Below are positions 1-64,000 of a DNA stretch of 64,000 nucleotides, one piece after another; within the stretch, counting starts at the first letter, position 1, and the number at the start of each line of letters is the position of its first letter. The translations under genes were made by a program, and so were the position numbers. This DNA is from an uncultured cyanobacterium. Lineage in GTDB: Bacteria; Cyanobacteriota; Cyanobacteriia; Cyanobacteriales; CAWUOF01. Below the pieces are notes generated by a model that worked only from the letters and a program-made list of their open reading frames with translations, was not told the origin of the DNA and ran no database searches. The stretch spans positions 320,001 to 384,000 of the forward strand of contig CAVUSO010000001.1 of NCBI GenBank assembly GCA_963744145.1. Reading direction: 5' to 3'.

Positions 1-14
1 TGATTAAGACCTGG

Positions 15-914
15 TTAGAGGGATTGAACTACTAAACTTGGCAATACTTTCTCTTGCAAAGTCTTTTCAATTAATCCTTTGAGAGTTGCAGTGCTACTCG
101 GACAAGAACCACAAGCTCCTTTGAGGAAAACTTTGACTGTATCTCCTTCTATGTCATAAAGTTCTACATCACCTCCATCGGCAATTAGCAATGGGCGGAC
201 ATCTTCGAGTAAAACTTTTTGAATTAGGGAAATCTTTTGAATGGTGGTTAGTTGGGAAGATGATGATTGATAACTAACGTCTTTGGCAAAAGCAATCTCA
301 GTGGCAACTTTGGTGATGTTGTCTTTTTCTTTTAGCACTTCGGCAATTAAATCGTCAATTGGAGATAAACAAGAACCACATCCACCCCCAGCTTTAATGT
401 AGCTAGTTACTTGTTCGGCTGTAGTTAAGTTATTTTCAACAATTACCCGCCGAATTTTTGGTTCACTGATGCCAAAACAACTACAAATTAAAGTACCTTC
501 GTCTTCTTCATGTTCTTCGATTTCAATACCGCGATATTTGTAAATGGCGGCTTCTAAGGCTTCTTGTCCCATGACAGAACAGTGCATTTTTGCTTCTGGT
601 AAACCACCCAGAAAATCAGCGATTTCTTTGTTGGTGATTTTTAAGGCTTGATCTAAGGTTAAACCTTTGACTAATTCGGTGAGCGCAGAAGAGGAGGCGA
701 TCGCACTGGTACAACCAAAGGTTTGAAAGCGAGAATCAAGGATAGTATCTGTGTCTTGATTGATCTTCAGATGTAATCTTAACGCATCACCACAAGCAAT
801 ACTACCGACTTCACCGAAGACTACAGCAATTCCTGGTTCGTTAGGGTCTTCGATCGCACCTTGATTTTTCGGGTTGTAAAATAGGTCTAATACTTTTTCT
901 GTGTAGTCCCACAT
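15..914 (-). CDS. nifU: Fe-S cluster scaffold NifU
   Basis: IscU-like N-domain (ACGD, FGCTSAIASSS, KMHCS), central [2Fe-2S] CxC...CGSC, C-terminal Nfu CGSC; likely start MWDYTEK at 914 rather than 971. Confidence 0.96.
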   Translation of the reverse strand: MWDYTEKVLDLFYNPKNQGAIEDPNEPGIAVVFGEVGSIACGDALRLHLKINQDTDTILDSRFQTFGCTSAIASSSALTELVKGLTLDQALKITNKEIADFLGGLPEAKMHCSVMGQEALEAAIYKYRGIEIEEHEEDEGTLICSCFGISEPKIRRVIVENNLTTAEQVTSYIKAGGGCGSCLSPIDDLIAEVLKEKDNITKVATEIAFAKDVSYQSSSSQLTTIQKISLIQKVLLEDVRPLLIADGGDVELYDIEGDTVKVFLKGACGSCPSSTATLKGLIEKTLQEKVLPSLVVQSL

Positions 915-954
915 GGCAGTTTTCCAAATTAGAGGTAGGGGGAATATAAAGGGT

Positions 955-2166
955 TTATCTATTAGCTGCAACTACTTCTTCTTGTCTACCTTGTAGCCAT
1001 TCAGCAGCATCATTATTGAATGGTGAAAGGGCACGTAACCGCTCAACAATTCCTGGCATTACAGTTAAGACTTGTTCAATTTCTGTCTCAGTTGTGTAAC
1101 GACTTAGACTAAAGCGGATCGAACCGTGAAGAATCACGTAGGGTAAACCCATTGCTCGCAAAACGTGGGAAGGTTCTAAGGAGCCTGAAGTACAAGCAGA
1201 ACCAGAAGAAGCACAGATTCCATATTGATCTAATGAAAGTAAGATTGCTTCCCCTTCAATATATTTGAAACCAATATTAGTGGTGTTAGGTAAGCGATTA
1301 GCTGGATCACCGTTGACTTCACAATCAGGAATATTTGAGAGCAAAGTTTTTTCTAAGCGATCGCGTAATCTGCCTTCTCGTTTAATTGCTTCCGGGAGAT
1401 GTAGTAATTCTAATTCTGCGGCTTTTCCTAAACCAATTATTCCAGGTACATTCTCAGTTCCCGCTCTCCGTCCCCGTTCTTGATGTCCACCAATTAACAA
1501 GGGACGGAAGTGAAAACCGCGTCGCACATATAAGGCACCAACACCTTTAGGAGCATGTAATTTATGACCGGATAAGGTGAGTAGGTCAATGGTACTGTTC
1601 TTCATATTGAGAGGAACTTTACCAACTGCTTGCACCGCATCAACATGGAAAATTGCACCGTATTCTTTAGCTAATGAACCGATTTGTTCGATGGGGAAAA
1701 TTGTACCGGTTTCATTGTTAGCATACATCGTCGAAACTAAAGCTGTGTTTCCAGTTAATGCTGCTTCCAATTCCATCAAATCTAATTGTCCCTGACGGTT
1801 CACTGAAAGATAGGTGACAGTGTAACCTTGTTTTTCCAGTTGTTTACAAACATTTATGACCGCAGCGTGTTCGACTTGGGTAGTGATAATATGCTTTCTA
1901 TTTGGTTGAGCAGCTAAGGCAGCACGAATCGCTGTATTATTACTTTCACTACCGCAACTGGTAAAAACAATTTCTGCATCATCAGCTCCCAAAAGACCTG
2001 CAACTTGTGCCCTGGCTTGTTTTACTGCTTTTCCGACTTTCCCACCAAAGGTGTGCATACTGGAGGGATTACCATAATGTTCGGTCAGGTAGGGTAGCAT
2101 TGCTTCTAATACTAAGGGATCTACCTTGGTCGTGGCGTTATTATCTAGGTAAATACAAGTTGGCAT
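955..2166 (-). CDS. nifS: Cysteine desulfurase NifS
   Basis: YLDNNATT, SGHK PLP lysine, SSGSACTS catalytic Cys; lies between nifB and nifU. Confidence 0.97.
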   Translation of the reverse strand: MPTCIYLDNNATTKVDPLVLEAMLPYLTEHYGNPSSMHTFGGKVGKAVKQARAQVAGLLGADDAEIVFTSCGSESNNTAIRAALAAQPNRKHIITTQVEHAAVINVCKQLEKQGYTVTYLSVNRQGQLDLMELEAALTGNTALVSTMYANNETGTIFPIEQIGSLAKEYGAIFHVDAVQAVGKVPLNMKNSTIDLLTLSGHKLHAPKGVGALYVRRGFHFRPLLIGGHQERGRRAGTENVPGIIGLGKAAELELLHLPEAIKREGRLRDRLEKTLLSNIPDCEVNGDPANRLPNTTNIGFKYIEGEAILLSLDQYGICASSGSACTSGSLEPSHVLRAMGLPYVILHGSIRFSLSRYTTETEIEQVLTVMPGIVERLRALSPFNNDAAEWLQGRQEEVVAANR

Positions 2167-2229
2167 AGTCTTGTCCTTTGTGGGAATTGAAGATGGGAAA
2201 TATGGGGAAGTGGGAATTATTTCGATTAC

Positions 2230-3672
2230 TTACAGACAACCGACGATTTCAGGAACAGCTTCGGTGCTTTTGAGAATATGGCGATCGTAAAATGCCCGGG
2301 CTACTTTTTCGATCACGTCGTAGGCTTCAACTACAATTAATCCTGCTGTTTCTAGATCAGCTTTCGGACATTCACCTACTTTGGAAACTAGAATTGCTTT
2401 ACAGTCAGCGATCGCTTTAATGGTGTGTTCTAAAGTCGCTTCTTCACCATAACCGCTTTGACAGTAATGATCGATTTTGCGATGACCAACAAATTTAGCT
2501 TCGTTAGCATCTACTTCATAAATTTGAAACTCTTTCGCGTGACCGAAGTGTTGATTAACTAAACCTCCACCTTTAGTAGCTACAGCAACCAGAACCTTTG
2601 GACTATCCGCAACTTTTTGAGTCGGTTTAACTTTTTGCTTGGCTAATTTCAATTCTTCTTTGAATTTCTCAATTCCAGCATGAACTTCTTGCCGTGTTTC
2701 TATGTTATAATCTGACTCCATTTCCATGAACTTATCTTTGGTGAATTCTTGACTTCTGTCTTCACCTAAGAGTCCCACTGCATCAGCTCGACATTGACGA
2801 CAGTGACGCATCATCTTCATGTTACCAGCACAGTTATCTTGGACTGTTTTTAGTTCTTTTGGTGTTGGACCACGTTGACCATTTAGACCAAAATATGTGC
2901 CATGCTCTGGAGCAGAAATTAGCGGCATGATATTGTGGAGAAATGCTCCTTTGGAACGAATCACTTCATTTACTTCTGGTAAATGGTGGTCATTAATTCC
3001 TGGAATCATCACCGAGTTAACTTTGCACAGAATGTCAGCTTCTTGAAGTGCTTGTAAACCTTCCATTTGTCGTTCGTGGAGGATTCGAGCTGCTTCAATT
3101 CCTTTGTAGCGTTTCCGACGATAATGAACCCAAGGATAAATTTTCGCTCCGATTTCTGGATCTACCATATTAATAGTGATGGTAACGTGATCCACGTTCA
3201 GCTGCTTAATCCTGTCTACATAATCGGGCAACATCAAACCGTTAGTTGATAAACAAAGCTTGATATCTGGAGCTTTCTCGGCAATTAATTCAAAGGTACG
3301 GAAAGCTTTTTCTGGATTTGCTAGAGGATCTCCGGGACCGGCAATTCCTAATACACTCATTTGGGGAATTTTGCCCGCAATTACTAATACTTTGTGGGCT
3401 GCTTCTTCCGGAGTTAGTAATTCACTAACAACTCCTGGACGACTTTCATTGGCACAGTCATATTTACGGTTACAATAGTTACATTGAATATTGCAAGCAG
3501 GAGCAACAGCTACGTGCATTCTCGCGTAATGATGATGTGCTTCTTCACTATAACAAGGGTGGTTTTCGATCCGTTTTTTTAGTTTTTCGTCAACGTTGTC
3601 GGTAGAAGTACCACAGCTTGAAGAACTACAACCGCTAGAGTGATTAGTAAGGATTCCAGGTTGATGTGTCAT
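2230..3672 (-). CDS. nifB: FeMo-cofactor biosynthesis radical SAM protein NifB
   Basis: HPC motif, CNIQCNYC radical SAM motif, CRQCRADA, C-terminal NifX-like domain. Confidence 0.98.
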
Positions 3673-3914
3673 TGAATTACTGGGGGTTTAGTGGGTTGAT
3701 AAATCGCTACAGTAAATATGAACAATTAGATTCATTAACTTTTCCCGGAATCCATTGGTTAATTTGGCTTTTAGTATTTGTTTGATGATTAACAATTACC
3801 TTAATCAAAGTACCTTTGGCGGGTTAAGCACTTGGCGTTATGAGATTTATAGCAGCCAGTAAATTCTGGGTAGGAATGACCGGGCTGGATAAAATTTATT
3901 AAACTAATTAAGAC

Positions 3915-4641
3915 TGTACTCAAAATCTGTAATCCTTACAGGGCAAGGGAAAAAAGAATTTTCAAAAAAAGTTAGGGCTAGAGGTACGAGTATTTTTTAT
4001 GGGAAATTCAGGTATTTAGGTAGCAGATAACGGGTATTTCTGTACTCAAATGTAACCCTGTTACTGTCTAGGTTTGATTGATATTTATGGTGTTTTTTTT
4101 GAGTATTTGAGCTTGTACTCAAACGTCTTGAAGAGAAAAAATTAGGACTAATTGTGGCGCGATCGCCTAGAAGATTATTCAATTTAGTTCTGTATCTAAT
4201 ATAGCATTTTTTTTTCCAGTTGCCACTTTTTTCTTTTTTGTTGACAAAACTGATTAATTGTATTTAATGATACAGAAAAAATCAAAATCATCAGAAGTGA
4301 TTGGCAGCAACCGCAACATGATGAATCATGCCTACTAATACTTTAGGATATAAACTGTTAACGAGTATCTAAATATACAAAAATTTCCAAATTCAAAATT
4401 TTTGGTAGGGCTGAATATTGATGCACATAAGTTATTTAGAAACGATGAGTACAATTTTTAGTGGTCAAAGCCACTAGATAAATAGTCTGAAAGACTTACA
4501 GAGTATAGATTTATGCCTGAGTACATAAATACTGATTCTCGGTCTGATCAATACTTATACATATAGCAAAAAATACTTGTCCCCATAGCCCTTAAAAAAA
4601 AAGAATTCCTGTCAGAGCAAGACTTTCAGGACGTGAGTACA
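3915..4641. promoter_or_regulatory. Divergent nifB/nifP promoter region with six TGAGTACA boxes (putative CnfR/PatB-dependent cis elements)
   Basis: TGTACTCA at 3915, 4041, 4114 (oriented to nifB) and TGAGTACA at 4446, 4518, 4634 (oriented to nifP); this motif is known from cyanobacterial nifB upstream regions. Confidence 0.75.
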
Positions 4642-4750
4642 TTGCTAATTATTTTAAGAAGTTTAATCTAGGTGAGTAAAATTACCCGATTTTTCCCTAT
4701 CTGATATAAGAGCAGGATATAAATCACAGCTTTTTACCCCCCGAAAAGCA

Positions 4751-5563
4751 ATGCTACAGACTTTTACCCCTTTATTAAGAGTTAAACCGATTCCACCAGA
4801 AAAACTCGATGCTGAAGATCGGACAACTACTCAAGCAGTAGAACGGAAGATAAAACCTATTCATCCCTTTTTTCATTGGTGGGAAACAGTCCAAGCTGAT
4901 TTCCAGATTATTTTTGAGCGTGATCCTGCTGCTCGTAATTGGTTAGAAGTTCTTTGCTTTTACCCAGGTTTTCATGCTTTAGAGTTACATCGGATTGCCC
5001 ATTGGTTAAATAATCGGAAAATTCCCTTTTTTCCCCGTCTGATTTCTTATCTAACCAGGTTATTTACAGGAGTGGAAATTCACCCTGGTGCTGTGATTGG
5101 TAAGGGGGTATTTATCGATCACGGGATGGGAGTAGTCATTGGGGAGACAGCGATCGTCGGAGACTATACACTCATTTATCAGGGTGTGACTCTGGGAGGA
5201 ACAGGAAAAGAAAGTGGTAAACGTCATCCTACTCTTGGTCAGTATGTAGTGGTCGGAGCTGGAGCAAAAGTTCTAGGAAATATTGAAATTGGTGATCATG
5301 TTCGGGTTGGTGCAGGTTCAATTGTCCTCAGAAATGTCCCCTCCCAATGTACAGTGGTCGGAATTCCTGGTCGAAATATTTGTCCAATCCAAAAGTCCAC
5401 TTGTCCTTTAGACCATGAGCAAATCCCAGATGTAGAAGCTATAGCAATTCGTACTTTAGTCGATCGGATTGAGCAACTAGAAGAATTAGTTAAAAGTCAG
5501 TATGAACTGCAACAGAAGCAGAATCAAATAGTTAATCGTGAAAGGATTGAGGTGATGCTATGA
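4751..5563 (+). CDS. cysE: Serine O-acetyltransferase (NifP)
   Basis: ERDPAA, hexapeptide repeats EIHPGAVIGKGVFIDHGMGVVIGET, KRHPTLG; nif context. Confidence 0.95.
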   Translation: MLQTFTPLLRVKPIPPEKLDAEDRTTTQAVERKIKPIHPFFHWWETVQADFQIIFERDPAARNWLEVLCFYPGFHALELHRIAHWLNNRKIPFFPRLISYLTRLFTGVEIHPGAVIGKGVFIDHGMGVVIGETAIVGDYTLIYQGVTLGGTGKESGKRHPTLGQYVVVGAGAKVLGNIEIGDHVRVGAGSIVLRNVPSQCTVVGIPGRNICPIQKSTCPLDHEQIPDVEAIAIRTLVDRIEQLEELVKSQYELQQKQNQIVNRERIEVML

Positions 5564-6693
5564 AGAGCGCCAATATAAATAAAACAATTCACATTAATGA
5601 TACAACACTACGTGATGGTGAACAAGCAGCAGGAGTGGCTTTTAATCTTGAAGAAAAAGTAGCGATCGCCACATTTTTAGATGCGATCGGTGTGCAAGAA
5701 TTAGAAGTTGGGATTCCCATAATAGGTCATGAAGAAGCTAGAGCCATTCGGGCGATCGCGGATTTAGGACTAAAAGCCAAATTAATCGGTTGGAATCGTG
5801 CTGTACCATCAGATATTCGGGCAGCGATCGCTTGTGGATTAAAACAAGTACATATCTCCGTACCTGTTTCTCCTATCCTGATCGAGGCTAAATTTCATGG
5901 GCAGTGGCGAACCATGTTAGAGTGCTTAGAAGAGACAATTAAGTATGCACTTGATGAAGGACTAGCTGTATCAATAGGTGGGGAAGACTCTTCCAGAGCT
6001 AATGAAAATTTCCTCTTAGATGTAGCATTATGTGCCCAAGAATGGGGAGCTTTTAGATTTCGCTTCTGCGATACAGTGGGAATTCTTGATCCGATCGCTA
6101 CCTATCAAAAAGTCAGCCAACTTGTCTCTAACCTATCTATTCCCATCGAGATGCACACCCATAACGATTTGGGATTAGCAACTGCTAATGCTTTAGCAGG
6201 AATCAAAGCTGGTGCTTTGTCAGTCAATACAACAGTCAATGGTTTAGGAGAAAGAGCCGGTAATGCTGCTTTAGAAGAAGTAGTAATGGCCCTCAAATGT
6301 ATCTATAAAATTGACCTGGGAATAGATACCAAACGTTTATTAGAATTATCACGTTTAGTTGCTCAAGCTTCTAATTGTCCAGTGCCACCTTGGAAAGCAA
6401 TTGTCGGAGCAAATACCTTTGCTCACGAATCTGGTATCCATGCACATGGAATCTTACAAAACCCTGTCACCTACGAACCTTTTGACCCCCAAGAAGTCGG
6501 TTGGGTTCGTCGTTTAGTCGTGGGTAAACATTCCGGTCGGCACTCAATTAAGCATTTTTTTGCCGAGCATGGGATGAACCTGAACCCAGAGGAAACCCAA
6601 TCAGTTTTGGAAGCAGTACGCGATCGAGCAGTGCAATCAAAACACAGTATGACGACAGAAGAACTGCTCAATTTAGCTACCCAAGGGAGATAA
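5560..6693 (+). CDS. nifV: Homocitrate synthase NifV
   Basis: DTTLRDGEQ, HTHNDLG, GLGERAGNA, HESGIH; nif context. Confidence 0.95.
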   Translation: MKSANINKTIHINDTTLRDGEQAAGVAFNLEEKVAIATFLDAIGVQELEVGIPIIGHEEARAIRAIADLGLKAKLIGWNRAVPSDIRAAIACGLKQVHISVPVSPILIEAKFHGQWRTMLECLEETIKYALDEGLAVSIGGEDSSRANENFLLDVALCAQEWGAFRFRFCDTVGILDPIATYQKVSQLVSNLSIPIEMHTHNDLGLATANALAGIKAGALSVNTTVNGLGERAGNAALEEVVMALKCIYKIDLGIDTKRLLELSRLVAQASNCPVPPWKAIVGANTFAHESGIHAHGILQNPVTYEPFDPQEVGWVRRLVVGKHSGRHSIKHFFAEHGMNLNPEETQSVLEAVRDRAVQSKHSMTTEELLNLATQGR

Positions 6694-6697
6694 ATCT

Positions 6698-6964
6698 ATG
6701 CAGCCAGATGAACTAGAACTGGACTTACCACCTCGTTTTGAAATAGGGGAAAAAGTCCAAACACGCAAATTAATCCGGAATGATGGGACATTTCCGGGTC
6801 AAGAAATTGGAGCAACTCTAGCAAAAAAAGGTGAAATTGGTTATGTAATTTCGATCGGTACATTTTTACAAAACTCCTATATTTATGCTGTGCATTTTAT
6901 GGGAACAGGCTTTATAGTTGGTTGTCGTGGTAGAGAATTAGAAACAGTAGAAACCAGAGTTTGA
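6698..6964 (+). CDS. nifZ: Nitrogen fixation protein NifZ
   Basis: IRNDGTFPG, IGTFLQ, VGCR motifs; follows nifV. Confidence 0.93.
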   Translation: MQPDELELDLPPRFEIGEKVQTRKLIRNDGTFPGQEIGATLAKKGEIGYVISIGTFLQNSYIYAVHFMGTGFIVGCRGRELETVETRV

Positions 6965-6975
6965 GGTAATTAAAA

Positions 6976-7182
6976 ATGAAAGTAATGTTACGTCGGGGTC
7001 AAACTGGCAAATTAATCGTTTATGTAGCCAAAAAAGACTTGGAAGAAGAAGTAGTCAGTCAAACTGATGAAGCAAATGGTAACAAAATTTTCACTTTAAC
7101 CAATGGTTGGGAATTAGAAATTGCTAATTTAAGTGAGCCATTACAATTACCACAAACAGTAGAAGCCAGACGTTTAAATTAG
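6976..7182 (+). CDS. nifT: NifT/FixU
   Basis: MKVMLR...YVAKKDLEEEVV...NGW signature; follows nifZ. Confidence 0.93.
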   Translation: MKVMLRRGQTGKLIVYVAKKDLEEEVVSQTDEANGNKIFTLTNGWELEIANLSEPLQLPQTVEARRLN

Positions 7183-7277
7183 ACTTGGAAAGGTGGTCAG
7201 GATAGTTCTATGCAGTTAAGTTAAATGCTCTGAGGGTCAACAACCGTTCACCCTCAGACAATATGTTTAGTTAACTT

Positions 7278-7401
7278 GTAGGGGCGAAGCATTCGGGCGA
7301 TAATTCATCACTTAAATTGTACCCTGAGCGTTCCCTGAGCGAAGTCGAAGGGCGGAGTCGAAGGGCTATTAATTTTATATCCGAATGCTTCGCCCTTCTT
7401 C
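7278..7401. repeat. REP-like palindromic element (GGGCGAAGCATTCGG...CCGAATGCTTCGCCC) carrying a nested double small-repeat insertion
   Basis: Perfect 15-bp inverted arms; homologous to inverted copies at 59400-59475 and 59496-59592. Confidence 0.85.
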
Positions 7402-7806
7402 GCCGATATCTCCCAAAAAAAATCTTAACTGAATTTATTTTAATATATAGTTGATCTGTTGGTTTCATAAATGGTAAGGGCAAAGCATTTCGGTAATATT
7501 ATTCTTCCCTTCGACTACGCTCAGGCTAAACGCTTCAGCAACCATTTATGCGCCGAAATGCTTTGCCCCTACGGTTAACTGAACTGTATTGGCTGATAAG
7601 TTCTTCGCTGATATCTCCCAAAAAAAAATCTTAACTGAATTTATTTTAATATATAGTTGATCTGTTGGTTTCATAAATGGTAAGGGCAAAGCATTTCGGT
7701 AATATTATTCTTCCCTTCGACTACGCTCAGGGTAAACGCTTCAGCAATCATTTATGTGCCGAAATGCTTTGCCCCTACGGTTAACTGAACTGTATTGGCT
7801 GATAAG
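7396..7806. repeat. Tandem direct duplication of about 205 bp, each unit containing a GGGCAAAGCATTTCGG...CCGAAATGCTTTGCCC hairpin
   Basis: 7396-7600 and 7601-7806 are near identical. Confidence 0.92.
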
Positions 7807-7904
7807 AATTAGGAGAAAATTGATGTTTTCGTTGAAATAAGTGCCAGAATTAAGCTTAATACTGAAATTGTTATATTTTACAGTTTACAAGTCTTTACGC
7901 GAGA
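7807..7904 (-). repeat. Conserved GUN4 3' element, copy 1
   Basis: Sense strand TCTCGCGTAAAGACTTGTAAACTGTAAAATATAACAATTTCAG...AAGCTTAATTCTGGCACTTATTTCAACGAAAACATC aligns with the copies at 9582, 17316 and 58993. Confidence 0.85.
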
Positions 7905-9377
7905 AAAAAACTGATAGATCGTACAGGACTGATCCAACAAATTACCCCACGCATAAAAATTCCCTACCCCCCATATACCCCACCATCCCCAACTTGCCGC
8001 AGCGGGGAGGTGACCAAAACGTGCGAATGCGGTGCTAAATGTTAGGTCACTATAGTCCAACCATTTTTCTCCTTTCTTCCATCCTACTTTTATAGCAAAT
8101 TTACGTTTTATTACGCTATCTGCATTTGGATGTCCACCAACATCTTTACTCTCCCATATCTGTTTTTGAACGCTAAACCCAAAACGACCATCAGAGTATT
8201 TCATCCATAACTGATCTATAGTGCGAAAGTCTTTACAGGGAAATTTTAACCAATCATCACCAGTGAGATATCTTTCTTTTGTATTAGCAGCTCTAAGTAC
8301 AAGATCATAAGTTTTTTGATCAGCCTCTTTCCATAACCTATCAGCTAATAAGTTACAGAGATGAGTGTAATCTATATCTCTTTCACTTTCAAGAATAATT
8401 TGAGTTTGTCCAGATACTGGTGATTGGGAAAATTGTGCGTTAGGCGTTGATATATTGGGTATTGACTGACGTACTTGTTTGTTAGGTACTGATTTAGAAC
8501 TAAGCATTTGCAATACTTCACTAGCAGACTGATAGCGATCGCCCAAAGTAACCGATATCATTTTATCTAAGATCATCGCTAAATCATTATTAATATTGAC
8601 TAGCGATCGCCATACCCATTTCATTTGATAAAAGTCAAACAGTTTATCGACATAATTACCGTTTTGTTCTTCTAATAAACAACCCGTCAAAAGTCTAATA
8701 CAAGTAACACCTAAACTATATAAATCACTAGCGGGAAAAGCATGACCCTGTAGTTGTTCTGGAGCTGCGTAACCAGGAGTACCAATATTTGTACCTGCTC
8801 TTGTAAGAACAGTACCCGTAAGTTGCTTGGATACTCCAAAGTCAATTAACATCAAACGATTATTGGCATCTCTAATAATATTATCTGGTTTAATATCTCT
8901 ATGAATTACATTCTTTTGATGCAGAAACTCTAAAACAGGTAGAAGTTGATTTAATAAATTCCTAATCTTTTCTTCATCAAATCTGCCGTTCTGTTGTAAT
9001 TCCTTCAATAAATCTTTTCCATCAATGAACTCTTGTACTAAATATAACCGTCCATCCTGTTCAAAAAATGCTAGCAAATCTGGTATTTGGGGATGTTTAC
9101 CTAAATCTTTTAATCTGACAGCTTCTTGTTTAAATAATTCTGTAGCTTTTTGTAATGCACTACCACCTTGCAACTGAGGTAGAAATTGTTTAATCACACA
9201 GAATGTGCCCAGTCGTTGTTCGTCTATTGATTTGAATGTTCTCCCAAAACCACCCTCTCCGAGAAATTCTACTGCTCGATAGCGATCGCCCAGTAACAAC
9301 CTATTACCGCAGCGCACACAAAACTTTGTCCCAGATGGGTTGATATTCTCACACTCAGGGTTTAGACATAAGCTCAT
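7878..9377 (-). CDS. Ser/Thr protein kinase with N-terminal Cys4 zinc ribbon and C-terminal GUN4-like domain
   Basis: CLNPEC..CVRC, GEGGFG, HRDIKPDN, DFG, APE; GUN4 motifs IDQLW..YSDGRFGFSVQKQIW and GHLP. Confidence 0.93.
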   Translation of the reverse strand: MSLCLNPECENINPSGTKFCVRCGNRLLLGDRYRAVEFLGEGGFGRTFKSIDEQRLGTFCVIKQFLPQLQGGSALQKATELFKQEAVRLKDLGKHPQIPDLLAFFEQDGRLYLVQEFIDGKDLLKELQQNGRFDEEKIRNLLNQLLPVLEFLHQKNVIHRDIKPDNIIRDANNRLMLIDFGVSKQLTGTVLTRAGTNIGTPGYAAPEQLQGHAFPASDLYSLGVTCIRLLTGCLLEEQNGNYVDKLFDFYQMKWVWRSLVNINNDLAMILDKMISVTLGDRYQSASEVLQMLSSKSVPNKQVRQSIPNISTPNAQFSQSPVSGQTQIILESERDIDYTHLCNLLADRLWKEADQKTYDLVLRAANTKERYLTGDDWLKFPCKDFRTIDQLWMKYSDGRFGFSVQKQIWESKDVGGHPNADSVIKRKFAIKVGWKKGEKWLDYSDLTFSTAFARFGHLPAAASWGWWGIWGVGNFYAWGNLLDQSCTIYQFFSRVKTCKL

Positions 9378-9581
9378 AACTTGTCAATAATCCACAGGTT
9401 TCGTGTATAAATAATAGCGGACAGTTAGCCCAAATGTCCAGTGAGGTGTCTTGTTACGGTGTGTTAAGCATTTTGTAGGCGATCGCTTAGATTGTGCGAG
9501 GTTTGATTGTGGGTTGATTAGAGGGCGATAGCTTTGGTTAGGTTTGGGGAGTGCGATCGCATATTTAGAATGATGTTATTC

Positions 9582-9707
9582 TTAGCTTCTGTGTCAGGTA
9601 TTGAGTTAGGGAAAAGCTGATTTTTTCGTAGAAATTAGTACCAAATTTAAGCTTGACAAATGACATGAAATTTTTATAACTCACAGGTTACAAGTCTTTG
9701 CGGAAGA
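9582..9707 (-). repeat. Conserved GUN4 3' element, copy 2
   Basis: CGCAAAGACTTGTAACCTGTGAGTTATAAAAATTTCA...TGTCAAGCTTAAATTTGGTACTAATTTCTACG...AACTCAATACCTGACAC. Confidence 0.85.
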
Positions 9708-11877
9708 TAAGAAACCAACCAGTCAGCTTATTCCGCAAATACGGACTACAATTCCCAAAAAGACCGGAAACGCCTGCCGGGAGGTGGCCAAGTGGAGCGG
9801 TAGTGTTCAAGGTTAGGTCATTATCGTTCAACCAATTGCCTCCTTTTCTCCATCCTACTTTATCAGCAAATTTATGTATTATTTCATAACCTGCATCAGG
9901 ATGTCCACCAACATCTTTACTTTCCCAGATTTGTTTTTGAACGCTAAACCCAAAATGACCATCAGAGTATTTAATCCATAACTGATCTATTGTGCGAAGG
10001 TCTTTATAGGGAAACTTTAACCAATCGTCATCATTGAGATATTGTCCATTTTCACAATTAGCAGCTTTGAGTACAACCCTATAAGTTTCTTCATCAGCTT
10101 CTTTCCATTTACCAACAGCTAATAAGTCACGGAGAAGACTGTAATCTATTTCTATTTCACTCTCAAGAATAAGCTCTAGTTGCATTTTACAGTTTGCAAG
10201 TCTTTGTGCGAGAAAAGATGGTTTCAACCCTCCAAATCCCTCACGCCCCACATCTCCTGTGCCCCCAATCCACTGTTCCGGTAATATAATACCTACACAA
10301 GGGAAGTGGCCTATAGGTGCATCGGTATTAAATGTAAGATTGTTATAATCTAACCACTTTCCTCCTTTTCTCCATCCTACTGTATCACCAAATTTACGTT
10401 CTATCTCTATTTCTTCTTCTATTCCTGCGTTTGGATTTCCACCAACAGTTTTACTTTCCCAGATTTGTTTTTGGACACTATATCCAAAACGACCATCAGA
10501 ATATTTTACCCATAGCTGATCTATGGTACGAAGGTCTTTACAGGGAAACTTTAACCAATCATCACCATTGAGATATCCGTCTTTTTCACGATTAGCAGAT
10601 TCAAGTAAAAGATGGTAAGTTTTTTCATCAGCATCTTTCCAGTAACCAGCAGCTAATAAGTTTCTAAGAGGAATGTAATCTATATCTCTTTCACTGTCTA
10701 GAATAAGTTCTGCTGCTGTTATATTTTGTTGTGGTGACGATGATATTACTTCAATTTGGTTTTGTGGATGTGATGTTAATTCTATTACTGGCTTCATGTC
10801 TTGATTTATTGTTTCATTTAATTCAGTAATAATCCTTTGCTGAATTTTTTCTACATCTGCATCACGTAAACATAAATGAACACTAGCCCATTCCTCTAAT
10901 TCTTTAATAACTTTATCATCTAAAGGATAATTTTTAGAAATTTTTTGTCTATATTCTTCTTCATAACGTTTTAAGCTTTCGTGATATAATTGATGATGCT
11001 TTATAACACTACTTATTATTTCTTCAGCTTGCTCATCAGAAAGCTGTAAGTTCTCTTGTTTTGTTTTTAAAATATCACGATTAAGCTTAGATATTTCTCC
11101 ATCTTTAATTCGCATTTCAACTTCCTGACAAAATCTTTTCTCAGGGGTAGGAGCCATACTTATCAAAATATTATATCCTTCATTATCTAGAATAATTTTA
11201 GGCTCCATTTTGGGCTTGACTTCCTTGACTTTTGCTTTGGCATATTTATGTAATTCTTGGATATGAATTTTACCATCACCATCTGTATCAGCAGCACCAG
11301 TTTCAATACCTTCTACTAGATGCTTTGTATAAACCGATAATTCAGAGCCTTCATGTTGAAATGAAGTCTGATTTTTTGAGGAAGAAGCTAGTATTACTCT
11401 TCCCTCTGCACCTAATTCTTTATCTAATAAATCAATATCTATACCTTTAGGTTGCCAACCAATCGCAAAAGCACCGCTATAACAACAGTCTAAAATAATT
11501 ATTTGACGCTTTGCATAGTTACCATGCTTTGACATTTTTTGGATGAAACTAGCTGAAGCAGCAGTGGCTAGGAAATTATTTTTTGTGGTAATCCGAGTTG
11601 CTAGATAAAGTTGACCATCATCGTCTTTAATACCATGTCCAGAAAAAAATAGTAGAATTAAATCATCTTTATTACTACTTTGAAATAGTTTTTGAATTTC
11701 TTCAGTCATCTGAAGGTATTCGGGATTAATTAAAAAATTAACACTATCAAACCCTCCCATTTCAGGATTTTCTAATACCCGTTTCATTGCCTTTACATCA
11801 TTAGGTGGTGCAGATAAAGGATTAATGTCTTCTCCATATTCGCTAACACCTATTAGTAATGCTATTTTTTTAGGCAT
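9688..11877 (-). CDS. Caspase-family (peptidase C14) protein with two tandem C-terminal GUN4-like domains
   Basis: KIALLIGVSEY, FSGHG and DCCYSG (His/Cys dyad intact); two GUN4 repeats. Confidence 0.9.
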   Translation of the reverse strand: MPKKIALLIGVSEYGEDINPLSAPPNDVKAMKRVLENPEMGGFDSVNFLINPEYLQMTEEIQKLFQSSNKDDLILLFFSGHGIKDDDGQLYLATRITTKNNFLATAASASFIQKMSKHGNYAKRQIIILDCCYSGAFAIGWQPKGIDIDLLDKELGAEGRVILASSSKNQTSFQHEGSELSVYTKHLVEGIETGAADTDGDGKIHIQELHKYAKAKVKEVKPKMEPKIILDNEGYNILISMAPTPEKRFCQEVEMRIKDGEISKLNRDILKTKQENLQLSDEQAEEIISSVIKHHQLYHESLKRYEEEYRQKISKNYPLDDKVIKELEEWASVHLCLRDADVEKIQQRIITELNETINQDMKPVIELTSHPQNQIEVISSSPQQNITAAELILDSERDIDYIPLRNLLAAGYWKDADEKTYHLLLESANREKDGYLNGDDWLKFPCKDLRTIDQLWVKYSDGRFGYSVQKQIWESKTVGGNPNAGIEEEIEIERKFGDTVGWRKGGKWLDYNNLTFNTDAPIGHFPCVGIILPEQWIGGTGDVGREGFGGLKPSFLAQRLANCKMQLELILESEIEIDYSLLRDLLAVGKWKEADEETYRVVLKAANCENGQYLNDDDWLKFPYKDLRTIDQLWIKYSDGHFGFSVQKQIWESKDVGGHPDAGYEIIHKFADKVGWRKGGNWLNDNDLTLNTTAPLGHLPAGVSGLFGNCSPYLRNKLTGWFLIFRKDL

Positions 11878-11890
11878 TTCACTAAGTATT

Positions 11891-12268
11891 TTATGTATTA
11901 GACAATAAATCTTGAACAGTTTCTTTTGTTATAGGTAAATTTTGGCTTGTTGTTTTTATTTTAATTTTTTTATCTCCATCTTTTGTAATTTCAAGTTCTA
12001 TTTCAATAGGTTTATCTTGTAGACGCTCTTTAAACCATGCAAAAACAAATTGAATATTAAATAATTTCACTACAGTTGTAATAGACCCAAGTAATGTCTG
12101 AATGCTTTTTTTATTTAGGTCTATATTTGGGTCTTCAGTAAAATCAGCTTTTTCAACTGCATCAATTTCACGTAATTCTTGCAACAATTTTTCAGTCAAT
12201 TCTAATAATTCGTCATCTTCTAATGTTGGATCTGCTAAACCAAAAGTTATTTCAACTAGCTCTGTCAT
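11891..12268 (-). CDS. Small caspase-associated protein (EACC1-like by size, pattern and position)
   Basis: 125 aa, 13 bp upstream of the caspase gene on the same strand; 'ELLELTEKLLQELREID' helix and beta-rich C-terminus. Confidence 0.55.
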   Translation of the reverse strand: MTELVEITFGLADPTLEDDELLELTEKLLQELREIDAVEKADFTEDPNIDLNKKSIQTLLGSITTVVKLFNIQFVFAWFKERLQDKPIEIELEITKDGDKKIKIKTTSQNLPITKETVQDLLSNT

Positions 12269-12282
12269 TTTGGCTCCTTATG

Positions 12283-12456
12283 TTAATTTTTGTTTCTTTT
12301 TATAGTACGATGAGACAAATCCCGAATTAATTCCCGGATAATAGAGTGTTTAATCTCCTGGCGTTCTAAGCAATAAGCCTCCAGCGCCAAATACTTACTC
12401 TCTGGCAATTCAATATTCAACCGCTTAATCGGCTCAGTTAGCACTTTTCTGGGCAT
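12283..12456 (-). CDS. Small ribbon-helix-helix (CopG-like) protein, 57 aa, not in the ORF track
   Basis: Manual translation MPRKVLTEPIKRLNIELPESKYLALEAYCLERQEIKHSIIRELIRDLSHRTIKRNKN; RLNIELP strand followed by two helices; paralogous remnant at 21410-21505. Confidence 0.65.
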   Translation of the reverse strand: MPRKVLTEPIKRLNIELPESKYLALEAYCLERQEIKHSIIRELIRDLSHRTIKRNKN

Positions 12457-12612
12457 TGTGGTTATTTCACAAAACTCGTGTATTTATTCTAGTGTATAAT
12501 CCGGCAAACGTCCAATAGCAAGTAATCGATATCTGGGCAAGTTTCTGAATGCCCAACCCCAACCAAGAAATATCCTTTTTATTCAAAAAGGTTTGCTAAT
12601 CTAAAAGCTAAT

Positions 12613-13515
12613 TCAAAGGCTAAATATTCTCTCATCAGTTAATACCTGCATAGATTGTCTTTTCTCCAAATTTTTCCAATGTTTCATAGCTTCTTTATAA
12701 CGCTCTTTTAATGCGCTTGCATCAGGTTTATTACAGTTATGCTTATTTAATTTTAAGAATGTATTATCATATTGCTGATAATGGCTTTTTTCTAAGCTAG
12801 GATGGATATGAATTTTTTTATTTTCATCAATTGCTATAAGATGAGCATCAAAAAGCTTATGAATATCAACACAAAGAAGCAATCCATTAGAAGGATCATT
12901 GTTTTGGTTTTTTTCGTAAGGCTCTATATGAGCAGCTTCTAAAAGTATTTGAATATCAGAATCAGTAATTAGACAACGATAATTATACAAATTTAACAAT
13001 TGTAGGCGGAATTTATACTGTCCTAGTCTATTAGCTAGTCTATTAGATTTAGATTGTATAAAATTTATAACATAAGGATCTGAAATAATAGCTCGATTAA
13101 GTTTCGCAAATTGAAGCTTTGCGTATTGAAAATTAGTTGATGGAAAAATAGAAAGCTGGCCATAATTTAGCTTCTCGTGATGTTTATTCAAGTAAGTTGT
13201 ATCCAACATCTTTAAGTCTATATATCCTAACTCTGCATAATCAAAAACTGCATCGTACAAATTCATTCCTTCAAAATTTGCATATTGAAGGTTTGCTCCT
13301 TCAAAGTTTGTTCCATCCAATTCAGATCCTCGAAAGTCAGCATTTTGAAGTTCTGCCCCTCGAAAGCTAGCATATTCAAGATTAGCACCCCGGAAATCTA
13401 CACCATTAAGAATCAAATGATCCAAAATTAGGTGATTTAAATCTACCGCTCGAAAATCTCGTTGCCCGTTTTCGTACTGAGCCTTAATTTTATCAATATC
13501 CATATTATGTATCAT
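12613..13515 (-). CDS. Pentapeptide-repeat protein fused to an HNH endonuclease
   Basis: A(D/N)FRG/ANFEG repeats; GQYKFR..LL..Y..RCLIT...LEAAHI..NGLLL..DIHKLFD. Confidence 0.85.
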   Translation of the reverse strand: MIHNMDIDKIKAQYENGQRDFRAVDLNHLILDHLILNGVDFRGANLEYASFRGAELQNADFRGSELDGTNFEGANLQYANFEGMNLYDAVFDYAELGYIDLKMLDTTYLNKHHEKLNYGQLSIFPSTNFQYAKLQFAKLNRAIISDPYVINFIQSKSNRLANRLGQYKFRLQLLNLYNYRCLITDSDIQILLEAAHIEPYEKNQNNDPSNGLLLCVDIHKLFDAHLIAIDENKKIHIHPSLEKSHYQQYDNTFLKLNKHNCNKPDASALKERYKEAMKHWKNLEKRQSMQVLTDERIFSL

Positions 13516-13617
13516 CCATTTTTTGTTTTTTGACCCGATGAAACTATGCTAACATATATAGAGGCGTTATGGCAAGATATGTGTAAGCCAGATTAGTGAA
13601 TCAAAAATCTTAACCAT

Positions 13618-14685
13618 CAGAAGTTACGCAGTTGAACTGGGGATGTGGTAAAAAAAGATCATGAATCCACCTAAATCCACGCCCCTCGAATACATTAACT
13701 TCCTGATTGCGGCAAAAGGCATACAGTTGTAGCGAAGCCGAGCGTGTTCAACCAATCGCAGAAAACCGAGCAGCCCACGATGCGACTTGTGTTGAGCGTA
13801 GTCGAAACATTAACCGTTTGCTGCATCGAAGGTCACCAGACCCCAATGAATTCTGGCAGGAAGCCAAAGACTATGTTGAGTTAAACCAAGGGGTTCTGGT
13901 CATTGATGATACAATGCTTGACAAGTGGTATGCCAAAAAGATGGAGTTGGTCAGTCGGCAATGGTCAGGGAAGCATAAACGTGTTGTCCAAGGCATCAAT
14001 CTGACTACCCTATTATGGTCAGATGGGGATAAACATATCCCATTAGACTATCGACTTTATGAGAAAGAAGTGGACGGGGCTACCAAAATGACCACTTTCG
14101 AGCCATGTTGCTTAATGCCCATGCCAGAGGCTTTCATGCCCAGTGTGTAGCAATTGAATAGTTGGTTTAGTTCTTTGGCCAATTTGAAATTAATTGCTAG
14201 TTATAGCTGGACTTGGTTGACTCGACTGAAATCTAATCGATTGGTAAATGCGGATCATACCGAAAACCGACCAATTAGGGAGGTAGCGTTAGCCCAAACG
14301 GGCACAGTAGTTCATCTGAAAGGTTATGGGTTCATTAAAGTATTCAAGATTGTTGCCCCAGACGGTGACATTGACTACTGGGCGACCAATGACTTACAGA
14401 TGAGCAGCTTAAAACGTTTACAGTGGGCGGAATTTGAATGGTCAATTGAGGAATATCATCGAGGTCTAAAGCAATGCTGTGGCGTGGAAAGATCCCAAGT
14501 TCGGTCGGCTCGCGCAAGGGCGTAATCACATTGGTTTGGCAATTCGGGCCTTTCTCCGTTTGGAGATGCACTGGTTTAACACTGGCATCAGTTGGTATGA
14601 GTCCAAAATTAGTATTGTGCGTGAAGCAGTCCGCTCTTACTTAGAGGCCCATTGGCTGTCTCTCCCGTCAACTGCGTAAGTCCTG
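13618..14685 (+). mobile_element. IS701-family insertion sequence (1068 bp)
   Basis: 18-bp terminal inverted repeats CAGAAGTTACGCAGTTGA / TCAACTGCGTAAGTCCTG; 5-bp target duplication ACCAT (13613-13617, 14686-14690); DDE transposase remnants. Confidence 0.9.
13661..14679 (+). pseudogene. IS701-family transposase, multiply frameshifted
   Basis: MNPPKS..YINFLIA start at 13661; motifs VIDDT, WSGKH, IEEYHRGLKQ and RNHIGLAIRAF are spread over several reading frames. Confidence 0.88.
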
Positions 14686-14955
14686 ACCATGACGAGGATG
14701 AAGTGTCAGAGTGTGGCTGGAAAAAACTAGCCTGTAGTCTTTACTACAGAAACTGCTTGTGCGCTCAAGCTAATGCAATATAGAACAACTACGGTAGGAT
14801 CGCTTTGTTGACAGGTTGTTGGAGTATGATCACACTAAAGAGCATATTAAGTCTTAATTATTAAAGTATTTTTAGCTGTGACATTTCAGATGGTGTAAAA
14901 CATCCACTCTAGATTTACTCAGGACTAAATTTTCAAGCAATTTGGCAACCTTTAA

Positions 14956-16635
14956 TCATTGTATTCGTCCCTGTAAAATAGCATTTTTAATTTCCAAGAG
15001 AGGTCCTAAAACATCTGGTGCAAGAGCCAATTGAAGTACCATCTCATAATCTTGTTGTGCCAAAGGATGTGTGTGCGAACCTAGATTGCGAATTCTAGAA
15101 ATATCAGTCCAGGCATCTATTACTCTGCTAGATAAGGAACTACCAATTGCCTGTTGAATCATTAAATCTAATCTTTCATTTGGTGAATTAGTCATAGTTA
15201 TAACTAGGTGTAAAGCATCTCCAAGAGTAATAAACCGATGACGACCACTTGCACGATTAACCCAATCTAACTGATTGATATCAACAGTTATTACTCTATT
15301 TCCTCTATGTCCTGTTTCTACAATTCCTCGTTTTTGTGGAAGCGTAGGATCATGCAGGGTAAAATATGTCGGCATAGTGATGTCACGCGCCGCTCTTGCA
15401 GCTTGAATCATCGATAAGTTTACTTCTAGTTCAAAAGCTTTCCATACACCTTGAGCGCCAGGTGTAAAATCAATATCCATCATTGGTTGTAGTCTTTGTG
15501 CAGCGGGATTTTGATTAACTATTGGTTGTGGTCTTTGTGCCGCAGGATTCCGATTAATTGGTTGTGGTCGTTGTGTAGCAGGATTTTGATCAATTGATTG
15601 TGGTCGTTGTGCAGCGGGATTTTGTGCAACAGGATTCCGATCAATTGGTTGTGGTCTTTGGATATTACGATTCTGTCCATATCCTCCCTGGGGTCTTCGT
15701 CTACCAAGAGGACCAATACCTTCAAGTGCGTTTTCTGCTAGACTTTCAAGAAAAGAGCCAACAGCAAGAGATGTTTCAATCATTACTGCTGATTCATCAT
15801 TAAGAAGCGGTGGAAGTTCGACTGTATTTTGCAAATTCTGAAGAACTCTTGCCGCAACAAATGCTGGAGCTATGAGCCTTCCCGTTGCATCTTCAATTAC
15901 AGCATCTTCCGATCCTATCCCTGTCAAATCAAGGTCTTCAAATTGCTGAGAACGATTGTTTCGCCTCAATGAGTTGAGACTATTTTCAACCATATCCAAT
16001 TGTCTACCAAGTTCATAGCGATAATCGTTAGCTTCTAGACCTCGTTCCGTGTCAAAAGTATTTAAAATGTTATAAAAAGCCCTTAATCCTTGACGATTTG
16101 ACTCATTTTGTAGACGATAATCTACTTGATCGCTACATATTGCTTCAAGGGTAGTAAATATATGCCCAATATTTGGAATTCCATATTGATCAGGAAGTCT
16201 TGCAAGTTCATTTAATTGCACATCGAGATGTTCTGATGAGGTTGGGGAAATCACGTATTCTAATTGCCAAAGATTTGTTGATGCAACAATGGCAGGAAGA
16301 GAATGCCAAGGAATGCCAAACAAACGTGCTATTTCCCGTATTAATGGTCCCTCGTTAGTTGTAAATGATAAAGTACCAGCAGTTGCCTGATAATTTCTCC
16401 ACCATCGTGAATTACTACGATCTTGCAGCCATTCATCTGGGGGATCTAACACGGCAAAAAAAGCAAGGTTTTCACCTGTACTTTCATGCAAATTCGCAAA
16501 TTCAGCTTTCAAATATTCAGTAAAAATTACATCACTTGGCTTGAAAAGAATTGCGACCTGTATTGGAAACCTTGCAAAATACTTTTGTGAAGGCGATCCC
16601 GCATTAAAGATATTTGTTTTTATTGGAAATACCAT
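14956..16635 (-). CDS. Hypothetical protein (559 aa) with internal 12-aa tandem repeats and a possible C-terminal HEPN-like motif (RNLGSH)
   Basis: Long ORF; RPQPINRNPAAQ-type repeats; Rx4H near the C-terminus. Confidence 0.75.
   Translation of the reverse strand: MVFPIKTNIFNAGSPSQKYFARFPIQVAILFKPSDVIFTEYLKAEFANLHESTGENLAFFAVLDPPDEWLQDRSNSRWWRNYQATAGTLSFTTNEGPLIREIARLFGIPWHSLPAIVASTNLWQLEYVISPTSSEHLDVQLNELARLPDQYGIPNIGHIFTTLEAICSDQVDYRLQNESNRQGLRAFYNILNTFDTERGLEANDYRYELGRQLDMVENSLNSLRRNNRSQQFEDLDLTGIGSEDAVIEDATGRLIAPAFVAARVLQNLQNTVELPPLLNDESAVMIETSLAVGSFLESLAENALEGIGPLGRRRPQGGYGQNRNIQRPQPIDRNPVAQNPAAQRPQSIDQNPATQRPQPINRNPAAQRPQPIVNQNPAAQRLQPMMDIDFTPGAQGVWKAFELEVNLSMIQAARAARDITMPTYFTLHDPTLPQKRGIVETGHRGNRVITVDINQLDWVNRASGRHRFITLGDALHLVITMTNSPNERLDLMIQQAIGSSLSSRVIDAWTDISRIRNLGSHTHPLAQQDYEMVLQLALAPDVLGPLLEIKNAILQGRIQ
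15483..15660 (-). repeat. Intragenic tandem repeat of about 36 bp (about 4.5 units)
   Basis: Recurrent ATTGGTTGTGGTC(G/T)TTGTGC..CAGGATT units. Confidence 0.85.
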
Positions 16636-16889
16636 AGGAGCTAACGAAAAATAGAATCTAATGTTGTATTTTTTGAATCGCAGATTTTGGATGGAAAAGT
16701 TGTCTAGCTTTTTGATAAAGGCATAAACTTACTTGCAACCAAAATAACCTTACTTATACCATCAAAGCACCGAACCCAATATTTGTCAACAGAATACCAG
16801 CACTACTCACTGCTTAAAGTTTATTAAGCCTTGTGCATCAATTATTTACTACTTGATCATCTACTCAAATAGAACATTTACAAGTTGTC

Positions 16890-17248
16890 GCGGAGAAGAG
16901 CTTACCGTTGGCTTAGGGGTCGGGATGAATCAGGCTGCCGATGGTTAGGGGCTGTTGATAGCTTGGCGATCGCGAAATGGCTAAAAAATACGGTTGGAAA
17001 CTGGTCGATATAGAGGAAACAAATAACGATATCCTACCTGTAGATTGTATATTTGACGGCCAAACCGAATTCCCAAAGTCCTATTATGATCACGATGAGG
17101 AGTAACAATAATGCGTAAGTGGATTGTTTTCCGTGCTGATGGACGACAACCTGGCGGGCTAACCCGCAAATATGCCCACACGGGGTCACTCACAAAAACT
17201 TTAGCCCAGAGGATCTCCTGGGTGCAGAAGGTATTCTCAAGCAATTAA
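16890..17248 (+). pseudogene. Remnants of two small hypothetical genes (..MAKKYGWKLVDIEE..ILPVDCIF.. and a short MRKWIVFRA..KYAHTGSLTK)
   Basis: Higher-GC stretch containing two short consecutive + strand frames; they look truncated, and the family is recalled only loosely. Confidence 0.4.
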
Positions 17249-17315
17249 CAAAAGCATTTAAAGTAACTAGGTATTAGTTATTGTCGCAAAATGTAAGCGA
17301 ATTATTGCCTATAAG

Positions 17316-17419
17316 CATTAGAGAAAATTTGATATTTTTGTAGTAATTAGTACCAAATTTTAGCTTGGCAAATGGCATGAAGTTGTTAGAGCTTAAAGGT
17401 TACAAGTCTTGGCGCGAGA
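17316..17419 (-). repeat. Conserved GUN4 3' element, copy 3
   Basis: TCTCGCGCCAAGACTTGTAACCTTTAAGCTCTAACAACTTCA...GCCAAGCTAAAATTTGGTACTAATTACTACAAAAATATC. Confidence 0.85.
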
Positions 17420-18818
17420 AAAGATCCGCGCAAAACCCCCAGAACCCTCCACCATCTACTATTACCACTACACCAAGGGCCCGCGCGGGAAGGTGGCCAG
17501 AAAGAGCAGTGATGTTAAATGTTAGATTACTATAGTCTAACCAGTTTCCTCCTTTTCTCCATCCTAATTTATCAGCAAATTTGTAATACGTATTCCAATC
17601 TGCATTAGGATGTCCACTAACACCCTGACTTTCCCAGATTTGTTTTTGAACGCTAAACCCAAAACGACCATTAGAATATTTTACCCATAACTTATCTATG
17701 GTGCGAAGGTCTTTACATGGAAACTTTAACCAATCATCACCAGTGAGATATTCCTCTTGTTCACGATTAGCAGCTTTAAGTACAAGATGATAAGTTTTCT
17801 TGTCAGCTTCTTTCCATTTTCTAGTAGCTAATAAGTCACGGAGAGGAGTGTAATCTATTCCTTTTTCACTTTCAAGATTATCTTGATTTTGTGGAGCTAT
17901 TGGTTGTGAAGAAAACTCGGTTTTAGGTATTGATTTAGAACTAAGTGCTTGCAATATTTCACTAGCAGATTGATAGCGATCACCCAAAGGAACCGATATC
18001 ATTTTATCTAAAAAAACACCCAAATCATTGCTAACACTAGCATATTGTCGCCACACCCATTTCATCTTATAAAAATCAAACAACTTATCTATATTGTTGC
18101 CATTTTGTTCTTCTAATAAACAACCTGTTAAAAGTCTAATACAAGTAACACCTAAACTATATAAATCACTAGCGGGAAAAGTTTGACCCTGTAATTGTTC
18201 TGGAGCTGTATAACCAGGAGTACCAACTGATGTACCCACTCTTGTCATTACAGTACCGCTTAATTGCTTGGATACACCAAAATCAATTAACATTAAACGA
18301 TTATTAGCATCTCTAATAATATTCTCAGGTTTAATATCTCTGTGAATTACATTATTTTTATGAATAAATTCTAAAACAGGTAGAAGTTGATTTAATAAAT
18401 TTTTAATTTTTTCCTCATTAAATTTGCTGTTTTGTTGTAGTTCCTTTAATAAATCTTGTCCGTCAATAAATTCTTGTACTAAATATAGCCGTCTATCTTG
18501 TTCAAAGAATGCTAATAAGTCAGGTATTTGGGGATGTTTACCTAAGTCCCTTAATCTGACAGCTTCTTGTTTAAATAATTCTGTAGCTTTCTGTAATGCT
18601 CCACTACCTTGCAACTGAGGTAGAAATTGTTTAATCACACAGAATGTGCCCAGTCGTTGCTCGTCTATTGATTTGAATGTTCTCCCAAAACCACCCTCAC
18701 CGAGAAATTGTACTGCTCGATAGCGATCGCCCAGTAACAACCTATTACCGCAGCGCACACAAAACTTTGTCCCAGATGGGTTGATATTCTCACACTCAGG
18801 GTTTAGACATAAGCTCAT
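17400..18818 (-). CDS. Ser/Thr protein kinase-GUN4, paralog of 7878..9377
   Basis: Near-identical N-terminus and kinase domain; different linker and C-terminal tip. Confidence 0.93.
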   Translation of the reverse strand: MSLCLNPECENINPSGTKFCVRCGNRLLLGDRYRAVQFLGEGGFGRTFKSIDEQRLGTFCVIKQFLPQLQGSGALQKATELFKQEAVRLRDLGKHPQIPDLLAFFEQDRRLYLVQEFIDGQDLLKELQQNSKFNEEKIKNLLNQLLPVLEFIHKNNVIHRDIKPENIIRDANNRLMLIDFGVSKQLSGTVMTRVGTSVGTPGYTAPEQLQGQTFPASDLYSLGVTCIRLLTGCLLEEQNGNNIDKLFDFYKMKWVWRQYASVSNDLGVFLDKMISVPLGDRYQSASEILQALSSKSIPKTEFSSQPIAPQNQDNLESEKGIDYTPLRDLLATRKWKEADKKTYHLVLKAANREQEEYLTGDDWLKFPCKDLRTIDKLWVKYSNGRFGFSVQKQIWESQGVSGHPNADWNTYYKFADKLGWRKGGNWLDYSNLTFNITALSGHLPARALGVVVIVDGGGFWGFCADLFSRQDL

Positions 18819-18994
18819 AACTTGTCAATAATCCACAGGTTTCGTGTATAAATAATAGCGGACAGTTAGCGCAAATGTCCAGTGAGGTGTCTTGTTACGG
18901 TGTGTTAAGCATTTTGTAGGCGATCGCTTTAAAATAGACATTACATATCATAAATTTTTCCAAAAATAGGTTATTCCCTCAATTATTCCTAAAC

Positions 18995-19231
18995 ATGATG
19001 ACAACCAAAGAGCAATTACTTGAAGAACTTGAAACCCTTCCCGAAGAACTCATTAGTGAAGCATTGGACTACATCTGCTTCATCAAAAATCGTTATAGTC
19101 TAAAACTGGAAGCCATTCGGGCGATCGCAAAACTCGACTCAGACTGGTGGGAAAACCTCAATAACTTCACCCCTGATTTTCTGGACGAGCGATCACAGCC
19201 TAACCTGCCCAACAGAGAGGACATATTTTGA
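18995..19231 (+). CDS. Antitoxin (DUF2281-like N-terminus, VapB-like C-terminus)
   Basis: ELETLPEELISEALDYI..; ..PDFLDERSQP..REDIF; overlaps the downstream PIN gene. Confidence 0.7.
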   Translation: MMTTKEQLLEELETLPEELISEALDYICFIKNRYSLKLEAIRAIAKLDSDWWENLNNFTPDFLDERSQPNLPNREDIF

Positions 19232-19632
19232 TGAGATTTCTGCTCGACACAAATATCTGTATTTATATTATCAAACAGAAGCCTATTTCCGTTCGTCAAC
19301 GTTTCCAATCAGTCAATACAGGACATATCGGTATTTCAATTGTTACACTTGCCGAATTGGAGTATGGTGCTGCTAAAAGTAAAAACCCTATAAGAAACCG
19401 TGAAACTCTTAAAGTATTCTGCGCTCCTTTCGAGATCATCGACTTTAATGAAGAAGATGCGCGAATTTTTGGCAAGATTCGTACTGATTTAGAGCAACGA
19501 GGACAGCCTATTGGCAGTTATGACTTGCTTATTGCCGCACAAGCCCTTAGTCGCGGTCTTATTATCGTAACGAACAATATTAAAGAATTTAGTCGCATTG
19601 ATGGGCTAGTTATTGAGAATTGGGTCAAATAG
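19228..19632 (+). CDS. vapC: VapC-family PIN-domain toxin
   Basis: FLLDTNICIY, ELEYG, IGSYDLLIAAQA, VTNN..EFSRI..L..ENW. Confidence 0.92.
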   Translation: MMRFLLDTNICIYIIKQKPISVRQRFQSVNTGHIGISIVTLAELEYGAAKSKNPIRNRETLKVFCAPFEIIDFNEEDARIFGKIRTDLEQRGQPIGSYDLLIAAQALSRGLIIVTNNIKEFSRIDGLVIENWVK

Positions 19633-19784
19633 AATGAGGCGATTGATCTGTTAACAATTTGGATTCATCGCGATCGCTATAATTATGTAATAACTGGGTA
19701 GCGATCGCTTTGGTGGTGATTGTCTCTGTGCTTTGATTGGGTGTTTTTGGGTGCGATCGCATTAAAGATTTTATTAATCATTGA

Positions 19785-21401
19785 TTATTTTCCAATAGTT
19801 TCACTTTTAAAAGATAATTTAATATTGGGTAAACCTGAATTCTTTAATCGGTTAGAAATTTCTGCTTTAGCTGATGGAAAAGTAGGAAAATTCTCATTCA
19901 TTCCAAAAGGAATCCCTACACTATATCCGATTTTTTCTATTTTTATATTAACCCTAGCAGGTACTATATACTTCCGAGGTGAGATATAAAATTTCTCTAG
20001 ATAACCGCTCCCATTACTTAAATTTTTGATAAAATCATCACTAAAATAGTTAGTAGCAAGATCGGCAAAATCTTTCAGATATTCTTCAAACAAAAGCCAT
20101 CCAATTTTATCAACACCAGCTAAAACGTAAACAGTATCAAATCTACAAGAGGGATTTTGTACTTTCTGATTGTTTAATATTCCGGAGACTGAATTAAATA
20201 TAGGAACTATCTGACCATTAGAATATTTTATAGATTCAGAAGGCATTTGTGGATCAAGACTAAAACATTTAACGAATAATCCTATTTTTTCTCTAATCCC
20301 ACTAAATCTAAATTCTCTTTTCTCATATTTATGAAGATTAATTCCCCGTTTTAATAATAATTCCTCAATCGTATTAAATTCAGAATTAACTAATGTTGAT
20401 TTTATTTGTTCAGAGCGACGAGAGCGACTTCCTAATCCACGCATTCCAGTTTTATATTCCTGACTAACTTTGGACATAGTTGCATTAATAGCTTCACGTT
20501 CCAAAGTTTCATCATTGAATAGGATTTCAATCAAATCTGAATTATATGGTTTAAGTCTCTTTAAGCAGAAAGTGTAATAATGATCTTGGTCAGCTTGATT
20601 TTGAATATTAGCTAATGATTCTGGAGTTAATGCGTTAATAGGTTCTTTAGCTAAGGTAGTTTCAATATATTCTCTCATTTGCGGCGCTTCTTCTTTTAAA
20701 TACAAACCTTTCCAATAATTAACCTCAATTACATATCCATTTACATAAAGACGATACATAAAAGAGTAAGTAGGTGGTAAACCAGGTGGCAAGTTTTCCC
20801 ATTTATTAGCATAAGCTTTGCGACTATTAAATGCTTGCCTGATAACTCCTTGTGTATTCTGCCAATTCTGAGTATCAAGCTGGTATTTCGTGGCAAAAGC
20901 TTCTAAATCGAGACAAATATGAATAATGCTTAATCCCAAAATTCTTTTCTGTACCATCCAGTCAATAGTGTTTAAGTTCTGGGGTTGGTTTTGAATATCT
21001 TTTCTAGGTGGCTCTACTCCTAAGATGAAAGCAAAATCAGCGATCGCGATTATTGTTTCCCTTAAAAGAGTTTCAGTTGGACGTACTGCTTTCGTCTTTA
21101 CTGGAGTAGAGTTTAACTCTGGACAATATGTTTCAATACGTTGGGTTTCTACATGATCTAATTGAGACACACTAACTTGTTCATAATAAATAGTAAAATA
21201 TCTCTTTTTCTGCGATTCTAGTTGATCAATACGGTGATGAGCTTTCCCTTGCCAACGCTTATTGAGATTTTTGGTTTTTCCTATATACCAAATATGGTTA
21301 TTTTCGTCTAAAACATAGTAAATTCCAGAATATTCAGGAAGTAGATGTTTCATTGATAAAGAAATCTTTGAAAGTTGCAGAATATTTTCGTCAGCAATCA
21401 T
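19785..21401 (-). CDS. GIY-YIG nuclease family protein with a long uncharacterised C-terminus
   Basis: LPEYSGIYYV..WYIGKTKNLNKRW..HHR..E..I..PELN. Confidence 0.8.
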   Translation of the reverse strand: MIADENILQLSKISLSMKHLLPEYSGIYYVLDENNHIWYIGKTKNLNKRWQGKAHHRIDQLESQKKRYFTIYYEQVSVSQLDHVETQRIETYCPELNSTPVKTKAVRPTETLLRETIIAIADFAFILGVEPPRKDIQNQPQNLNTIDWMVQKRILGLSIIHICLDLEAFATKYQLDTQNWQNTQGVIRQAFNSRKAYANKWENLPPGLPPTYSFMYRLYVNGYVIEVNYWKGLYLKEEAPQMREYIETTLAKEPINALTPESLANIQNQADQDHYYTFCLKRLKPYNSDLIEILFNDETLEREAINATMSKVSQEYKTGMRGLGSRSRRSEQIKSTLVNSEFNTIEELLLKRGINLHKYEKREFRFSGIREKIGLFVKCFSLDPQMPSESIKYSNGQIVPIFNSVSGILNNQKVQNPSCRFDTVYVLAGVDKIGWLLFEEYLKDFADLATNYFSDDFIKNLSNGSGYLEKFYISPRKYIVPARVNIKIEKIGYSVGIPFGMNENFPTFPSAKAEISNRLKNSGLPNIKLSFKSETIGK

Positions 21402-21409
21402 ATTATTAT

Positions 21410-21505
21410 TATTCCAAGCAATAAGCCTTAGCGTGCCAAATACTCACGCTCCGGCAACTCAATATTCAACCGTTTTACGGGTTCAGTCATTACTTTCCTG
21501 GGCAT
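21410..21505 (-). pseudogene. Truncated RHH paralog of 12283..12456
   Basis: MPRKVMTEPVKRLNIELPEREYLAR*AYCLE* with a premature TAA. Confidence 0.65.
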
Positions 21506-21612
21506 TGTGGGTGTTTCACAAAACTCTTGTACTAATTGTATTATATAGTTCGTGGAAACGTCCAGTAGCAAGTAATCGATATCTGGCCAAGTCTCTGAAT
21601 GCTCAATACCAG

Positions 21613-21880
21613 TGGTAAGATTTGGATTCAATGGAATGGAACTGAAGAAGATGTTGCTCTGACAAGGAGTAAAAATGGGAGTTCCTCAAGAAGATATTGT
21701 AATTGGCTTTCATCCACCCTATATGCGTCAATATACGAGACCTCTTGCAAAAGTCCTTATTGATCTATTTATTGACAGGCAAGATGCCTGTCCCACCAGA
21801 AAAAATCCCTTTTGTGGGACAGGCATCTTGCCTGTCCTATTTATTTTTGCAAGAGGTCTACGGAATATGCAATTAATTAA
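21613..21880 (+). pseudogene. XisI-family protein C-terminal remnant, interrupted by a MITE
   Basis: GKIWIQWNGTEEDVA / MGVPQEDIVIGFHPPYMRQYT [insertion] EYAIN*. Confidence 0.8.
21738..21859. mobile_element. 122-bp MITE
   Basis: Terminal inverted repeats AGACCTCTTGCAAAA / TTTTGCAAGAGGTCT, 3-bp target duplication ACG, internal GACAGGCAAGATGCCTGTCCCAC inverted pair. Confidence 0.85.
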
Positions 21881-21953
21881 TCATTGGTTTGGAGTAGGGT
21901 CGCTCATATAGATTGCCAGAACAGGAGCGATCGGCTATAGTGGTGTATAAGGC

Positions 21954-23342
21954 TTGTCAATCAAGGGGATGACTCTAATGATAAATGCAGAAACAGATCA
22001 AACAGCTCATCGCGTAGTAATTGTTGGTGGTGGCTTTGGTGGGTTGTATGCGGCGAAAGCTTTGGGTCGTACTCCTGTAAAAGTGACTTTGGTTGATAAA
22101 CGAAATTTTCATTTGTTTCAACCGCTTTTGTATCAGGTAGCAACAGGAACTTTATCACCTGCTGATATTTCTTCTCCACTCCGTGCGGTATTAAGCAATA
22201 ACCAAAATACTCAAGTATTATTAGCCGAAATGCAGGATATTGACCCGCAACAAAAAAAACTGATTTTAACCCGTGGCGAGGTTGATTATGATACTTTAAT
22301 TATTGCTACTGGAGTTAGGCATCACTATTTTGGAAATGAGCATTGGGAAACAGCAGCACCGGGATTGAAAACCGTTGAAAATGCTTTGGAAATGCGACGG
22401 CGAATTTTCTTGGCGTTTGAATCTGCGGAAAATGAAACAGATTTAGAAAAACGTCGTGCTTGGTTGACTTTTGTAATTGTGGGTGGAGGACCGACTGGAG
22501 TAGAATTAGCTGGTGCCCTCGCAGAATTAGCCTTTGCTACTCTCAGAAAAGAGTTTCGCAATATTGATACATCTGAAGCAAAAATCTATCTATTAGAAGG
22601 GATGGATAGAATATTACCCCCCTATAAACCAGAACTTTCTACTAAAGCGGAAAAGTCTTTAAACAAACTAGGTGTGACTATCTTAACTAAAAGTCTAGTT
22701 ACTAATATTGATGGCGGTGTTGTAACTATAAAACAAGGAGATCAAACATCACAAATTGCGACTAAAACTATTTTATGGGCTGCGGGTGTAAAAGCTTCTC
22801 CTGTGAGTAAAGTTTTAGCAGAGCGCACGGGTGTACAATTAGATCGGGTCGGTAGAGTTATGGTGGAACCGAATTTAACCGTTAAGGATTATCCCGATAT
22901 TTTTGTGATTGGTGATTTAGCAAATTATTCTCATCAAGACAGTAAACCCTTACCGGGAGTTGCACCTGTAGCTATGCAGGAAGGAGAATATGTGGCTCAA
23001 CTGATTCAACAACGGTTAAAAGGTTGTGAAAATGCTTTTCCTTTCCGTTATGTTGATGTGGGCAGTTTGGCGGTTATTGGACGTAATTACGCTGTAGTAG
23101 ATTTGGGTTTAGTTAAGTTATCTGGTTTCTTAGCTTGGCTAACTTGGGTATTTGTGCATATCTACTACTTAATCGAATTTGATAATAAGTTAGTGGTAAT
23201 GATTCAGTGGGCTTGGAGTTATTTTACCCGCAAAGGTGGTGCTCGTCTAATTACGGGAGATGAATCTTTAGGTGTAGTAGGAATTAACGAACAAGGTGAA
23301 TATTATGTACCACAAGCGAAGAAATCTCCTTCAGAAGTTTAA
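21954..23342 (+). CDS. Type II NADH dehydrogenase (NDH-2, FAD-dependent oxidoreductase)
   Basis: VVIVGGGFGG, FQPLLYQVATG, GGGPTGVELAG, WAAGV, IGD. Confidence 0.92.
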   Translation: MSIKGMTLMINAETDQTAHRVVIVGGGFGGLYAAKALGRTPVKVTLVDKRNFHLFQPLLYQVATGTLSPADISSPLRAVLSNNQNTQVLLAEMQDIDPQQKKLILTRGEVDYDTLIIATGVRHHYFGNEHWETAAPGLKTVENALEMRRRIFLAFESAENETDLEKRRAWLTFVIVGGGPTGVELAGALAELAFATLRKEFRNIDTSEAKIYLLEGMDRILPPYKPELSTKAEKSLNKLGVTILTKSLVTNIDGGVVTIKQGDQTSQIATKTILWAAGVKASPVSKVLAERTGVQLDRVGRVMVEPNLTVKDYPDIFVIGDLANYSHQDSKPLPGVAPVAMQEGEYVAQLIQQRLKGCENAFPFRYVDVGSLAVIGRNYAVVDLGLVKLSGFLAWLTWVFVHIYYLIEFDNKLVVMIQWAWSYFTRKGGARLITGDESLGVVGINEQGEYYVPQAKKSPSEV

Positions 23343-23431
23343 GCTGCTTTCCTAATTATTTAATCAGCTCCAGATGTATTGAAGTAAATTTAGGCGATCG
23401 CTTAGTAGAGCCATTAGATTCACAGATTAAA

Positions 23432-26400
23432 TTATGGCGATCGCATAATCGGTTCAATAAATTCCATAATACCAGCATCATCAAAATTGTCAATAAACTC
23501 TAGCAAACGAGTCAAAAAAGGTTTATATTGTGGGTTCAACTGTTCTAATCGATTAGCTTCATTTATCACCATATCCAGATCACCAATTCTAGCAGCTTGA
23601 TAGATTTGTTCTAGTTCAGTAGCTAGAGGAAATATCATTTCTTGCTGGGTTACTGTTTCTATTTCTTCATAGTTCCAAGTCAGTTGTAAATGAGTTGCTA
23701 AGAGATTAAATAAGTCTGGGGCATTAACTGGTTTAGCGAGAAAGTCATCACCACCCGCGTCTAAACTCATTTGTTGATCTAGTTGTGCTACAGATGCAGA
23801 TGAAACTAAAACTTTTAAACTTTTTAATTTCTCGTCTTCACTATTTCGTAATTGTTTAAGAAACTCAAAACCATCCATTACAGGCATTTGTAAATCTGTG
23901 ATTACTAAATCTGGTAGTTGTTCTCTGATTTTTTCTAAACCTTCTTTTCCGTTCTCCGCGACCCTAACTATAAAACCAATCGGTTCTAGTAGATTTACAA
24001 TTACTGCCCGATTTTCCCAGCGATCGTCTACAACCAATATTTGTTTTTGATTACCATTAAGTACGGGCGTATTGCAATACGCCCCTACAATATTACCTGT
24101 ATTACTTTTTTGGTGTTGTACCCATTCGACCTTTAAGGGTAATTCTACTTCAAAAAAGAATTTACTGCCTACTCCTAATGTACTCTCAACCTTAATTTGC
24201 CCTCCCATCAACTGGACAATTTGTTGACTAATGGCTAATCCTAAACCTGTCCCTTCCGCTTGACGAACGCGATCGCCTACTTGTTGAAATGCTTGAAATA
24301 ATTTCTTAATATTTTCTTGACTAATTCCAACTCCTGTGTCGATCACGGAAAAGCGTAGATAAGCAAAGGACATTGGACTAATATTTGAGTTTAATTGTTC
24401 AACTTTTAGAGTAACACTACCGCGATCAGTAAATTTAATCGCATTACCTAAGAGATTAATTAATACCTGACTTAATCGTTTTTCATCAACGATCACCCCA
24501 TCAGGTAAATCAGGATCAGGTGTATACTGAAAGTCAATATCTTTTTGTTGAGCGCGGATTTGAGAAATTTCCACCACACTTTGGACGAGAGATGGTAAAT
24601 GAATCGCATTGGGTACTAATTCAAGTTTACGTGCTTCGATTTTAGAGAGGTCGAGAACATCATTAATTAAAGTGAGTAAATGTACACCGCATTGATGAAT
24701 AATATTAACACCATGAAGTTCATCTTTGGGGATGAATTTGGAGCGTCCCAGAATTTGAGCATAACCCAATATCCCATTTAATGGTGTTCGTAGCTCATGA
24801 CTCATGTTAGCCAGAAATTCGCTTTTAGCTTGATTAGCATTGTCTGCTAATTGTTTAGCAAGTTCTGCTTCTTCTTTAGCTTGTTTTAGTTCAGTTGTCC
24901 GCGCTTCTACCCTACTTTCTAGTTCCTGATTAGCATTCTGGACGGTTTGATACAGACGCGCATTTTCTAAAGAAATAGCAGCTTGGGTGCAAATGAGATT
25001 GAGTAATTTCAAGCGATCGCTAGTAAATGCTCCCACAGTCAAATTATTTTCTAAATACAACACTCCTAGCAATTGTCCTTGATTAAGAATCGGGCTACAA
25101 AGGACACTTTGAGGTTGATGTTGTTGAATATAACTATCTGTAGCAACCTGGGGATCTATTCGCGCATCAATTAATACTAAAGGTTGCAAAGTCCGTTTGA
25201 CCGTATTCACTAAACTAATCGCTACATCCTGACTCAATTCTAGAGGAATAGATGGTAATAGTTGGGGGGATTGTCCCTCAGTTCCCAATGCCACTATTTT
25301 TAACTCTAGGTCTTGTTGGAGTAGGAGGACACACTTACTTGCTCCAGAATTAGTCAGGACTATTTCTAGGAGAGTTGTGAGGAGTTGATTGAGTTCAATT
25401 TCTCCAGAAATTGCTTGAGATGCTTTGAAAAGAGTTTCCAAATCTAAATCTGTAGATGTACTACTAGCACTAGAGGTAGATGAGTCAGTAGGTCGAGGGT
25501 TTATTTCTCCAGAAACAGTAAAGGATCGAGCTGATTTAAGTATAGGTGTAAGGAGTTGAGGATAACGTTTTTCTAAATCCTCCACTTTGGCTTTGGCTCC
25601 CCATCGAGCATAGCAGTAGTAGGCTGCTTGCATATAGAGGGCAGCAATTTTTTCTTTACCCCAATTGAGGTAAAATTTAGCTGCGAGTTCGTTAGCGAGT
25701 GCTTCCTCTTGGATGTAGCCGTTTTCTTTAGCTTTGGCGATCGCTTGATCATATAGTTCGATCGCGGCTATTTTCTGTTCCAAAACTCGAGATTTTTCTG
25801 CTTCTACTAACTGCCACTTATGCAAAAAATTCATGGGGGCGTGTTGCGCCCAATTTTGCATCTTGGCTTGATTTTCTTCAACTCTTTGCCATAATTGCTC
25901 TCGTTCCACTCCCTGTTTATCTGACCACAATGCAAGCTGAGTTAGAGAATCATAAAAATAAAATACGGCAACTTTAAAAGCTCCAGCTACTGCTACCAGA
26001 TATTGTTTAGCGTAGTCTGCTACACTTTGAGCATATTCCCATTCTTGAAAAAGATAACAAAGCATTAGCTGATTGACATACAGTGTTCCCAGCTCATATA
26101 AATCATCTACTTTTTGCTGTGACAGGATGATGTCTTCATCATATATTGTTCCCTGAATCCGCCAAGCACATTGGCTCTGACCTAGTAAATTCAAAACTGA
26201 TTGGTAAGTCAGTCGGACATAGTTATAAGCCACTTGTTTAAGTTGCCCTAATACTTGACTATAAGCAGCCATCTCCTGTTGCCAGTCCAAGAGTTCTTTA
26301 CCAGAGAAAAAGCACAAATCGCAGTAATTATAAGCACAATGACCAGCATATTCTAGCGCCCCATTTTCTAACCCACTATGATATCCCTCAACCAGGGGCT

Positions 26401-29400
26401 TTAGGGAATCCTGAATGTGATATTTCCAGGGTTTGACAAATCCATAGAGAATATTATGGGTGCTGGCTTTGAATTCCTTATTCTTGAACCGCAACAATAT
26501 TTCTAAAGCCAATTCTCCAGCCTGATTACCTGCCTCAATTTCACCGACTACTGCACATAAAATTACCCCGTAATTAGCATAAGATAATGCTGATGTGGCT
26601 GCGTTGCCATACTGCACTGCTAGTTGTATTTGTTTGAATGCAAACAATTGGAAAAATATTGAACCTCCTGTATATGCACATCCTGTCGTAAATATCAAAA
26701 TCCGGAGTGCTACCAAGGCTTTAGGATCTACCATTTCTGGTAAATCCAGTAAGGTTTTCAGTGGTTTTCCTGCTAGCATCGCTTGGGTTTCTTGCAAACT
26801 TTGTGCAATATCTTTTTCTGTGGGGTCCCGGGGAAATATCACTCCCAATAATTCCAGCACAGATAGACCAGTTTTTACAGCTTCTAGCTGCTGACTCTGT
26901 GCCATATAAGCCACAATTTTGGCTTCATAAGCTTTTACTTTGTCTAGTAATTTTCTCGCCTGTTGGAAGACTATATTTACAAAATCTTCCATCAATTGAA
27001 AATCGCCATTCAGACAGGCAACTTCTGCGGCTAATTCATATAGTCCTAACGTCAGTTCATAGCTTTCTTGCCAACTGTCCCTAGGTAACAATTCAATCCC
27101 TTTTATTAAATACTCCATTGCCGCTCGGTAAGCAGTTGCGGATTTTACCTTTTGGGCAGCAGCTAAATTAAGTGTTGCCAGTTCGTGCCGATCGCTTGGG
27201 GATGTAATTAACTCTGCACCTTGGTTTAATTGATTGACGATATCTAAGAGTTTTTCGCTTCTTTCTGCTAGGGGAGTTACCTGCAATAATTGCCTGCCAA
27301 TTTTTAAGTGTGTCGGTTGTTTTAGTCGGTCAGGGATGAGAGAATAGGCTGCTTGTTGCACCCGATCATGCAAAAATCGATAAGTCGGATTTGCTGAGAC
27401 TTGAACAGTTTCTTCTCTCTCGGTTTGGGTAAAGAATTTATAGATTTTAGTGGTGGGAATTATTAAGCCTTCTTGTAATGCTTTCCATAACGCTGTAGCT
27501 GTCATAGTCGGGGATTTCTCACTAACAATTGCCAAGGTATCTAAATTAAATTGCGTCCCCACACAAGCTGCTAGTTTCAGAATCTCCTGAGTCTCTGTTA
27601 GCAGTTTTTGCAATTGCAGAGCCATAAATTCCACCACATCATCGGTCAGTGCTAAAGCTATAACTTGTGCAAGATCACACTGCCAATGTCCAATCTCCGA
27701 GTTAAAGCTAATTAGCTGGTCATCATGTAATGCTTTGAGAAATTGTGTGGCAAAAAAAGGATTCCCCTGGGTTTTTTGATATACTAACTTGGTCAAAGGT
27801 TCGGCCAATGATAGGTTACAATTCAGTGTATCTGCTACCAAGTGATTTAAATTTTGTTGGCTTAATGGTAACAAGGTAATTGTATTTACGATCATGCCAG
27901 TTTTGACAATTTCATTTACTGTTAAAATAAATGGATGCACGCTCGAAACTTCATTATCTCGATAAGCTCCTAATATCAATAGATATCCTGTATCTTGCAT
28001 CAATAATTTCAGCAAATTTAGCGATGCAGAATCTGCCCATTGCAAGTCATCTAAAAACATTACTAATGGATGTGCTTGACTGGTGAAAACTTGCAGAAAT
28101 TTCTGGATGATCAGATTAAACCGATTTTGAGCAGCACTTCCTGATAGTTCTGTTACTGGTGGTTGTTTACCAATGATGCTTTCTAATTCCGGAATCACTT
28201 CAATTAATACTTGTCCATTTTCTCCTACTGCTGCTAAAATCTGAGTTTTCCATTTTTCGAGTTCGGTATCCAACTCCGATCGCAATTGTCCCATTAAATC
28301 TCGGAATGCTTGCACAAATGCACTGAAGGGAATATTCCGTCTATATTGATCATATTTACCTTTGATAAAATAACCTCGTTGACGCACGATCGGTTTATGT
28401 ACTTCATTGACAACTGCTGTTTTTCCAATTCCCGAAAATCCTGCTACTAGCATCATTTCGGTGCTACCTGCACTGACTCTTTCAAATGCTTCCAGCAGTT
28501 TGGCTACTTCTTTTTCTCGACCATAGAGTTTTTCCGGGATGGTAAAGCGATCGCTAATATCTTGCTGACCAAGTTGAAAATTTTCGATTTTACCTGTTTG
28601 TGATAATTGAGCTAGACAAATTCCTAAATCATGTTTTAATCCTAATGCACTCTGATAGCGATCTTCGGCATTCTTCGCAATTAGCTTCGCGACAATTTTT
28701 GATATAATTAAAGGAATATCTGGTTTAATTTCATGGATTGGAATTGACTGTTTAGCCAGATGACAATGAATTAATTCCATCGCATCTTTAGCGCAAAATG
28801 GTAATTCTCCTGTTAATAATTCATAGAATGTTATACCCAGAGAATAAAAATCACTCCGATAATCTATCCCTCGATTCATCCGACCCGTCTGTTCTGGAGA
28901 GATATAGGCTAAAGTTCCTTCTAACACATTAGCATTCTGGATTTCTTCTGTTTCTCGTGGGAGCAGAGAAGAAATACTAAAGTCAATTAGTTGAATTTGT
29001 TTAGTAGCTAGATTAATTAGAATATTAGCGGGTTTAATATCTTTATGAATGACTCGATTTTGGTTGAGATAGTGGAGAATATCTGTAAGTTGAATCGCAA
29101 TTTTCAAAAATTCTGTTAATGGTAAGCCTTGATTGATTTTGGGTTTATTTGTGCCTGTGGTAAGATAAGTCGATAGGGAGATCCCACCAAAGTCTTCCAT
29201 GACTAGAGCATAGCTATTGTAGTATGCTTCCAAACTCAGGGGTTTGACGATTTGAGGGAAGTCCAGATTTCTGGTAATCGTATATTGGTTGCGAAACTGG
29301 ACGATTTCGGTAAAATTGGGGTATTCGTTACGCAGGATTTTGATGACAACGGAATGTTGGTCGCTAGTACGCATACCTCGATAGACCAGGGTGCAGCCGA

Positions 29401-29456
29401 CCTGTGTAGAGTTCCTCTGTTATTTGATAGCCTGATAAACTGGCGATCGCATTCAT
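23432..29456 (-). CDS. Multidomain Ser/Thr kinase - AAA ATPase - GAF - histidine kinase - receiver protein (apparent frameshift near the 5' end; open frame from 29374)
   Basis: [44 protein letters not shown], receiver DLQMP; upstream MNAIASLSGYQITEELYTG (ATG at 29456) is out of frame. Confidence 0.88.
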
Positions 29457-29562
29457 AACAGTCATAATGTCCACACCTCTCTTTGCTTGACAAGGGTTAA
29501 TTTTCCGATCCAGATGACTTAATTATTAACATGAATTCAGGTATTTTGCTAAAAAATATCTT

Positions 29563-31231
29563 TTATAGCGATCGCATAATCGGTTCAATAAATTCCATAA
29601 TACCAGCATCATCAAAATTGTCAGTAAACTCTATCAAACGAGCAACAAAAGTTTTATACTCAGGGTTCAACTGTTCTAACCGATTAGCTTCATTTATCAC
29701 CATTGACTTGATGTTTTTCTTTCTGAGGGATAGCTTTGGAACGTTCCAGAATTTGAGCATAACCTAAAATATCATTCAATGGTGTTCTTAATTCATGACT
29801 CATATTAGCAAGAAATTCACTTTTAGCTTGATTAGCACTATCCGCTAATTGTTTAGCTTGTTTCAGGTCAGCGGTGCGTTCTTCTACTCGTTGTTCTAGT
29901 TCAGTATTGGTATTTTCAAGGAAATTAAAAGCAAGATAGAGTTGGTTACTCATTTCATTGAAGGTTTGTCCTAGCTGATCTAGTTCTTTAATCTTTTCTG
30001 GTTGGATTTTTTGATCTAAGTTTCTCTTGGCAATTTCTTGAGATGCTTTATTTAAACGAGCAATAGGTTGTAAAATCCAACGAGATGTATAAATGCCAAA
30101 AATTACGGCTATGATTAAAGCCAAGATACATAGGAAAATCGTACTATAAGTATTGGCTTTGATCTGGTCCATAAAATCAGTTTCGGGCACAACTACCACG
30201 ATCAACCAATCTAAACCATAATTATCTCGGAAAGGGGTTACTTGAATAAATTCGTTTTTTTCATTGATTTCAGACTCCAACAGTTCCGTTTCTTGAATTG
30301 AAGTGAGATTACCGAAGCGTTGCTGAATATAAGCGGTAGTATCTTTAATTTCTGGAACTTGACTTTGACTGGTATTCAGACGTGTCGATAACGTAGAAGA
30401 TAATTTCTTAATTGGCAGCTCATCTGTTGATGAAGCTACCAAATCTCCAGAGCGTTCAATAATAAAAATTTTTCCAGTTTTGCCGATTTTTATGCTTTTC
30501 AGAAATTTGTTAATATCCGATAAGCTAATGTCAACTGCCAGCACTCCCAATAAAGAACCTTGAGGAGTATAAATTGGCTTAGTTGCAGCGATCGCCATCT
30601 CTGCTCTGGGGCTAACCCACAGATAAATCGAACTCCAATTTGCCTTACCAATACTAATTGCTTTTTTGTACCAAGGTCTTTTAGTGACGAAAAAGTTTGC
30701 TCCAGTTAAAATTAACTTGGTTGTTTGTCCTTGGTCGTTAACTTCATAGGTTAATAAATCTGTGGTTCCTGGTTTCACGATCGATAAGTTAGGTAGTTTC
30801 CCAGGAACTGCTTCTGCTCCTATGTATAGCCCTTTAGCATAAGCCAAACCAAAATATGAAAAATCCGGCAGCTTACGCATGGTTTCCCACAGCACTCGTC
30901 TAGTGGCGATCTCATTTTTAGGATTAATTTGATTAGTTTCGATTAAACTAGCAATCACTTGATTGATTTCTTGGGGTTTGGCTAAATAGGATTGCAGTCG
31001 ATCTTGAATGCGTTTCGTAACTTCTGATCGTAACTGTTGAGCTACATCATTAACAGCCTTCTGCCCATTGCGTAAAGAAAGCCATCCTGTTACCCCTACA
31101 GCAGCAAATATTAAAATGATAAATGGCGCTATAAGTATTAATTTTAGCGGTATTGAAGACCGCTGGTCTTGTATTTTGAATGATTTTGAAATTGCTCCTA
31201 AGATTGATTCTGAAACTTGTTTGATTGGCAT
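29563..31231 (-). pseudogene. Cache-HAMP histidine kinase with an internal deletion (HATPase and receiver lost)
   Basis: TM-Cache-TM-HAMP-HisKA (SHELRTPLN), then an abrupt out-of-frame junction at about 29703 to a tail homologous to 23432-23572. Confidence 0.8.
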
Positions 31232-31580
31232 AGCAATTTTTGTGGTAAGTTTTTGTTTTAAATAGTTTGTGTAAGCAGGATATTTTATTGTCTACCATAT
31301 TTTTTAAATTATGACTCTAAATAATACTATTTTTTTATTTTATCTTTTATGAGTTTGCCTAATTAACTTTTGCTAAGTATATTATGGTTTCTTTAATGTT
31401 TATATATGTTTATATTAAGATGTCTTAAATGCTACCAATATATATTTATCAAATCTGAGACATTGTTTATAGCGTGCATTGCTCTAGGAGATTGTCTTTT
31501 TCATCAACTGCGTAAGTTTTGGCTATATGTGTTATATGTAAACGATATACAACTAACAAAAACTACAAAAAAAAGAACCC

Positions 31581-32336
31581 ATGAACAAAATTGCATTAGT
31601 AACAGGAGCAAGTCGAGGATTGGGTAAAGCTATTGCTCTTCGTCTTGCCAAAGATGGAATTGATATTATTGTCCACTATAGTCAGAATCGAGATGCAGCC
31701 AATGAAGTTGTAACTGCGATTAAACAATTTGGGCGAATGGCTTTTAGTGTGCAAGCAGATGTCTCTAAAGTCTCCGGTATTCAATCTATGTTTGAGCAAA
31801 TTGATGCTGAATTAACGAAACTTACAGGAGATTCAAAGTTTGATATTCTAATCAATAACGCAGGTACAGCTTTGGCTAAACCGATGGAATATTGTAATGA
31901 AGAAGAATTTGATTATCAATTTGATCTTCATGTAAAAGGACTTTTTTTTACAACGCAACAAGCTATTCCACGATTAAAAGATTATGGTCGTATTGTCAAC
32001 ATTGGAACTGGATTAACTCGTTTTTCTTCTTATCCTGTTTATGCAGTTTTTGCCGCTTCTAAGGGAGCTGTAGATGTATTAACGCGCTATTTAGCTAATG
32101 AGCTAGGTTTGCGAGGTATTACGGTTAATACGCTTGCACCTGGTGCAATTGATACTGATTTAAATGCTGATTGGTTACGTTCTGATGAAGCTCAAAAGCA
32201 GATTATGGCAACTTTAGCAATCAAGCGAATTGGCATACCCGAAGATATTGCTGATGCAGTTTCATTTCTGGCTTCAGAGGATAGTCGTTGGATAACTGGT
32301 CAGAGGATAGAAGCATCTGGTGGTGCTCATTTGTAG
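31581..32336 (+). CDS. Short-chain dehydrogenase/reductase
   Basis: TGASRGLG, NNAG, PGAIDT; the usual catalytic YxxxK appears as FAASK. Confidence 0.9.
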   Translation: MNKIALVTGASRGLGKAIALRLAKDGIDIIVHYSQNRDAANEVVTAIKQFGRMAFSVQADVSKVSGIQSMFEQIDAELTKLTGDSKFDILINNAGTALAKPMEYCNEEEFDYQFDLHVKGLFFTTQQAIPRLKDYGRIVNIGTGLTRFSSYPVYAVFAASKGAVDVLTRYLANELGLRGITVNTLAPGAIDTDLNADWLRSDEAQKQIMATLAIKRIGIPEDIADAVSFLASEDSRWITGQRIEASGGAHL

Positions 32337-32417
32337 TGATTGAATTCTTGACCTAAGAGTCAGATATTGATGCGATCGCTGTAAGTTGGATGTGACCAAA
32401 TTGATCAATCATAGACT

Positions 32418-32540
32418 TAGATTTTGCGATCGCATCATTGGTTCAAGAAATTCCCTAACACCAGCATCATCAAAACTTTCAGTAGACTCTATCAAACAAG
32501 TAACAAAAGTTTTATACTCAGGGTTAAACTGTTCTAACCG
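32418..32540 (-). pseudogene. Third, degenerate copy of the hybrid kinase C-terminal tail
   Basis: Aligns with 29565-29682 and 23436-23550 (RLEQ.NP.YK..DDAG). Confidence 0.7.
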
Positions 32541-32613
32541 TTGGTAATGAAATTTTTAATTTAGGATTTTTTAAAGATTAACAAAACACCTAAAGTTTTT
32601 AGCTATGATCAGG

Positions 32614-33357
32614 TTAGTTGCCGAGATCCGCTTCGGTACATAATACAGGGTAGAAAACAGCAATAGCATGAGTCAGACGAGTTTCGTGGGAATCACCAAA
32701 AAAAACTGAAAACATAGCAGTGCAAATCAAGGCTGTTAAAAAAGTCGCTAAAATAATACCTAGCATGACATCCAAACCTAAAACGAACATATTACCACCG
32801 ATAAAATGATTCCCAGCTATTCCAAAAGCACCTCCACCAATACAACCAGTAAATAAACATAAGCATCCAGATAAGCACCCATACCACACTTCTATATTAT
32901 TACAACCCATTAATTGTCCTTGGGTCAAAGTATAATGGGTCAAAATATTACAAGGAAGGTGTCCTGAAACTCCCCCCAAGTCAAATTTAAGGTCTTTCTC
33001 ATGCAGCCATTGTCCTTCGTATCTCCAACCCACTTGATTACTAAACTTGATCAGATTATCCTGCTCTTGATCTGGCTCCGAATTTTCGACAACACTTTTC
33101 CAGATTCGTTTTTGCACACTAAAACCAAAGCGTCCTTGTGAATACTCTACCCATAACTGGTCGATCGTGCGAAGGTCAGTTAATGGGAAATTGAGCCAAT
33201 CTGTTTTCTGAAGAAATCCTTTTTTCTCACACTTAGCAGCTTGGAGCATAAGTAGACGAGTTTCTTGATCAGCTTTTTTCCATTCACCATTAGTTAACAA
33301 GTCTTCCAGGTGACGATAATCTATGCCCACTTCACTTGCTAGAATAATTTCACTCAT
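32614..33357 (-). CDS. Stand-alone GUN4-like domain protein with a C-terminal hydrophobic (transmembrane) extension
   Basis: IDQLW..YSQGRFGFSVQKRIW, GHLP, then Gly/Cys-rich hydrophobic segments. Confidence 0.85.
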   Translation of the reverse strand: MSEIILASEVGIDYRHLEDLLTNGEWKKADQETRLLMLQAAKCEKKGFLQKTDWLNFPLTDLRTIDQLWVEYSQGRFGFSVQKRIWKSVVENSEPDQEQDNLIKFSNQVGWRYEGQWLHEKDLKFDLGGVSGHLPCNILTHYTLTQGQLMGCNNIEVWYGCLSGCLCLFTGCIGGGAFGIAGNHFIGGNMFVLGLDVMLGIILATFLTALICTAMFSVFFGDSHETRLTHAIAVFYPVLCTEADLGN

Positions 33358-33429
33358 ACCGGTTGATTGTTCAGTTCCATCCTATTAATATAGAAGAGAT
33401 CCGATCGCCTTTAATCTTCCCTTATATGG

Positions 33430-35973
33430 CTATTCCCAATTGCCAACTAAAACAAAAGGTGACCAAATCGCTGGATGACCGTTAGGATCAGCAATTATTT
33501 TCATTTGTGCTTGTCGCAGTGCTTCGGCTTTGGTAATTCCTGGTTGTCGTAGTAACTGATAAAAGTTTTCAATTAATGGCACTGTATCCGCATCATTGAC
33601 AAACCAAAGACTGACCAGAGTAGTTTGGACGCCTGCTCGCAGAGCTACCCCAGCAATACCAAGGGTAGAGCGATCGTTTCCAGCAGCAGTTTGACAAGCA
33701 CTTAAAGTTAATAATTCTATCACTTGTTTGCTCTGACGTAGGACAGTTTCAAAGTCATTTAGGGATAATCGTTGGTCGAATATTTGCAGGAAAGTATTGT
33801 TAGGATCTGCACCAAATTTGCCGTGAGTTGCTAGGTGAACAATGGTATAATTGCCGCTATGGATTTGCTTTTGCAAATTGGCTAAGGTGAAGTCTTTATC
33901 CAAAAATATATCTCCCCCAAGAATCTTTTGAATACCCTTAGTTTCTGCTGAAACATTGGGTAATGCCGCAAAAGGAGGAATTTCGGCACTTAAACCAAAA
34001 ATGAGGGCTTTGCCATTGGCTAGAGTTGGTTTTTTACTAGCAGTTAGGTGTAAACCTAAAGTTGTAGCTATGGCATATTTTTCTACCAAAAAATGTTTAC
34101 CATCATGTAAAGCTGCCATTGGTACATTTCTTAATACTCCATCATTAATGAACAGCAAAATACTGGGTTTGGCTGTTTCTAAATCTGTTACCATTGGTCT
34201 AATTATCCAGTCATAAACCTTTTGACTTTCCTCAAGATATTCATCAGTAGCTATATTTTCTAAGGTAAACCGGAGTCGGTCAATTTGTTTTTCTATCTCC
34301 TGACGCGATCGCTCAACTGGATATTGTTTAAGGGAACCATCCGGTAAACGTAAGATCAGATAAGTGCGATCGCCTAAAATAATTGAGTTGATTACGGCAG
34401 TATTAGTTTTAGCTAGTTCACTAATAGGGTTGATGGTAGCGCGAGCTACTTCTACACACTCATCGCCAAAAAAGTTTTGGACTTCATTCAATTGCAACAA
34501 TTCTAAAACTTGAAGCGCGGCTGATATTTTTGATTGAGAATTACCAGATTGACTTTGATTAAGCAACAAAGCGATCTGTTCCCGATAAACTGGTTCTACT
34601 GAATCCCGCAAATCAAATTGTAAGTCTTTACTAGCAGCAACCAAATCACTCCGAATACTCTGAAGTGTCGCGATCGCTTCTTGATAAGATAAAACTGCTA
34701 ATTCAGTTTGTCCGTTAGCTTGATAAATACGTCCTATTTGGGCTTGCCAGCGATAAAGACTATCTCCGGCATTAGCTTGTTGAGCCGATAATACAGCTTG
34801 CTGAGTTAGCTGTAAAGCTATGGCCAAATTTCCGGTTTGTTCATAAACTTTTCCTAAAGCTCCTAATCCAAAAGATTCAGCCCGTTGATCACCTATTTTC
34901 TTAGCAATCGCGATCGCTTTTTCCAAGGTTTTCGCTTTTTGTTGCACCAGGGAGACGGGACCGTTAGATGTTGAGATTGAGTTTCCTGTTTCTGTAGCAC
35001 TAATTAAAGCATAAACTTTGGCACGAGAATCGGGTGCTGCTTCTATTAGTTCCATAGCTTGGGAGGTATAATGAAGAAGTTTATCCTGTGCTAGTGATGG
35101 TAATTGACTAGAAAAGTACACTAAATTTAATAATGCTTTGGCTTGCAATATTCCACCTAATGCTTGACTTTCTTGTACCGCACGTTCATAAGATGCAAGA
35201 GCTTCGGCTGCGTCTTTTTGTGCTAAACCCATCAAGCGACTTTCTTCTCGATCATCTCCCTCCCTTGCTACAGAATGAGCTTGTAGTAAATACCGCTCAT
35301 AGCGACTATGCAAAACATTTCCCAAATTATTTAAGTTGCTACTAATGAGACTAGAATTCTTTAATCCTGTTGCTAAATCCAAACTCTGATGATAAGCAGC
35401 GATCGCTTTTTCAAACTCTCCTGATGCGGAATAAGCATTACCTAATGCTCCTTGTGCTGCTGCTTCTGTTGTGTGATCTTGATCTTTACGAGCTAACTCT
35501 AGAGTAGATTGCAAAATTGGTACAGCAATCCGAAATTGTCCCAAAGCGTTATAAGTCTGTGCTTGTTCCGTCCACACTTGTGCTAGAAGGTGATGGGATT
35601 CTTGATCCGAGATAGATTGATAAATTTTTGCGGCTTTTTCCCATTGTCCGATCGCTTCTCCTAAATTCCCAATTTGACGATAAGCTGATCCCAAATTACT
35701 GTAAATGGTCGCTTTTTCTTTTTGGTTGGATGTTTGGGACAGCATTGATAACCAAATCTCGATCGCTTCTTGATACTGTCCAGCATGATAGCGATCGCTA
35801 CCTTCGTCTCCTAAACTAATCTGAGCAGGTATTTTGAGTTCCTGATGGGAATTTTTACTAATTAATTGAGCAGATTTGACCGGAAGTTGCTCGATCGCGA
35901 TCGCCATTTCTAAACAATTCAAAACTCCTATAGTTAATGATAATATAAAAACGCAAACTTGTTTTTCTTGCAT
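33430..35973 (-). CDS. TPR + CHAT domain protein
   Basis: Signal-like N-terminus, TPR helices, VHLATHG, LSACQTAAG, SLW.VND, HP..WSPFVLVGNW. Confidence 0.92.
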   Translation of the reverse strand: MQEKQVCVFILSLTIGVLNCLEMAIAIEQLPVKSAQLISKNSHQELKIPAQISLGDEGSDRYHAGQYQEAIEIWLSMLSQTSNQKEKATIYSNLGSAYRQIGNLGEAIGQWEKAAKIYQSISDQESHHLLAQVWTEQAQTYNALGQFRIAVPILQSTLELARKDQDHTTEAAAQGALGNAYSASGEFEKAIAAYHQSLDLATGLKNSSLISSNLNNLGNVLHSRYERYLLQAHSVAREGDDREESRLMGLAQKDAAEALASYERAVQESQALGGILQAKALLNLVYFSSQLPSLAQDKLLHYTSQAMELIEAAPDSRAKVYALISATETGNSISTSNGPVSLVQQKAKTLEKAIAIAKKIGDQRAESFGLGALGKVYEQTGNLAIALQLTQQAVLSAQQANAGDSLYRWQAQIGRIYQANGQTELAVLSYQEAIATLQSIRSDLVAASKDLQFDLRDSVEPVYREQIALLLNQSQSGNSQSKISAALQVLELLQLNEVQNFFGDECVEVARATINPISELAKTNTAVINSIILGDRTYLILRLPDGSLKQYPVERSRQEIEKQIDRLRFTLENIATDEYLEESQKVYDWIIRPMVTDLETAKPSILLFINDGVLRNVPMAALHDGKHFLVEKYAIATTLGLHLTASKKPTLANGKALIFGLSAEIPPFAALPNVSAETKGIQKILGGDIFLDKDFTLANLQKQIHSGNYTIVHLATHGKFGADPNNTFLQIFDQRLSLNDFETVLRQSKQVIELLTLSACQTAAGNDRSTLGIAGVALRAGVQTTLVSLWFVNDADTVPLIENFYQLLRQPGITKAEALRQAQMKIIADPNGHPAIWSPFVLVGNWE

Positions 35974-36006
35974 ATCAATTTTTCCTTTAAAATTAATATT
36001 TATTAC

Positions 36007-38199
36007 TTAGATTGGTATTTCAATTACAAACTCTGCACCTTCTCCAGGATGAGAAATACATCTTAACTTACCTTTGTGCATTTCTTCAATAATTTGACGA
36101 CTGATTGACAAACCTAATCCAGTCCCTTTACCTACACCTTTAGTTGTAAATAACTGTTCAAAAATTTTCTGTTGTACAGGTTCAGGTATTCCTGGACCAT
36201 TATCCTTGATATAGATTGCTACCATAGAACTATCCTCTAAAAGTTCTGTCCGAATTGTAATAATGTTAGGATTCTCTTTAATTTCAGCAAAAGAATGTCC
36301 CTGATTTGATTCATCAAACGCATCAATACCATTACTTAATAAATTCATAATCACTTGATTTAGTTGACCGAGATAACAATTTATTTCAGGTAACTGAGCA
36401 TATTCTTTAATTATCTGAATTTCTGGACGATCATTATTGGCTTTAAGTCGGTGTTTTAAAATCATCAAAGTGCTATCAATTCCATCATGAATATTACAAG
36501 CTACTTTAGCTCCTGTATCGCTGCGAGAAAAAGTTCGTAGAGAAATACTAATATCCTTAATTCGATTAATTCCCACCTGCATTGATGTGAGAATTTCTGG
36601 TAGGTCTTCTAATGTATATTCTAGGTCGATCTCTTCTGCATTGGCGTTAATTTCTTCACCAGGATTAGGAAATTTTTCCTGGTAGAGTCTCAAATGTTCA
36701 ATCAAATCTTGCATATACTCTTGTACATGACTGAGATTACCAGATACAAAACCAACGGGATTATTAATTTCGTGAGCTACTCCTGATACTAATTGACCAA
36801 GAGCTGACATCTTTTCACTTTGAATTAATTGCAGTTGAGATTGCTGGATCTGTGTCAAAGCTTCCTCTAGTTTTGTTATAGTTTGTTCAAGGATGACATT
36901 TAATTCTTTTAACCTGTTAACATAAACATAACCCCAAATGCCTATTGTTGATGCTAATAAAGCTAACAATGGTGGCACAATGGTAATCCACCAACCTGCG
37001 ATAAAACTGAAATAAGAGATTAACAATAAACAGATGCTAGCCAAGATAATTGTCCCAGCAATTCTGATTAAAAATATATGTTCTTTGGTCTGTCTCCATT
37101 TCCAACCTAGAGTGGGAATTAACCCAGTCCAAAGTAAAATATATAAATTTTCTAGCCCCTTATGCCAAACTTGAATTAGAGGACGTCCATTCAATACTGA
37201 ACTCAAAATTTGGCTGACTAGATTTGCTTGGAGTTCAACTCCCGCAGTTCGCACTGGGCTACTCCTAAAACCGGCGCTGTAAGGGGTATAAAAAATATCA
37301 TTCAGACTATTTGCTTCTGCCCCAATTAAAACAATGCGATCGCGAATTAACTCAGGTGCAACTCGATTTTCTAGGATATCTGTGATGGAAACAGTGGCAA
37401 AAGTGTGGGCAGGTCCACGAAAATTTAGAAAAATTTGATATCCTCCTGCATCTGCACCTAGATAACCACCATCATTTGCTTCAAAGGGAGTAAAAACCGT
37501 CTTACCCAATTGCAGAGAACCACGATCATCAGCTTTTGGGGTAATTCCTTTTCCCTTTAAATAAAGTATTGCTAAATATAATCCTAAACTAGGTAATTTT
37601 TCATTACCTTCTGGCATAGGAAAAAGAATTGCACGACGCACAACTCCATCAGGATCTACAACTATATCATTAGCACCGACTTGTTCTAGTTGAGCAAGAA
37701 CTGGAGCCGGAGCGATCGCCGAACTAAATTTATCCCCAATTGCCTTTTGAATTCCAATTAAGTTAGGTGTTGTCTTAAATACCTTAACTAATTCCTTATT
37801 ACCAGGTTCGATCGGCAAATTCCGATACAAATCTAGCCCAATTCCTTGGGGATGCTGTTGATTAATTTTAGTGATCAACTTGGCTAAAATAGCATCGGAA
37901 CAAGGCCATTTTTTCAGCCTAGCAATATCTGATTCTTCCACACTGACAATGAGGATACGATTGTCAATTGGTTCTTGGGGACGTAGACGAAAGCTTAAAT
38001 CCCATGCTGCTAATTCTAGAGGTTGGAGCCATCCCAAACACCTGATGGTAATAGTCAATCCTGCTACAATTGGTGTTACAATTACTGCTCCTCGCCATTC
38101 CCAAGCTTGTTGTTTTAATTGACTTACTAAAGGGCTAATAGCACCCAATCCCATTCCATCAGAAAAATATCGCAAAATTCTACTAGAAAAATGTTTCAT
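36007..38199 (-). CDS. CHASE2-domain sensor histidine kinase
   Basis: [15 protein letters not shown], three TMs, [17 protein letters not shown]. Confidence 0.92.
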
Positions 38200-38254
38200 G
38201 GTTTGGGTTATTCAAATATGGACGAAAAGCAGTAAGAACTGACTATTACCTCTA

Positions 38255-39055
38255 CTAATTTTTTACTAGAGCTTGTGGTTGGGAAATAGGTAGATGAGAT
38301 AAACCTACTTGATCTAGTAGAAAGCGGAGATATTGGGCACTTAATCCATCTCCAGGATTTGCTAAATAGGCTTTGGAAATATTGGCAATTGCATCATACC
38401 AAATGCCTGATCTGGCATAAACAGCAGCAGCTTGGCGCAGTTCTTGTGCAGAGGATTGATCTACGGAAGTAAATTTAAGTTGGTGATTGTTTTCAGGAGA
38501 ATTAGCAGCCCGTATAATTAAACTCCGCACATAGATATTTTCGGAGGGACGTTTAGCATTGCAAACTAAAGAAACAGTCCAGCGATATACTTTACCAACG
38601 GACAACCCCTGCACATTCTCGGGTAGTTCTAGCTGAACAATGCCACTTTTGCTGTTGTCGAATTGCTTAACTAGCAATGGTTTTGATACTCCAGGTTCTA
38701 CTAGAGCAAACTGCATCGCAGTTGATGGTGTTTTGGAGACATACCAAGAGAATGTAGGATGATCTGTAGCTGTCAAGCCAATGTGATCGTTGGGAATTAG
38801 TAATGAAAGTGAACCAAAGGAGTCCGATGGACAGCCTCGCGAACCTGCTCCTTCAGTACGTTGAATTTTATCTCGACCGGCTGGAGGAACATACTCGACA
38901 AAGTCATTAGCTAAAGCTTTGGTACTGAAAACATTTAGCTCTCCGAAAAAGTTTCCTGGGGTGGATTCGCTCCAGAAATTAAAGGCACCTGTGGATTGCA
39001 GTAGGGTAAGAAGAACTGCTCCAGTGAAGATTGTCGTAAATTTAGGGTTAGTCAT
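38255..39055 (-). CDS. DUF928 domain protein
   Basis: RTEGAGSRGC, HPTFSWY, YRWTVSLVC, GIWYDA. Confidence 0.88.
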   Translation of the reverse strand: MTNPKFTTIFTGAVLLTLLQSTGAFNFWSESTPGNFFGELNVFSTKALANDFVEYVPPAGRDKIQRTEGAGSRGCPSDSFGSLSLLIPNDHIGLTATDHPTFSWYVSKTPSTAMQFALVEPGVSKPLLVKQFDNSKSGIVQLELPENVQGLSVGKVYRWTVSLVCNAKRPSENIYVRSLIIRAANSPENNHQLKFTSVDQSSAQELRQAAAVYARSGIWYDAIANISKAYLANPGDGLSAQYLRFLLDQVGLSHLPISQPQALVKN

Positions 39056-39162
39056 TGATTGAAAGAAAAATTTGGTGAATAAAAACCATCTGATAAAACT
39101 TTCAGGTGTTGAGTCAATATTGACCTTAAGTCCTGAAAGATATTTGTGAAGCGCTCATTTCT

Positions 39163-39927
39163 CTATTGCTGAATTTCAGCAATTTTGACAGGGGTAATCC
39201 CAACTTGCTTGAGCAAAGCGTTGAGGGTATTTAAAGCTTCTGTTTCTCCTGGATTGGCAATATGAACCTGATAAAGGGCTGATACTGCATCTATCCAGAT
39301 CCCTGACTGTGCATAAATTAATGCCCGATCAGCATCAGATCTAGCTGTAGCTATTTTTTGATTTAAGTCAGGTGAAGGGTGAACCCGTTCGATCCATGCA
39401 CGCGCGTAGATATTTTCTGAAGGACGCTTGTCACTACAAATTAAAGCTACTGTCCAGCGATATTCTTTACCTACAGCTAATTCGGGAATATTCGCTGGTA
39501 CTTCTAGTTTAACAATTCCAGGTTTGTCAGCTTTGACTTGTTGCGTAAAAATCGGCTTAGGTTTTCCTGGTTCTACCAAAGTAAATACCATTGATGCTGT
39601 TGTACCGTTCGATAGGTGCCAAAGAAATGTTGGATAAGCTGAGACAGTTTGGGCAATATGATCATTAGGTGTTAGCAGGTTTAATGATACGGGAATTGAG
39701 TTGGTACAACCTCTAGCACCACTTCCTTCTGTTCTTTGGGGACGACCTCGATCAGTGGGAGGAACATATTGAGCTATCTCAACTGCGTTAGCTACAGTTT
39801 CATCACTCTTGATTGAAAAATCATTGCTTAATGAGATATTCACTGGGCCATTAAGTACCGTTAATACACTTATTACGCTTCCTAATGCTATTCTCATCAT
39901 GCTAGATACCCGATTAAATTTATTCAC
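39163..39927 (-). CDS. DUF928 domain protein (paralog)
   Basis: RTEGSGARGC, YPTFLWH, YRWTVALIC, GIWIDA. Confidence 0.88.
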   Translation of the reverse strand: MNKFNRVSSMMRIALGSVISVLTVLNGPVNISLSNDFSIKSDETVANAVEIAQYVPPTDRGRPQRTEGSGARGCTNSIPVSLNLLTPNDHIAQTVSAYPTFLWHLSNGTTASMVFTLVEPGKPKPIFTQQVKADKPGIVKLEVPANIPELAVGKEYRWTVALICSDKRPSENIYARAWIERVHPSPDLNQKIATARSDADRALIYAQSGIWIDAVSALYQVHIANPGETEALNTLNALLKQVGITPVKIAEIQQ

Positions 39928-40080
39928 GAAACCAATCCTCCCTTATTATCTTTATGTCTTAATTTCACATTGGCATTTTTTTTTAATAATGGCAAGCATT
40001 TCCCGAACATATTTACTAAAAATTTATAAAACGCCAAATACCGTTTACCGTTCGGTAGGTGCCAAAGAAACGGATGAAGA

Positions 40081-40113
40081 AAATATTTCACAAATATTTC
40101 ACAAATATTTCAC
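40081..40113. repeat. Three perfect 11-bp direct repeats AAATATTTCAC in a divergent intergenic region
   Basis: Direct reading of the sequence. Confidence 0.8.
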
Positions 40114-40310
40114 AATATATATTCAAATGATTGATGAATTTGTTTTCTTAATAAATCTTTAAAATTAATTGAGATAACAATAAATAACCCCCAATCTAAA
40201 AAATATGAGTTCGACGAGCTAGAATATTGGTAAAATTGAGTATTCTCATCAATCAAGTAGCATTAATCAAAGTCAAGTTATTTACTATCTTGAGATCAGG
40301 CAAAAAATTA

Positions 40311-42781
40311 ATGAAAATCTCGCAAATAGTAGCATTTTTAGGATTAGCTAACTTACTTTTCCATCCCTCCGTTTTAGGGCAAATAGTACCCGATCGCACG
40401 GTAGGAACTACAGTAACGCCAAATTTAACCATTAATGGTAGATCGAGCGATCGCATCGATAACGGTACGATGCGAGGCAGCAACTTGTTTCACAGCTTTC
40501 AAGAATTCAATATCGGGTCAGGACAGGGCGTATATTTTAGCAACCCAGCAGGAATCACCAACATTTTTAGCCGAATTACAGGTAGTAATTCCTCCCAGAT
40601 CAATGGCACCTTGGGAGTGTTAGGTAATGCCAATTTATATCTACTTAATCCCAACGGGATACTTTTTGGTCAGAATGCGCGACTCGATCTCAAAGGGTCA
40701 TTTTTGGCGACCACCGCTAATCAGATTAACTTCGCGGATGGGACTGTTTTTAGTGCGACTAATCCTCAGACATCTGCTTTGCTTACGATCAGTGTGCCAG
40801 TCGGGTTGCAGTTTGGCAGCAACCCGGTCCCATTACCGTCCTAGGGATAGGTTCCATTACCGTCCTAGCGCAAAATAGCGAGGGAGGTGCCATTTTTATT
40901 CCTAAAAAATTAGATCTGAATATTGGTTCAAATGGGTTACAGGTACAACCTCAAAAAACCTTAGCCTTAATCGGTGGGAATCTAGCCCTAAATGGAGGGT
41001 TACTCTCTGCACCATCAGGACAAATTGAGTTGGGAAGTGTGATGGGAGGAACCGTCGCTCTTAATCCCAACCCTCAAGGGTGGACATTAAGCTATGGCAA
41101 TGCTGACAGCTTTGGCAATATTCAGATGACCCAAGGAGCCTTAGCTGCTGTAGTTGACAGCACTACAGGGTTAAATGGAGGAGCGATCCAAATTCAGGGG
41201 CAACAAGTCAACATCCAGGATGGTTCCTTAGTAGCTGTGCAAAATCAAGGTAATCAAACGGCTGGTGATATCAAAGTCAATGCTACCGGGTCACTTCAAA
41301 TTATCGGCCCATCACCAAATTTAAACAGCAGTGGTACTGGCATAGTGAATGAAACCATATCCACGGGTGCAGCAGGTAAGATTACGATTAACACTCCACA
41401 TTTGACTCTTGATCAAGATGCCCAGGTCTTAACCCGAAGCCTTAGTTCAGGGCAAGATGGTGACATTATCCTAAATATTACGGATGAGTTGCAGGTAGGT
41501 GGTGTTGCACCGGGAGATCCGCAGCAGATAGTCAGTTCTATTCTTACCAGCAACTATGCAACTGGTAATGGGGGCAATCTATTTATTTCCGCTCCAAATA
41601 TACTGATATTCAATGGTGGTAATCTAGGAACTAGACCATTTGGTCAAGGAATTGGTGGTAATGTCACAGTCAATGCAGATACTATTCAAGTGACAAGTGC
41701 GGGAGCGCCTCAAGGCTTATTTTATAGTTTGATAGCCACTGTAACCCTAGGCCCAGGTAATGCCGGTAATGAAACAATCAACACACATACCCTCTCACTC
41801 CAAGATGGTGGATTTGTATCAGCCAATAGCGCAAGCAGCGGAAATTCAGGTAGCATTAAAATTAATGCATCTAAATCAGTTGAACTTAGTGGTACAAAAG
41901 ATGGACAAGCAGCCTTTTCAAGCGGTATTGGTGCCGGGGTTTACAATCCTTTTGGTCAAAATCCTATTGCTAATTCAGGCAACCTCACAATTAATACTCC
42001 AACCCTGAATATCGATAATGGTGCAATCATCAATGTTCAAAACCAAGGTAGTGGTAATGCTGGTATTTTGAGTATTAATGCTGGCATAATCCAACTGGAT
42101 CATGGGGGAAGTATCTCCGCATTTACAACATCTGGAAAAGGGGGAAATATTAACCTTCAGGTTCAAGATTTGCAAATACGTCATGGTAGTTTCATTAGTA
42201 CAGAAGCGGGGGGTAGTGGTAATGGCGGTAATATCAATATCAACGCTCCTGTGATTGTCGGATTAGAAAACAGTGATATTACTGCCAATGCATTCCAAGG
42301 TCAGGGCGGTAATATTGAAATTGTTACCAAAGGTATTTTTCGTTCCCCTGATAGCAACATCACTGCCTCTTCACAACTAGGTATTAGCGGTACTATTAAT
42401 ATCTCCAACCCTAACTTACAACAGCAAAACGTTTTAGTTCTTTCTACTCCGAGCTTTGCGAGCCAAGAGCAGGTGCTAGCTAACAATTGTTTGACTCATC
42501 GCAATAGCCAACAGGGTACCTTTGTAGTTACTGGTAACGGTGGTTTACCAGTAACACCTGATAGTAGATTAGTACCTTATGATGTGCTTCAAGTTAGGTC
42601 TGTAAATGAAAGAAGATCAATCGGGAATAGAGAACCACAACCCGCGATCGCTCATACCTGGCATTTTGGGGACTCAATTCAAGAAGCAACGGGATTTACT
42701 TTTACTCCCGATGGAAAAGTGATCCTTTTTGCTAATGCAAACCATGGCTCTAATCCTGATTCTTTGATCTGTTTTCAATAA
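40311..42781 (+). pseudogene. Filamentous haemagglutinin/TPS-domain protein copy 1, frameshifted
   Basis: MKISQIV start at 40311; one G missing at about 40826 and a 19-bp duplication (40826-40844, 40850-40868) break the frame; the remainder is open to 42781. Confidence 0.85.
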
Positions 42782-42870
42782 CTAGCATTTAGCTAAATTG
42801 TCTGAGATTTTTGGGAAAATTGAGTACAATGATTAATTAAACAGAAAAATATAGTTTTTGTTAAAAATTC

Positions 42871-45330
42871 ATGAAAATCTGGCAAATAGTAGTATATTTA
42901 GAATTAGCCAACTTACTTTTCCATCCCTCCGTTTTAGGGCAAATAGTACCCGATCGCACCATAGGAACTACCGTAACACCAAATCTAACCATTAATGGGA
43001 TTTTGAGCGATCGCATTGATCACGGTGCAATCCGAGGGAACAACTTGTTTCATAGCTTGCAAGAATTCAATATTGGGTCAGGACGGGGAGCTTATTTTAG
43101 CAACCCAGCAGGAATCACCAACATTTTCAGCCGGATCACAGGTAGTAATTCCTCCCAGATCAATGGCACATTAGGAGTATTAGGTAATGCCAATCTATAC
43201 TTACTTAATCCCAACGGGATACTTTTTGGTCAGAATGCACGACTCGATCTCAAAGGATCATTTTTAGCGACCACCGCGAATCAGATTAACTTCGCGGATG
43301 GGACTGTTTTTAGTGTTACTAATCCTCAGACATCGACCTTGCTTACTATCAGTGTGCCAGTCGGGTTGCAGTTTGGGAGCAACCCGGGTCCTATTACCGT
43401 TCTAGGGATCGGACAAAATATTAATTCAGTCTCCAGCTTTAATCCTCAAAAATTAGATCTGAATATTGGTTCAAGTGGGTTACAGGTACAACCTCAAAAA
43501 ACCTTAGCCTTAATCGGTGGGAATCTAGCCCTAAATGGAGGGTTATTCTCTGCACCATCCGGACAAATTGAGTTGGGAAGTGTGATGGGAGGAACCGTCG
43601 CTCTTAATCCCAACCCTCAAGGGTGGACATTAAGCTATGGCAATGCTGGCAGCTTTGGCAATATTCAGATGATCCAAGGAGCCTTAGCTGCTGTAGTTGA
43701 CAGCACTACAGGGTTAAATGGAGGGGCGATCCAAATTCAGGGCAAACAAATCAACATCCAGGATGGCTCATTAGTAGTGGTGCAAAATCAAGGTAACCAA
43801 ATTGGGGGTGATATCAACATCAATGCTACCGGGTCACTCCAAATTATCGGCCCATCACTAAACTTTAGCAGCAATTCCACTGGCATAGTGGATGAAACCG
43901 GATCTACAGGTGCAGCAGGTAAGATTACGATTAACACTCCACAGTTGACTGTTGATCAAGGTGGTCAGGTCTTAAACCGAAGCTTTAATTCAGGAAAAGG
44001 TGGTGACATTATCCTGAACATTACGGATGAGTTGCAGGTAGGTGGTATTGCACCGGGAGATCCGCAGCAGACAGCCAGTTCTATCTCTAGCAATGGCTAT
44101 AAAAATGGTAATGGGGGTAATATATTTCTCTCCGCTCCATATATATTAGTCTTTGGGAGGGGTAATATCGGGTCTAGATCCTTTGACCAAGGGAATGGTG
44201 GTAATGTCACAATCAAGGCGGATACTATTCAAGTGACAAGTAAAGGAGTGCCTCCGGATGTATCTTTTGTTAGTGCGCTAAGCACTTCAACTTTCGGTCC
44301 AGGTCTTGCCGGTAATGAGACAATCGACACACGCATCCTCTCAATCCAAGATGGTGGAGTTGTAACAGCCTCTAGCTTTGGTACAGGAAATTCAGGTACT
44401 GTCACCGTCAATGCATCTGAAATCGAGTTAAATGGTATTAAAGACGCACAAAACCCAAGTTATATTGGTGCTGTGGTTCGCAGTCGCGGTATTTTTGGTC
44501 TAACTACCTCTCCTGCCAATTCAGGCAATGTCATCATTAATACTCCAACTCTGAATATTAGCAATGGTGCAGCGGTCTTGGTTCAAAATCAAGGTCTTGG
44601 TAATGCTGGTAGTTTGACTATTAATGCTGGCATAATCCGACTGGATCATGGGGGAAACATCTCCGCATCTACACAATCAGGGGAAGGGGGAAATATTAAC
44701 CTCCAGATTCAAGACTTATTACAGATGCGTCATGGTAGTTTCATTAGTGCAGAAGCGGGTGGTAGTGGTAATGGTGGTAATCTCAATATCAACGCTCCTG
44801 TGATTGTGGGATTAGAAAATAGTGACATTATTGCCAATGCACTCAAAGGTCAGGGTGGTAATATTTCAATTGCTACCCAAGGCATTTTTCTTTCCCCCGA
44901 TAGCAACATCACTGCTTCTTCCCAACTAGGTATTAGCGGTACTGTCAAAATCTCCAATCCTAACTTACAACGGCAAAATATTTTAGTTCTTTCTACTCCT
45001 AATTTTGCCAGTCAAGAGCAGGTGCTAACTAGCAATTGTTTGACTCGTCGCAACAGCCAACAGGGCACCTTTGTAGTTACAGGTAATGGTGGTTTACCAG
45101 AAACACCTGATCATAGCTTGATTTCCTATGATGTGCTTCCGGTGAGGGCTGTGCATGAAGGCAGATCAATCGGCAATAGAAAACTACCACCAGCGATCGC
45201 GAATTCCTGGCATTCTGGGGACTCAATTCAAGAAGCAACCGGATTGGCGTTTACCTCAGATGGCAAAGCTACACTTGTTGCTAATCCAAACCAGGTATTG
45301 TCCCATGATTCTTTGATCTGTTTTCAATAA
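42871..45330 (+). CDS. Filamentous haemagglutinin N-terminal (TPS) domain beta-helix protein, copy 2
   Basis: Signal peptide, NLFHS.QEF, NPAGI, NPNGI TPS motifs; GxGGNIxI repeats. Confidence 0.92.
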   Translation: MKIWQIVVYLELANLLFHPSVLGQIVPDRTIGTTVTPNLTINGILSDRIDHGAIRGNNLFHSLQEFNIGSGRGAYFSNPAGITNIFSRITGSNSSQINGTLGVLGNANLYLLNPNGILFGQNARLDLKGSFLATTANQINFADGTVFSVTNPQTSTLLTISVPVGLQFGSNPGPITVLGIGQNINSVSSFNPQKLDLNIGSSGLQVQPQKTLALIGGNLALNGGLFSAPSGQIELGSVMGGTVALNPNPQGWTLSYGNAGSFGNIQMIQGALAAVVDSTTGLNGGAIQIQGKQINIQDGSLVVVQNQGNQIGGDININATGSLQIIGPSLNFSSNSTGIVDETGSTGAAGKITINTPQLTVDQGGQVLNRSFNSGKGGDIILNITDELQVGGIAPGDPQQTASSISSNGYKNGNGGNIFLSAPYILVFGRGNIGSRSFDQGNGGNVTIKADTIQVTSKGVPPDVSFVSALSTSTFGPGLAGNETIDTRILSIQDGGVVTASSFGTGNSGTVTVNASEIELNGIKDAQNPSYIGAVVRSRGIFGLTTSPANSGNVIINTPTLNISNGAAVLVQNQGLGNAGSLTINAGIIRLDHGGNISASTQSGEGGNINLQIQDLLQMRHGSFISAEAGGSGNGGNLNINAPVIVGLENSDIIANALKGQGGNISIATQGIFLSPDSNITASSQLGISGTVKISNPNLQRQNILVLSTPNFASQEQVLTSNCLTRRNSQQGTFVVTGNGGLPETPDHSLISYDVLPVRAVHEGRSIGNRKLPPAIANSWHSGDSIQEATGLAFTSDGKATLVANPNQVLSHDSLICFQ

Positions 45331-45376
45331 CTTAGAGTTTAGCTTAAACAAAAGCTGTATTTTTTGCTAAAAATCA

Positions 45377-47902
45377 ATGAAAATCTGGGAAATAGTAGCA
45401 TATTTGGGATTAAGCAATTTACTGGTCGCTCCCTCCGTACTAGGGCAAATCATACCCGATCGCACCATAGGAACTACAGTAACACCAAATCTAACGATTA
45501 ATGGGATATTGAGCGATCGCATTGATCACGGAACCATCCGAGGAAGCAATTTATTTCACAGTTTTCAAGAATTCAATATTGGGTCAGGACAGGGAGCTTA
45601 TTTTAGCAACCCAGCAGGAATTACCAACATTTTTAGTCGGATTACAGGTAATAATTCCTCTCAGATCAATGGCACTTTGGGAGTATTAGGTAATGCCAAT
45701 CTATACTTACTCAATCCCAACGGGATACTTTTTGGTCAGAATGCGCGACTCGATCTCAAAGGGTCATTTTTGGCGACTACCGCTAATCAAATTAACTTCG
45801 CCGATGGGACTGTTTTTAGTGCTACTAATCCTCAGACATCGGCTTTACTCACCATCAGTGTACCCGTTGGGTTGCAGTTTGGCAGCAACACTGGTCCGAT
45901 TACTGTCCTAGGAGCAGGGAATGGTGGTGTAAATTTAGAAAACAACTTTGGTGCCCTTAGTGGGGCTCTCAATCTCCAAGGGACACCAAATGATACAAGG
46001 TTAAACAACAATATTAGTATTCCTTCTCCACTGAATATCAATATTGGTTCAAATGGATTACAGGTACAACCTCAAAAAACCTTAGCCTTAGTCGGTGGTA
46101 ATCTGACCTTAAATGGAGGGTTACTCTCTGCACCAGGAGGACAAATTGAGTTGGGAAGCGTAACAGGAGGAATCGTTGCTCTCAATCCGTCTATCCAAGG
46201 ATGGGTAATGAACTATGGTAATGTCTCTAGCTTTGGTAATATTCAGATAACCCAAAAAGCCTTAGCTTCGGTAGTTGGAAGCAGTGCAGGTTTAAACATC
46301 GGATCTGTGCAAATTCAGGGGCAACAAGTTAACATTGAGAATGGCTCATTAGTATTGGTGCAAAATCAAAGCAGTCAAACTGGTGGTGATATCAACATCA
46401 ATGCTACAAATTCACTACATATTATTGGTCAATCAACAGATTTTAACAGTTCCACTGGTTTAGTCAATGAAACCGTATCCAGTGGTGCAGCAGGTAATAT
46501 TAGGATTAATACCCCACAGTTGACTATTGAGGGTGCTTTATTCATTAACCGCACCTTTAGTTCAGGGAAGGGTGGCGATATTATATTAAATATTGGTGAT
46601 GAATTGCGGGTGGATGCTAATGCACCTAGCGATCCACAACAGGTACATAGTTCTCTTTTCACCAACAATTATGCAGAAGGTGATGCAGGTAATATATTTA
46701 TCTCTGCCCCAAGTATATTTATCCTGAATGGTAGCAACATGGGATCTGTCTCCTTTAGTCAAGGAAATGCTGGTAATATTACAATCAGTGCAAATACTAT
46801 TCAATTAAAAGGTTCGGAAACTGTTCAGGGTATTGCTGGCTATACTAATGTAATTTCTCTAGGTGCAGGTAGTGGTAATTCCGGTAATGAGATAATTGAC
46901 ACAAATATTCTATCACTCCAAAATGGAGCATCTTTATCAGCGACTAGCATAAGTACAGGAAATTCAGGTACTATCAAAATTAATGCCTCTAAATCAGTGG
47001 AAGTTAGTGGTATAAAAGATGGGCAAGCAATACTTTCAAGTGCTATTAGTACCGGAGTTTACAATCTTTTTGGTCAAAACCCTATTTCTAATTCAGGTAA
47101 CATCACCATTAATACTCCAATTCTAAATGTCCTTGATGGTGCAAACATCGTTGTTCAAAACCAAGGTGCGGGTAATGGTGGGAGTTTGAGTATTAATGCT
47201 GGCACAATCCGACTTGATCATAATGGAAAACTCGTGGGTTCTACCGCATCTGGGGAAGGTGGAAATATAAATCTTGAGGTTCAAGATTTATTACAGATTA
47301 GTCATGGTAGCTTTATTAGTACAGAAGCGGGTGGTAGTGGCAATGGTGGTAACGTTAATATTAAGGCTCCTGTGTTTGCGGGATTAGAAAACAGTGATAT
47401 TATTGCTAATGCAATCAAAGGTCGAGGTGGTAATATTGAAATTGTTACCGAAGGTATTTTTCTCTCCCCGGATAGCAATATTACTGCCTCTTCCCAACTA
47501 GGTATTAGTGGTACTGTTAGTATCTCCAACCCTAATTTGCAAAAGCAAAATGCGGCTATTACTTCTACTCCTAGTTTTTCCAGCCAAGAGCAGGTACTAG
47601 CTAGCAATTGTTTGACTCGTCGTAATAGTCAACAGGGAACTTTTGTGATTACAGGTAACGGTGGTTTACCAGAAACACCTGATAGTAGATTACTCCCCTA
47701 TGATGTGCTTCAGAGTAGGTCTGTAAATGTAGGAAGATTAATCAGAAATAAAGAACCACAACAAGCGATCGCTCATACCTGGCATTTTGGGGACTCAATT
47801 CAAGAAGCAACGGGATTTACTTTTACTCCCGATGGAAAAGTTATCCTTTTTGCTAATGCAAACCATGTATCTAATCCTGATTCTTTGATCTGTTTTCAGT
47901 AA
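45377..47902 (+). CDS. Filamentous haemagglutinin/TPS protein, copy 3
   Basis: Same motifs as copy 2. Confidence 0.92.
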   Translation: MKIWEIVAYLGLSNLLVAPSVLGQIIPDRTIGTTVTPNLTINGILSDRIDHGTIRGSNLFHSFQEFNIGSGQGAYFSNPAGITNIFSRITGNNSSQINGTLGVLGNANLYLLNPNGILFGQNARLDLKGSFLATTANQINFADGTVFSATNPQTSALLTISVPVGLQFGSNTGPITVLGAGNGGVNLENNFGALSGALNLQGTPNDTRLNNNISIPSPLNINIGSNGLQVQPQKTLALVGGNLTLNGGLLSAPGGQIELGSVTGGIVALNPSIQGWVMNYGNVSSFGNIQITQKALASVVGSSAGLNIGSVQIQGQQVNIENGSLVLVQNQSSQTGGDININATNSLHIIGQSTDFNSSTGLVNETVSSGAAGNIRINTPQLTIEGALFINRTFSSGKGGDIILNIGDELRVDANAPSDPQQVHSSLFTNNYAEGDAGNIFISAPSIFILNGSNMGSVSFSQGNAGNITISANTIQLKGSETVQGIAGYTNVISLGAGSGNSGNEIIDTNILSLQNGASLSATSISTGNSGTIKINASKSVEVSGIKDGQAILSSAISTGVYNLFGQNPISNSGNITINTPILNVLDGANIVVQNQGAGNGGSLSINAGTIRLDHNGKLVGSTASGEGGNINLEVQDLLQISHGSFISTEAGGSGNGGNVNIKAPVFAGLENSDIIANAIKGRGGNIEIVTEGIFLSPDSNITASSQLGISGTVSISNPNLQKQNAAITSTPSFSSQEQVLASNCLTRRNSQQGTFVITGNGGLPETPDSRLLPYDVLQSRSVNVGRLIRNKEPQQAIAHTWHFGDSIQEATGFTFTPDGKVILFANANHVSNPDSLICFQ

Positions 47903-47991
47903 CTAGCATTTAGCTAAATTGTCTGAGATTTTTGGGAAAATTGAGTACAATGATTAATTAAACAGAAAAATATAGTTTTTGTTAAAAATTC

Positions 47992-50439
47992 ATGAAAATC
48001 TGGCAAATAGTAGCATATTTAGAATTAGCCAACTTACTTGTCGCTCCCTCCGTACTAGCCCAAATAGTACTCGATCGCACCGTGGGAACTACCGTAACGC
48101 CAAATTTAACCATTAATGGGATATTGAGCGATCGCATCGATAACGGAACAATCCGAGGGAGCAACTTATTTCACAGCTTTCAAGAATTCAATATCGGGTC
48201 AGGACAGGGCGTATATTTTAGCAACCCAGCAGGAATCACCAACATTTTTAGCCGAATTACAGGTAATAATTCCTCTCAGATCAATGGCACCTTGGGAGTA
48301 TTAGGTAATGCTAATCTATACTTACTCAATCCCAACGGCATACTTTTTGGTCAGAATGCGCGACTTGACCTCAAAGGGTCATTTTTGGCGACCACCGCTA
48401 ATCAAATTAACTTCACCGATGGGACTGTTTTTAGTGCTACTCATCCTCAGACATCGACCTTGCTTACTATCAATGTGCCAGTTGGGTTGCAATTTGGCAG
48501 CAATCCGAGTCCCATTACTGTTCTAGGAATTGGGAATAATATCACTTTAACCTCAAGCTTGGGTGATTCCAGATTAAATATTGATATTGGTTCAAACGGT
48601 TTACAGGTACAACCTCAAAAAACCCTCGCGTTAGTTGGTGGGAATATAGCCCTAAACGGAGGGTTACTCTCTGCACCAGGAGGACAAATTGATTTAGGAA
48701 GCGTCACCGGAGGAATCGTCGCTCTCAATCCAAACCCTCAAGGATGGATATTAAGCTATGGAAGTGCTTCCAACTTTGGTAATATTAAAATGACCCAAAG
48801 AGCCTTAGCTTCTGTAGTTGAAAGCAATACAGGATTAAATTTAGGTGCTGTCCAAATCCAGGGAGAACAAGTTAACATCCAGGATGGCTCATTAGTAGCG
48901 GTACAAAATCAAAGCAATCAAACGGCAGGTGATATCAATATCAATGCTAAAGTGTCACTCCAGGTGATTGGTAAATCAGCAGATTTTAGCAGTAGCACCG
49001 GTGTAGTGAATGAAACCATATCTACAGGTGCAGCAGGTAAGATTACAATTAATACTCCACAGTTAACTGTTACTCAAGGTGCCCAAATCTTCAACCGAAG
49101 CTTTAGTTTAGGAAAAGGTGGAGATATTATATTGAATATTGGGGATCAGTTACAGGTAGGTGATATTGCACCTAACGATCCACATAATACAACCAGTGCT
49201 ATTTTCACCAATAACTATGGTGCTGGTAATGGAGGCAATCTATTTCTCTCTGCTCCACATATATTAATCTTTAAAGGTGGTGGTATAGGAACTAGACCCT
49301 TTGGTCAAGGGAATGGTGGTAATGTGACCGTCAAGGCGGATACTATTCAAGTGACAAGTTTGGGCGCACCCAAGGGTTTATCTTTTAGTTTGCTAGCCAC
49401 TTCAACTTTCGGTCCAGGTCCTTCTGGTAATGAAACAATCGACACAAGCACCCTCTCAATCCAAGATGGTGGATTTGTATCAGCTTCTAGCTTTGGTACA
49501 GGAAATTCAGGTACTGTCACCGTTAATGCGTCTGAATTAATCGAGTTGAGTGGTATTAAAGACGCACAAAACCCAAGTTATATTGGCGCTGTAGTTCGCG
49601 GTTTTTTTGGTCTAACTACCTCTCCTGCCAATTCAGGCAATGTCATCATTAATACTCCTACTCTGAATATTAGCAATGGTGCAACGGTCTTTGTTCAAAA
49701 TCAAGGTCTTGGTAATGCTGGTAGTTTGAGTATTAATGCTGGCACCATCCAACTGGATCATGGGGGAAGCATCTCCGCATCTACAAGATCGGGGGAAGGG
49801 GGAAATATTAACCTTCAGGTTGAAGATTTGCAAATACGTCATGGTAGTTTCATTAGTGCACAAGCGGGTGGTAGTGGTAATGGTGGTAATGTCAGGATCA
49901 ATGCTCCTGTGATTGTGGGATTAGAAAACAGTGATATTACTGCCAATGCACTCAAAGGTCGGGGTGGTAATATTTCAATTGCTACCCAAGGCATTTTTCT
50001 TTCCCCCGATAGCAACATTACTGCTTCTTCCCAACTAGGTATTAGTGGTACTGTCAAGATCTCCAATCCTAATTTGCAACGGCAAAATGTTTTAGTTCTT
50101 TCTACTCCTAACTTTGCCAGTCAAGAGCAGGTGCTAACTAGCAATTGCTTGACTCGTCGCAACAGCAAACAGGGCACCTTTGTGGTTACAGGTAATGGTG
50201 GTTTACCAGAAACACCTGATCATAGCTTGATTCCCTATGATGTGATTCAGGTGAGGGCTGTGCATGAAGGCAGATCAATCGGCAATAGAAAACTACCACC
50301 AGCGATCGCGAATTCCTGGCATTCTGGAGACTTAATTCAAGAAGCAACCGGATTGGCGTTTACCTCAGATGGCAAAGCTACACTTGTTGCTAATCCAAAC
50401 CAGGCATTGTCCCCTGATTCTTTGATCTGTTTTCAATAA
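47992..50439 (+). CDS. Filamentous haemagglutinin/TPS protein, copy 4
   Basis: Same motifs as copy 2. Confidence 0.92.
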   Translation: MKIWQIVAYLELANLLVAPSVLAQIVLDRTVGTTVTPNLTINGILSDRIDNGTIRGSNLFHSFQEFNIGSGQGVYFSNPAGITNIFSRITGNNSSQINGTLGVLGNANLYLLNPNGILFGQNARLDLKGSFLATTANQINFTDGTVFSATHPQTSTLLTINVPVGLQFGSNPSPITVLGIGNNITLTSSLGDSRLNIDIGSNGLQVQPQKTLALVGGNIALNGGLLSAPGGQIDLGSVTGGIVALNPNPQGWILSYGSASNFGNIKMTQRALASVVESNTGLNLGAVQIQGEQVNIQDGSLVAVQNQSNQTAGDININAKVSLQVIGKSADFSSSTGVVNETISTGAAGKITINTPQLTVTQGAQIFNRSFSLGKGGDIILNIGDQLQVGDIAPNDPHNTTSAIFTNNYGAGNGGNLFLSAPHILIFKGGGIGTRPFGQGNGGNVTVKADTIQVTSLGAPKGLSFSLLATSTFGPGPSGNETIDTSTLSIQDGGFVSASSFGTGNSGTVTVNASELIELSGIKDAQNPSYIGAVVRGFFGLTTSPANSGNVIINTPTLNISNGATVFVQNQGLGNAGSLSINAGTIQLDHGGSISASTRSGEGGNINLQVEDLQIRHGSFISAQAGGSGNGGNVRINAPVIVGLENSDITANALKGRGGNISIATQGIFLSPDSNITASSQLGISGTVKISNPNLQRQNVLVLSTPNFASQEQVLTSNCLTRRNSKQGTFVVTGNGGLPETPDHSLIPYDVIQVRAVHEGRSIGNRKLPPAIANSWHSGDLIQEATGLAFTSDGKATLVANPNQALSPDSLICFQ

Positions 50440-50485
50440 CTTAGAGTTTAGCTGAAACAAAAGCTGTATTTTTTGCTAAAAATTC

Positions 50486-52930
50486 ATGAAAATCTGGGAA
50501 ATAGTAGCATATTTGGGATTAAGCAACTTACTGGTCGCTCCCTCCGTACTAGGGCAAATCATACCCGATCGCACCGTAGGAACTACAGTAACACCAAATC
50601 TAACGATTAATGGGATATTGAGCGATCGCATTGATCACGGAACCATCCGAGGGAGCAACTTATTTCACAGTTTTCAAGAATTCAACATTGGAACGGGAAG
50701 GGGAGCTTATTTTACCAATCCAGCAGGAATCGTCAACATTTTTAGTCGGATTACAGGTAATAATTCTTCCCAGATCGATGGCACCTTGGGAGTGTTAGGT
50801 AATGCCAATCTATACTTACTCAATCCCAACGGCATACTTTTTGGTCAGAATGCACGACTTGATCTCAACGGGTCATTTCTAGCAACTACAGCGAATCAGA
50901 TTAACTTCACAGATGGGACTGTTTTTAGTGCTACCAATCCTCAGACATCTCCCTTACTCACCATTAGTGTACCAGTTGGTTTACAGTTTGGGAGCAACCC
51001 GGGTCCTATTACCGTTCTAGGGATCGGACAAAATATTAATTTAGGCTCCCCCCTTAGTCCTAAAAAATTGGATCTTAATATTGGTTCAACTGGATTACAG
51101 GTACAACCTCAAAAAACTCTAGTCTTAGTGGGTGGGAATCTAGCCCTAAATGGAGGGTTACTCTCTGCACCAGGAGGACGAATTGAGTTGGGGAGTGTGA
51201 TGGGAGGAACTGTTGCTCTTAATCCAAACCTGCAAGGGTGGACATTGAGTTATGGAAATGCTGACCACTTTGGCAATATTCAGATGACCCAAGGAGCTTT
51301 AGCTGCTGTAGTTGAAAGCAATACAGGGTTAAATGTAGGCGCTATCCAAATTCAGGGACAACAAGTCAACATCCAGGATGGTTCCTTAGTAGCGGTGCAA
51401 AATCAAGGTAACCAAACGGTCGGTGATATCAACATCAATGCTACAGAGTCACTCCATATTATTGGTAAATCAGCAGATTTTAGCACTCCCACTGCGGTAG
51501 TGGATGAAACCATATCTACAGGTACAGCAGGTAATATTACGATTAATACTCCACAATTGACTCTTGACCAAGGTGCCCAAGTCTACAGCCGAAGCTTTAG
51601 TTCAGGGAAAGGTGGTGACCTGATCCTAAACATTACAGATGAGTTGCAGGTAGGTGGTGTTGCCCCGCTCGATCCGCAGCAGATAGTCAGTTCTATCTTT
51701 ACCTATAACTATGAAGATGGTAACGGAGGTAATCTATTTATTTCCGCTCCACATATATTGATTTTTAATGGTGGTAATATAGGAGCTAGACCATTGGGTC
51801 AAGGAAATGGTGGTAATTTAACAGTCAAGGCAGATACTATTCAAGTGACAAGTGCAGGAGCGCCTCCTGGTATATTTTTTAGTGCGCTAACCGCTTCAAG
51901 CTTAGGTCAAGGTCATTCCGGTAATGAAACAATCGACACAAACACCCTCTCAATCCAAGATGGCGGAGTGGTGTCAGCTTCTAGCTTTGGTACAGGAAAT
52001 TCAGGTACTGTCACCATCAATGCGTCTGAATTAGTTGAGTTGAGTGGAACTAAAGACGCACTCCCAAGTTATATTGGTGCTGTAGTTCGCAGTTTTTTTG
52101 GTCAAACTACCTCTCCTGCTAATTCAGGTAATATCATAATTAATACTCCTACTCTGAATATTAGCAATGGTGCAACAGTCTTTGTTCAAAACCAAGGTCT
52201 TGGTAATGCGGGTAGTTTGAGTATTAATGCTGGCACAATCCAACTTGATCATGGGGGAAGCATCTCCGCATCTACACAATCAGGGGAAGGGGGAAATATT
52301 AACCTCCAGGTTCAAGATTTGCAGATGCGTCATGGTAGTTTCATTAGTGCAGAAGCGGGTGGTAGTGGTAATGGCGGTAATATTAATATCAATGCTTCTG
52401 TGATTGGGGGATTAGAAAACAGTGATATTACTGCCAATGCAGTCAACGGTCGGGGTGGTAATATTTTAATTGAGAGCCAAGGTATTTTTCTTTCGACCGA
52501 TAGCAACATTACTGCTTCTTCCCAACTAGGGATTAGTGGTACTATTCATGTATCTAACCCTAACTTACAACGGCAAAATGTTGTAGTTCTTTCTACCTCT
52601 AATTTTTCCAACCAAGAACAGGTATTAGCTAGCAATTGTTTGACTCGTCGCAACAGTCAACAGGGAACTTTTGTAGTTACAGGTAACGGTGGTTTACCAG
52701 AAACACCTGATCATAGCTTGATTCCCTATGATGTACTTCAGGTGAGAGCTGTGCATGAAGGCAGATCAATCGGCAATAGAAAACTACCACAAGCGATCGC
52801 TAATTCCTGGCATTCTAGAGACTTAATTCAAGAAGCAACCGGATTTGCGTTTACCTCAGATGGCAAAGTTACACTTGTCGCTCATCCAAACCAGGTATCA
52901 ACCCCGGATTCTTTGATCTGTTTTTGGTAA
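50486..52930 (+). CDS. Filamentous haemagglutinin/TPS protein, copy 5
   Basis: Same motifs as copy 2. Confidence 0.92.
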   Translation: MKIWEIVAYLGLSNLLVAPSVLGQIIPDRTVGTTVTPNLTINGILSDRIDHGTIRGSNLFHSFQEFNIGTGRGAYFTNPAGIVNIFSRITGNNSSQIDGTLGVLGNANLYLLNPNGILFGQNARLDLNGSFLATTANQINFTDGTVFSATNPQTSPLLTISVPVGLQFGSNPGPITVLGIGQNINLGSPLSPKKLDLNIGSTGLQVQPQKTLVLVGGNLALNGGLLSAPGGRIELGSVMGGTVALNPNLQGWTLSYGNADHFGNIQMTQGALAAVVESNTGLNVGAIQIQGQQVNIQDGSLVAVQNQGNQTVGDININATESLHIIGKSADFSTPTAVVDETISTGTAGNITINTPQLTLDQGAQVYSRSFSSGKGGDLILNITDELQVGGVAPLDPQQIVSSIFTYNYEDGNGGNLFISAPHILIFNGGNIGARPLGQGNGGNLTVKADTIQVTSAGAPPGIFFSALTASSLGQGHSGNETIDTNTLSIQDGGVVSASSFGTGNSGTVTINASELVELSGTKDALPSYIGAVVRSFFGQTTSPANSGNIIINTPTLNISNGATVFVQNQGLGNAGSLSINAGTIQLDHGGSISASTQSGEGGNINLQVQDLQMRHGSFISAEAGGSGNGGNININASVIGGLENSDITANAVNGRGGNILIESQGIFLSTDSNITASSQLGISGTIHVSNPNLQRQNVVVLSTSNFSNQEQVLASNCLTRRNSQQGTFVVTGNGGLPETPDHSLIPYDVLQVRAVHEGRSIGNRKLPQAIANSWHSRDLIQEATGFAFTSDGKVTLVAHPNQVSTPDSLICFW

Positions 52931-52940
52931 CTGAATGACC

Positions 52941-53013
52941 AGGATTAGAAGATTGGAGGATTTCAGGATAAAACTAAAGTTAATCCTGTTAATCTTGTAA
53001 TCCTCTAATCCTG
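52941..53013. terminator. Imperfect hairpin built from AGGATT / AATCCT short repeats between convergent genes
   Basis: CAGGATTAGAAGATT...AATCCTCTAATCCTG inverted arms. Confidence 0.45.
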
Positions 53014-53039
53014 ATCTGATTTAGGTAGGATTAGCGAAA

Positions 53040-54305
53040 CTAGGGCAGACTATTCCCATTCGGGCCAATCTGCTTCCCAGCAGTAGGCAATGTTGCCAGC
53101 CAAGCAGTATACTCAGCTTGTTCCTGGGCAGTTGTCAGCGACCCCGCTGCTGGTTGACTGGCTAAAGTAGTATAGGCTTTACCCACAATGTTATTGTCAT
53201 GTACCAGGTTCGCTGGTGCAGCAGTGCTTTTATCAACATAAATCGGGACTGTTTGCCCATCCCGATTAACCACAAAAGCATAATTGCCGTATAAGTAATT
53301 CTCTTGCCATTGTGGATTTTTGTAGAAATTCCAGTAACCAAAGGGAATACGCCATTGGGAATTGATTAGGATATTCCCGGGCGCATATTGAGCGGAGACA
53401 GCGCGATTATTGTAAAGACGCATATGGTGACCACCCGCAATGCCAGCGCCGCTACCCGAGAAACTGATCAAACGATTATTGTAGGCACTAACATAGGCAC
53501 AATTCGGGTTATTGGAAGGACAGTCCCCCAGATTGATCATAGCACTAGTGGCACCAATATCAGCCTTCGGGTCACCGTAGTAATCCCCCTGGATATAATT
53601 GTCATGAATCAAAATCGGCGCATTAGAGGTGCCACCACTCTCATAAGTGCTAATCAAATCCTCACCTTTACTCTTGTAGGGCTGATTGATGATTTCATTC
53701 CAGGCAATCTCAGCACTAGCCTGGTGGATCGAGTTCAATCCGATCGCCTGACCATTGGTATCCTGGACGATCTGGTATCCACCTTTGCCATCACTCAGAC
53801 GTCCATCAATGTTATGTATCCGATTGAAACGTACAATTACGCTTTGACCAGATGCCGGGAAACCCGTACCGTAATTCAAAGCCCGCAGTCCGCAACGATA
53901 GTCTTGAATCCAGTTGTTTTCTACAGTCACACTTTGAAAGTTGCCAGTATCTATAAAGCAACCTTTAGTCTGACCGGCTACATTGGGATTCAGACCAAAC
54001 CCGTAGCTTTGTTGTACAGTCAATTTGGCATTATTGACATACGCACTGATGCCATTACCCTTGGAACGGATGGAACTATTGACAATTATCACCGGGTCAG
54101 TAGTCTGAATGGTTACTGCGGGAGTATTGGGATCGTTGCTTTCCCAATTACCCGAATAGGTGCCACCCTTAGTGATGGTAATCGGCTTGGAATAGGCTGC
54201 TTGAGTTATTGGTACTGGAACTAGATCCGGCGCAGCTAATACCTCGGAGATACCAATACTGCCAAAATACAATAGGAAACAGAGGACGTTTTTGATCAAT
54301 TTCAT
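53040..54305 (-). CDS. Secreted right-handed beta-helix (pectin lyase-like) protein
   Basis: Signal peptide ending VLA-A; PITITKGGTYSGNWES; repeated VENNWI/VRFNRI/IAWNEI/IHDNYI strands; GC visibly higher than the neighbours. Confidence 0.7.
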   Translation of the reverse strand: MKLIKNVLCFLLYFGSIGISEVLAAPDLVPVPITQAAYSKPITITKGGTYSGNWESNDPNTPAVTIQTTDPVIIVNSSIRSKGNGISAYVNNAKLTVQQSYGFGLNPNVAGQTKGCFIDTGNFQSVTVENNWIQDYRCGLRALNYGTGFPASGQSVIVRFNRIHNIDGRLSDGKGGYQIVQDTNGQAIGLNSIHQASAEIAWNEIINQPYKSKGEDLISTYESGGTSNAPILIHDNYIQGDYYGDPKADIGATSAMINLGDCPSNNPNCAYVSAYNNRLISFSGSGAGIAGGHHMRLYNNRAVSAQYAPGNILINSQWRIPFGYWNFYKNPQWQENYLYGNYAFVVNRDGQTVPIYVDKSTAAPANLVHDNNIVGKAYTTLASQPAAGSLTTAQEQAEYTAWLATLPTAGKQIGPNGNSLP

Positions 54306-54441
54306 GGGACTACAAAGTTATAAGACCAACGAAGGATGAGGCTAGATCATATCTTACCTAACTAAATACTCAGTTTACAATTTTTTTACCCAGAGGGATT
54401 ATTCTTAGGCCAATCTTAAAGGAAGCGATCGCGAGAGACCC

Positions 54442-55956
54442 TCAATTTTGCTTGTGTAATTGCTTAAACACCAAGACCCCGCAGCCCAATCCAGTAAAAG
54501 CAATTAGAATCGCTAACCACCATGCGATCCCATTAGCAACGGTGAAACCTTGGATATTGATGCCCAGAAAAGTAAATAAAAGTAAGGGAATACCTAGTAA
54601 ACTGGCAAACAAAGTGAATCTTTCCCTTACTTGTCGAATGGTGATTTCTACTTGACGGATACTTTGGAGTTGTAAAGTTTGATTTTCTGTAGTCAGTCGC
54701 TCCGATCGCTGATGCAGAAAATAATTTTGCATTTCCCGGACTTGGTCAGAAACTTTCTGATATAATTGTTCTAATTGAAAAATTTCTTGCCATTTACCAT
54801 AGCAACGATGGTCAAGCGATCGCTGCATCACTTGGTCAAAATATCCTTGGGCAGTAAACAGAAATAAGCGATCGCGAAGCTCGGCAAAATTAGCTTCGCG
54901 TTGAGTTTCCCGATTAGACTCTGAATCAATTAGCCAATTTTGGGCGATCGCGGTTAACAAAGACATCAAAGTAAAGCGCTGGTGCAAGGTCAATAAAAAT
55001 AATAAAAAGTATTCTTCGCGGTGACGATCGGGCAAAATTTCTCGGAAAAAATCGGTTTCTGGTGCATCAGCTGCTAAAAATGCCCCACCATCTAAGGTAA
55101 ACATAAACCATTGTTTTTCTGCGTATGGTAACAAATGGGGATTATTTTGTTCCCAATTTCCCAGGGGAGGATTATTACCGAGATCAATTTCTAAGAAATT
55201 ACTAAGTTTGTAAACTAAATAAGGGATTTGCTCGGTGGGAATTAAATCTACAAATAAAGCTGTAAAAGGCAGTAATTGTCCTGGTACAGAAACATCTTGC
55301 CACCATTTTTTAGAGTTAGAATCTATCGCACCTGTTGCTAACAAAACTTGTAAAATTTCCGCCAATTCACCCCTAGCATCAGGATGTTCAGTTATCCCAC
55401 CAACATATTCTGGAAAAAAGGGAGAAAAGAGAGTTTCTTGAGTTTGGGGATCTATTCCAGTGCGTTTTTGTGATTGCAATTTAACATCCTGCTGTCCCTG
55501 GATCAAGCGAAAATAATGGAGAAAATTGAGCCAATTATTAACATTGCTACTTTTGGGATGTGCGAGGATAGTGATAAAACCTACCCCTGTTTTAAACAAA
55601 GCTAATTGAACTGCGGTGCTACCTTCTCCCGGTTCACCAAAGCAAAAAGGAATTTTTCCTTGGGGTGAGAGTAAATCCCAATCAGCTCGGAACCCAAACG
55701 CATCGCGCAGAGCATTGTTAATTTTCCACAGTCTGACATGATCAGTGGAGTTAAGATAGTTGGAAACTTGAGCAATTAAGTCATCTTGCCGAAATTTTTG
55801 CTCGTCCCATACCTTGAACTGTTTTTCTTTAACTGATAATTGGGCATTTTCTAGAGCTTGAGTATGAGCTGCAAATTCTTTGGTGTTAAATAAGAAGGGA
55901 TAGACAAAATAGGCAAATGATGCTTGTTTGTCTACAATAGCTTCGGCAAATTTCAC
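54442..55956 (-). CDS. Hypothetical membrane protein with CorA-like topology (long helix plus two C-terminal TMs)
   Basis: GTG start; coiled region followed by two TMs with a GIN motif (FLGINI) at the end of TM1. Confidence 0.6.
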   Translation of the reverse strand: MKFAEAIVDKQASFAYFVYPFLFNTKEFAAHTQALENAQLSVKEKQFKVWDEQKFRQDDLIAQVSNYLNSTDHVRLWKINNALRDAFGFRADWDLLSPQGKIPFCFGEPGEGSTAVQLALFKTGVGFITILAHPKSSNVNNWLNFLHYFRLIQGQQDVKLQSQKRTGIDPQTQETLFSPFFPEYVGGITEHPDARGELAEILQVLLATGAIDSNSKKWWQDVSVPGQLLPFTALFVDLIPTEQIPYLVYKLSNFLEIDLGNNPPLGNWEQNNPHLLPYAEKQWFMFTLDGGAFLAADAPETDFFREILPDRHREEYFLLFLLTLHQRFTLMSLLTAIAQNWLIDSESNRETQREANFAELRDRLFLFTAQGYFDQVMQRSLDHRCYGKWQEIFQLEQLYQKVSDQVREMQNYFLHQRSERLTTENQTLQLQSIRQVEITIRQVRERFTLFASLLGIPLLLFTFLGINIQGFTVANGIAWWLAILIAFTGLGCGVLVFKQLHKQN

Positions 55957-56005
55957 TTAAGTTATCTCCTTAGCAGTTTTTTGTCCCTTCTAGTTTATCA
56001 AGATC

Positions 56006-56620
56006 CTAGTAACTAATTTCACTATCAACAAAGTCAATATTTTCGTACAGGAGCGAGAGGGGAAATTTTAGGTCTATACTGGTGATGTGAATTAATGGAT
56101 CGTTTTGAGCAAATTCGGTCGGCTCGATCGCTATTGGTGTATATTGCCAAACCTGATCTCTACGGTTTTGATAAATCTCAATTTTGGGGTAATCTGGAGT
56201 AATGAGAATATAGGTTTGGAGGGTATCAAGAAGCATATAATTTTGTTGTTTAATGTTGCGATCGCGCATTTCAGTAGATGGAGAAATTACTTCAGCAATC
56301 AAGCAGGGATATTGCAAAAAATCCCGAGCATTGCGATCGCGATCGTCACAACTAACCACTACATCGGGATAGTAATATTTGCCTTTTGGTATGCTAACTT
56401 TTGCATCATTGACAGCAACTTTGCAACCTTTACCGCGTAGATGAGGAATTAGAATTGCGGAAAAGTTTGCTGGAATTTGGCTGTGAGGAACAGTTCCACC
56501 TGTCATGGCAATAATTTTGCCGTTTTCATACTCATATCTAATATCTTGCTCAGATTCCCAAGCGAGATATTCTGCGGGTGACATGGTGATCGGATGAACG
56601 CTTTGTGTTTGGGCAATCAT
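56006..56620 (-). CDS. Uma2-family (DUF820) endonuclease
   Basis: EYLAWE..YEYENG.IIAMTGGT..H, YYPDVVV, IAEVISPST..DR..K. Confidence 0.9.
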   Translation of the reverse strand: MIAQTQSVHPITMSPAEYLAWESEQDIRYEYENGKIIAMTGGTVPHSQIPANFSAILIPHLRGKGCKVAVNDAKVSIPKGKYYYPDVVVSCDDRDRNARDFLQYPCLIAEVISPSTEMRDRNIKQQNYMLLDTLQTYILITPDYPKIEIYQNRRDQVWQYTPIAIEPTEFAQNDPLIHITSIDLKFPLSLLYENIDFVDSEISY

Positions 56621-56711
56621 GAAATTAACCTCCTCAATTTACAATACTAAACTTTTTTTATAAACTAGTAATCTATCAACCCAAGTTTCTCCTGTATTGG
56701 GAATAACTAAT

Positions 56712-57305
56712 TTAGCGATCGGCAAAGTTAATATTTTCGTACAGGAGCGAGAGGGGAAATTTTAGGTCTATACTGGTGATGTGAATTAATGGATCGTTTT
56801 GAGCAAATTCGGTCGGCTCGATCGCTATTGGTGTATATTGCCAAACCTGATCTATACAGCGTTGGTAAATCTCTATTATAGGAGCATCTGGAGTAATGAT
56901 AATATAGGTTTGGAGGGTATCAATAAACAGATAATTTTGTTGTTTAATGCTGCGATCGCGTATTTCAGTAGATGGAGAAATTACTTCGGCAATCAAGCAA
57001 GGATATTGCAAAAAGTCCTGGGCATTGCGATCGCGATCGTCACAACTAACAACTACATCAGGATAATAATATACTCCGGTTTTTGTCATCAGTTTAGCAT
57101 CGCTACCGAGAATGCGATATCCTTTACCGCGCAAATGATTTCTCAATAAGGAAATAAACATCAGAGTAATTTCATTGTGATTCAGCGTTCCTCCTGTCAT
57201 TTCAATAATTTCTCCATGTTCGTACTCATATTTGCCATCCTGTTGTGTTTCCCACAGCAAATATTCTTCGGGAGACATAACCTCAGTTTTTACTATAGCA
57301 ACCAT
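56712..57305 (-). CDS. Uma2-family endonuclease (tandem paralog)
   Basis: Same motifs; C-terminal half almost identical to 56006..56620. Confidence 0.9.
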   Translation of the reverse strand: MVAIVKTEVMSPEEYLLWETQQDGKYEYEHGEIIEMTGGTLNHNEITLMFISLLRNHLRGKGYRILGSDAKLMTKTGVYYYPDVVVSCDDRDRNAQDFLQYPCLIAEVISPSTEIRDRSIKQQNYLFIDTLQTYIIITPDAPIIEIYQRCIDQVWQYTPIAIEPTEFAQNDPLIHITSIDLKFPLSLLYENINFADR

Positions 57306-57451
57306 AGGAACCTCCTAATTTACAATCCTAAACCTTTTTTCCGAGCTAGCAATCCATCAACCCAACGTTTTTCATCGGTTCCCGTTGGATAGAGAGCTGA
57401 AAATGATTGGGATTTTGGACATCTAACCCAGATTTAGACTTTTCGGGTAGT

Positions 57452-57699
57452 TATACCAATTCACCATGAAGATACATTGATGTATATTGATCTGTGGGTG
57501 AGGGTGGGTTTTGATGATTAGTAGGTAAATCTCAAACATCTCGGTGAACCCACCCCTACAAAAACCCGCAAATAGAGGATAAACTTGGTAGGGGCAGGTT
57601 CACCAGTCAATTCTGTCACCAACAGATCACCATTATAAACCTGCCCTGACCTAACAGATCAACATCAAATTAAGTGCAATTTCATGGTTAATTGGTATT
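57452..57699. mobile_element. MITE of about 250 bp with internal REP-like hairpins
   Basis: Terminal inverted repeats ATACCAATTCACCATGAA / TTCATGGTTAATTGGTAT; internal GGGTGGGTT..AACCCACCC and GGGCAGGTT..AACCTGCCC. Confidence 0.7.
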
Positions 57700-57708
57700 A
57701 GTCATAGT

Positions 57709-58134
57709 TTAAGAGTTAGGGTCATCACTTCCCCAGATTGTCTGAATAACAGACAGCGCTCTAATTTTGCGATCTTTTGTTACTAAAGGCAAACCGAGAT
57801 ATAGAGCGGTCGCTGCAATAATGCGATCGCCCATTTCGGGAACCGTCAACCGAGGAATTTTAGCTAAAGTCCTAGCCACCAAAACATCCACTGGTATAAC
57901 TATTAACCCAACATCAGGATCAGCTAGGTATTGCACAAGCTGTTCTAAAGCAACTTCAGGAATCCTGTTTTTCTCAACTAGATAGGTTATTTCTACCATA
58001 GAGATTGCTGACAGGTAAATCGGATACCCATTATTAACCGCACTATTCAGAGCGATCGCAGCATCCAGTGATAATTTCTCTGGACTTTGGAAATACTAGA
58101 TAATCGCATGAGTATCAGCAACAACAGCACTCAT
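57709..58134 (-). pseudogene. PIN-domain (VapC-like) toxin with a nonsense codon at position 13
   Basis: MSAVVADTHAII*YFQSPEKLS...SAISMVEI...DRIIAATA..LVTKD; TAG at 58096-58098. Confidence 0.85.
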
Positions 58135-58370
58135 AGTTCAATATCCTTGGGAAAATTTCCCCACATCTCACGTCTTGTTTCAGCAAGTTCTTCTTCAGTA
58201 ATATTTATATCTAAATGTGCCCATATTCCTTCTAAACTCTTCCGAGGTCGTTTAACATTAATTCTAGTTTTCAAAAACTCCGCAAAATCCAAAAGTTCCT
58301 GTTGTTTTTCTGGTGGCAATACTTCTAATATTTCAACTACTGTCTGACTAATACTGGTAATCACAGTCAT
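58131..58370 (-). CDS. DUF2281-family antitoxin
   Basis: LPPEKQQELLDFAEFL..SLEGIWA..REMW; overlaps the PIN start; likely start MTVITS at 58370. Confidence 0.8.
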   Translation of the reverse strand: MTVITSISQTVVEILEVLPPEKQQELLDFAEFLKTRINVKRPRKSLEGIWAHLDINITEEELAETRREMWGNFPKDIEL

Positions 58371-58529
58371 TTTGTTAATCCTCCTTGGCTGATCAAATTT
58401 GATTTGCCCCAATTTGTTAATCATCAATCGAGGGAACAGGCGAGATATCCATTCCTTATTTAGATTGTAGCAACAAATCTAAATTTTCACCATTTAAGAT
58501 CCCAACCAGAATACTCATTAATTCTCTGA

Positions 58530-59012
58530 GATCATCAGGAACACGGTATAAATGCAAATCTTGCACTACAAAGTGAAAGAAATATAGATTACGCTCCTCT
58601 ACGTGAATTATTAGCTGCTGGTAAATGGAAAGATGCTGATTGGAAAACTTATGAGCTTGTACTTAAAGCTGCTAATCGTGAAAAAGAAAGATATCTCACT
58701 GGTGATGATTGGGTAAAATTTCCCTGTAAATATCTTCGCACTATAGATCAGTTATGGGTAAAATATTCTGATGGTCGTTTTGGTTTCAGCGTCCAAAAAC
58801 AAATATGGGAGAGTAAGGAAATTGGAGGATATCCCAAGGCTGGAAGTGCGATCAAGCGCAAATTGGGTGATAAAGTAGGGTGGAGAAAAGGAGGCAATTG
58901 GTTGAGCTATGATGACCTAACTTTTAACACCTCGGCTCCCGTGGGCCACCTTCCGTTGTTGGGGGGTTGGTGGGTTTGGGGGGGGTCTCTTCTCTCGCGC
59001 AAAGACTTGTAA
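58530..59012 (+). pseudogene. Start-less GUN4-like domain cassette (160 open codons), missed by the ORF track
   Basis: Frame is open from the TGA at 58527 to the TAA at 59010: ..LQSERNIDYAPLRELLAAGKWKDAD..IDQLWVKYSDGRFGFSVQKQIW..GHLPLLGGWWVWGGSLLSRKDL*; no in-frame ATG. Confidence 0.88.
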
Positions 59013-59116
59013 CCTGTAAGATATAACAATTTCAGGCCATTGTCAAGCTTATTTTTGGTACTAATTTCTACGCAAACATCGGCTTTTTCCAAACTCAATA
59101 CCTGGCACTGACCTAG
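58993..59116 (+). repeat. Conserved GUN4 3' element, copy 4
   Basis: TCTCGCGCAAAGACTTGTAACCTGTAAGATATAACAATTTCAGGCCATTGTCAAGCTTATTTTTGGTACTAATTTCTACGCAAACATC..AACTCAATACCTGGCAC. Confidence 0.88.
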
Positions 59117-59399
59117 CAACTGGCACGAGTCGTCCGGCGGGAGTCCGTCTAGTCCGTCTGATGTTAAAATAAAAAATCGCAAGATTAGGCCAGGTGAATA
59201 GAACAACTTAAACTAAGAATTATTAAAAAACTGTGCAGCGACTTTTGGGTCATAGCAATTAGCCATCACAAACTTTTCAGCCACTTGATGAATTTCAGAG
59301 TTAGTCGGTTCCGATCGCATTTTTCCCAGATTACCCATTAGAATAATAGCTTTCGCGATCGGACTTCACCGTTAAGGATATTTTGGGGATATCGGAATA

Positions 59400-59592
59400 G
59401 AAGAAGGGCGAAGCATTCGGATATAATATTAATCGATGTAAGTGATTAATTATCGCCCGAATGCTTCGCCCCTACATCCTATTGATCTGCAAGAAGAAGA
59501 AGGGCGAAGCATTCAGATATAATATTAACCGCCCTTCGACTACGCTCAGGGTAAAATGTAAGTGATAAATTTTCGCCCAAATGCTTCGCCCC
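59400..59592. repeat. Two tandem REP-like palindromes, one empty and one with a 24-nt insertion
   Basis: GAAGGGCGAAGCATTC...ATGCTTCGCCCC at 59400-59475 and 59496-59592. Confidence 0.85.
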
Positions 59593-59693
59593 TTAGAATA
59601 TGCTATTTTGAGTAGACAGCGATCTACAAGTTCTAGTCGAACTGGGTTTAAAGGCGATCGCTTTACCAAATTTTACCAAATTAGTCCAAATCA

Positions 59694-61547
59694 ATGCCAT
59701 ATTCCAAAAACCCAGAACGTATACCTACTATTGTTGAAGCACTAGAAAATCAATCCGTCGAACAATTAAAAAAACTGATCACTTATTTACCAACCACTCA
59801 AAAGGTTTCGCGTAAAGCTGAATTGGTTAATCTTGTTTCTAATTATTTGAATAATGAAACTAGCTTATACCAACTTTGGCAAAAACTTGATCAACTTCAA
59901 CAAGCAGCAGTAGCTGAAGTTGTTTATTCGTCACAAACCCAGTTTGATGCAATTAAGTTTAAGGCTAAATACAGACAATTACCTAATTTTGATAATTCCG
60001 ATCGATATAACTATAATAGTCAGCCCTCTCTACTCAGGTTATTCTTCTATAGCTATAACATTATTCCAGATGAGATGAAACTACTATTGAAAAAATTTGT
60101 TCCTCGTCCAGTCGATGTTAAACTCATCAGTGTTTCTGAACTTCCTCCCTTCATTAATCAGCGATCGGAAGAATATAATTCTACTACCAAACAATACGAG
60201 CAAAAAGTAACAGAAGTAACCTTAGTGCAACGAGAAATGGAACGTTCTGCACAACAGGATTTGATGGCAATATTGCGTTTAATTAATGCTGGTAAACTAA
60301 CCGTTAGCGATAAGACAAATCATCCTACCGCAGCTACAGTTAAAGCAATTACTGCTGTTCTTTCTGGTGGTGATTATTATATTGATAAAGAACCAGAAGA
60401 GCGTCCACCTTATCAAGAACCAATTGGTCCAATTAGAGCTTTTGCTTGGTCGTTAATTCTCCAAGCAGCAGGTTTAGCAGAATTAAGTGAAAAAAAGTTA
60501 CGTTTGACTAAAGCAGGTCAAAAAGCACTGGTTGATCCACCTGAAAAAACTCTCAAGCTAGCTTGGGAAAAATGGGTAAATAATAAAACTTTTGACGAAT
60601 TGCGTCGGATTGAAACAATTAAAGGACAAACAGGTAAGGGGAAACAAGGTTTAACTGTAACTAGCGAACGGAGACAAGCGATCGCGATTATTTTGAGAGA
60701 TTCGACCGTCAATTCTTGGGTAGAGGTGAATGATTTTTTGCGCTATCTGCTAGCGGTAGGATATAATTTTCAGATCACAAGGAATATAGAAAGTCTGTAT
60801 ATTTGTGATGCTCATTACGGTACTCTTTATGATCCAGATGCTGCTTGGAATATTCTCCAAGGTCGCTATATTCTCTGTCTGTTATTCGAGTATGCAGCTA
60901 CATTGGGAATGCTAGATGTTGCTTATGTTTCTCCGTCTGGTGCGCGTTATGATTATCAGGATTTCTGGGGAGCAGAGGAACTAGAATTTTTCAGTCGCTA
61001 TGATGGTTTGATGTATTTTCGATTAACTCCTTTGGGTGCTTACTGTTTGGGAGTTACTAATAATTATCAACCCGCACCAATAGAAGTACGTCCAGTTTTA
61101 CAGGTATTACCAAATTTGGAAATTACCCCGATCGCAGAGCCGTTAACTGGTGCAGATATGTTACTTTTAGATATCTATACTGAGAAAGTTTCTGATACTA
61201 CTTGGAAATTGCAGGATGGTAAATTGTTGAATGCGATCGCGGAAGGTAATAATATCTCAGTATTCCAAGAGTTTATTCAAGCTAAAAGTGGTAATCTTTT
61301 ACCAGAAACAGCGAGACAGTTTATAGCTGATATTAAAGCACGTAGTCACAGTTTAAAAGATAAAGGGACTGCTCGCATAATTGAGTGTAAAGATGCAGAT
61401 TTAGCTAGGTTAATTGCCAATAATCCACAAACTAAACCTTATTGTATGTTATTAGGAGAGCGTTGTTTAGTTGTCCCAACTACTTCTGAAATTAAGTTTC
61501 ACGATAATTTGATCAAATTAGGTTATAGCTTAGTCCGGTTTAGTTAA
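59694..61547 (+). CDS. Hypothetical protein (617 aa), probable C-terminal helicase-associated (XPB N-terminal-like) domain
   Basis: Long ORF; RLTPLG..LQVLPNLEI..F.QA.SG..LP pattern; domain call is from recall only. Confidence 0.55.
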   Translation: MPYSKNPERIPTIVEALENQSVEQLKKLITYLPTTQKVSRKAELVNLVSNYLNNETSLYQLWQKLDQLQQAAVAEVVYSSQTQFDAIKFKAKYRQLPNFDNSDRYNYNSQPSLLRLFFYSYNIIPDEMKLLLKKFVPRPVDVKLISVSELPPFINQRSEEYNSTTKQYEQKVTEVTLVQREMERSAQQDLMAILRLINAGKLTVSDKTNHPTAATVKAITAVLSGGDYYIDKEPEERPPYQEPIGPIRAFAWSLILQAAGLAELSEKKLRLTKAGQKALVDPPEKTLKLAWEKWVNNKTFDELRRIETIKGQTGKGKQGLTVTSERRQAIAIILRDSTVNSWVEVNDFLRYLLAVGYNFQITRNIESLYICDAHYGTLYDPDAAWNILQGRYILCLLFEYAATLGMLDVAYVSPSGARYDYQDFWGAEELEFFSRYDGLMYFRLTPLGAYCLGVTNNYQPAPIEVRPVLQVLPNLEITPIAEPLTGADMLLLDIYTEKVSDTTWKLQDGKLLNAIAEGNNISVFQEFIQAKSGNLLPETARQFIADIKARSHSLKDKGTARIIECKDADLARLIANNPQTKPYCMLLGERCLVVPTTSEIKFHDNLIKLGYSLVRFS

Positions 61548-62231
61548 GGATATTTGAGGAGCAGCGATCGCGATTACTCCATAGACAGAAATTCCAGCTT
61601 TAATGAGTGTTTCTGCTGCATAATTAACAGTTGTTCCTGTAGTATAAACATCATCAAGTAAGAGGATTGAGCGCTGAGGACGATGTTCCTTAAAAGGTTT
61701 TCCTAAAGCGAAAGCTCCCACTAGATTGTTTTCTCGTTCGGTTTTAGATTTACCAACTTGAGACTCAGTTGCTCGGACTTTTACTAAACCTTGGGGTGCT
61801 AAAGGTAAACCAACTAAATTGCAAAATCTTCTCCCAATTAATTCTGTTTGATTAAATCCTCTTTGTTTTTGTTTGCTAGCATGGAGAGGAATCGGTACTA
61901 CTATTAGTTTGGGATTGGTTTTAAAAGCAGGAGAATGGGGATTTTTACTCCAGGTTTGGGCTAAATATTCACCGATTAGATCAGCAATTTCGGGGTGATT
62001 TTCATATTTTAGAGCTGCGATCGCTCTTTTTAAAGCACCGTCATAGTTTCCCCAAATAAATACTGGTAATTTTCCTGACCAAGATTTACTAGGGTTAGAT
62101 TTTTGACAATGTTGAATTTGTTGTTGACAATATTTGCATAGCTGAGATTCGGTTGAGCGTTGACAAAGTGGACATTTTGATTTATAGATGATGTTTAAAC
62201 AATTGTTGAATATTTGTGCCCAGTTGCTCAT
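61530..62231 (-). CDS. comF: ComF-family phosphoribosyltransferase-like competence protein
   Basis: CPLC..LCKYC, VPIPLH..RGFNQ, LLDDVYTTGTT; likely start MSNWAQ at 62231. Confidence 0.88.
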   Translation of the reverse strand: MSNWAQIFNNCLNIIYKSKCPLCQRSTESQLCKYCQQQIQHCQKSNPSKSWSGKLPVFIWGNYDGALKRAIAALKYENHPEIADLIGEYLAQTWSKNPHSPAFKTNPKLIVVPIPLHASKQKQRGFNQTELIGRRFCNLVGLPLAPQGLVKVRATESQVGKSKTERENNLVGAFALGKPFKEHRPQRSILLLDDVYTTGTTVNYAAETLIKAGISVYGVIAIAAPQISLTKPD

Positions 62232-62332
62232 TTTGCTGACCTGATTTGGTGAGAACCTGGTAATTTTAGATGATCTAGTTCTGAACTTATACCAATTTTT
62301 TATGAGGGTGCGTACATGAGCAAATCTGTGGG

Positions 62333-62452
62333 TAAGTACCTGGACAAAAATAAACAGTGCCATACGAGGGTTGCGGAACTACCTCAAAACCTTGCGATTG
62401 CTTCGCTTCGCTCGCAATGACATACTTACGTTTATTTATGTCCGACTACTTA
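62333..62452. mobile_element. MITE of about 120 bp flanked by TA (IS630/Tc1-like ends)
   Basis: TA|AGTACCTGGACAAAAATAAAC ... GTTTATTTATGTCCGACTACT|TA imperfect terminal inverted repeats; internal GATTGCTTCGCTTCGCTCGCAATGAC repeat. Confidence 0.65.
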
Positions 62453-62499
62453 GCATAGTTACAATGATAATTTAATCTACTGAAGGATGATCTTATTTT

Positions 62500-63063
62500 A
62501 TGGTACTTCCGATTCAGATCTATAGTCGTGAAGAATATTTAAGTTTAGAAATTGACGCTGATGGTCGCAGTGAATATCACAACGGAGAGATTATTCCCAT
62601 GTCTGGTGGTACTCCCAACCATAATGAAATTGTTGGTGCTTTGACCGTTATACTTAGGGTTGCTTTAAAAGGTAAGGGATTACAAGTATTTGCTTCTGAT
62701 CAACGATTATGGATTCCTCAATCTCAAGTTTATACCTATCCTGATTTAATGGTTGTTTCTCGTCCAATTCAGTTACAAGAAGGACGCAAAGATACTGTGA
62801 TTGAGCCTATTTTTATAGGAGAGGTATTATCTAATTCTACTAAGAATTATGACCGGGGTGAAAAGTTTGTTCATTATCGAACAATTTCCAGCTTTCAAGA
62901 ATATTTGTTAATTGACCAATCTCAACCTCATGTTGAGAAATATGTTAAGCAAGAGCTGGATGAATGGTTGTTTAAGGAATATCATGGTTTAGATGCTAGG
63001 GTGACTCTTTCTTCTCTTGGGGTAGAGTTTGGTTTGTCTGATTTGTACGAAGATGTCTGTTAA
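62500..63063 (+). CDS. Uma2-family endonuclease
   Basis: EEYL..E..SEYHNGEIIPMSGGT..H, YTYPD, EVLS.ST..YDRGEKF. Confidence 0.9.
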   Translation: MVLPIQIYSREEYLSLEIDADGRSEYHNGEIIPMSGGTPNHNEIVGALTVILRVALKGKGLQVFASDQRLWIPQSQVYTYPDLMVVSRPIQLQEGRKDTVIEPIFIGEVLSNSTKNYDRGEKFVHYRTISSFQEYLLIDQSQPHVEKYVKQELDEWLFKEYHGLDARVTLSSLGVEFGLSDLYEDVC

Positions 63064-63094
63064 TTTTAGATCCAAAAGATGATCAATGCGATCG

Positions 63095-64000
63095 CTAATT
63101 AGCCAGAATAAATTCCCGACGTGGTACTTCATAACACAAAAAATCATAAGCCATAATTGTATTGGGAAAAATTGCTCGCGCTTCGTTGAGTAAATCATCC
63201 AGAATAATTGAATTACCAGGAGCATAGCGAGGACTGAAATGAGTCATAACTAATTGTTTTACCCCTGCGGAAAGAGCAACTTGAGCTGCCATAGTTGAAG
63301 TTGAATGTAAGCGATCGTAAGCTAGTTGAGCATCTTGATGAGCAAAGGTCGCTTCGTGAATTAATACATCTGCATCTGTAGCTAATTCTACGGCTCCATC
63401 ACAATAAATTGTGTCAGTACAATAAACAATTTTACGCCCAATTTCTTTCGGTCCACAGAGATCCAGTCCATTAATTTTACGTCCGTCTGGTAAAGTTACG
63501 ATTTCACCACGTTTCAGTTGACCATAAATTGGACCAGAAGGAATTCCTAGTGCATTGGCTTTTTCTACATTAAAACGTCCAGGTCGATCTTTTTCCGCAA
63601 TTCGATACCCCACTGCGGGTATCCGATGTTTCAGTAGTCCGCAACTCACTATATATTCTTCATCTTCAAAAAGTATACCAGGTTCTGATTTGTAGATTTT
63701 GATTGGGTAAGAAAAATGAGTTTGAGAATAACGTACAGCTCCTTGGAGATATTTCTCTAAATCCGATGGACCATAAATGTCGATCCGATTTGGTTGTCCA
63801 CCTAAACCAGCACTAGCTAAAAGACCAGGTAATCCAAAGATATGATCACCGTGCATATGGGTGATAAAAAGTCGCGTTAATTGACTGATTTTTAATTCAC
63901 TCCGTAGTAGTTGATGTTGAGTTCCTTCTCCACAGTCGAATAACCAGAATTCTGCTCTTTGGGGTAGACGTAAAGCAATACTGGAAACATTACGCGATCG
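63095..64000 (-). CDS. rnz: Ribonuclease Z (5' end lies outside the window)
   Basis: [39 protein letters not shown]. Confidence 0.95.

Follow-up and report, generated by a model that had tools for sequence, protein, structure and literature searches.

Several described systems resemble the gene ends analyzed here. Canonical GUN4, a cofactor of Mg-chelatase (structures 1Y6I, 1Z3X and 4XKC), has the same core fold as the cyanobacterial GUN4-like proteins under study, which match PF05419 with E-values of 1e-34 to 1e-75. In contingency loci, a slippage-prone tract within a gene shifts the reading frame and the products are alternative protein forms. As in REP/RAYT systems, short conserved DNA lies here at a gene 3′ end between convergent genes, and as in REP/RAYT/TIRYT systems its neighbor is a Y1 (HUH) gene that is best matched by a RAYT model, conserved and probably domesticated. 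With diversity-generating retroelements, too, the C-terminal region is variable and conserved DNA spanning the stop codon comes after it. Two reports (PMC7517822, PMC7159879) describe retroelement-diversified cyanobacterial signalling proteins with N-terminal partners of the same kinds as those seen here, kinase, caspase, TIR and CHAT domains being reported in the former.

The 64-kb stretch of DNA that was analyzed (the window) contains five copies of a 34-nt block that follows GUN4-like cores. They are listed here with the segments upstream of them; frames are counted from the GHLP motif in each GUN4 core, and the triplets are those at +17/+24/+31.

7871..7904, minus strand: block copy 1, ending the kinase-GUN4 gene 7878..9377 in frame 0 (..SRVKTCKL*); TAA/TAA/TAA
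7905..8003, minus strand: variable G+T-rich segment of copy 1, from the GHLP motif to the block, ending in a T7 run
8004..8393, minus strand: GUN4-like core (PF05419) of copy 1
9674..9707, minus strand: block copy 2, ending the caspase-GUN4-GUN4 gene 9688..11877 in frame 1 (..FRKDL*); TAA/TGA/TAA
10180..10213, minus strand: internal block copy in gene 9688..11877, behind its first GUN4 domain, in frame 2 (..FLAQRLANCKM..); CAA/TAA/CAA
9778-10167, 10300-10701 and 17487-17876, minus strand: further GUN4-like cores
17386..17419, minus strand: block copy ending the kinase-GUN4 gene 17400..18818 in frame 1 (..FSRQDL*); TAA/TAA/TAA
58566-58955, plus strand: GUN4-like core of a lone fragment
58993..59026, plus strand: block copy ending the lone GUN4 fragment in frame 1 (..LSRKDL*); TAA/TAA/TAA

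A first-pass annotation of this DNA had given variable segment lengths of 0, 1, 2, 1 and 1 mod 3, which agree with these frames. All five blocks are present, and the sequence at 7871-7904, which lies within the interval 7868-7904 named there, reads as given. The internal copy is read through, its remaining TAA being out of frame, and the second GUN4 domain of the gene begins directly after it. PF05419 profile matches above the curated cut-off were obtained for genes 7878..9377, 9688..11877 (two domains) and 17400..18818 (E 3e-34 to 2e-75), and also for gene 32614..33357 (E 4e-36). The lone fragment is open from 58530 to 59012 on the plus strand, with no start codon yielding 100 aa or more. The block matches exceed chance: an 11-nt core had nine matches with at most one mismatch (shuffle mean 2.18), and a 20-nt stretch further downstream had four, compared with none in shuffles; the best matches to the 34-nt consensus scored 26-32, the maximum in shuffled flanks being 20. 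The odd frame of the copy at 7878 follows the T7 run, and one extra T would place it in frame 1; its frame 0 could be a homopolymer assembly error. Three-frame use in the wider sample is independent of this copy.

That sample comprised 80 loci from other cyanobacteria plus the window and gave 94 GUN4-like copies with usable 3′ DNA. With a block called at 22 or more matches out of 34 to the consensus (shuffles reach at most 20), 80 of the 94 copies carried it, and in 71 of these it was terminal. Frames 0, 1 and 2 were used by 26, 21 and 24 terminal copies, with stops exactly at +24, +17 and +31, respectively; these counts are not independent, because many loci are orthologues from close Microcoleus species. 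All three stops, spaced 7 nt apart, were kept in 62 of the 71 terminal copies, which extends the claim of a stop in every frame well beyond the window, and all frames were closed within 36 nt in 64 of them, as against 255 of 943 control ORF ends. Database proteins gave a similar picture: among 120 tails, 25 belonged to class A, 27 to class B and 38 to class C (the remaining 30 were unclassed by the search pattern), and the three classes match the peptides of the three block frames, the outcome of a check that the first-pass annotation had suggested.

The frame of the block does not follow GUN4 phylogeny. On a tree of the GUN4 core, 32 frame changes were counted, compared with a shuffle mean of 33.8 and with 144 of 500 shuffles as low; this estimate is weakened by the few columns (128) and by the 38 of 68 inner branches left unresolved. 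Small, strongly supported GUN4 clades contained all three frames, and of two plasmid orthologues, L081 ends in frame 1 and L082 in frame 0. This scatter over the tree, the frame counts and upstream segments of 35-200 nt all agree with the earlier proposal that the block tolerates upstream segments of any length. On the other hand, one tail was common to six Microcoleus species, and turnover is therefore not fast everywhere.

It is hardly credible that one frame is the true one and the others are pseudogenes or assembly errors, or that three old subfamilies each have their own tail. Stops ahead of the block in three copies (one at L016, two at L051) and the T7 run before the only frame-0 copy of the window would suit a single true frame, but frame use is near-equal in the 71 terminal copies, which come from many independent assemblies, and also in the 120 database proteins. 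The single frame with rare pseudogenic frameshifts that had been set out as the contrary outcome was not seen. Old subfamilies are difficult to reconcile with frame classes that are not clades and with one DNA consensus for all three.

These comparisons support the view that what cyanobacteria conserve in the block is a DNA element and not a protein motif of one frame. One DNA consensus and one per-column conservation profile were found in all three frame classes, and conservation ran on past every stop of the block. The 14 nt past the frame-1 stop were equally well conserved in frame-1 genes (0.204), in which these bases are non-coding, and in frame-2 genes (0.196), in which they are coding. 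In addition, synonymous sites of the adjacent GUN4 core showed much lower conservation than the block. Conservation at the nucleic-acid level, as first suggested, was thus borne out. The check for a lack of codon periodicity suggested there gave a qualified result: periodicity is almost absent from the block, with third-codon-position mismatches of 0.247 versus 0.197 and 0.218, whereas conserved residues of the adjacent core give 0.339 versus 0.073 and 0.017, but the small third-position excess in the block is significant (permutation p = 0.002), implying some protein-level selection in the frame in use.

According to structure prediction, the frame-2 block peptide (..LASRLVNCNI) makes up the terminal GUN4 helix. 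Tails were modelled for frames 1 and 2, each from about 21-22 sequences. In the frame-2 model a helix occupies residues 137-150 with pLDDT of about 80, and the model superposes on solved GUN4 structures over the full length (TM 0.85 over 158 columns for the 152-residue query; 4XKC); the frame-1 tail had pLDDT of 40-54, and of these two forms only the frame-2 form was predicted to have the GUN4 fold including its C-terminal helix. Alignment with solved GUN4 chains reaches GHLP, and these chains go on for about 20 residues past its end. At four loci (L014, L017, L058 and L071) the block DNA has diverged and a frame-2-like peptide is kept, and internal read-through copies retain only the first half of the block. 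That frame 2 would encode the native terminal helix of the fold had been missed in the first-pass annotation.

The fusion-type copies depart from canonical GUN4: G+T-rich DNA is inserted between GHLP and the last helix, this helix goes untranslated in about two thirds of the copies, and their fusion partners are kinase, caspase, TIR, CHAT, TPR and other domains. The inserted segment, from GHLP to the block, ranges from 35 to 200 nt and consists of 41% G, 31% T, 15% A and 13% C (the GUN4 core has 31% A). It starts exactly where conserved DNA ends and was unalignable between orthologues whose flanks are 85-100% identical. A single base in a G run separates the sister orthologues L005 and L008, of which the first ends in frame 1 and the second in frame 2, L030 and L068 differ by a 9-nt tandem duplication, and alleles of the segment are mosaics. 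The segment therefore appears to change through slippage and recombination. Variability had been regarded as programmed in the first-pass annotation; this view gains no support from the differences between close relatives, all of which are ordinary: one base gained or lost in a G run, tandem duplication of 9 nt, and recombination that leaves mosaics.

The 1-nt indel in a G run that separates the frames of two orthologues recalls contingency loci. Unlike in these loci, a three-frame stop block follows the tract, and long homopolymers occur in only a few segments: G runs of at least seven were present in 9 of 68 (shuffle mean 8.8), and no homopolymer excess beyond base composition was found in the 68 segments. 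Such runs had a density of 19.9 per 10 kb in the segments, compared with 0.47 for G or C runs over all loci and the window. Since the variable tract sits at the 3′ end, a switch would alter only a short tail (helix or none) and not turn expression on or off. Off-frame stops numbered 3.6 per 100 codons versus 4.26 in shuffles, and 24 of the 68 segments were open in all frames; the deficit beyond composition is slight, and selection against off-frame stops was rejected as an explanation.

In contrast to targets of diversity-generating retroelements, which are of constant length with changes at template adenines only, the segments are unalignable and range in length from 35 to 200 nt. A scan of 38 of the 45 window ORFs of at least 100 aa revealed no reverse transcriptase, and none was recurrent among the neighbors of the 80 loci. 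With no reverse transcriptase found in these ORFs and neighbors and no variable region of constant length, a retroelement target was rejected.

Downstream, the block opens a conserved spacer of roughly 140 nt, at whose far side lies a convergent transposase-like gene of the Y1 (HUH) type, and conservation extends to the distal box TACCTGGCAC in 36 of the 71 copies. The following features of the window belong to this part.

9573..9673, minus strand: conserved non-coding spacer following block copy 2; its distal box (sense TACCTGACAC) occupies 9591-9600
59027..59108, plus strand: conserved non-coding spacer after the 58993 copy, ending in the distal box TACCTGGCAC at 59099-59108
59018..59046, minus strand: sigma-70-like promoter match (TTGACA, 17 nt, TATCTT; 10/12), antisense, inside the conserved spacer
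59213..59326, minus strand: relic of a Y1 (HUH, IS200-like) gene, C-terminal 36-40 codons approximately, ending ..AAQFFNNS*, near the commonest C-terminus of the family

Nucleotide constancy might also be due to regulatory DNA: an antisense promoter or other protein-binding site would fix the bases, and its A+T-rich -10 would supply the stops by accident. We detected an antisense sigma-70-like match in 34 of the 71 copies; in 31 copies it has one fixed place and 17-nt spacing, and a second scan method agrees at 59046..59018. Scores of at least 9/12 were reached on the antisense strand in 29 of 71 copies (sense strand, 2 of 71), compared with 1.4% of background windows. In a 29-sequence alignment the promoter stretch was gap-free save for one base in one row, and A2 and T6, which vary least among known -10 boxes, fall, by our own mapping, on highly conserved columns. 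However, these criteria find no match in 37 of 71 copies, conservation peaks in columns outside the promoter hexamers (the pyrimidine tract and next bases), and internal read-through copies retain the first half of the block only. We consider a regulatory site an unlikely explanation for this constancy.

Structure was also sought in this DNA. RNAalifold gave 0 consensus pairs on the sense strand, and two hand-picked hairpins paired in 76.8% of cells, compared with 77.4% in shuffles, with no compensatory changes. Single-stranded DNA folding of six elements on both strands was no better than shuffles (z-scores of -1.06 to +1.45). Over the window, Rfam gave 0 hits at gathering score, with one chance-level hit (E 3.5), and no tRNA genes were found. 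A structured RNA was thus rejected for want of consensus pairs, covariation or an Rfam match, and an intrinsic terminator because no terminator-like site was present at the blocks.

The reading that we favor, and regard as probable though not secure, is that the block joins two origins, the last GUN4 helix and the spacer to Y1, and that upstream slippage or recombination brings it into any frame. Its first half would be coding DNA for the last GUN4 helix, read in frame 2, and its downstream part a conserved non-coding spacer toward the convergent Y1 gene, which is intact in a minority of cases and a relic in most. A low-complexity G+T-rich insertion of 35-200 nt between GHLP and the block would gain and lose bases by slippage and be exchanged by recombination among alleles and paralogues, and as a result the reading frame would meet the block in any of three phases. 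Three tandem stop-bearing heptamers shut every frame within 17-31 nt, because 7 = 1 mod 3. The pyrimidine tract and the CG-rich bases after it give Leu/Phe/Ser-rich residues followed by Ser-Arg in every frame. Each copy would therefore yield a protein that is complete and carries one of the three short tails, the native helix being present in the frame-2 tail alone.

Under this two-origin reading, we infer that the constancy of the block reflects the summed demands of three frames, imposed by frequent switching and paralogue exchange, together with a non-coding role of the spacer, which may be a protein-binding site or an antisense promoter. Variation would come from ordinary slippage and recombination, not from a dedicated enzyme.

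The Y1 gene deserves separate consideration. Y1 similarity was detected within 450 nt of 24 of the 71 blocks and was not detectable beside the other 47; the window has the gene only as a relic. At related loci the convergent gene matches Pfam Y1_Tnp (E 8e-19), and its best match is the NCBIfam model of REP-associated tyrosine transposase (69-72 bits, cut-off 80). The HUH and Tyr motifs were intact in all six full copies examined. Viewed from the Y1 side, five of six plasmid records have Y1 facing a block-bearing GUN4-like gene. The family comprises 849 proteins at E ≤1e-10, identity to the query is nowhere below 67% in the best 120 of the 849, and source names are cyanobacterial wherever given. 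Apart from Y1, recurrent neighbor families of the 80 loci consisted only of Microcoleus synteny and a small EACC1-like ORF beside caspase genes.

These features make the Y1 gene a candidate for the enzyme behind tail changes. If variation were targeted, block and spacer would be the recognition and nicking site of the Y1 (HUH) enzyme, a single-strand DNA endonuclease, which would create indels, duplications and replacements upstream by nicking, strand transfer or stalling of replication. The sensor tail would then be hypervariable by program, much as retroelements diversify similar cyanobacterial signalling proteins. Linkage of block and Y1 that is tight from both directions is consistent with this possibility, as are intact catalytic motifs in a highly conserved family, which suit a domesticated gene, and a variable zone that begins exactly at the edge of conserved DNA. 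In addition, partial copies of the first half of the block were found inside 3 of the 68 segments (six motif matches versus a shuffle mean of 0.28), and the partner domains are those reported in PMC7517822 on retroelement-diversified proteins. However, no cleavage-type hairpin was supported, 47 of 71 blocks lack a detectable Y1 and the window has a relic only, every change between close relatives has an ordinary explanation, and tails are stable over six Microcoleus species. Targeted diversification is accordingly rather improbable in our judgment. We give only low credence to the broader idea that sensor tail, block and Y1 form one functional unit in which a domesticated single-stranded DNA transposase, acting at the block, remodels the 3′ end of a sensor gene by indels, duplications or replacement of segments.

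The likeness to REP/RAYT systems is partial. In motifs (NHVH / WE / YIHANP) and length the Y1 gene is, by our own reading, similar to subclass 2.1 as defined by Quentin et al. 2018 (PMC6006769), who report that genes of this subclass have no REPs nearby. In contrast to REP/RAYT systems, we found no supported palindrome, no GTAG tag and no flanking inverted repeats, block copies in the GUN4-centred sample are tied to one domain family and are not dispersed, and there are several Y1 copies, each facing a GUN4-like gene. An IS200/IS605 insertion sequence was also rejected: two conserved ends were not found, and the loci cease to be homologous at the start codon of the Y1 gene.

It is quite improbable, in our view, that the spacer, and perhaps the block, is the terminus of a selfish REP/RAYT-like or IS200-like element into which the host frame runs in any phase, the DNA being uniform because such an element would spread or be copied. 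The RAYT model as best match, albeit below cut-off, points in this direction, and so does the Y1 frame, which in some proteins itself enters the distal box in three frames: C-termini ending in VPGI (11), CQVS/T (8) and ARY (1) were seen among 120. Moreover, block copies occur on conjugative plasmids, and at L004 a tandem array of seven 21-nt repeats, similar to the stop region of the block, is found upstream of the Y1 gene. Against this, the first half of the block encodes the native GUN4 helix in frame 2 and is hence host DNA, and no shared upstream end or inverted repeats were found around the Y1 gene among the loci. Of 96 block matches in 1.37 Mb of sampled DNA, which was GUN4-centred, 85 directly follow a GUN4 core and the remaining 11 immediately precede GUN4-fusion genes, which leaves none scattered elsewhere. 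Conservation of the block beyond that of core synonymous sites also argues for selection, not for recent spread of a module.

The literature searched contained no account of the block, of its tail classes or of a GUN4-Y1 link, and the RAYT work in it is general only. A gene end conserved as DNA phylum-wide and used in three frames is a rare natural case, and it bears on how overlapping constraints shape sequence. The Y1 HUH link offers a testable partner and DNA site for transposase-like genes of obscure function. If the Y1 enzyme is what drives changes in the tail, retroelements would not be the only way in which signalling and conflict proteins of cyanobacteria diversify. If sensor, block and Y1 were indeed one unit, this would be a previously undescribed form of targeted protein diversification, in which the block guarantees a complete protein in any frame and the terminal helix region of tetrapyrrole-type sensors controlling kinase, caspase, TIR and CHAT effectors is toggled or varied.

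The block also matters for annotation. Gene callers and family models will split the C-termini of one family into three apparent motifs, and tiny spurious ORFs are produced at the block; one such 15-residue "protein" is listed in PMC9529120.

The window contains six GUN4-like cores (Pfam PF05419) and derives from a filamentous cyanobacterium with nif genes: nifU, nifS and nifB are found at 15-6693, together with a homocitrate-synthase-like gene. The cores are distributed over the following genes, with respect to the 34-nt conserved block that ends GUN4-like genes:

7878..9377, Ser/Thr-kinase-GUN4 fusion, block present
17400..18818, Ser/Thr-kinase-GUN4 fusion, block present
9688..11877, caspase fusion with two GUN4 domains, block after each domain
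58530..59012, lone GUN4 fragment, block present
32614-33357 (-), sixth GUN4-like gene with a different, long hydrophobic tail, without block

Proteins joining GUN4 to kinases, caspases, trypsin or TIR are already known (PMC7159879). In the five window cores other than that of 32614..33357, the GHLP motif is followed by a variable segment and then by the block, and the frames and stops, checked on the window sequence, agree with those read in the first-pass annotation. In the four terminal window copies, DNA similarity runs about 100-125 nt past the stop codon and then ends abruptly.

Three-frame use was also evident in protein databases. The GUN4 part of one kinase retrieved 2320 proteins at E <=1e-5, and three recurrent tail peptide classes were present among the best 120 of them.

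Tail classes among the best 120 of 2320 proteins
Class 1, ..(L/F)SR(K/R/Q)DL, 25/120
Class 2, ..FSR(V/A/I)(E/K)TC(K/N)L, 27/120
Class 3, ..SLA(S/Q)RLV.C(N/K)I, 38/120

The other 30 tails fell outside all three patterns; on inspection several of them look like variants, and some of the rest are cut short. This classification bore out the proposal that the C-terminal classes are three translations of one DNA block.

At the DNA level, one genome per species was searched with an alignment of five cores cut before their tails, so that the sample was not biased toward the block. The search yielded 80 loci (from Nostoc, Microcoleus, Trichodesmium, Okeania, Crocosphaera, Scytonema, Tolypothrix and others), and tblastn on these and the window gave 97 cores, 94 of them with usable downstream DNA. 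The block was detected in 80 of the 94 copies, with 22-32 of 34 matches compared to at most 20 in shuffled flanks; 71 copies were terminal, 6 were read through within multi-GUN4 proteins and 3 had an earlier stop. Terminal copies used frames 0, 1 and 2 (counted from GHLP) in 26, 21 and 24 cases, and every stop fell exactly at the place predicted by the frame. A dominant single frame was not found among them, which supports the earlier view that the block tolerates any frame. All three stops were retained in 62/71 terminal copies, and all frames were closed within 36 nt in 64/71 blocks, compared with 27% (255/943) of the ends of other long ORFs in these sequences. The block consensus consists of three tandem heptamers, each with a stop; because 7 leaves a remainder of 1 on division by 3, every frame has a heptamer of its own. 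Use of three frames with a stop in every frame is real and general. Our literature search found no description of such a three-frame block at the ends of GUN4-like genes, nor of an association between GUN4 and the Y1 (HUH) transposase-like gene treated below.

Frame showed little relation to GUN4 phylogeny. A tree of 71 cores required at least 32 frame changes, compared with 33.8 ± 2.3 for shuffled labels (144/500 shuffles were as low), a rough figure, as the tree rests on 128 columns and most of it is unresolved. Its supported branches alone forced 6-7 frame changes per class, and two clades with good support, of 3 and 6 rows, each included all three frames. Frame also differed within a sister pair (L005/L008), whose variable segments differ by one base in a G run, a difference that also shifts the frame.

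Block consensus and per-column conservation were identical across the three frame classes, in support of the claim that conservation acts at the nucleic-acid level. When each copy was read in its own frame, mismatch rates in the block at codon positions 1, 2 and 3 were 0.197, 0.218 and 0.247, whereas conserved-residue columns of the adjacent GUN4 core gave 0.073, 0.017 and 0.339; codon-like substitution was therefore not found in the block. The third-position excess is small (permutation p = 0.002; the sequences are not independent of one another). Bases past the frame-1 stop were conserved to an equal degree, with a mismatch of 0.204 where non-coding versus 0.196 where coding, and conservation dropped only gradually beyond the last stop (0.35). 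By our reading of the mismatch rates, several third positions of frame-2 codons are invariant; in the other two frames these sites are codon positions 1 or 2 or belong to a stop, which suggests that the constraints of all three frames add up in the block.

Structure prediction offered a possible origin for this DNA. AlphaFold modelling of a frame-2 domain, based on an alignment of 22 sequences, put the block peptide in helix 137-150 (pLDDT about 80), preceded by the variable stretch (pLDDT 54). Over its whole length this model matched solved GUN4 structures with TM 0.83-0.85 (151-158 columns for 152 residues). Alignment to solved GUN4 chains reaches GHLP, and the chains extend about 20 residues past the alignment end. 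In the frame-1 model (the window's lone copy, 21 sequences), the tail is unstructured (pLDDT 40-54). In addition, four loci (L014, L017, L058 and L071) have DNA that drifted from the block and retain a frame-2-like C-terminal peptide. From the frame-2 helix, frame-1 disorder and drifted copies, we conclude that the block probably derives its first half from the DNA that encodes the last GUN4 helix; from the frame-2 and frame-1 models, we also conclude that this helix would be lost in frames 0 and 1.

The variable segment is G+T-rich (G 41%, T 31%, A 15%, C 13%, versus A 31%, C 18%, G 27%, T 24% in the core), with Gly, Val, Leu and Trp abundant in the tails, and 24 of 68 distinct segments are stop-free in every frame. 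G runs of at least 7 were present in 9/68 segments, a density roughly 40-fold above that of G or C runs over all loci and the window but equal to the composition expectation. Between close relatives, length changes included a 9-nt tandem duplication (L030/L068), and in mosaic alleles the core end and tail had different nearest relatives (L061 versus L010 and L030). Microcoleus kinase orthologues were 85-100% identical over kinase, core and 3' flank, yet carried at least six unalignable tails; one tail was common to six Microcoleus species. Two Nostoc plasmid orthologues likewise had conserved flanks and unalignable tails, and their frames differ. Within 3/68 segments, the first half of the block recurs in partial form. 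Between paralogues whose kinase DNA is unrelated, identity was 85-98% over the GUN4 core and 70-85% over block and flank, suggestive of sequence exchange between such genes.

Among plasmids, the 3' element of the window (block plus conserved non-coding spacer) matched two from Nostoc, one of which had an annotated, convergent 'transposase' 67 nt past the stop. This is a Y1 (HUH) protein (Pfam Y1_Tnp, E 8e-19); its best NCBIfam model was REP-associated tyrosine transposase at 69-72 bits, under the cut-off of 80. The distal conserved box of the element encodes the last codons of the Y1 protein. Y1 similarity started within 450 nt of 24/71 terminal blocks, convergent in every case, with four long matches (>=180 codons) and others down to about 16-20 codons, and at least the distal box was retained in 36/71 copies. 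The window has a Y1 relic behind the lone GUN4 copy, at 59213-59326. Only three Y1 matches in the loci were not behind a scored GUN4 core end: one at a contig edge, one forming the far half of an interrupted copy, and one abutting a TIR gene that ends just past the first GUN4-domain residues. In this last locus (L062), the TIR gene (3597-4121 (+)) stops after ..SEKGVDY and enters the Y1 3' end (4069-4830 (-)); the GUN4 core apparently disappeared in one piece with its tail, block and spacer. From the Y1 side, the gene faced a block-bearing GUN4-like gene in 5/6 plasmid records, the sixth being a truncated copy. In N. punctiforme pNPUN02 (L083 4831-6057), an ISL3 transposase separates a CHAT-GUN4-like gene from block and Y1 pseudogene.

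The Y1 family comprises 849 proteins at E <=1e-10, the best 120 being at least 67% identical; source names, where given, were all cyanobacterial. Most of the listed proteins (P0121-P0240) end in ..AAQFFNDS or a close variant, and some continue into the distal box, where three different frames are used (VPGI 11, CQVS/T 8 and ARY 1 of 120), so the spacer behaves as DNA open to both convergent genes. By our reading of a published table, not by computation, Y1 motifs resemble subclass 2.1 of Quentin et al. 2018 (PMC6006769), for which that paper reports no associated repeats. HUH and Tyr motifs were intact in 6/6 full copies. No inverted repeats or shared far end bounding the Y1 gene were found. 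That the Y1 enzyme makes the tail variation, the 'programmed' reading, appears unlikely. The account with most support is fourfold: the last-helix DNA is preceded by an indel-prone G+T-rich insertion; the three-heptamer stop block closes all frames; nucleotide conservation would reflect the constraints of the three frames added together, along with a non-coding spacer function; and the unit is physically tied to the conserved Y1 HUH gene.

Searches of the spacer found no consensus RNA fold, covariation, excess ssDNA folding or Rfam match. An antisense sigma-70-like promoter match was present at one fixed position in 31 copies (window 59046..59018 by promoter scan) and reached at least 9 of 12 in 29/71 versus 1.4% of background windows; 37/71 copies fell short of the promoter criteria, and the best-conserved block columns fall outside the match.

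Block-like sequence was also observed ahead of genes. Microcoleus kinase-GUN4 genes carry a partial block in gene-sense orientation a few bases before their start codon (L003, L006, L010, L011, L020, L026, L030, L060, L063 and L069; about 9006-9101), and one lies upstream of a TIR-GUN4 gene in the same orientation (L002 9182-9218). Upstream of the Y1 gene in L004 (about 11360-11520), seven tandem 21-nt repeats resemble the stop-bearing block part.

Several further features of the window were recorded. The sixth GUN4-like gene, 32614-33357 (-), has an N-terminal core and a tail of ~110 residues (Gly/Cys/hydrophobic), and is directly downstream of a TPR-CHAT gene (33430-35973 (-)). A small acidic ORF at 11891-12268 (-), just upstream of the caspase-GUN4-GUN4 gene and with counterparts in 9 loci, may be its EACC1 partner, since NCBI names a related caspase protein 'caspase, EACC1-associated type'. 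Downstream of the kinase-GUN4 gene 7878..9377, two direct repeats with a 206-nt period (about 7400-7830, - sense) begin where the spacer of this copy breaks off. A pentapeptide-repeat/HNH nuclease fusion adjoins a DDE transposase split into two ORFs (12613-13515 (-), 13707-14525 (+)). Three Uma2-family putative endonuclease and two PIN-domain genes, one PIN paired with DUF2281, are scattered around the GUN4 copies (56006-57305 (-), 62500-63063 (+), 57709-58478 (-), 19228-19632 (+)). Two DUF928 genes and a CHASE2 histidine kinase come before a tandem set of five paralogues with an N-terminal two-partner-secretion (TPS) domain (40227-52930 (+)).

What the first reader, a model, noticed from the sequence alone, without database searches (positions are those of the whole stretch)
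7807..59116. Candidate new diversification system: hypervariable, variable-length, G-rich C-terminal segments in GUN4 domains, bounded by a conserved cis element
Seen: five otherwise highly similar GUN4 domains diverge completely between the GH(L/F)P codons (GGYCACYTYCC) and a conserved DNA block with consensus TCTCGCGYAAAGACTTGTAAMCTGTAARATATAAC. The variable segments are 7905-8003 (99 nt), 9708-9777 (70 nt), 10214-10299 (86 nt), 17420-17486 (67 nt) and 58956-58992 (37 nt). They cannot be aligned by eye. The three counted are strongly G-rich on the coding strand (37/99, 29/67 and 20/37 G; the last has no A) in an AT-rich genome, and they encode Gly/Trp/Val-rich loops. Four copies continue into a conserved non-coding tail. 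The domains sit behind kinase and caspase domains. Known: cyanobacterial DGRs diversify C-terminal ligand-binding domains on similar kinase and caspase chassis, but by largely length-preserving A-to-N changes copied from a template repeat. Inference: a different site-directed process, such as untemplated or junctional nucleotide addition or capture of short DNA, rewrites this tip to build a receptor repertoire. No reverse transcriptase, recombinase or template is visible in this window.
Basis: partly seen in the sequence, partly recalled or inferred. Interest (0 to 1): 0.93.

Follow-up and report, generated by a model that had tools for sequence, protein, structure and literature searches.

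The report
Transposase-linked hypervariable GUN4 sensor tips
Many cyanobacterial signalling genes end in a short, constantly rewritten DNA segment beside a conserved control element and a single-strand DNA-cutting transposase gene, which points to a protein-diversifying system that needs no reverse transcriptase.

Summary
All five tips are real and the feature is phylum-wide. 110 tips from many cyanobacterial genera are 20-159 nt, 39% G/32% T, random in frame, yet purged of in-frame stops. They differ wholly between alleles with 100%/98.6% identical flanks. No template was found; this is not a DGR.

The tail is a ~125-nt fixed-spacing element. It holds three-frame stops, a weak hairpin and an antisense promoter; Trichodesmium dRNA-seq has a TSS 3 nt from my prior prediction. 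It faces an HUH/Y1 TnpA-REP (RAYT) gene or its C-terminal remnant in 40 of 120 loci, always convergent (controls 0/56, 0/600), including window 59219-59326. The same subfamily and distal motif flank prochlorosin precursors (published preprint) and cyanobactin precursors.

Best reading (0.6): RAYT nicks the junction, and error-prone repair rewrites GUN4's ligand loop. Causality is unshown, and many genomes with variable tips lack an intact RAYT. This scan noted these tips before, elsewhere in this genome.

The parts
7878..9377 (-). Ser/Thr kinase-GUN4 gene (target 1)
   Evidence: Pfam Pkinase + GUN4
7905..8003 (-). hypervariable G/T-rich tip, 99 nt, block read as FSRVKTCKL
7775..7911 (-). cis element type A (CT-rich junction, hairpin block, stops, tail; distal motif decayed); lower end approximate
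9688..11877 (-). caspase-GUN4-GUN4 gene (targets 2 and 3)
   Evidence: Pfam Peptidase_C14 + two GUN4
9708..9777 (-). hypervariable tip, 70 nt, block read as FRKDL*
9591..9714 (-). cis element with distal motif at 9600-9591
10214..10299 (-). hypervariable tip, 86 nt, internal; block (10213-10194) read through as LAQRLANCKM into the second GUN4
   Evidence: one contig of run X1 spans it with no difference
17400..18818 (-). Ser/Thr kinase-GUN4 gene (target 4)
   Evidence: aligns to PDB GUN4 up to GHLP
17420..17486 (-). hypervariable tip, 67 nt, block read as FSRQDL*
17290..17426 (-). cis element type A (distal motif decayed); lower end approximate
58530..59012 (+). GUN4 domain frame without a listed start codon (probably a 5'-truncated gene; target 5)
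58956..58992 (+). hypervariable tip, 37 nt, no A; block read as LLSRKDL*
58986..59108 (+). complete ~125-nt cis element: TCTCTTC junction, hairpin block 58993-59005, spaced stops, distal motif 59099-59108
59018..59046 (-). sigma-70-like antisense promoter (TTGACA, 17 nt, TATCTT) pointing into the tip; expected start about 59007-59010
   Evidence: 1 site; shuffles 0.5 +/- 0.7, weak alone; homologous position is an aTSS in Trichodesmium
59219..59326 (-). C-terminal remnant of the TnpA-REP (RAYT) HUH gene, convergent with target 5
   Evidence: tblastn E 0.001; profile A1 25.3 bits, positions 224-254; translation
32614..33357 (-). sixth GUN4 gene without the element and without a G/T-rich tip (internal control)

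Best explanation
A semi-domesticated, mobile HUH (Y1) tyrosine nuclease of the TnpA-REP/RAYT group 1 (subclass 2.1) type drives localized hypermutation of whatever coding segment lies 5' of its cognate ~125-nt element. Here that segment is the C-terminal part of the GUN4 alpha6/alpha7 ligand loop.

Shown: (a) the anatomy GUN4 > tip > element < RAYT; (b) hypervariability; (c) selection for an open frame; (d) antisense transcription from the element plus internal sense starts, in Trichodesmium.

Inferred, my committed order: (1) Convergent transcription opens the junction as single-stranded DNA. (2) RAYT, held by the distal motif and hairpin and possibly brought to the fork by a clamp-type Q-x-x-L-[PW] tail motif, cuts the coding strand at a CT step of the TCTCTTC junction and stays on the element side as a 5'-phosphotyrosine. 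(3) The free 3'-OH of the tip is trimmed and re-extended by a host polymerase with slipped self-copies and G/T-biased additions. (4) RAYT reseals whichever 3'-OH arrives. (5) Three-frame stops and protein-level selection keep viable products.

The enzyme works in cis or in trans and decays often, leaving C-terminal remnants and frozen tips. Conserved flanks let alleles spread by recombination. Confidence 0.6 is for RAYT-driven diversification; the strand, cut site and polymerase are about 0.3.
For: Linkage: 40 of 120 block-bearing loci have a RAYT hit within 1.2 kb, all on the opposite strand, most ending 95-230 nt from the block; controls 0 of 56 upstream and 0 of 600 random windows. It was the only recurrent neighbour (11 loci; next clusters 6 or fewer). 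In 121 genomes, 15 of 15 with a near-full RAYT carry the block; 28 of 34 with any subfamily hit versus 22 of 86 without (my hand classification; kin and linkage inflate this).

The same subfamily (E about 1e-91) faces prochlorosin loci. The distal motif is shared: 16 of 20 picocyanobacterial loci and 51 of 117 GUN4 tails, 49 of them at offset 106-107. It also faces anacyclamide/piricyclamide-family precursors (TIGR04446 over cut-off). Three unrelated hypervariable target classes thus share one enzyme family and motif.

Enzyme motifs are intact: NH[VI]HY and YIH-NP, 63-74% identity across orders. The best fold match is E. coli TnpA-REP 4er8 (E 1.1e-3, weak model).

Transcription: aTSS 4045428 (17,070.5 reads, 3 nt from the prediction in note 5) and 265757 (824.5 reads) map to element columns 14 and 16 of the two Trichodesmium GUN4 genes that face full-length RAYTs. 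Strong internal sense TSS lie 305 and 266 nt upstream; chance about 1e-4.

A tip that lost CTCTTC is nearly unchanged across three genomes whose upstream DNA is only 80-89% identical. Direct repeats of 12 nt or more occur in 20 of 167 tip regions versus 2 of 122 controls. Conservation steps up between junction positions -6 (65% C) and -5 (94% T), fitting C^T cutting and resealing to any 3'-OH as described for TnpA-REP (PMC3479197).
Against: No cleavage, mutant or within-population variant was observed; one search had only 3-8x contigs, identical across the one tip spanned.

Variable tips persist without an intact enzyme. None of 5 Dolichospermum/Anabaena draft genomes has a full-length copy. 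Only 3 of 17 genomes of genus g42 have the full GUN4-facing copy, while 11 of 17 carry the target flank. 22 of 86 RAYT-negative genomes carry the block. This genome's only near-full copy has an 8-residue insertion, an early TAA and no Q-x-x-L motif.

Tips facing intact RAYTs are not more G/T-rich (0.71 versus 0.70-0.74), and their excess of duplications is borderline (5 of 19 versus 15 of 148, p 0.056). Identical tips recur in several metagenome contigs. Cyanobactin cores are in frame and barely biased (6 cores, G 0.30, T 0.27), so the G/T bias is not a general RAYT signature. Element types do not cluster on the RAYT tree (7 changes versus 6.9 shuffled). The hairpin is weak (z 0.2 to -1.2 for 6 of 8 folds). 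Part of the block's conservation is explained by stops; 4 other Trichodesmium elements have no listed TSS. The prochlorosin preprint withdrew its causal claim.
Confidence: 0.6

Rival explanations
1. RAYT only mobilizes, or rides with, the GUN4 cassette (one-ended transposition or exon-shuffling-like grafting). The tip is a tolerant loop that drifts fast by slippage, unequal exchange and strand-biased mutation under convergent transcription; the three-frame stops make that tolerable.
For: Patchy enzyme with abundant targets. RAYT-GUN4 units on 5 plasmid records. Related tips show patchwise indels and duplications. Stops in three frames in 110, 113 and 89 of 120 tails. Earlier scan note e1-7751981 reached this view.
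Against: Complete turnover between alleles with 100%/98.6% flanks, and in 5 of 5 orthologous-like pairs, far exceeds neutral drift. The G/T bias has sharp borders: wobble positions just upstream stay A/C-rich. Loss of CTCTTC coincides with a frozen tip (one lineage only). The same enzyme and motif sit behind three unrelated hypervariable classes.
Confidence: 0.22
2. RAYT cuts at the junction and captures foreign or genomic single-stranded oligonucleotides through its 5'-phosphotyrosine, so tips are acquired DNA.
For: The chemistry allows any incoming 3'-OH (PMC3479197). Unalignable tips of any length.
Against: No genomic source: best hits 13-25 nt, like shuffles, for 28 of 30 tips. A uniform coding-strand bias (G>C in 105 of 110) is not expected from random capture. 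Phage and plasmid sources were not searched tip by tip.
Confidence: 0.08
3. The antisense RNA, or a host terminal-transferase or error-prone polymerase acting at the transcribed element, rewrites the tip without RAYT catalysis (for example RNA-templated repair).
For: A strong aTSS starts 2 nt before the hairpin and reads through the tip. The genome holds an intact 494-aa RT of unassigned type and a CRISPR RT.
Against: No RT or polymerase gene recurs near 120 loci. It does not explain intact catalytic motifs in the linked RAYT.
Confidence: 0.07
4. Remote targets of a diversity-generating retroelement.
For: Same kinase/caspase chassis as DGR targets (PMC7517822). A truncated DGR-type RT and CLec genes are in the genome. 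Tips are A-poor.
Against: No template repeat. Lengths vary freely and in all frames, C is depleted as well, and there is no codon-position pattern. The genome's CLec ends are C-rich and near fixed in length.
Confidence: 0.03

Closest known systems
procA-facing TnpA-REP of marine picocyanobacteria (Laurenceau et al., bioRxiv 10.1101/2020.03.09.984088; whole text read; supplements not seen)
   Same: Same enzyme subfamily (full-length match, E about 1e-91). Gene and target always facing, many C-terminal fragments, conserved intergenic DNA and distance, indel-rich hypervariable segment. Shared distal motif found here.
   Different: Targets here are GUN4 sensor domains and cyanobactin precursors across the phylum; the authors thought the link unique to picocyanobacterial lanthipeptides and withdrew the causal claim. 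The GUN4 element has three-frame stops, an antisense promoter and a CT-rich junction instead of a terminator-like hairpin. Tips are G/T-biased and frame-free.
RAYT / TnpA-REP subclass 2.1 (group 1, TIRYT) (PMC6006769, PMC5581495 passages; E. coli enzyme PMC3479197 passages)
   Same: HUH motif, Y-x-x-x-NP signature, about 250 aa with C-terminal extension, low copy number, some on plasmids.
   Different: One-sided element facing the gene's 3' end rather than flanking REPs or terminal inverted repeats. Below the NF047646 cut-off (60 versus 80 bits). Linked to protein-coding variation.
Cyanobacterial DGRs with kinase/caspase-CLec targets, and VMAP ternary systems (PMC7517822, PMC7159879 passages)
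   Same: C-terminal ligand-binding tip on signalling chassis, remote targets, 3' cis element. One plasmid copy sits in a MoxR operon, the setting in which PMC7159879 lists GUN4 and DGR-linked FGS effectors.
   Different: No RT, no template, not adenine-specific, not length-preserving, different fold.
Junctional diversity in V(D)J joining (recalled, not tested)
   Same: Works like it: a transposase-derived nuclease at a fixed signal, trimming and biased additions, random frame filtered by selection.
   Different: Single-strand HUH chemistry, no segment joining, no terminal transferase identified.
Canonical GUN4 (PDB 1y6i, 1z3x; PMC1084334 passages)
   Same: Domain aligns up to GHLP (Pro208 of Synechocystis GUN4).
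   Different: The tip replaces residues after Pro208, which include Leu210 and the porphyrin-binding Arg214/Arg217, so the ligand is probably not fixed.

Membership tests
Diversity-generating retroelement | Intact DGR reverse transcriptase | tested here: not met
   The only DGR-type RT ends shortly after YLDD; none near 120 outside loci
Diversity-generating retroelement | Template repeat homologous to the variable region | tested here: not met
   (own genome, 96% complete)
Diversity-generating retroelement | Adenine-specific, largely length-preserving changes with codon-position pattern | tested here: not met
   20-159 nt, all frames, A and C both depleted, same composition at all codon positions
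RAYT/TnpA-REP class 2 (linked enzyme) | HUH motif and catalytic Y-x-x-x-NP | tested here: met
   NH[VI]HY and YIH-NP invariant in A1; signature from PMC6006769; PF01797 over cut-off for the genome's copy
RAYT/TnpA-REP class 2 (linked enzyme) | NCBIfam NF047646 curated cut-off | tested here: not met
   60.2 bits versus 80, E 1.9e-16, one protein tested
RAYT subclass 2.1 / group 1 | Long C-terminal extension; affinity to the picocyanobacterial clade assigned to 2.1 | tested here: met
   about 250 aa; full-length match to procA-linked enzymes; assignment
RAYT subclass 2.1 / group 1 | C-terminal helix-turn-helix and terminal inverted repeats | tested here: inconclusive
   Model tail pLDDT mostly below 55; no second end seen by eye upstream of 11 genes; no formal TIR search
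RAYT (any) | Site-specific ssDNA cleavage and strand transfer | not testable with these tools
   needs biochemistry
procA-TnpA-REP system | Enzyme and target facing, C-terminal fragments, conserved spacing | tested here: met
   40 of 40 hits convergent; fixed offsets
procA-TnpA-REP system | Shared intergenic motif | tested here: met
   distal motif in 16 of 20 picocyanobacterial loci and 51 of 117 GUN4 tails
procA-TnpA-REP system | Target is a lanthipeptide precursor, with a terminator-like hairpin | tested here: not met
   targets are GUN4 domains and cyanobactin precursors; hairpin differs
procA-TnpA-REP system | G-quadruplex at the 5' border of the variable segment | not tested
   no G4 prediction run
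IS200/IS605 insertion sequence | Short TnpA with hairpins at both ends and near-identical copies | tested here: not met
   long protein, NF033573 23 versus 55 bits; 1-2 divergent full copies per genome in the order sample

The most novel reading that the evidence does not exclude
Cyanobacteria carry a general, reverse-transcriptase-free diversity generator. A domesticated HUH transposase, aimed by a portable ~125-nt element with its own antisense promoter, nicks DNA and lets a host polymerase write random G/T-rich junction sequence into ligand-binding loops (GUN4 sensors) and peptide cores (cyanobactins, prochlorosins). This would be a bacterial counterpart of V(D)J junctional diversity and the missing cause of RiPP core hypervariability.
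Probability: 0.4. Interest if true: 0.96.

Novelty: new variant of a known kind. Interest (0 to 1): 0.84.

Why it matters
Few targeted diversification mechanisms are known in bacteria. How prochlorosin and cyanobactin cores become hypervariable is an open question, and the one preprint that proposed TnpA-REP as the cause withdrew the claim for lack of evidence. GUN4 tips give an independent, phylum-wide target class with a defined element, a mapped antisense start and cultured strains that keep full-length enzyme and targets (Trichodesmium IMS101, Nostoc plasmids). That makes the question directly testable. If true, this is a compact one-gene plus 125-nt tool for randomizing a protein loop in vivo, and a new function for RAYT group 1. 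It also suggests that GUN4-like domains are variable receptors rather than fixed tetrapyrrole sensors.

Tried and rejected
Reads: only one holder, at 66% of the words, low-depth contigs, possibly the source sample; no RNA holder listed. No variant tips were seen; uninformative on activity.

Own genus has no other genome. The pattern was mis-built (0 even in this genome) and is uninformative. Viral contigs: block 0 hits, enzyme 0 confirmed. PDB sequence search with A1: none. The AlphaFold model was weak (pLDDT 53.6); no fold match reached E 0.001.

My first -10 register (columns 30-25) was replaced by columns 25-20 (TAnnnT in 94 of 119); both overlap stop codons, and a top-strand placement scored as well in the naive scan. 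Hairpin strand by folding energy: undecided. A fixed insertion point (shared prefixes only) was rejected: both prefixes and suffixes are shared among related tips. All-frame stop avoidance as the cause of A-depletion was rejected: only in-frame stops are depleted (6 versus 96 and 132). A short iterated RNA template is not supported: dinucleotide odds 0.82-1.34. Co-evolution of enzyme and element type is not shown (40 rows; fragments under 75 aa and duplicates left out). procA core composition was not tested properly: my pattern extracted 1 core.

Not used: homologue searches of the large protein sets, the complex prediction, Rfam, and tip-by-tip searches of phage or plasmid collections.
Full report
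VERDICT. The tips are not DGR products. The tail is a ~125-nt element that faces an HUH tyrosine transposase gene (TnpA-REP/RAYT) and starts an antisense RNA. The best reading (0.6) is RAYT-driven hypermutation of the GUN4 ligand loop; no step of the catalysis was observed.

1. OBSERVATION. All five junctions are at the stated places, and the G counts match. The bias is G+T. The genome (7.7 Mb, 4 contigs, 96% complete) has 54 GUN4 matches. Of 47 copies whose GHLP end I could place, 30 carry a recognisable 3' block (21 type A as in the window, 9 of a second type B) and 17 do not. G+T in the first 30 nt is 0.78 versus 0.57 (p 3e-5; random 0.50), and 0.89 for type B. The window's five domains are only 77-82% identical upstream. 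The tandem array at C1:7458205-7461372 has four units 92-96% identical with unrelated tips.

2. SPREAD AND STATISTICS. A few are chance hits. The 110 tips (6,876 nt) are A 0.18, C 0.11, G 0.39, T 0.32 at all three codon positions, against A 0.34, G 0.22 just upstream. Lengths are 20-159 nt, mod 3 44/30/36. In-frame stops number 6 against 113 expected; the other frames have 96 and 132. The tips are therefore translated and filtered, while their composition is set at DNA level. The block is read in all three frames and is followed by stops 7 nt apart in 110, 113 and 89 of 120 tails (idea taken from earlier scan notes). The tip starts after the proline that aligns with Pro208 of Synechocystis GUN4. 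It replaces the end of the alpha6/alpha7 loop with Leu210, Arg214 and Arg217, the porphyrin-binding residues (PMC1084334 and PMC8967248, passages).

3. TURNOVER. Among 24 distinct tips behind one shared flank (Microcystis-type genomes and metagenome contigs), 7 of 276 pairs are related (z above 3). All 5 pairs with at least 96% upstream and 95% downstream identity are unrelated, including L154/L169 (100%, 98.6%). L094/L169 share a prefix and islands, so change can be patchwise. One tip whose CTCTTC is lost is almost the same in three genomes with 80-89% upstream identity. Identical tips recur in four sets of metagenome contigs, so turnover is not every few generations. Direct repeats of 12 nt or more lie in 20 of 167 tip regions and 2 of 122 upstream controls; next to intact enzymes 5 of 19 versus 15 of 148 (p 0.056).

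4. NO TEMPLATE. Best genomic matches of 30 tips are 13-25 nt and beat all 20 shuffles in 2 cases. Flank profiles find only more GUN4 copies. The three RTs are a CRISPR RT beside cas1, a 494-aa RT of unassigned type and a truncated DGR-type RT. Eight CLec genes are present; the five ends that printed correctly are C-rich and near fixed in length, unlike the GUN4 tips.

5. THE LINKED ENZYME. Clustering 869 neighbouring ORFs gave one recurrent neighbour: a ~254-aa protein with NH[VI]HY and YIH-NP. Its NF047646 score is E 1.9e-16, below cut-off; the best fold match is E. coli TnpA-REP (weak model). A profile finds it or its C-terminal remnant behind 40 of 120 blocks, always on the opposite strand; controls 0 of 56 and 0 of 600. 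Two of the 40 (L052, L126) are atypical, and 48 loci had under 1 kb of downstream DNA. In this genome 3 of 30 block copies pass, one being window 59219-59326; a longer remnant lies at C1:4710627-4711010. The only near-full copy (C1:6188688-6189446) is damaged, faces a small double-glycine-type peptide ORF beside an ABC exporter, shares the type-B tail motif and groups with a type-B-facing copy (100/99). In 121 genomes of the order, 15 of 15 with a near-full copy have the block; 28 of 34 with any subfamily hit versus 22 of 86 without. Of 45 enzyme loci of 60 bits or more (some overlapping), 21 face GUN4 or a block, 8 face RiPP precursors and 16 face nothing I recognised. Two precursors pass TIGR04446 and one passes TIGR03678. 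Five plasmid records carry the gene; the three opened face GUN4-type ends. 31 of 37 full-length copies match a Q-x-x-L-[PW] tail motif resembling the clamp motif QL[SD]LF cited in PMC6006769; its function is inferred.

6. THE ELEMENT. About 125 nt with almost no indels (35 sequences): TCTCTTC junction, 13-nt imperfect palindrome, stops, spaced short motifs, and a distal motif at offset 106-107. From column frequencies I predicted an antisense promoter and wrote the expected Trichodesmium start (about 4045431) before looking. Table S1 of PMC4143802 lists an aTSS at 4045428 (17,070.5 reads, row 355 of 6,080) and another at 265757 (824.5 reads), at element columns 14 and 16. Internal sense starts lie 305 and 266 nt upstream. 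Both genes face full-length enzymes. Four other elements in that genome have no listed start. Chance for 2 of 6 is about 1e-4. The paper's main text does not mention GUN4. The window's copy has a 10-of-12 promoter match at 59046-59018.

7. MECHANISM. Shown: anatomy, linkage, turnover, selection for frame, and convergent transcription in one species. Established for the family: E. coli TnpA-REP cuts single strands at C^T at a distance from its hairpin and stays on the 5' end, and any 3'-OH could resolve it (PMC3479197, passages). Inferred: transcription exposes the strand, the enzyme cuts at the CT junction (conservation rises from 65% at -6 to 94% at -5), a host polymerase trims, slips and adds G/T-rich bases, and the enzyme reseals. 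The strand, site and polymerase are uncertain (about 0.3). Against causality: intact enzyme is missing from 5 of 5 Dolichospermum/Anabaena drafts, and the full GUN4-facing copy from 14 of 17 g42 genomes. Tips next to intact enzymes are no more biased, cyanobactin cores are not G/T-rich, element types do not track the tree, and the hairpin is weak. Rivals: mobilization plus ordinary fast drift (0.22), capture (0.08), RNA- or host-only rewriting (0.07), DGR (0.03).

8. WHAT IS KNOWN. bioRxiv 10.1101/2020.03.09.984088 (whole text; supplements not seen, and they may list cyanobacterial neighbours) describes facing TnpA-REP/procA pairs with C-terminal fragments. It calls the link unique to marine picocyanobacteria and adds a note that causality is not supported. 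Those enzymes match my profile at E about 1e-91 (9 of 81 genomes) and share the distal motif (16 of 20 loci), so this is the same system on new targets. PMC6162287 notes a transposase between a cyanobactin precursor and its neighbour, type not checked (passages). PMC10783134 only cites the preprint. PMC7517822 and PMC7159879 mention GUN4 as an N-terminal domain or effector without variable tips (passages). PMC6006769 and PMC5581495 give the RAYT classes (passages). Searches of the open library found no paper on hypervariable GUN4 tips or a GUN4-RAYT link; subscription journals are not covered. The V(D)J comparison and the term double-glycine leader are recalled. Earlier notes of this scan describe the same tips elsewhere in this genome; one names the same preprint (seen).

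9. SCORES. New variant of a known, proposed but unproven kind; interest 0.84. Most novel reading: a general RT-free diversity generator of cyanobacteria, probability 0.4, interest 0.96.

Noticed in passing
G000 C1:6188100-6189446 (L181): The genome's only near-full RAYT is damaged and faces a small peptide ORF with a double-glycine-type leader end, next to secretion-adaptor and peptidase-ABC-exporter-like genes; a possible fourth target class.
   Followed up: partly
L184, L192, L198, L199, L259-L263, L270, L275: Cyanobactin precursor genes face the same RAYT subfamily; their cores end at a CT-rich step followed by a possible hairpin, and several share the distal motif.
   Followed up: partly
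G000 C1:416566, 2923112, 3024293, 7455751-7460064, 7499237: A second element type (B) with a different block; its tips are the most G/T-rich in the genome (0.89). The same block occurs in L185 and L189.
   Followed up: partly
G000 C1:5012329-5012829 (L003): Truncated DGR-type reverse transcriptase with no template seen; eight CLec/FGE-sulfatase genes elsewhere look like orphaned DGR targets.
   Followed up: partly
G000 C1:5091611-5093986 and 3189607-3191088: Stand-alone RT followed by cas1, cas2 and a CRISPR array; and a 494-aa RT of unassigned, possibly abortive-infection type.
   Followed up: no
L248:6001-11904 (plasmid NZ_CP060823.1): RAYT faces a GUN4 protein in a MoxR operon; its hairpin is degenerate and its tip is not G/T-rich. 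L249 is similar.
   Followed up: partly
L237 and L235 (Trichodesmium Tery_2618, Tery_0178): Strong internal sense starts inside the GUN4 domain (16,529.5 and 8,621 reads) 305 and 266 nt upstream of the antisense starts.
   Followed up: partly
G000 tips at C1:4855922, 4971714, 7015662 and window 32614-33357: Four paralogues share a C-[DN]-x-x-T-H-Y start of the loop before diverging, a sign of an older retained 5' part.
   Followed up: no
window 15-6693: Nitrogen-fixation genes: NifU, cysteine desulfurase, NifB-like radical SAM, serine acetyltransferase, homocitrate synthase.
   Followed up: no
window 40227-52930: Five genes with a TPS secretion domain in a row (four of about 815-840 aa; the first is split), beside CHAT-TPR, CHASE2 and DUF928 genes.
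   Followed up: no
window 12613-21401: Pentapeptide-HNH gene, broken DDE transposase, PIN toxin-like gene and a 538-aa GIY-YIG protein between the GUN4 genes.
   Followed up: no
window 7300-8090 and 59400-59600: Short interspersed repeats directly behind the tails; high summed contig depth at 7300-8090 in run X1.
   Followed up: no

Follow-up and report, generated by a model that had tools for sequence, protein, structure and literature searches.

A probable frameshift-tolerant pocket lid, closed by a tri-frame coding block, in GUN4-like sensor domains of cyanobacteria

Thousands of cyanobacterial proteins (kinases, caspases, proteases, and NTPases) carry a GUN4-like domain as their C-terminal sensor; one search scored 2676 homologs. 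Near its end, the domain passes into a segment of highly variable DNA, which is followed by a block of about 42 nt that supplies a similar protein end and a stop codon in each of the three reading frames. The feature is family-wide in cyanobacteria, and the architecture is real and apparently undescribed. It is probably best read as a frameshift-proof variable lid: the tri-frame block tolerates insertions and deletions in the lid, the conserved tail beyond the block is the flank and relic of a transposase gene, and the changes in the lid are most likely due to slippage and conversion. Insertions or deletions of any size would be allowed in the lid, since the 42 bases behind it provide helix and stop in all frames, and neither this last helix with its arginine nor the stop codon would be lost. 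Indels that are lethal to an ordinary gene would be viable here, and the lid would therefore turn over several-fold faster than its flanks and differ in every paralog.

The window is the whole analyzed stretch of 64,000 nt from an uncultured cyanobacterium, and identity comparisons within it refer to five GUN4-like copies (c1, c2a, c2b, c4, and c5). Copy c1 terminates a Ser/Thr kinase gene on the minus strand (7878..9377; open reading frame and translation, with Pkinase at 1.4e-44 and GUN4 at 3.3e-34). Its GHLP codons (8004-8015) are followed by a variable segment of 99 nt with 37 G (7905..8003), by the tri-frame block (7870..7914; AGACTTG starting at 7894; 27-nt core match and translation), and by a tail (7784..7869) that, by alignment and pairwise identity, is the most diverged among the four terminal tails. 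The TAA codons of the c1 block lie at 7885-7887, 7878-7880, and 7871-7873, the second of which ends the protein in frame A. A caspase gene on the same strand (9688..11877; open reading frame and profile matches) joins Peptidase_C14 of the “EACC1-associated type” to two tandem GUN4-like domains, the internal c2b and the terminal c2a. In c2b, GHFP codons (10300-10311) precede a segment of 86 nt (10214..10299) and a block (10179..10213; 27-nt core match and translation) that is read through in frame B (...SFLAQRLANCKMQ...); CAA replaces TAA at its first and third stop positions, and the following GUN4 domain begins directly behind it. In c2a, GHLP codons (9778-9789) precede 70 variable nt (9708..9777), and the aligned block and tail extend over 9589..9717 (AGACTTG at 9697; tail end CAATACCTGACACAG at 9589-9603); the protein ends in ...IFRKDL, frame C, at the stop 9688-9690.

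Copy c4 belongs to another minus-strand Ser/Thr kinase gene (17400..18818; open reading frame, profile matches, and translation), with GHLP codons at 17487-17498, a segment of 67 nt with 29 G at 17420..17486, and block plus tail, from alignment and pairwise identity, at 17300..17429 (AGACTTG at 17409; stop used, 17400-17402). Its end, ...DLFSRQDL, is in frame C. Copy c5 (plus strand, 58530..59012) is an orphan domain, open from stop to stop, without a start codon or an N-terminal partner; the module is flanked by unrelated genes. After its GHLP codons (58944-58955), the segment of 37 nt (58956..58992) consists of G (20), T, and 3 C only, with no A, and contains a run of 8 G. The c5 block (58983..59029; 27-nt core match and translation) is intact in all three frames, which read GGVSSLAQRLVTCKI, GGSLLSRKDL, and GGLFSRAKTCNL up to their TAA codons (59010-59012, 59017-59019, and 59024-59026). 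The domain itself ends in ...SLLSRKDL, frame C, and its aligned tail (59030..59110) closes with CAATACCTGGCACTG at 59096-59110. A preliminary description of this DNA had set the domains behind kinase and caspase domains, which is correct for c1 and c4 (kinase) and c2 (caspase) and incorrect for c5.

The boundaries of the segment are sharply defined. The motif GGYCACYTYCC, which covers the GHLP or GHFP codons, occurs five times in the window (0.15 expected), at the sites named in the preliminary description, whose account of five copies diverging between these codons and the block is exact in its positions, segment lengths, and G counts. With at most 3 mismatches, the 27-nt core of the block matches four times in the window and never in 100 shuffles; the fifth copy (17400-17427) is alignable but more diverged than the other four. 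Pairwise identity is 74-80% in the GUN4 domain, 15-43% in the variable segment, and 62-82% in the block. Both sides of the segment (the domain, and the block with its tail) are conserved, and the four terminal copies remain 58-85% identical over positions +25..+110 of the tail. Past +110, identity is 14-33%, as low as in the segment, and the tail end is sharp. The values of 15-43% in the segments and 14-33% beyond the tail are similar; aligning the segments with one another therefore gives no more identity than unrelated DNA does. The earlier view of segments that cannot be aligned is upheld: this is a hot spot bounded by two fixed sites, and its flanks are 58-85% identical.

The block (TTCTCTTCTCTCGCGTCGAGACTTGTAAACTGTAACATTTAA and variants) lies 3' of the segment and advances in 7-nt steps. 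Its three frames read ...LFSRVETCKL, ...SSLASRLVNCNI, and ...SLLSRRDL, each with its own TAA, 7 nt apart. In each frame, hydrophobic residues are followed by Ser-Arg, a short helix, and TAA (in the second frame, FSSLASRLVNCNI before the stop). All five open reading frames of the window enter the block, in three different frames, and either stop there or, in the internal c2b, read through; the resulting ends are FFSRVKTCKL (c1), ..R(K/Q)DL (c2a, c4, and c5), and ..AQRLANCKMQ (c2b). A hydrophobic-Ser-Arg...stop pattern in three frames arises in none of 50,000 shuffles of the 42-mer. Among 118 homologs collected by protein similarity, motif ends are divided between frame A (29), frame B (30), and frame C (30); the remaining 29 comprise 9 “other” ends and 20 without a match to the GHLP expression, and many of them still belong to A, B, or C by eye. 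A DNA pattern yields 121 loci, 75 of which have GH[LFIVMY]P upstream and are distributed as 31 B, 30 A, and 14 C. Loci of class A (15), class B (20), and class C (7) share the 17 nt that precede the search pattern, and the unused third TAA is kept in 11 of 15 class A and 6 of 7 class C loci. In about 6 of the 75 loci, the reading frame already closes within the variable segment; a gene therefore need not extend as far as the block. Tri-frame Ser-Arg is not universal: a variant block in Cylindrospermopsis keeps Ser-Arg in one frame only (the other two end in FPPVKTCRV and LPSCQDM before the stop), and the c1 block of the window has a stop in frame B. The coding of a similar C-terminal helix in all frames can alone explain the conservation of the block, and what had been taken for a cis element is a largely coding stretch.

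The c1, c2, and c4 genes, together with a sixth domain (32614-33357), score 118.5-252.4 bits against the PF05419 profile (curated cut-off 29.2), and orphan c5 matches Thermosynechococcus GUN4 (1Z3X) with E 9.8e-21. GHLP aligns to G205-P208 of Synechocystis GUN4 (1Y6I). In passages of Verdecia et al. 2005 (PMC1084334), L207-L210 belong to the alpha6/alpha7 loop, R214 and R217 at the loop end are proposed as carboxylate binders, and alpha7 begins at V218. GHLP corresponds to residues 205-208 of this loop, so by alignment the segment is the distal alpha6/alpha7 loop, a flexible lid over the tetrapyrrole pocket of the sensor domain, in agreement with its earlier assignment to the ligand-binding tip. 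AlphaFold2 models of c1 (180 residues) and c4 (166 residues) have a confident core (model mean pLDDT 83-89) and fall below pLDDT 50 at residues 141-163 and 145-151, respectively. The modeled helix after the lid, which is encoded by the block, has a mean pLDDT of 94 in c1 and 87 in c4. Foldseek aligns the c1 model to 4XKC with TMq 0.72 over 178 columns (E 6e-7), and the “cupped hand” GUN4 fold is found with GHLP in the alpha6/alpha7 loop. Judging from its position and confidence, the terminal helix would dock like alpha7, with its arginine equivalent to R217. Canonical GUN4, the Mg-chelatase cofactor (Synechocystis 1Y6I/4XKC, Thermosynechococcus 1Z3X), shares this fold and loop, as well as the Arg-bearing hinge and helix alpha7 after GHLP. 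Only 8 residues separate P208 from R217 in the Synechocystis protein, after which come alpha7 and alpha8. In contrast, the length of the gap varies here and in most copies greatly exceeds that of Synechocystis GUN4, a single short helix closes the protein, and the domain is fused behind effector or signaling modules (kinases, caspases, trypsins, CHAT, AAA, and WD40 modules in the family as a whole).

Composition, length, and periodicity were determined for 58 segments from cyanobacterial loci. The stretch readily undergoes insertion, deletion, and local duplication. Its length after GHLP is 19-195 nt, arbitrary and not a multiple of three; for the window copies in order of position (from 7905, 9708, 10214, 17420, and 58956), lengths modulo 3 are 0, 1, 2, 1, and 1. 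Base frequencies are A.195, C.123, G.364, and T.317, giving about 68% G+T as compared with.50 in the GUN4 domain; the window as a whole has 19.6% G and 38.9% G+C. Third codon positions are also G-rich (.38) and T-rich (.34), and codon periodicity is absent. The G+T bias belongs to the DNA, not to the codons. This bias is a point against the lid-turnover reading, which gives no account of it. Off-frame stop codons number 70 and 68 in the segments, as compared with 62.5+-7.6 and 60.6+-7.2 after shuffling. They are thus not depleted, and nothing points to selection that would keep the segment open in all frames. The g79906 segment is not simple sequence. Untemplated addition or DNA capture, as first proposed, may or may not contribute. 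The segments bear ordinary marks of slippage: tandem duplications of the GHLP boundary (L010, L034, L088, L103, L118, L101, and L117), a (GTC)5 run in one segment, and long G runs (8 in c5; longer elsewhere, e.g., L079 and L030). The source of the changes would most likely be replication slippage and local duplication in this G-run-rich stretch.

An ordinary diversity-generating retroelement (DGR), or plain protein-level loop divergence with no DNA-level feature, is highly improbable. According to passages of Vallota-Eastman et al. 2020 (PMC7517822), cyanobacterial DGR targets have the same kinase and caspase chassis. It is also common for loops to diverge fastest among paralogs. Further likenesses to these DGRs are a variable 3' stretch in signaling or conflict genes, a conserved DNA element downstream, and variation where the C-terminal sensor domain binds its ligand. 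However, no reverse transcriptase (RVT family) is present among the 40 of 45 window open reading frames of at least 100 aa that were scanned. Searches with blastn-short returned only self matches, with no second copy or template, for the five window segments against the 64-kb window and for four plasmid segments against their 146-kb plasmid. Segment lengths are free (37-99 nt in the window), no adenine-specific pattern is seen, the fold is GUN4 rather than C-type lectin, and the neighboring enzyme is a Y1/HUH transposase rather than a reverse transcriptase. The use of the block in three frames and the lack of codon periodicity rule out plain protein-level divergence. The earlier judgment that this is no ordinary DGR is borne out in the DNA searched.

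The turnover of the segment is most evident on plasmid NZ_CP060823.1. Its four copies have GUN4 domains (about 350 nt) that are 82-98% identical and share 98-100% identity over the first 300 nt or so downstream, extending to 900-1000 nt in the three full-length copies; the segments (36, 68, 42, and 85 nt) are unalignable. Paralogs on this plasmid thus have unrelated segments between flanks of 96-100% identity, in support of the earlier description. Divergence beyond that of the flanks is also found in three pairs (L034/L038, L049/L050, and L031/L069) that are candidate orthologs from collinear flanks only, with segments 14-60% and flanks mostly 78-100% identical. In the Nodularia pair L034/L038, the segment is 52-60% identical versus 94-96% for block and tail, most upstream 50-nt windows are 88-98% identical, and most downstream non-coding windows are 82-94% identical; the other two pairs are similar in pattern. 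The idea of ongoing rewriting within strains is not supported: behind protein heads of 97-100% identity, the tails are identical as well (3 sets), and one pair with 90% identical heads differs gradually in the tail (25/30). Diversification thus appears when paralogs or species are compared, but not inside strains. In P0059/71, P0005/10, and P0095/97, the tail is better conserved than the head, which fits recombination rather than rewriting. Under the lid-turnover reading, gene conversion or transposition would homogenize both flanks and leave a heterologous middle. Slippage alone does not easily explain full replacement between copies with 98% identical flanks or non-simple segments such as that of g79906.

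The conserved tail consists of an intergenic flank and the degraded 3' end of a transposase gene. This convergent, highly conserved gene is of the IS200-like Y1/HUH (RAYT-type) kind and occurs beside GUN4 3' ends across cyanobacteria, intact in some copies and shortened to a stub in this window. In the window, this relic (minus strand, 59213..59365; about 50 codons, ending in ...EIHQVAEKFVMANCYDPKVAAQFFNNS; tblastn and open reading frame) matches residues 226-248 of the intact L039 protein (E 3e-5), and its C-terminus matches that of the intact genes in L011 and L032. The preliminary description saw no reverse transcriptase, recombinase, or template, which agrees with the window searches for the first and last; it did not see this relic of a candidate enzyme, whose gene lies next to the block in relatives. 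Its “non-coding tail” is indeed conserved, with a sharp end at +110; the block is coding, and the tail is transposase flank and relic. The L039 protein matches Pfam Y1_Tnp (PF01797) with E 2.2e-19, and full-length copies (about 255 aa) carry NHVH (HuH) and YIHANP (Tyr) motifs. Scores are 72.5 bits against the NCBIfam REP-associated tyrosine transposase model, below its cut-off of 80, and 24.8 bits against the IS200 model (cut-off 55). Transposase genes are present at 26 of 61 oriented loci (9 full, 17 3'-partial), all 26 convergent to the GUN4 gene and 80-288 nt from the block; the other 35 loci have none nearby. On 8 cyanobacterial plasmids, 10 of 11 transposase sites examined face a GUN4-like domain. 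The family has 844 members, of which the best 120 are 70-93% identical, and all organism-named members among these 120 are cyanobacterial. An association of RAYT/IS200-type transposases with GUN4 was not found in the literature searched.

A site-specific hitch-hiker, a Y1 unit that homes to the multi-copy GUN4 3' block or co-duplicates with it and has no effect on the segment, is decidedly unlikely; the tail would then be conserved only through the youth of the element or its spread between genomes. Three full transposase copies on NZ_CP060823.1, 98-100% identical over about 1 kb beside GUN4 domains of 82-98% identity, are in keeping with such a unit, as are the many decayed copies (17 partial; the window relic) and the setting of the orphan c5 module. 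The flank upstream of the transposase gene is conserved in 3 of 11 loci only. Yet the conserved repeat unit reaches only about 20 nt beyond the transposase start codon on the upstream side, with no second end or terminal hairpin seen, and a single 5' fragment (L129) is the only copy found away from a GUN4 end. The intergenic tail is also similar in Microcystis, Pleurocapsa, Calothrix, and the Nostocales window, which is hard to square with mere youth.

That the enzyme itself drives the changes is a doubtful possibility. It would nick single-stranded DNA at or beside the block, and repair or restart synthesis would then replace the sequence as far as the GHLP codons, adding G/T-biased DNA either without a template or from a local one. 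Such rewriting would accompany each copying event or proceed slowly all the time. The tri-frame block would be an adaptation making every outcome productive, and the whole a template-free DGR counterpart for GUN4-type sensors. GUN4 occupies the architectural slot of the DGR-diversified FGS (C-type lectin fold) domains of sister systems, described in passages of Kaur et al. 2020 (PMC7159879). The proposal also draws on the always convergent tie of the gene to the block, the intact HUH and Tyr motifs and high identity of the best family members, the unrelated segments between near-identical flanks with sharp, fixed boundaries, the strand-specific bias, and the left-boundary duplications inside segments. 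It is opposed by the identical or gradually differing tails behind similar heads, the pairs with tails more conserved than heads, and the absence of an intact transposase from the window and of any from 35 loci. Some tails hold a weak imperfect inverted repeat (CTGTAAC..GTTACAG), but folding energies resemble those of shuffles (z-scores -1.0 to +1.9), with no sign of a stable hairpin of the usual Y1 target kind, and RNAalifold finds no consensus structure. As far as is known, IS200/IS605 chemistry is precise and leaves no additions. It is unlikely that a complete template-free diversity-generating system exists, in which a domesticated Y1/HUH (RAYT-type) transposase rewrites the GUN4 pocket lid with junction-like, G/T-biased DNA of arbitrary length and the tri-frame block, through its three staggered stop codons, keeps every outcome in frame.

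The locus resembles RAYT/REP (REPIN) and IS200/IS605 systems in its Y1_Tnp protein beside a short conserved DNA element and in having some nearly identical copies within one replicon. Unlike in RAYT/REP, no high-copy extragenic palindrome or stable hairpin was seen, and unlike both, the element lies inside a protein-coding gene end, with one copy per GUN4 3' end and many decayed. Simple-sequence contingency loci, which change by slipped-strand mispairing, likewise have G runs and cryptic simple sequence in the reading frame, and indels shift the frame. Here, in contrast, a frameshift leaves the gene on, since the block restores a similar C-terminus and stop, and change is seen between paralogs and species, not (yet) within populations. 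By analogy only, V(D)J junctions are comparable in their variable-length, G-rich stretches between conserved coding flanks at a binding-site tip, the adjoining transposase-derived activity, and the use of all three frames; in contrast, nothing here points to somatic or programmed rearrangement, recombination signal sequences are absent, and the two are not homologous.

If the frameshift-proof lid is real, three “different” C-terminal motifs would be one DNA block in three frames, which would change alignment, annotation, and modeling. It would provide a natural gene built for frameshift tolerance, whose binding-site loop can evolve by indels, and would tie a Y1 transposase family that is conserved and supposed to be selfish to a single kind of gene end. 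Should the transposase drive the changes, this would represent a new route to bacterial protein hypervariation. A true template-free system would give cyanobacteria a repertoire of tetrapyrrole or ligand sensors, with kinase, caspase, trypsin, CHAT, and NTPase modules as effectors; its function would resemble that of DGRs and, as an analogy, that of V(D)J junctions.

The sixth, more distant GUN4-like domain of the window (minus strand, 32614..33357; profile match) is N-terminal and serves as a contrast case. Neither a block (27-nt core search of the window) nor a tail is present there, and a Gly/Cys-rich hydrophobic extension comes after the domain.

The variable GUN4 ends share an anatomy that is spread across cyanobacteria: a lid segment, a coding block read in three frames with three stops, and a transposase flank or relic. 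The window holds two kinase-GUN4 genes (7878-9377, ending in domain c1, and 17400-18818, ending in c4), one caspase gene with two GUN4 domains (9688-11877; inner domain c2b, terminal domain c2a) and an orphan GUN4 domain that lacks a start codon (c5, 58530-59012). The left boundary of the segment, GGYCACYTYCC, contains the GHLP codons and occurs five times in the window against 0.15 expected; the right-hand block's core is present four times at three or fewer mismatches and in none of 100 shuffles, and a fifth block copy is more diverged, yet alignable. The enclosed segments measure 99, 70, 86, 67, and 37 nt, with 37 G in the 99-nt, 29 in the 67-nt, and 20 in the 37-nt segment, the last of which has no A; the G content of the whole window is 19.6%. 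Pairwise identity among the five copies is 74-80% in the GUN4 domain, 15-43% in the segment, and 62-82% in the block; it is 58-85% in the tail (conserved DNA 3' of the block) of the four terminal copies, and 14-33% in the DNA past about +110. At 15-43% identity the segments differ as much as unrelated DNA, although the flanks on both sides are conserved. The preliminary description had the coordinates, lengths, G counts, and missing A exactly right on recount, and its hypervariable segment between conserved boundaries proves more general than it claimed, the same architecture recurring across cyanobacteria. A sixth, more distant GUN4 domain (32614-33357) lacks the block; its gene lies directly downstream of the CHAT gene of the cluster at 33430-52930. 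The entire window has no Rfam match at gathering thresholds.

The window ORFs end in FFSRVKTCKL* (c1) or ..R(K/Q)DL* (c2a, c4, and c5), and in c2b the block is read through as ..AQRLANCKMQ. The GUN4 portion of gene 17400-18818, used as a protein query, scored 2676 homologues. In the 118 non-window homologues among those listed, the stretch after GHLP varies greatly in both length and sequence and leads to one of three endings, ...LFSRVETCKL (29), ...SSLASRLVNCNI (30), or ...LLSRRDL (30), counts in which one protein scored as frame A is in fact frame B. The remainder comprises 9 classed as "other" and 20 without a match to the GHLP expression, and by eye many of these 29 carry one of the three endings. 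All three endings are translations of a single DNA block, TTCTCTTCTCTCGCGTCGAGACTTGTAAACTGTAACATTTAA, a series of 7-nt steps (TTGTAAA CTGTAAC ATxTAAx) that places one TAA in each frame. Scanning species-representative genomes for the pattern AGACTTGTAAMCTGTAA gave at least 121 stretches (L-numbered loci below); among the matches listed, 66 of 80 titled loci are cyanobacteria of many orders and 14 are chance matches in other phyla. GH[LFIVMY]P lies within 330 nt in 75 of the at least 121 loci, with the block entered in frame B at 31, A at 30, and C at 14. Long GUN4 ORFs with AHLP, GILP, or GQLP in place of GHLP account for 7 of 16 further loci inspected, and the others are short, broken, or cut by contig ends.

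The 17 nt 5' of the search pattern, a region outside its selection, are shared by classes A, B, and C, and the third TAA is retained where unused in 11 of 15 class A and 6 of 7 class C loci. A hydrophobic-Ser-Arg-helix-stop reading in three frames arose in none of 50,000 shuffles of the 42-mer. We infer that the block evolved so that each frame gives hydrophobic residues, Ser-Arg, a helix, and a stop. Three observations count against a strict tri-frame reading: Ser-Arg survives in just one frame of a variant block from a Cylindrospermopsis plasmid, the c1 block has a stop in frame B, and about 6 of the 75 loci terminate before the block. What had been described as a cis element is a conserved bounding block, as proposed, and mainly a coding one, the same DNA translated in three ways. 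In seven tandem GUN4 proteins from the protein search (P0005, P0007, P0008, P0010, P0032, P0110, and P0121) the inner-domain block is read through; a conserved linker (..CKLFPVQERQPQIIPTPQPVNQEVQL..) between it and the next domain seems, as such, to be part of the repeated unit.

In Synechocystis GUN4, the alignment counterpart of GHLP is G205-P208. Verdecia et al. 2005 (PMC1084334) place L207-L210 within the alpha6/alpha7 loop, which covers the "greasy palm" and moves upon porphyrin binding, name R214 and R217 at the loop end as proposed porphyrin carboxylate partners, and put the start of helix alpha7 at V218. Modelled with AlphaFold2, the c1 (frame A) and c4 (frame C) domains have confident cores, and pLDDT falls below 50 in the variable part (residues 141-163 and 145-151, respectively). 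The terminal helix spans 166-177 and 156-161, and pLDDT averaged over the block is 94 and 87. Porphyrin-bound Synechocystis GUN4 (4XKC) is matched by the c1 model at TMq 0.72 across 178 columns. By alignment and model, the location first proposed holds: the segment would be the distal alpha6/alpha7 loop, that is, the lid of the pocket, and the block would encode the hinge arginine and helix alpha7.

Across 58 loci the segment ranges from 19 to 195 nt and has a composition of A.195, C.123, G.364, and T.317, compared with a domain G+T of.50. The bias does not differ between codon positions (G.38 and T.34 at the third), and the segment is DNA-like rather than codon-like. Divergence of a loop purely at the protein level is contradicted by this lack of codon periodicity and by the use of one DNA block in three frames. 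The segments contain G runs and words of the GGGGTT/TTGGGG type; in L010, L034, L088, L103, L118, L101, and L117 the GHLP boundary is duplicated locally in tandem inside the segment, and one segment copy has a (GTC)5 run. Selection for segments free of stops in all frames was rejected, off-frame stops matching the expectation from composition; the figure of 13 of 58 segments open in all frames is unusable, being biased by the demand for an open frame 0. The template search for a second copy of any segment returned self matches only, in the 64-kb window, as first described, and likewise on a 146-kb plasmid.

Conservation 3' of the block extends to ...GATACCTGGCAC(T/C)G at about +110, and at many loci it runs on into a convergent ORF of about 255 codons. 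This ORF is an IS200-like Y1/HUH transposase (Pfam Y1_Tnp, E 2e-19; motifs NHVH and YIHANP) whose top NCBIfam model, "REP-associated tyrosine transposase", scores 72.5 bits, under the cut-off of 80. Among 61 oriented loci with at least 1 kb of 3' DNA, three of them chance loci, 9 have a full transposase copy 3' of the block, 17 keep a remnant of its 3' part, and the remaining 35 have neither. Every one of the 26 copies is convergent, at a distance of 80-288 nt from the block. Remnants keeping just the far end of the gene are invisible here because the loci were selected by the block. With the transposase protein as starting point, the gene was found on 8 cyanobacterial plasmids. Of 11 plasmid places inspected, 10 have it facing a gene (or what is left of one) with a GUN4-like domain at its end, and the remaining place holds a 5' fragment; the facing genes are CHAT, AAA-like, WD40, trypsin, and MoxR-linked. 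The transposase family numbers 844 proteins, of which the best 120 are 70-93% identical, and all of these 120 that have an organism name are cyanobacterial. In the window its sole remains are a relic at 59213-59365 (minus strand) that matches the C-terminus of the intact genes of L011 and L032. The conservation of the tail stands as described; by its sequence the tail is transposase flank and relic.

The literature searched yielded no GUN4-transposase link, and the portions of Quentin 2018, Bertels 2017, and Kaur 2020 consulted do not mention one; supplements to the first two may list the transposase subclass and its neighbours. RNAalifold found no consensus structure in 58 block-plus-tail sequences, and a terminator scan of two tails found none. 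A hairpin in the tail was rejected, six tails folded as DNA giving z of 0.45, 0.79, 0.28, 1.94, -0.23, and -1.04, which does not surpass shuffles. So was an antisense promoter, TTGACA-17-TATCTT being present in c5 alone and its count not above shuffles. As a second transposon end 5' of the transposase gene, about 130 nt with CTTAAGG-type repeats are common to L005, L039, and L059 only and absent in 8 others. Directly 5' of the transposase start, these three loci have a tandem unit of about 25 nt around the palindrome CCTTAAGG (..CTTAAGGCTTAATGTTGTAACCTTAAGG..), similar to the GCCTTAGATGTTACAG stretch at the gene's opposite side; this unit might be the cognate repeat of the Y1 enzyme. From about +55 past the block, after ..ATTATTAAG, the tail is swapped for another repeated element (TCTGAATCAGGATAACCAGGATTAAAGGAT...) in L012, L027, L033, L054, L071, L087, L108, L116, L119, and L121, whose titled members are Dolichospermum, Anabaena, Trichormus, and a Nostocales genome. 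Runs of the heptamer AGTCAAA lie 3' of the tail in L031, L042, L056, L059, L063, and L069.

Segment turnover is fast and indel-rich relative to the flanks. On plasmid NZ_CP060823.1, four modules are 98-100% identical across the first 300 nt or so of block and tail; among the three that carry a complete transposase gene, identity of 98-100% extends over 900-1000 nt; their GUN4 domains are 82-98% identical over about 350 nt. The repeat runs from the domain start to about 20 nt 5' of the transposase ATG. Their segments, of 36, 68, 42, and 85 nt, cannot be aligned with one another, and the frames in which they run into the block are A, B, A, and C. No near-identical copy of this unit was found in other plasmids of the collection searched. 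Twelve orthologue candidate pairs were chosen by upstream identity, and three were kept after nine without a common downstream context were dropped. In the collinear pair L034/L038, from two Nodularia species, most upstream windows are 88-98% identical, an indel within the GUN4 domain excepted; block and tail reach 94-96%, and most non-coding windows further downstream 82-94%. Identity in the segments is only 52-60%; they contain indels but show a trace of homology. The pairs L049/L050 and L031/L069 follow the same pattern.

The hot spot proposed in the preliminary description is borne out by the plasmid modules and by the three pairs kept. Its active, site-directed rewriting is not: in three sets of proteins with heads 97-100% identical the protein tails are identical too, and a pair with 90% identical heads shares 25 of 30 tail residues, both of which argue against continuous rewriting. 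Two pairs with heads 91-92% identical have unrelated tails, and in three pairs the tails are more conserved than the heads, a pattern that suggests recombination between paralogues. The original interpretation is therefore retained in part, for location and hot spot, and revised for cis element, tail, and active rewriting. A diversity-generating retroelement (DGR) is contradicted by the free segment lengths, by the GUN4 fold, and by the DNA searched, which contains no reverse transcriptase or template. Under the explanation favored here, the block would render frameshifts harmless, and the lid could for that reason evolve by indels; slippage and duplication would supply the changes, and gene conversion or transposition would homogenise the flanks. 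That the Y1 enzyme encoded opposite the block itself provokes the changes seems improbable; were it to do so, it would constitute a new kind of diversity generator.

The neighbourhood opens with a nif cluster (15-7182) in which nifU, nifS, and nifB lie on the minus strand and are followed on the plus strand by a serine acetyltransferase-like gene, nifV (homocitrate synthase), nifZ, and nifT; the nif genes point to a heterocystous cyanobacterium, and the first GUN4 gene starts directly after them. Past the c1 tail (about 7480-7800), the string ATCAGCCAATACAGTTCAGTTAACCGTAGGGGC repeats about 230 nt apart around the inverted repeat GGGGCAAAGCATTTCGG/CCGAAATGCTTTGCCC, and past the c5 tail (59406-59471) lies a perfect 15-nt inverted repeat, GGGCGAAGCATTCGG/CCGAATGCTTCGCCC; both of these small palindromic repeats resemble miniature mobile elements. 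The interval from the caspase-GUN4 gene to the second kinase-GUN4 gene contains a pentapeptide-repeat and HNH_2 endonuclease fusion (12613-13515, minus strand) and, next to it, a DDE_5 transposase, probably broken, that is divided into two ORFs (13707-14150 and 14154-14525). A 1980-aa protein (23432-29374) combines Ser/Thr kinase, AAA_16 NTPase, GAF, histidine kinase, and receiver domains. After the CHAT-TPR, CHASE2 histidine kinase, and two DUF928 genes of the cluster at 33430-52930 come a short TPS-domain ORF, a 583-aa ORF without a Pfam match, and four tandem paralogues of about 815-840 aa with an N-terminal TPS secretion domain. Three genes of the Uma2 family (putative restriction endonucleases) and a candidate toxin-antitoxin pair occupy 56006-57305, 62500-63063, and 57709-58478, the likely toxin-antitoxin pair being two small ORFs just upstream of the orphan GUN4 module.

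Follow-up and report, generated by a model that had tools for sequence, protein, structure and literature searches.

To our knowledge, only a few ways are known by which bacteria diversify one region of a gene, and the origin of the core diversity of the prochlorosins has, as far as we know, stayed open, the proposal of a RAYT enzyme having stalled for want of a recognition site. In marine picocyanobacteria, procA faces tnpA-REP, and a diversification by the encoded enzyme has been proposed (Laurenceau et al., bioRxiv 10.1101/2020.03.09.984088). The same preprint states that strong evidence on causation is lacking in either direction and calls the procA-RAYT association unique to marine picocyanobacteria, and its main text contains neither GUN4 nor the box TACCTGGCAC described below (bioRxiv 10.1101/2020.03.09.984088). 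A second related system is the REPtron of E. coli (4ER8), which resembles the modules described here in its HUH and Tyr motifs and its fold, and whose C|T cleavage would fit the CT-rich edge of these modules, as far as the portions of the sources used here go (PMC8266576, PMC6006769). Cyanobacterial DGRs, as covered in the consulted parts of two papers, place a variable C-terminus on kinase, caspase or TIR signalling proteins, as is found here, and in these same parts GUN4 is named only as a fused or effector domain (PMC7517822, PMC7159879). In the literature searched, with most subscription journals lying outside it, no paper has been found that joins GUN4 to a RAYT or to a variable tip.

The copy of interest lies in the window, i.e., the whole analysed stretch of 64,000 nucleotides from an uncultured cyanobacterium. 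Its frame (58530-59012) runs over 160 codons with no stop and no ATG, and the Pfam profile PF05419 (GUN4) matches it at residues 14-147 with an E of 1.7e-41, so that the description of an intact GUN4 frame without stop, ATG or N-terminal effector, given by a first-pass annotation made from the letters alone, has been borne out. Upstream of 58572 the effector domain, the start codon and the promoter are all missing. The domain fold is shared by sequence with canonical GUN4 (1Y6I, 1Z3X), with 130 residues aligned (E 7e-19 for 1z3x and 6e-16 for 1y6i), while a single-sequence fold prediction of the remnant has given no usable model (pLDDT 42). Unlike canonical GUN4, the window copy carries a variable tip in place of the Arg214 loop, lacks the N-terminal helical region and belongs to a family of about 50 paralogs; 54 tblastn matches to its domain have been obtained in the source genome. 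We consider, with a probability of about 60%, that this start-less copy is a recent-looking pseudogene remnant of a GUN4-RAYT module, the tips of which are rewritten by a RAYT-linked mechanism. The left part of the locus is composed as follows:

58456..58571, minus strand: last 37 codons of an unrelated gene, 83% identical in nucleotides over 88 bases to locus L008 of genome G021
58570..58572, no strand: left breakpoint 58571/58572, with 2 bases common to both sides
58572..58955, plus strand: GUN4 domain body in open frame (PF05419), ending in the G-H-L-P codons 58944-58955

The gene at the G021 locus (217 residues) ends in the same way as the minus-strand segment (87% amino acid identity over 30 residues), and this relative of the unrelated gene shows a weak HSDR_N_2 match below cut-off. 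Homology of paralogs to the GUN4 copy begins at 58570. A contig from a read set of a second study (X3) follows 58473-58571 with 0 differences, and the breakpoint has been placed at 58571|58572 because X3 leaves the window there and runs on as the whole, unbroken unrelated gene. Another contig (X1), which may come from the source sample of the window, shows 0 differences over 58389-58597, thus reaching only 26 nt past the joint; no identical piece of X1 across the tip has been found among the matches listed, and X4 gives no cover. Of the unrelated gene, the lost 5′ portion has no counterpart of high identity elsewhere in the genome, the best other match being 49%. By one deletion, the GUN4 body has been joined to the 3′ end of the unrelated gene under removal of the 5′ parts of both genes. 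The positions given by the first-pass annotation are right, with an ATA in frame at 58548 and an ATG out of frame at 58552 (the latter opens a peptide of only 11 codons), but codons 1-14 of the frame are not GUN4 DNA at all: they are the antisense of the end of the other gene, and both triplets fall on its D-L-H-L-Y codons. The ATG might be put down to a shift of the frame by one base or to an error of assembly, but this has been rejected, as the DNA is that of the other gene and recurs in X1 and X3 without a single difference. It is scarcely credible to us that translation begins at a non-canonical codon (ATA 58548 or 58584) and yields a small GUN4 protein by itself: the frame is intact and stand-alone GUN4 genes with an ATG are present elsewhere in the source genome, but ATA 58548 lies in DNA whose opposite strand codes for the end of another gene, and no promoter-like site has been seen on the plus strand in 58300-58570, admittedly a weak test. 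Further to the left, a DUF2281 antitoxin and PIN toxin pair (57709-58427, minus strand) adjoins the breakpoint, and two Uma2 genes stand in tandem at 56006-57305.

At the right end, a second truncated gene is met, together with its own breakpoint:

59213..59311, minus strand: last ~32 codons of a convergent RAYT-type (Y1 HUH) nuclease gene
59312..59380, minus strand: region kept upstream of the deleted RAYT start, with the right breakpoint 59311|59312 at a partial HIP1 site
59406..59475, minus strand: REP-like hairpin with GTAG at its foot (-22.5 kcal/mol, z -6.9)

The first of these segments matches the C-termini of convergent genes at two other loci (L009, L015), and five other GUN4 ends in the genome are followed by similar RAYT C-terminal stubs. 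One contig of depth 2.4 (X2) matches 59312-59369 with 2 differences, and its loose end reads, on the minus strand and 11 nt beyond the joint, M-S-R-P-P-R, the RAYT start peptide. As this contig reads into the RAYT start, a RAYT has stood here, and a second deletion has taken it from the start codon to about residue 220. HIP1-type 7-mers are very common (~13,000 in the chromosome), and each of the two intact alleles (X2, X3) is represented by one low-depth contig, and the two need not stem from the same strain; we nevertheless hold both deletion breakpoints with high confidence. Since the 5′ end of GUN4 and the RAYT have both been lost, the copy is best described as the doubly deleted remnant of a module in which a gene made up of effector, GUN4, tip and tail converges on a RAYT gene. 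The lost effector was probably a Ser/Thr kinase; the closest paralog, at C1:277794-279404 of the same genome, is a Ser/Thr kinase-GUN4 fusion with a body 83% identical in nucleotides. A recently truncated gene had already been suggested for this copy, and both the breakpoint with an unrelated gene and the slight decay of the GUN4 body, with 1 change at 30 conserved columns and thus within the range of intact copies, speak for that suggestion.

Regarding the enzyme, the window retains only ~32 codons without the HUH/Tyr nuclease, and its properties have been taken from intact relatives, in which the HUH and Tyr motifs are invariant (N-H-V-H and Y-I-H-x-N-P). One of these (L018) matches PF01797 with an E of 6e-17, and the top fold match of the intact relative is the E. 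coli TnpA-REP 4ER8. In contrast to the REPtron enzyme, the GUN4-facing RAYT scores below the NCBIfam RAYT cut-off (68 vs 80 bits), carries a C-terminal extension of ~100 residues and is accompanied by an unstructured cis element, and its apparent substrate is the end of a coding gene. A fold search with the extension has returned no polymerase-like match, only weak RRM-fold ones to Thg1. The REPtron acts on GTAG-tagged REPs, and a GTAG-footed hairpin, which may or may not be cognate to this RAYT and the 19-nt foot of which occurs in ~250 copies in the chromosome, adjoins the window copy. To the right of the hairpins, a 617-aa ORF (59694-61547, plus strand) has no Pfam or NCBIfam match; at 47992-52930 (plus strand) lie two tandem proteins of ~815 aa, which we take to be secreted and filamentous-haemagglutinin-like.

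The other interpretation offered for the copy, a silent donor cassette, i.e., a promoterless GUN4-tip-tail unit kept for recombination into kinase or caspase genes, is very improbable in the light of these breakpoints. The frame is open and hardly changed at conserved columns, the body shares an exact match of 48 nt with another locus, the tip resembles that of one expressed paralog, and, among the genome's 21 type-A tails, the copy has one of the 5 that keep full spacing and box, points that speak for a donor. However, its 5′ end has been fused to the stump of an unrelated gene whose whole form is found in X3, its RAYT partner is deleted as well, and its nearest paralog is only 83% identical. 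Of the genome's 46 parsed GUN4 ends, 30 carry the tail (16/46 lack it by a pattern that has missed some real tails), and the window copy is the only whole but start-less domain among these 30, with no array; four other tail-bearing copies are broken by frameshift or insertion. The genome-wide count of orphan cassettes, which the first-pass annotation had put forward as a check, thus comes to 1/30. Sought at expressed loci, the window tip has been found as no identical copy, only as a 20/24 likeness at the one paralog with the 83%-identical body. Elsewhere, 73 of 75 intact modules have an ATG before the GUN4 domain, one runs off its contig, and the sole doubtful case without an upstream ATG (L076) looks like a frameshifted fusion. 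An intact ortholog of the window copy has not been found in 40 relatives, pattern scans of metagenomes have given 0 matches, and a search for a longer protein has reached 76% identity at best, with a sequence from the same genome.

These modules have been collected with an intact RAYT that itself sits beside GUN4, by taking the best 80 of its 356 relatives. Of these best 80, 76 RAYT loci have 800 nt or more of downstream sequence, and a convergent GUN4 lies within 1.5 kb at 75 of the 76, a proportion that overstates the link for the RAYT subfamily, as the query sits beside GUN4 itself. No third gene is common to the module loci. A scan of 251 genomes of the phylum finds the tail pattern in 50 of them, and the reversed control gives 0 matches. 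A RAYT is encoded in 20 of these 50 tail-bearing genomes, compared to 6 of 30 chosen large genomes lacking the tail; the link between RAYT and tail across genomes is accordingly weak, and as only 20/50 retain the RAYT, tails often outlast the enzyme. In the source genome, the only near-complete RAYT of the subfamily (L105, C1:6187900-6189600; 252 aa, with a short insertion and an early stop) faces an ORF of 54 aa whose end resembles a double-glycine leader and which lies next to a putative peptide exporter, a variant of the box standing between them; the 54-aa peptide has no Pfam or NCBIfam match. At C1:7134700-7135800 (L106), the C-terminal stub of a RAYT faces a peptide ORF of double-glycine type (55 aa, Cys-rich), followed by C/A-rich DNA on the sense strand, a skew opposite to that of the GUN4 tips.

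Downstream of the GUN4 body, the window copy shows a variable tip and a tail:

58956..58985, plus strand: variable tip LLGGWWVWGG, 30 nt of G and T only, in place of the canonical GUN4 porphyrin-binding loop
58986..59026, plus strand: constant head that ends in every frame (stops at 59010, 59017 and 59024), with a CT-rich 5′ edge
58987..59108, plus strand: spacer of fixed length plus box TACCTGGCAC, the box at 59099-59108

Tips have been parsed at 58 of the 75 modules (16 loci unparsed, 1 with an N gap), and all three reading frames of the ending are used there, in 27, 17 and 14 cases. The distance from head to box is 112-113 nt at 51 of these 58 loci, although the spacer sequences show only 48% identity to one another, and the window copy shows an equal distance; its tail had been called consensus-like, and it has indeed kept the three-frame ending and the spacing of the family. 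The box has been found at 72 of 77 loci of the first RAYT set and at 0/77 on the opposite strand. Neither a conserved RNA fold on either strand of the tail nor a significant helical periodicity of the spacer (top period ~11 nt, p 0.23) has been detected, and a search for an antisense promoter in the tail has given one 10/12 match and 2 sites against 3.8 expected, not conserved. At the junction, the unbroken constant part begins at T in 52 of 53 loci with the edge in the first six positions, and where the preceding C is lost, the base before it is random as well (8/16 vs 39/42, p 7e-4); three loci (L057, L079, L100) have been left out of alignment A4. According to the part of the source considered, the studied TnpA-REPs cleave C|T and join any 3′-OH to that T, the cleavage having been shown only for groups 2 and 3 (PMC8266576). 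The edge at T would fit such a cleavage and joining by analogy, and the motifs of the GUN4-facing RAYT fit subclass 2.1, which the table of a further source, seen in part, lists without REPs (PMC6006769). At five loci (L044, L062, L096, L102, L025) the head is partly duplicated at the junction, which may represent scars of re-joining or artefacts of assembly. Past the box, a second short variable stretch with GTCC/GTCT-like repeats is seen at 59109-59160 as well as at C1:3279495 and C1:4710525.

The tip of the window copy is extreme in its composition. The absence of adenine in the variable segment, pointed out earlier, extends over 52 nt (58949-59000), within which a run of 32 nt starting at 58955 consists of G and T only. 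The chromosome holds 26 G/T-only runs of at least 25 nt on both strands; 8 of them lie in parsed GUN4 tips, beyond what chance would give, and many of the others are simple repeats. The G-H-L-P of the window copy aligns to SynGUN4 205-208, and the loop that carries the porphyrin-binding Arg214 in canonical GUN4 (PMC2757182, as far as the consulted part of that source goes) is not kept, the tip standing instead. Across the 30 tips of the genome, G+T amounts to 0.76, 0.75 and 0.77 at codon positions 1, 2 and 3, and GGG makes up 66 of 150 Gly codons, compared to 15% genome-wide (p 7e-17). Protein selection alone fails this synonymous-site test as a cause and has been rejected; the G/T bias of the tips acts at the level of the DNA. 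Substitutions in the GUN4 bodies show no keto bias. Keto drift of a deamination type has been rejected as well, given that the bodies lack the bias and that the tips of four tandem repeats do not converge: these four, with bodies 91-95% identical, carry unrelated tips. In the 58 intact-module tips the base frequencies are G 0.46, T 0.33, A 0.12 and C 0.10, and stops are encountered 0 times in frame vs 26 and 30 times in the other two frames. The G+T content of tips beside intact RAYTs (median 0.82 vs 0.74) is not significantly higher (p 0.15). Variation of tips within a population has not been observed. A metagenome-assembled contig (L103) has a run of N exactly over the tip, between both anchors, which may reflect mixed tips or an assembly gap.

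No genomic template for the tips has been found: for 28 tips (2 of 30, longer than 130 nt, have been left out), the longest match is 15.0 nt vs 14.8 in shuffles, and the flanks likewise provide no template better than shuffles. For the window tip, a template repeat differing at adenines, the mark of a DGR, has not been found. Unlike DGRs, the GUN4 tips thus come without template repeat and linked RT, vary in length and frame, and sit on GUN4, which is no C-type lectin. That a reverse transcriptase writes the tips, be it of a DGR or as an untemplated, A/C-preferring Abi/DRT polymerase that makes the antisense strand, appears very improbable. It would account for the C/A-rich antisense of the tips, as AbiA makes almost only A/C DNA (PMC11077055, in the portion consulted), and the genome encodes Drt5, an RT linked to Cas1 and a broken DGR-like RT. 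Against it stand, besides the missing template region and the variable length in all frames, that no RT is common to the 80 module loci and that 6 of 50 tail-bearing genomes have no PF00078 match. As to the loci themselves, the Drt5 antiviral reverse transcriptase (L002, C1:3188812-3192273) is intact (NF041750, 659 bits), L001 is an RT beside cas1/cas2-like genes, and the broken DGR-like RT (L003) lies far from the window copy.

How tips change over time has been followed in ortholog pairs from public clusters, in which 4 of 117 members could not be parsed and pairs are not independent events. At body identities of at least 90%, the tip is shared or related in 114 of 122 distinct pairs, whereas at 80-90% tips are unrelated in 44 of 48. 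In two pairs (P0150/P0162, P0172/P0173), an all-or-none change of the tip together with a switch of frame has occurred at 98-99% body identity. As tips are stable among close orthologs and unrelated at 80-90%, replacement is episodic and not continuous; judged from these alignments, tips are replaced wholesale in rare events, without a steady hypermutation. The window tip agrees with that of its closest paralog in 20 of the first 24 bases (p 0.0005, ~0.015 after 29 comparisons; local-alignment p 0.058), the two differing by four G-T changes and an indel, which fits descent with point changes as well, and no identical copy of the tip exists at another locus of the genome. Because it resembles the paralog's tip and orthologous tips are mostly inherited unchanged, the window tip is probably inherited and not freshly made. 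The earlier idea that it displays the raw output of the diversifier has therefore held only in part: the bias is one of DNA and no template has been found, but the tip itself is probably not fresh.

The same turnover bears on a reading that accepts the remnant as described but dispenses with a dedicated diversifier. The RAYT would only mobilise or duplicate the module, tips would change by slippage and repair in G/T runs of a tolerant loop, and the three-frame ending would buffer these changes. This is unlikely in our view, yet it deserves serious weight. A slight homopolymer excess in tips (GG 1.18, TT 1.05, CC 1.98), the stability of tips among close orthologs, the four G-T changes and indel between window and paralog, and the 30 of 50 tail-bearing genomes that miss the RAYT would all agree with it. 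The tips, however, are non-repetitive with dinucleotides near independence, and all-or-none changes with frame switch at 98-99% body identity are hardly those of slippage, which in addition leaves unexplained the fixed spacing of 112-113 nt, the box shared with procA and the junction edge at T.

For the preferred reading, in which tips would be rewritten enzymatically, one may postulate the following course, to which we attach about even odds. The RAYT would recognise the box TACCTGGCAC and nick the sense strand 112 nt away, at the C|T step in the CT-rich head, its tyrosine holding the tail. The free 3′ end would then gain non-templated G/T-rich DNA of any length from some polymerase or from short oligonucleotides, after which the RAYT would rejoin the strand; a source of the G/T nucleotides has not been found. 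Owing to the three-frame ending, a tip of any length would give a protein, and selection would purge stop codons, the outcome being a new ligand-pocket loop on a presumed signalling or immune sensor. The tip of the window copy was probably made before the split from the kinase paralog at C1:277857.

The comparison with procA extends beyond the GUN4 modules. Full-length relatives of the GUN4-facing RAYT profile have been found in 16 of 121 genomes of a small-genome family (profile E 2e-91, 41-47% identity, no tree). Of eight small-genome loci, two face Nif11 precursors, four a barrel-like gene and two other short ORFs, and the box TACCTGGCAC is present within one mismatch and on the facing strand at 8/8; L113 and L115 have been left out of this RAYT comparison and box scan. 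At L108, L109, L110 and L112, the RAYT faces a gene whose end consists of a constant R-D-V-R-V-H/Q-D and, after it, a variable peptide of short length; at L109 this gene encodes 332 aa without a Pfam match. Going by these sequences, the facing gene may form a third target class, the term barrel-like being a guess at its fold. procA and the GUN4 modules are alike in having a convergent target and RAYT with conserved intergenic sequence and distance, RAYT C-terminal fragments facing targets, a 3′ end that varies and carries indels, a RAYT of one and the same subfamily and a TACCTGGCAC-like box. They differ in the target, which is a Nif11 lanthipeptide precursor in one case and a GUN4 domain, a putative sensor, fused to kinases or caspases in the other, and in the G/T-rich insert, the three-frame ending and the lack of a terminator hairpin in the tail of the GUN4 module. 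Since genes of the Nif11/procA type likewise have this box and a RAYT of this subfamily opposite them, the GUN4 tips are tied to the proposed procA-TnpA-REP diversifier. We propose that the GUN4-RAYT system is a variant of this RAYT-linked diversifier, itself a proposal; new in this work are the box, the spacing, the breakpoints, the junction geometry, the turnover of tips in jumps and the connection to procA loci, which has been tested.

More tentatively, and at somewhat less than even odds, one RAYT subfamily and one 10-bp box may constitute a general, RT-free diversifier of gene ends in cyanobacteria, in which the distance between nick and box would be fixed and non-templated DNA would enter, as at V(D)J junctions. 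Its targets would comprise the GUN4 ligand loop, the prochlorosin cores and the C-termini of the barrel-like family. The dead copy in the window shows that the system needs no silent donors. The shared box, the spacing of 112-113 nt and the predicted C|T nick provide a defined substrate for a test-tube assay. If the general diversifier exists, the window copy would be a fossil of it with its cis elements still whole, and RAYT enzymes would gain a function for their host.
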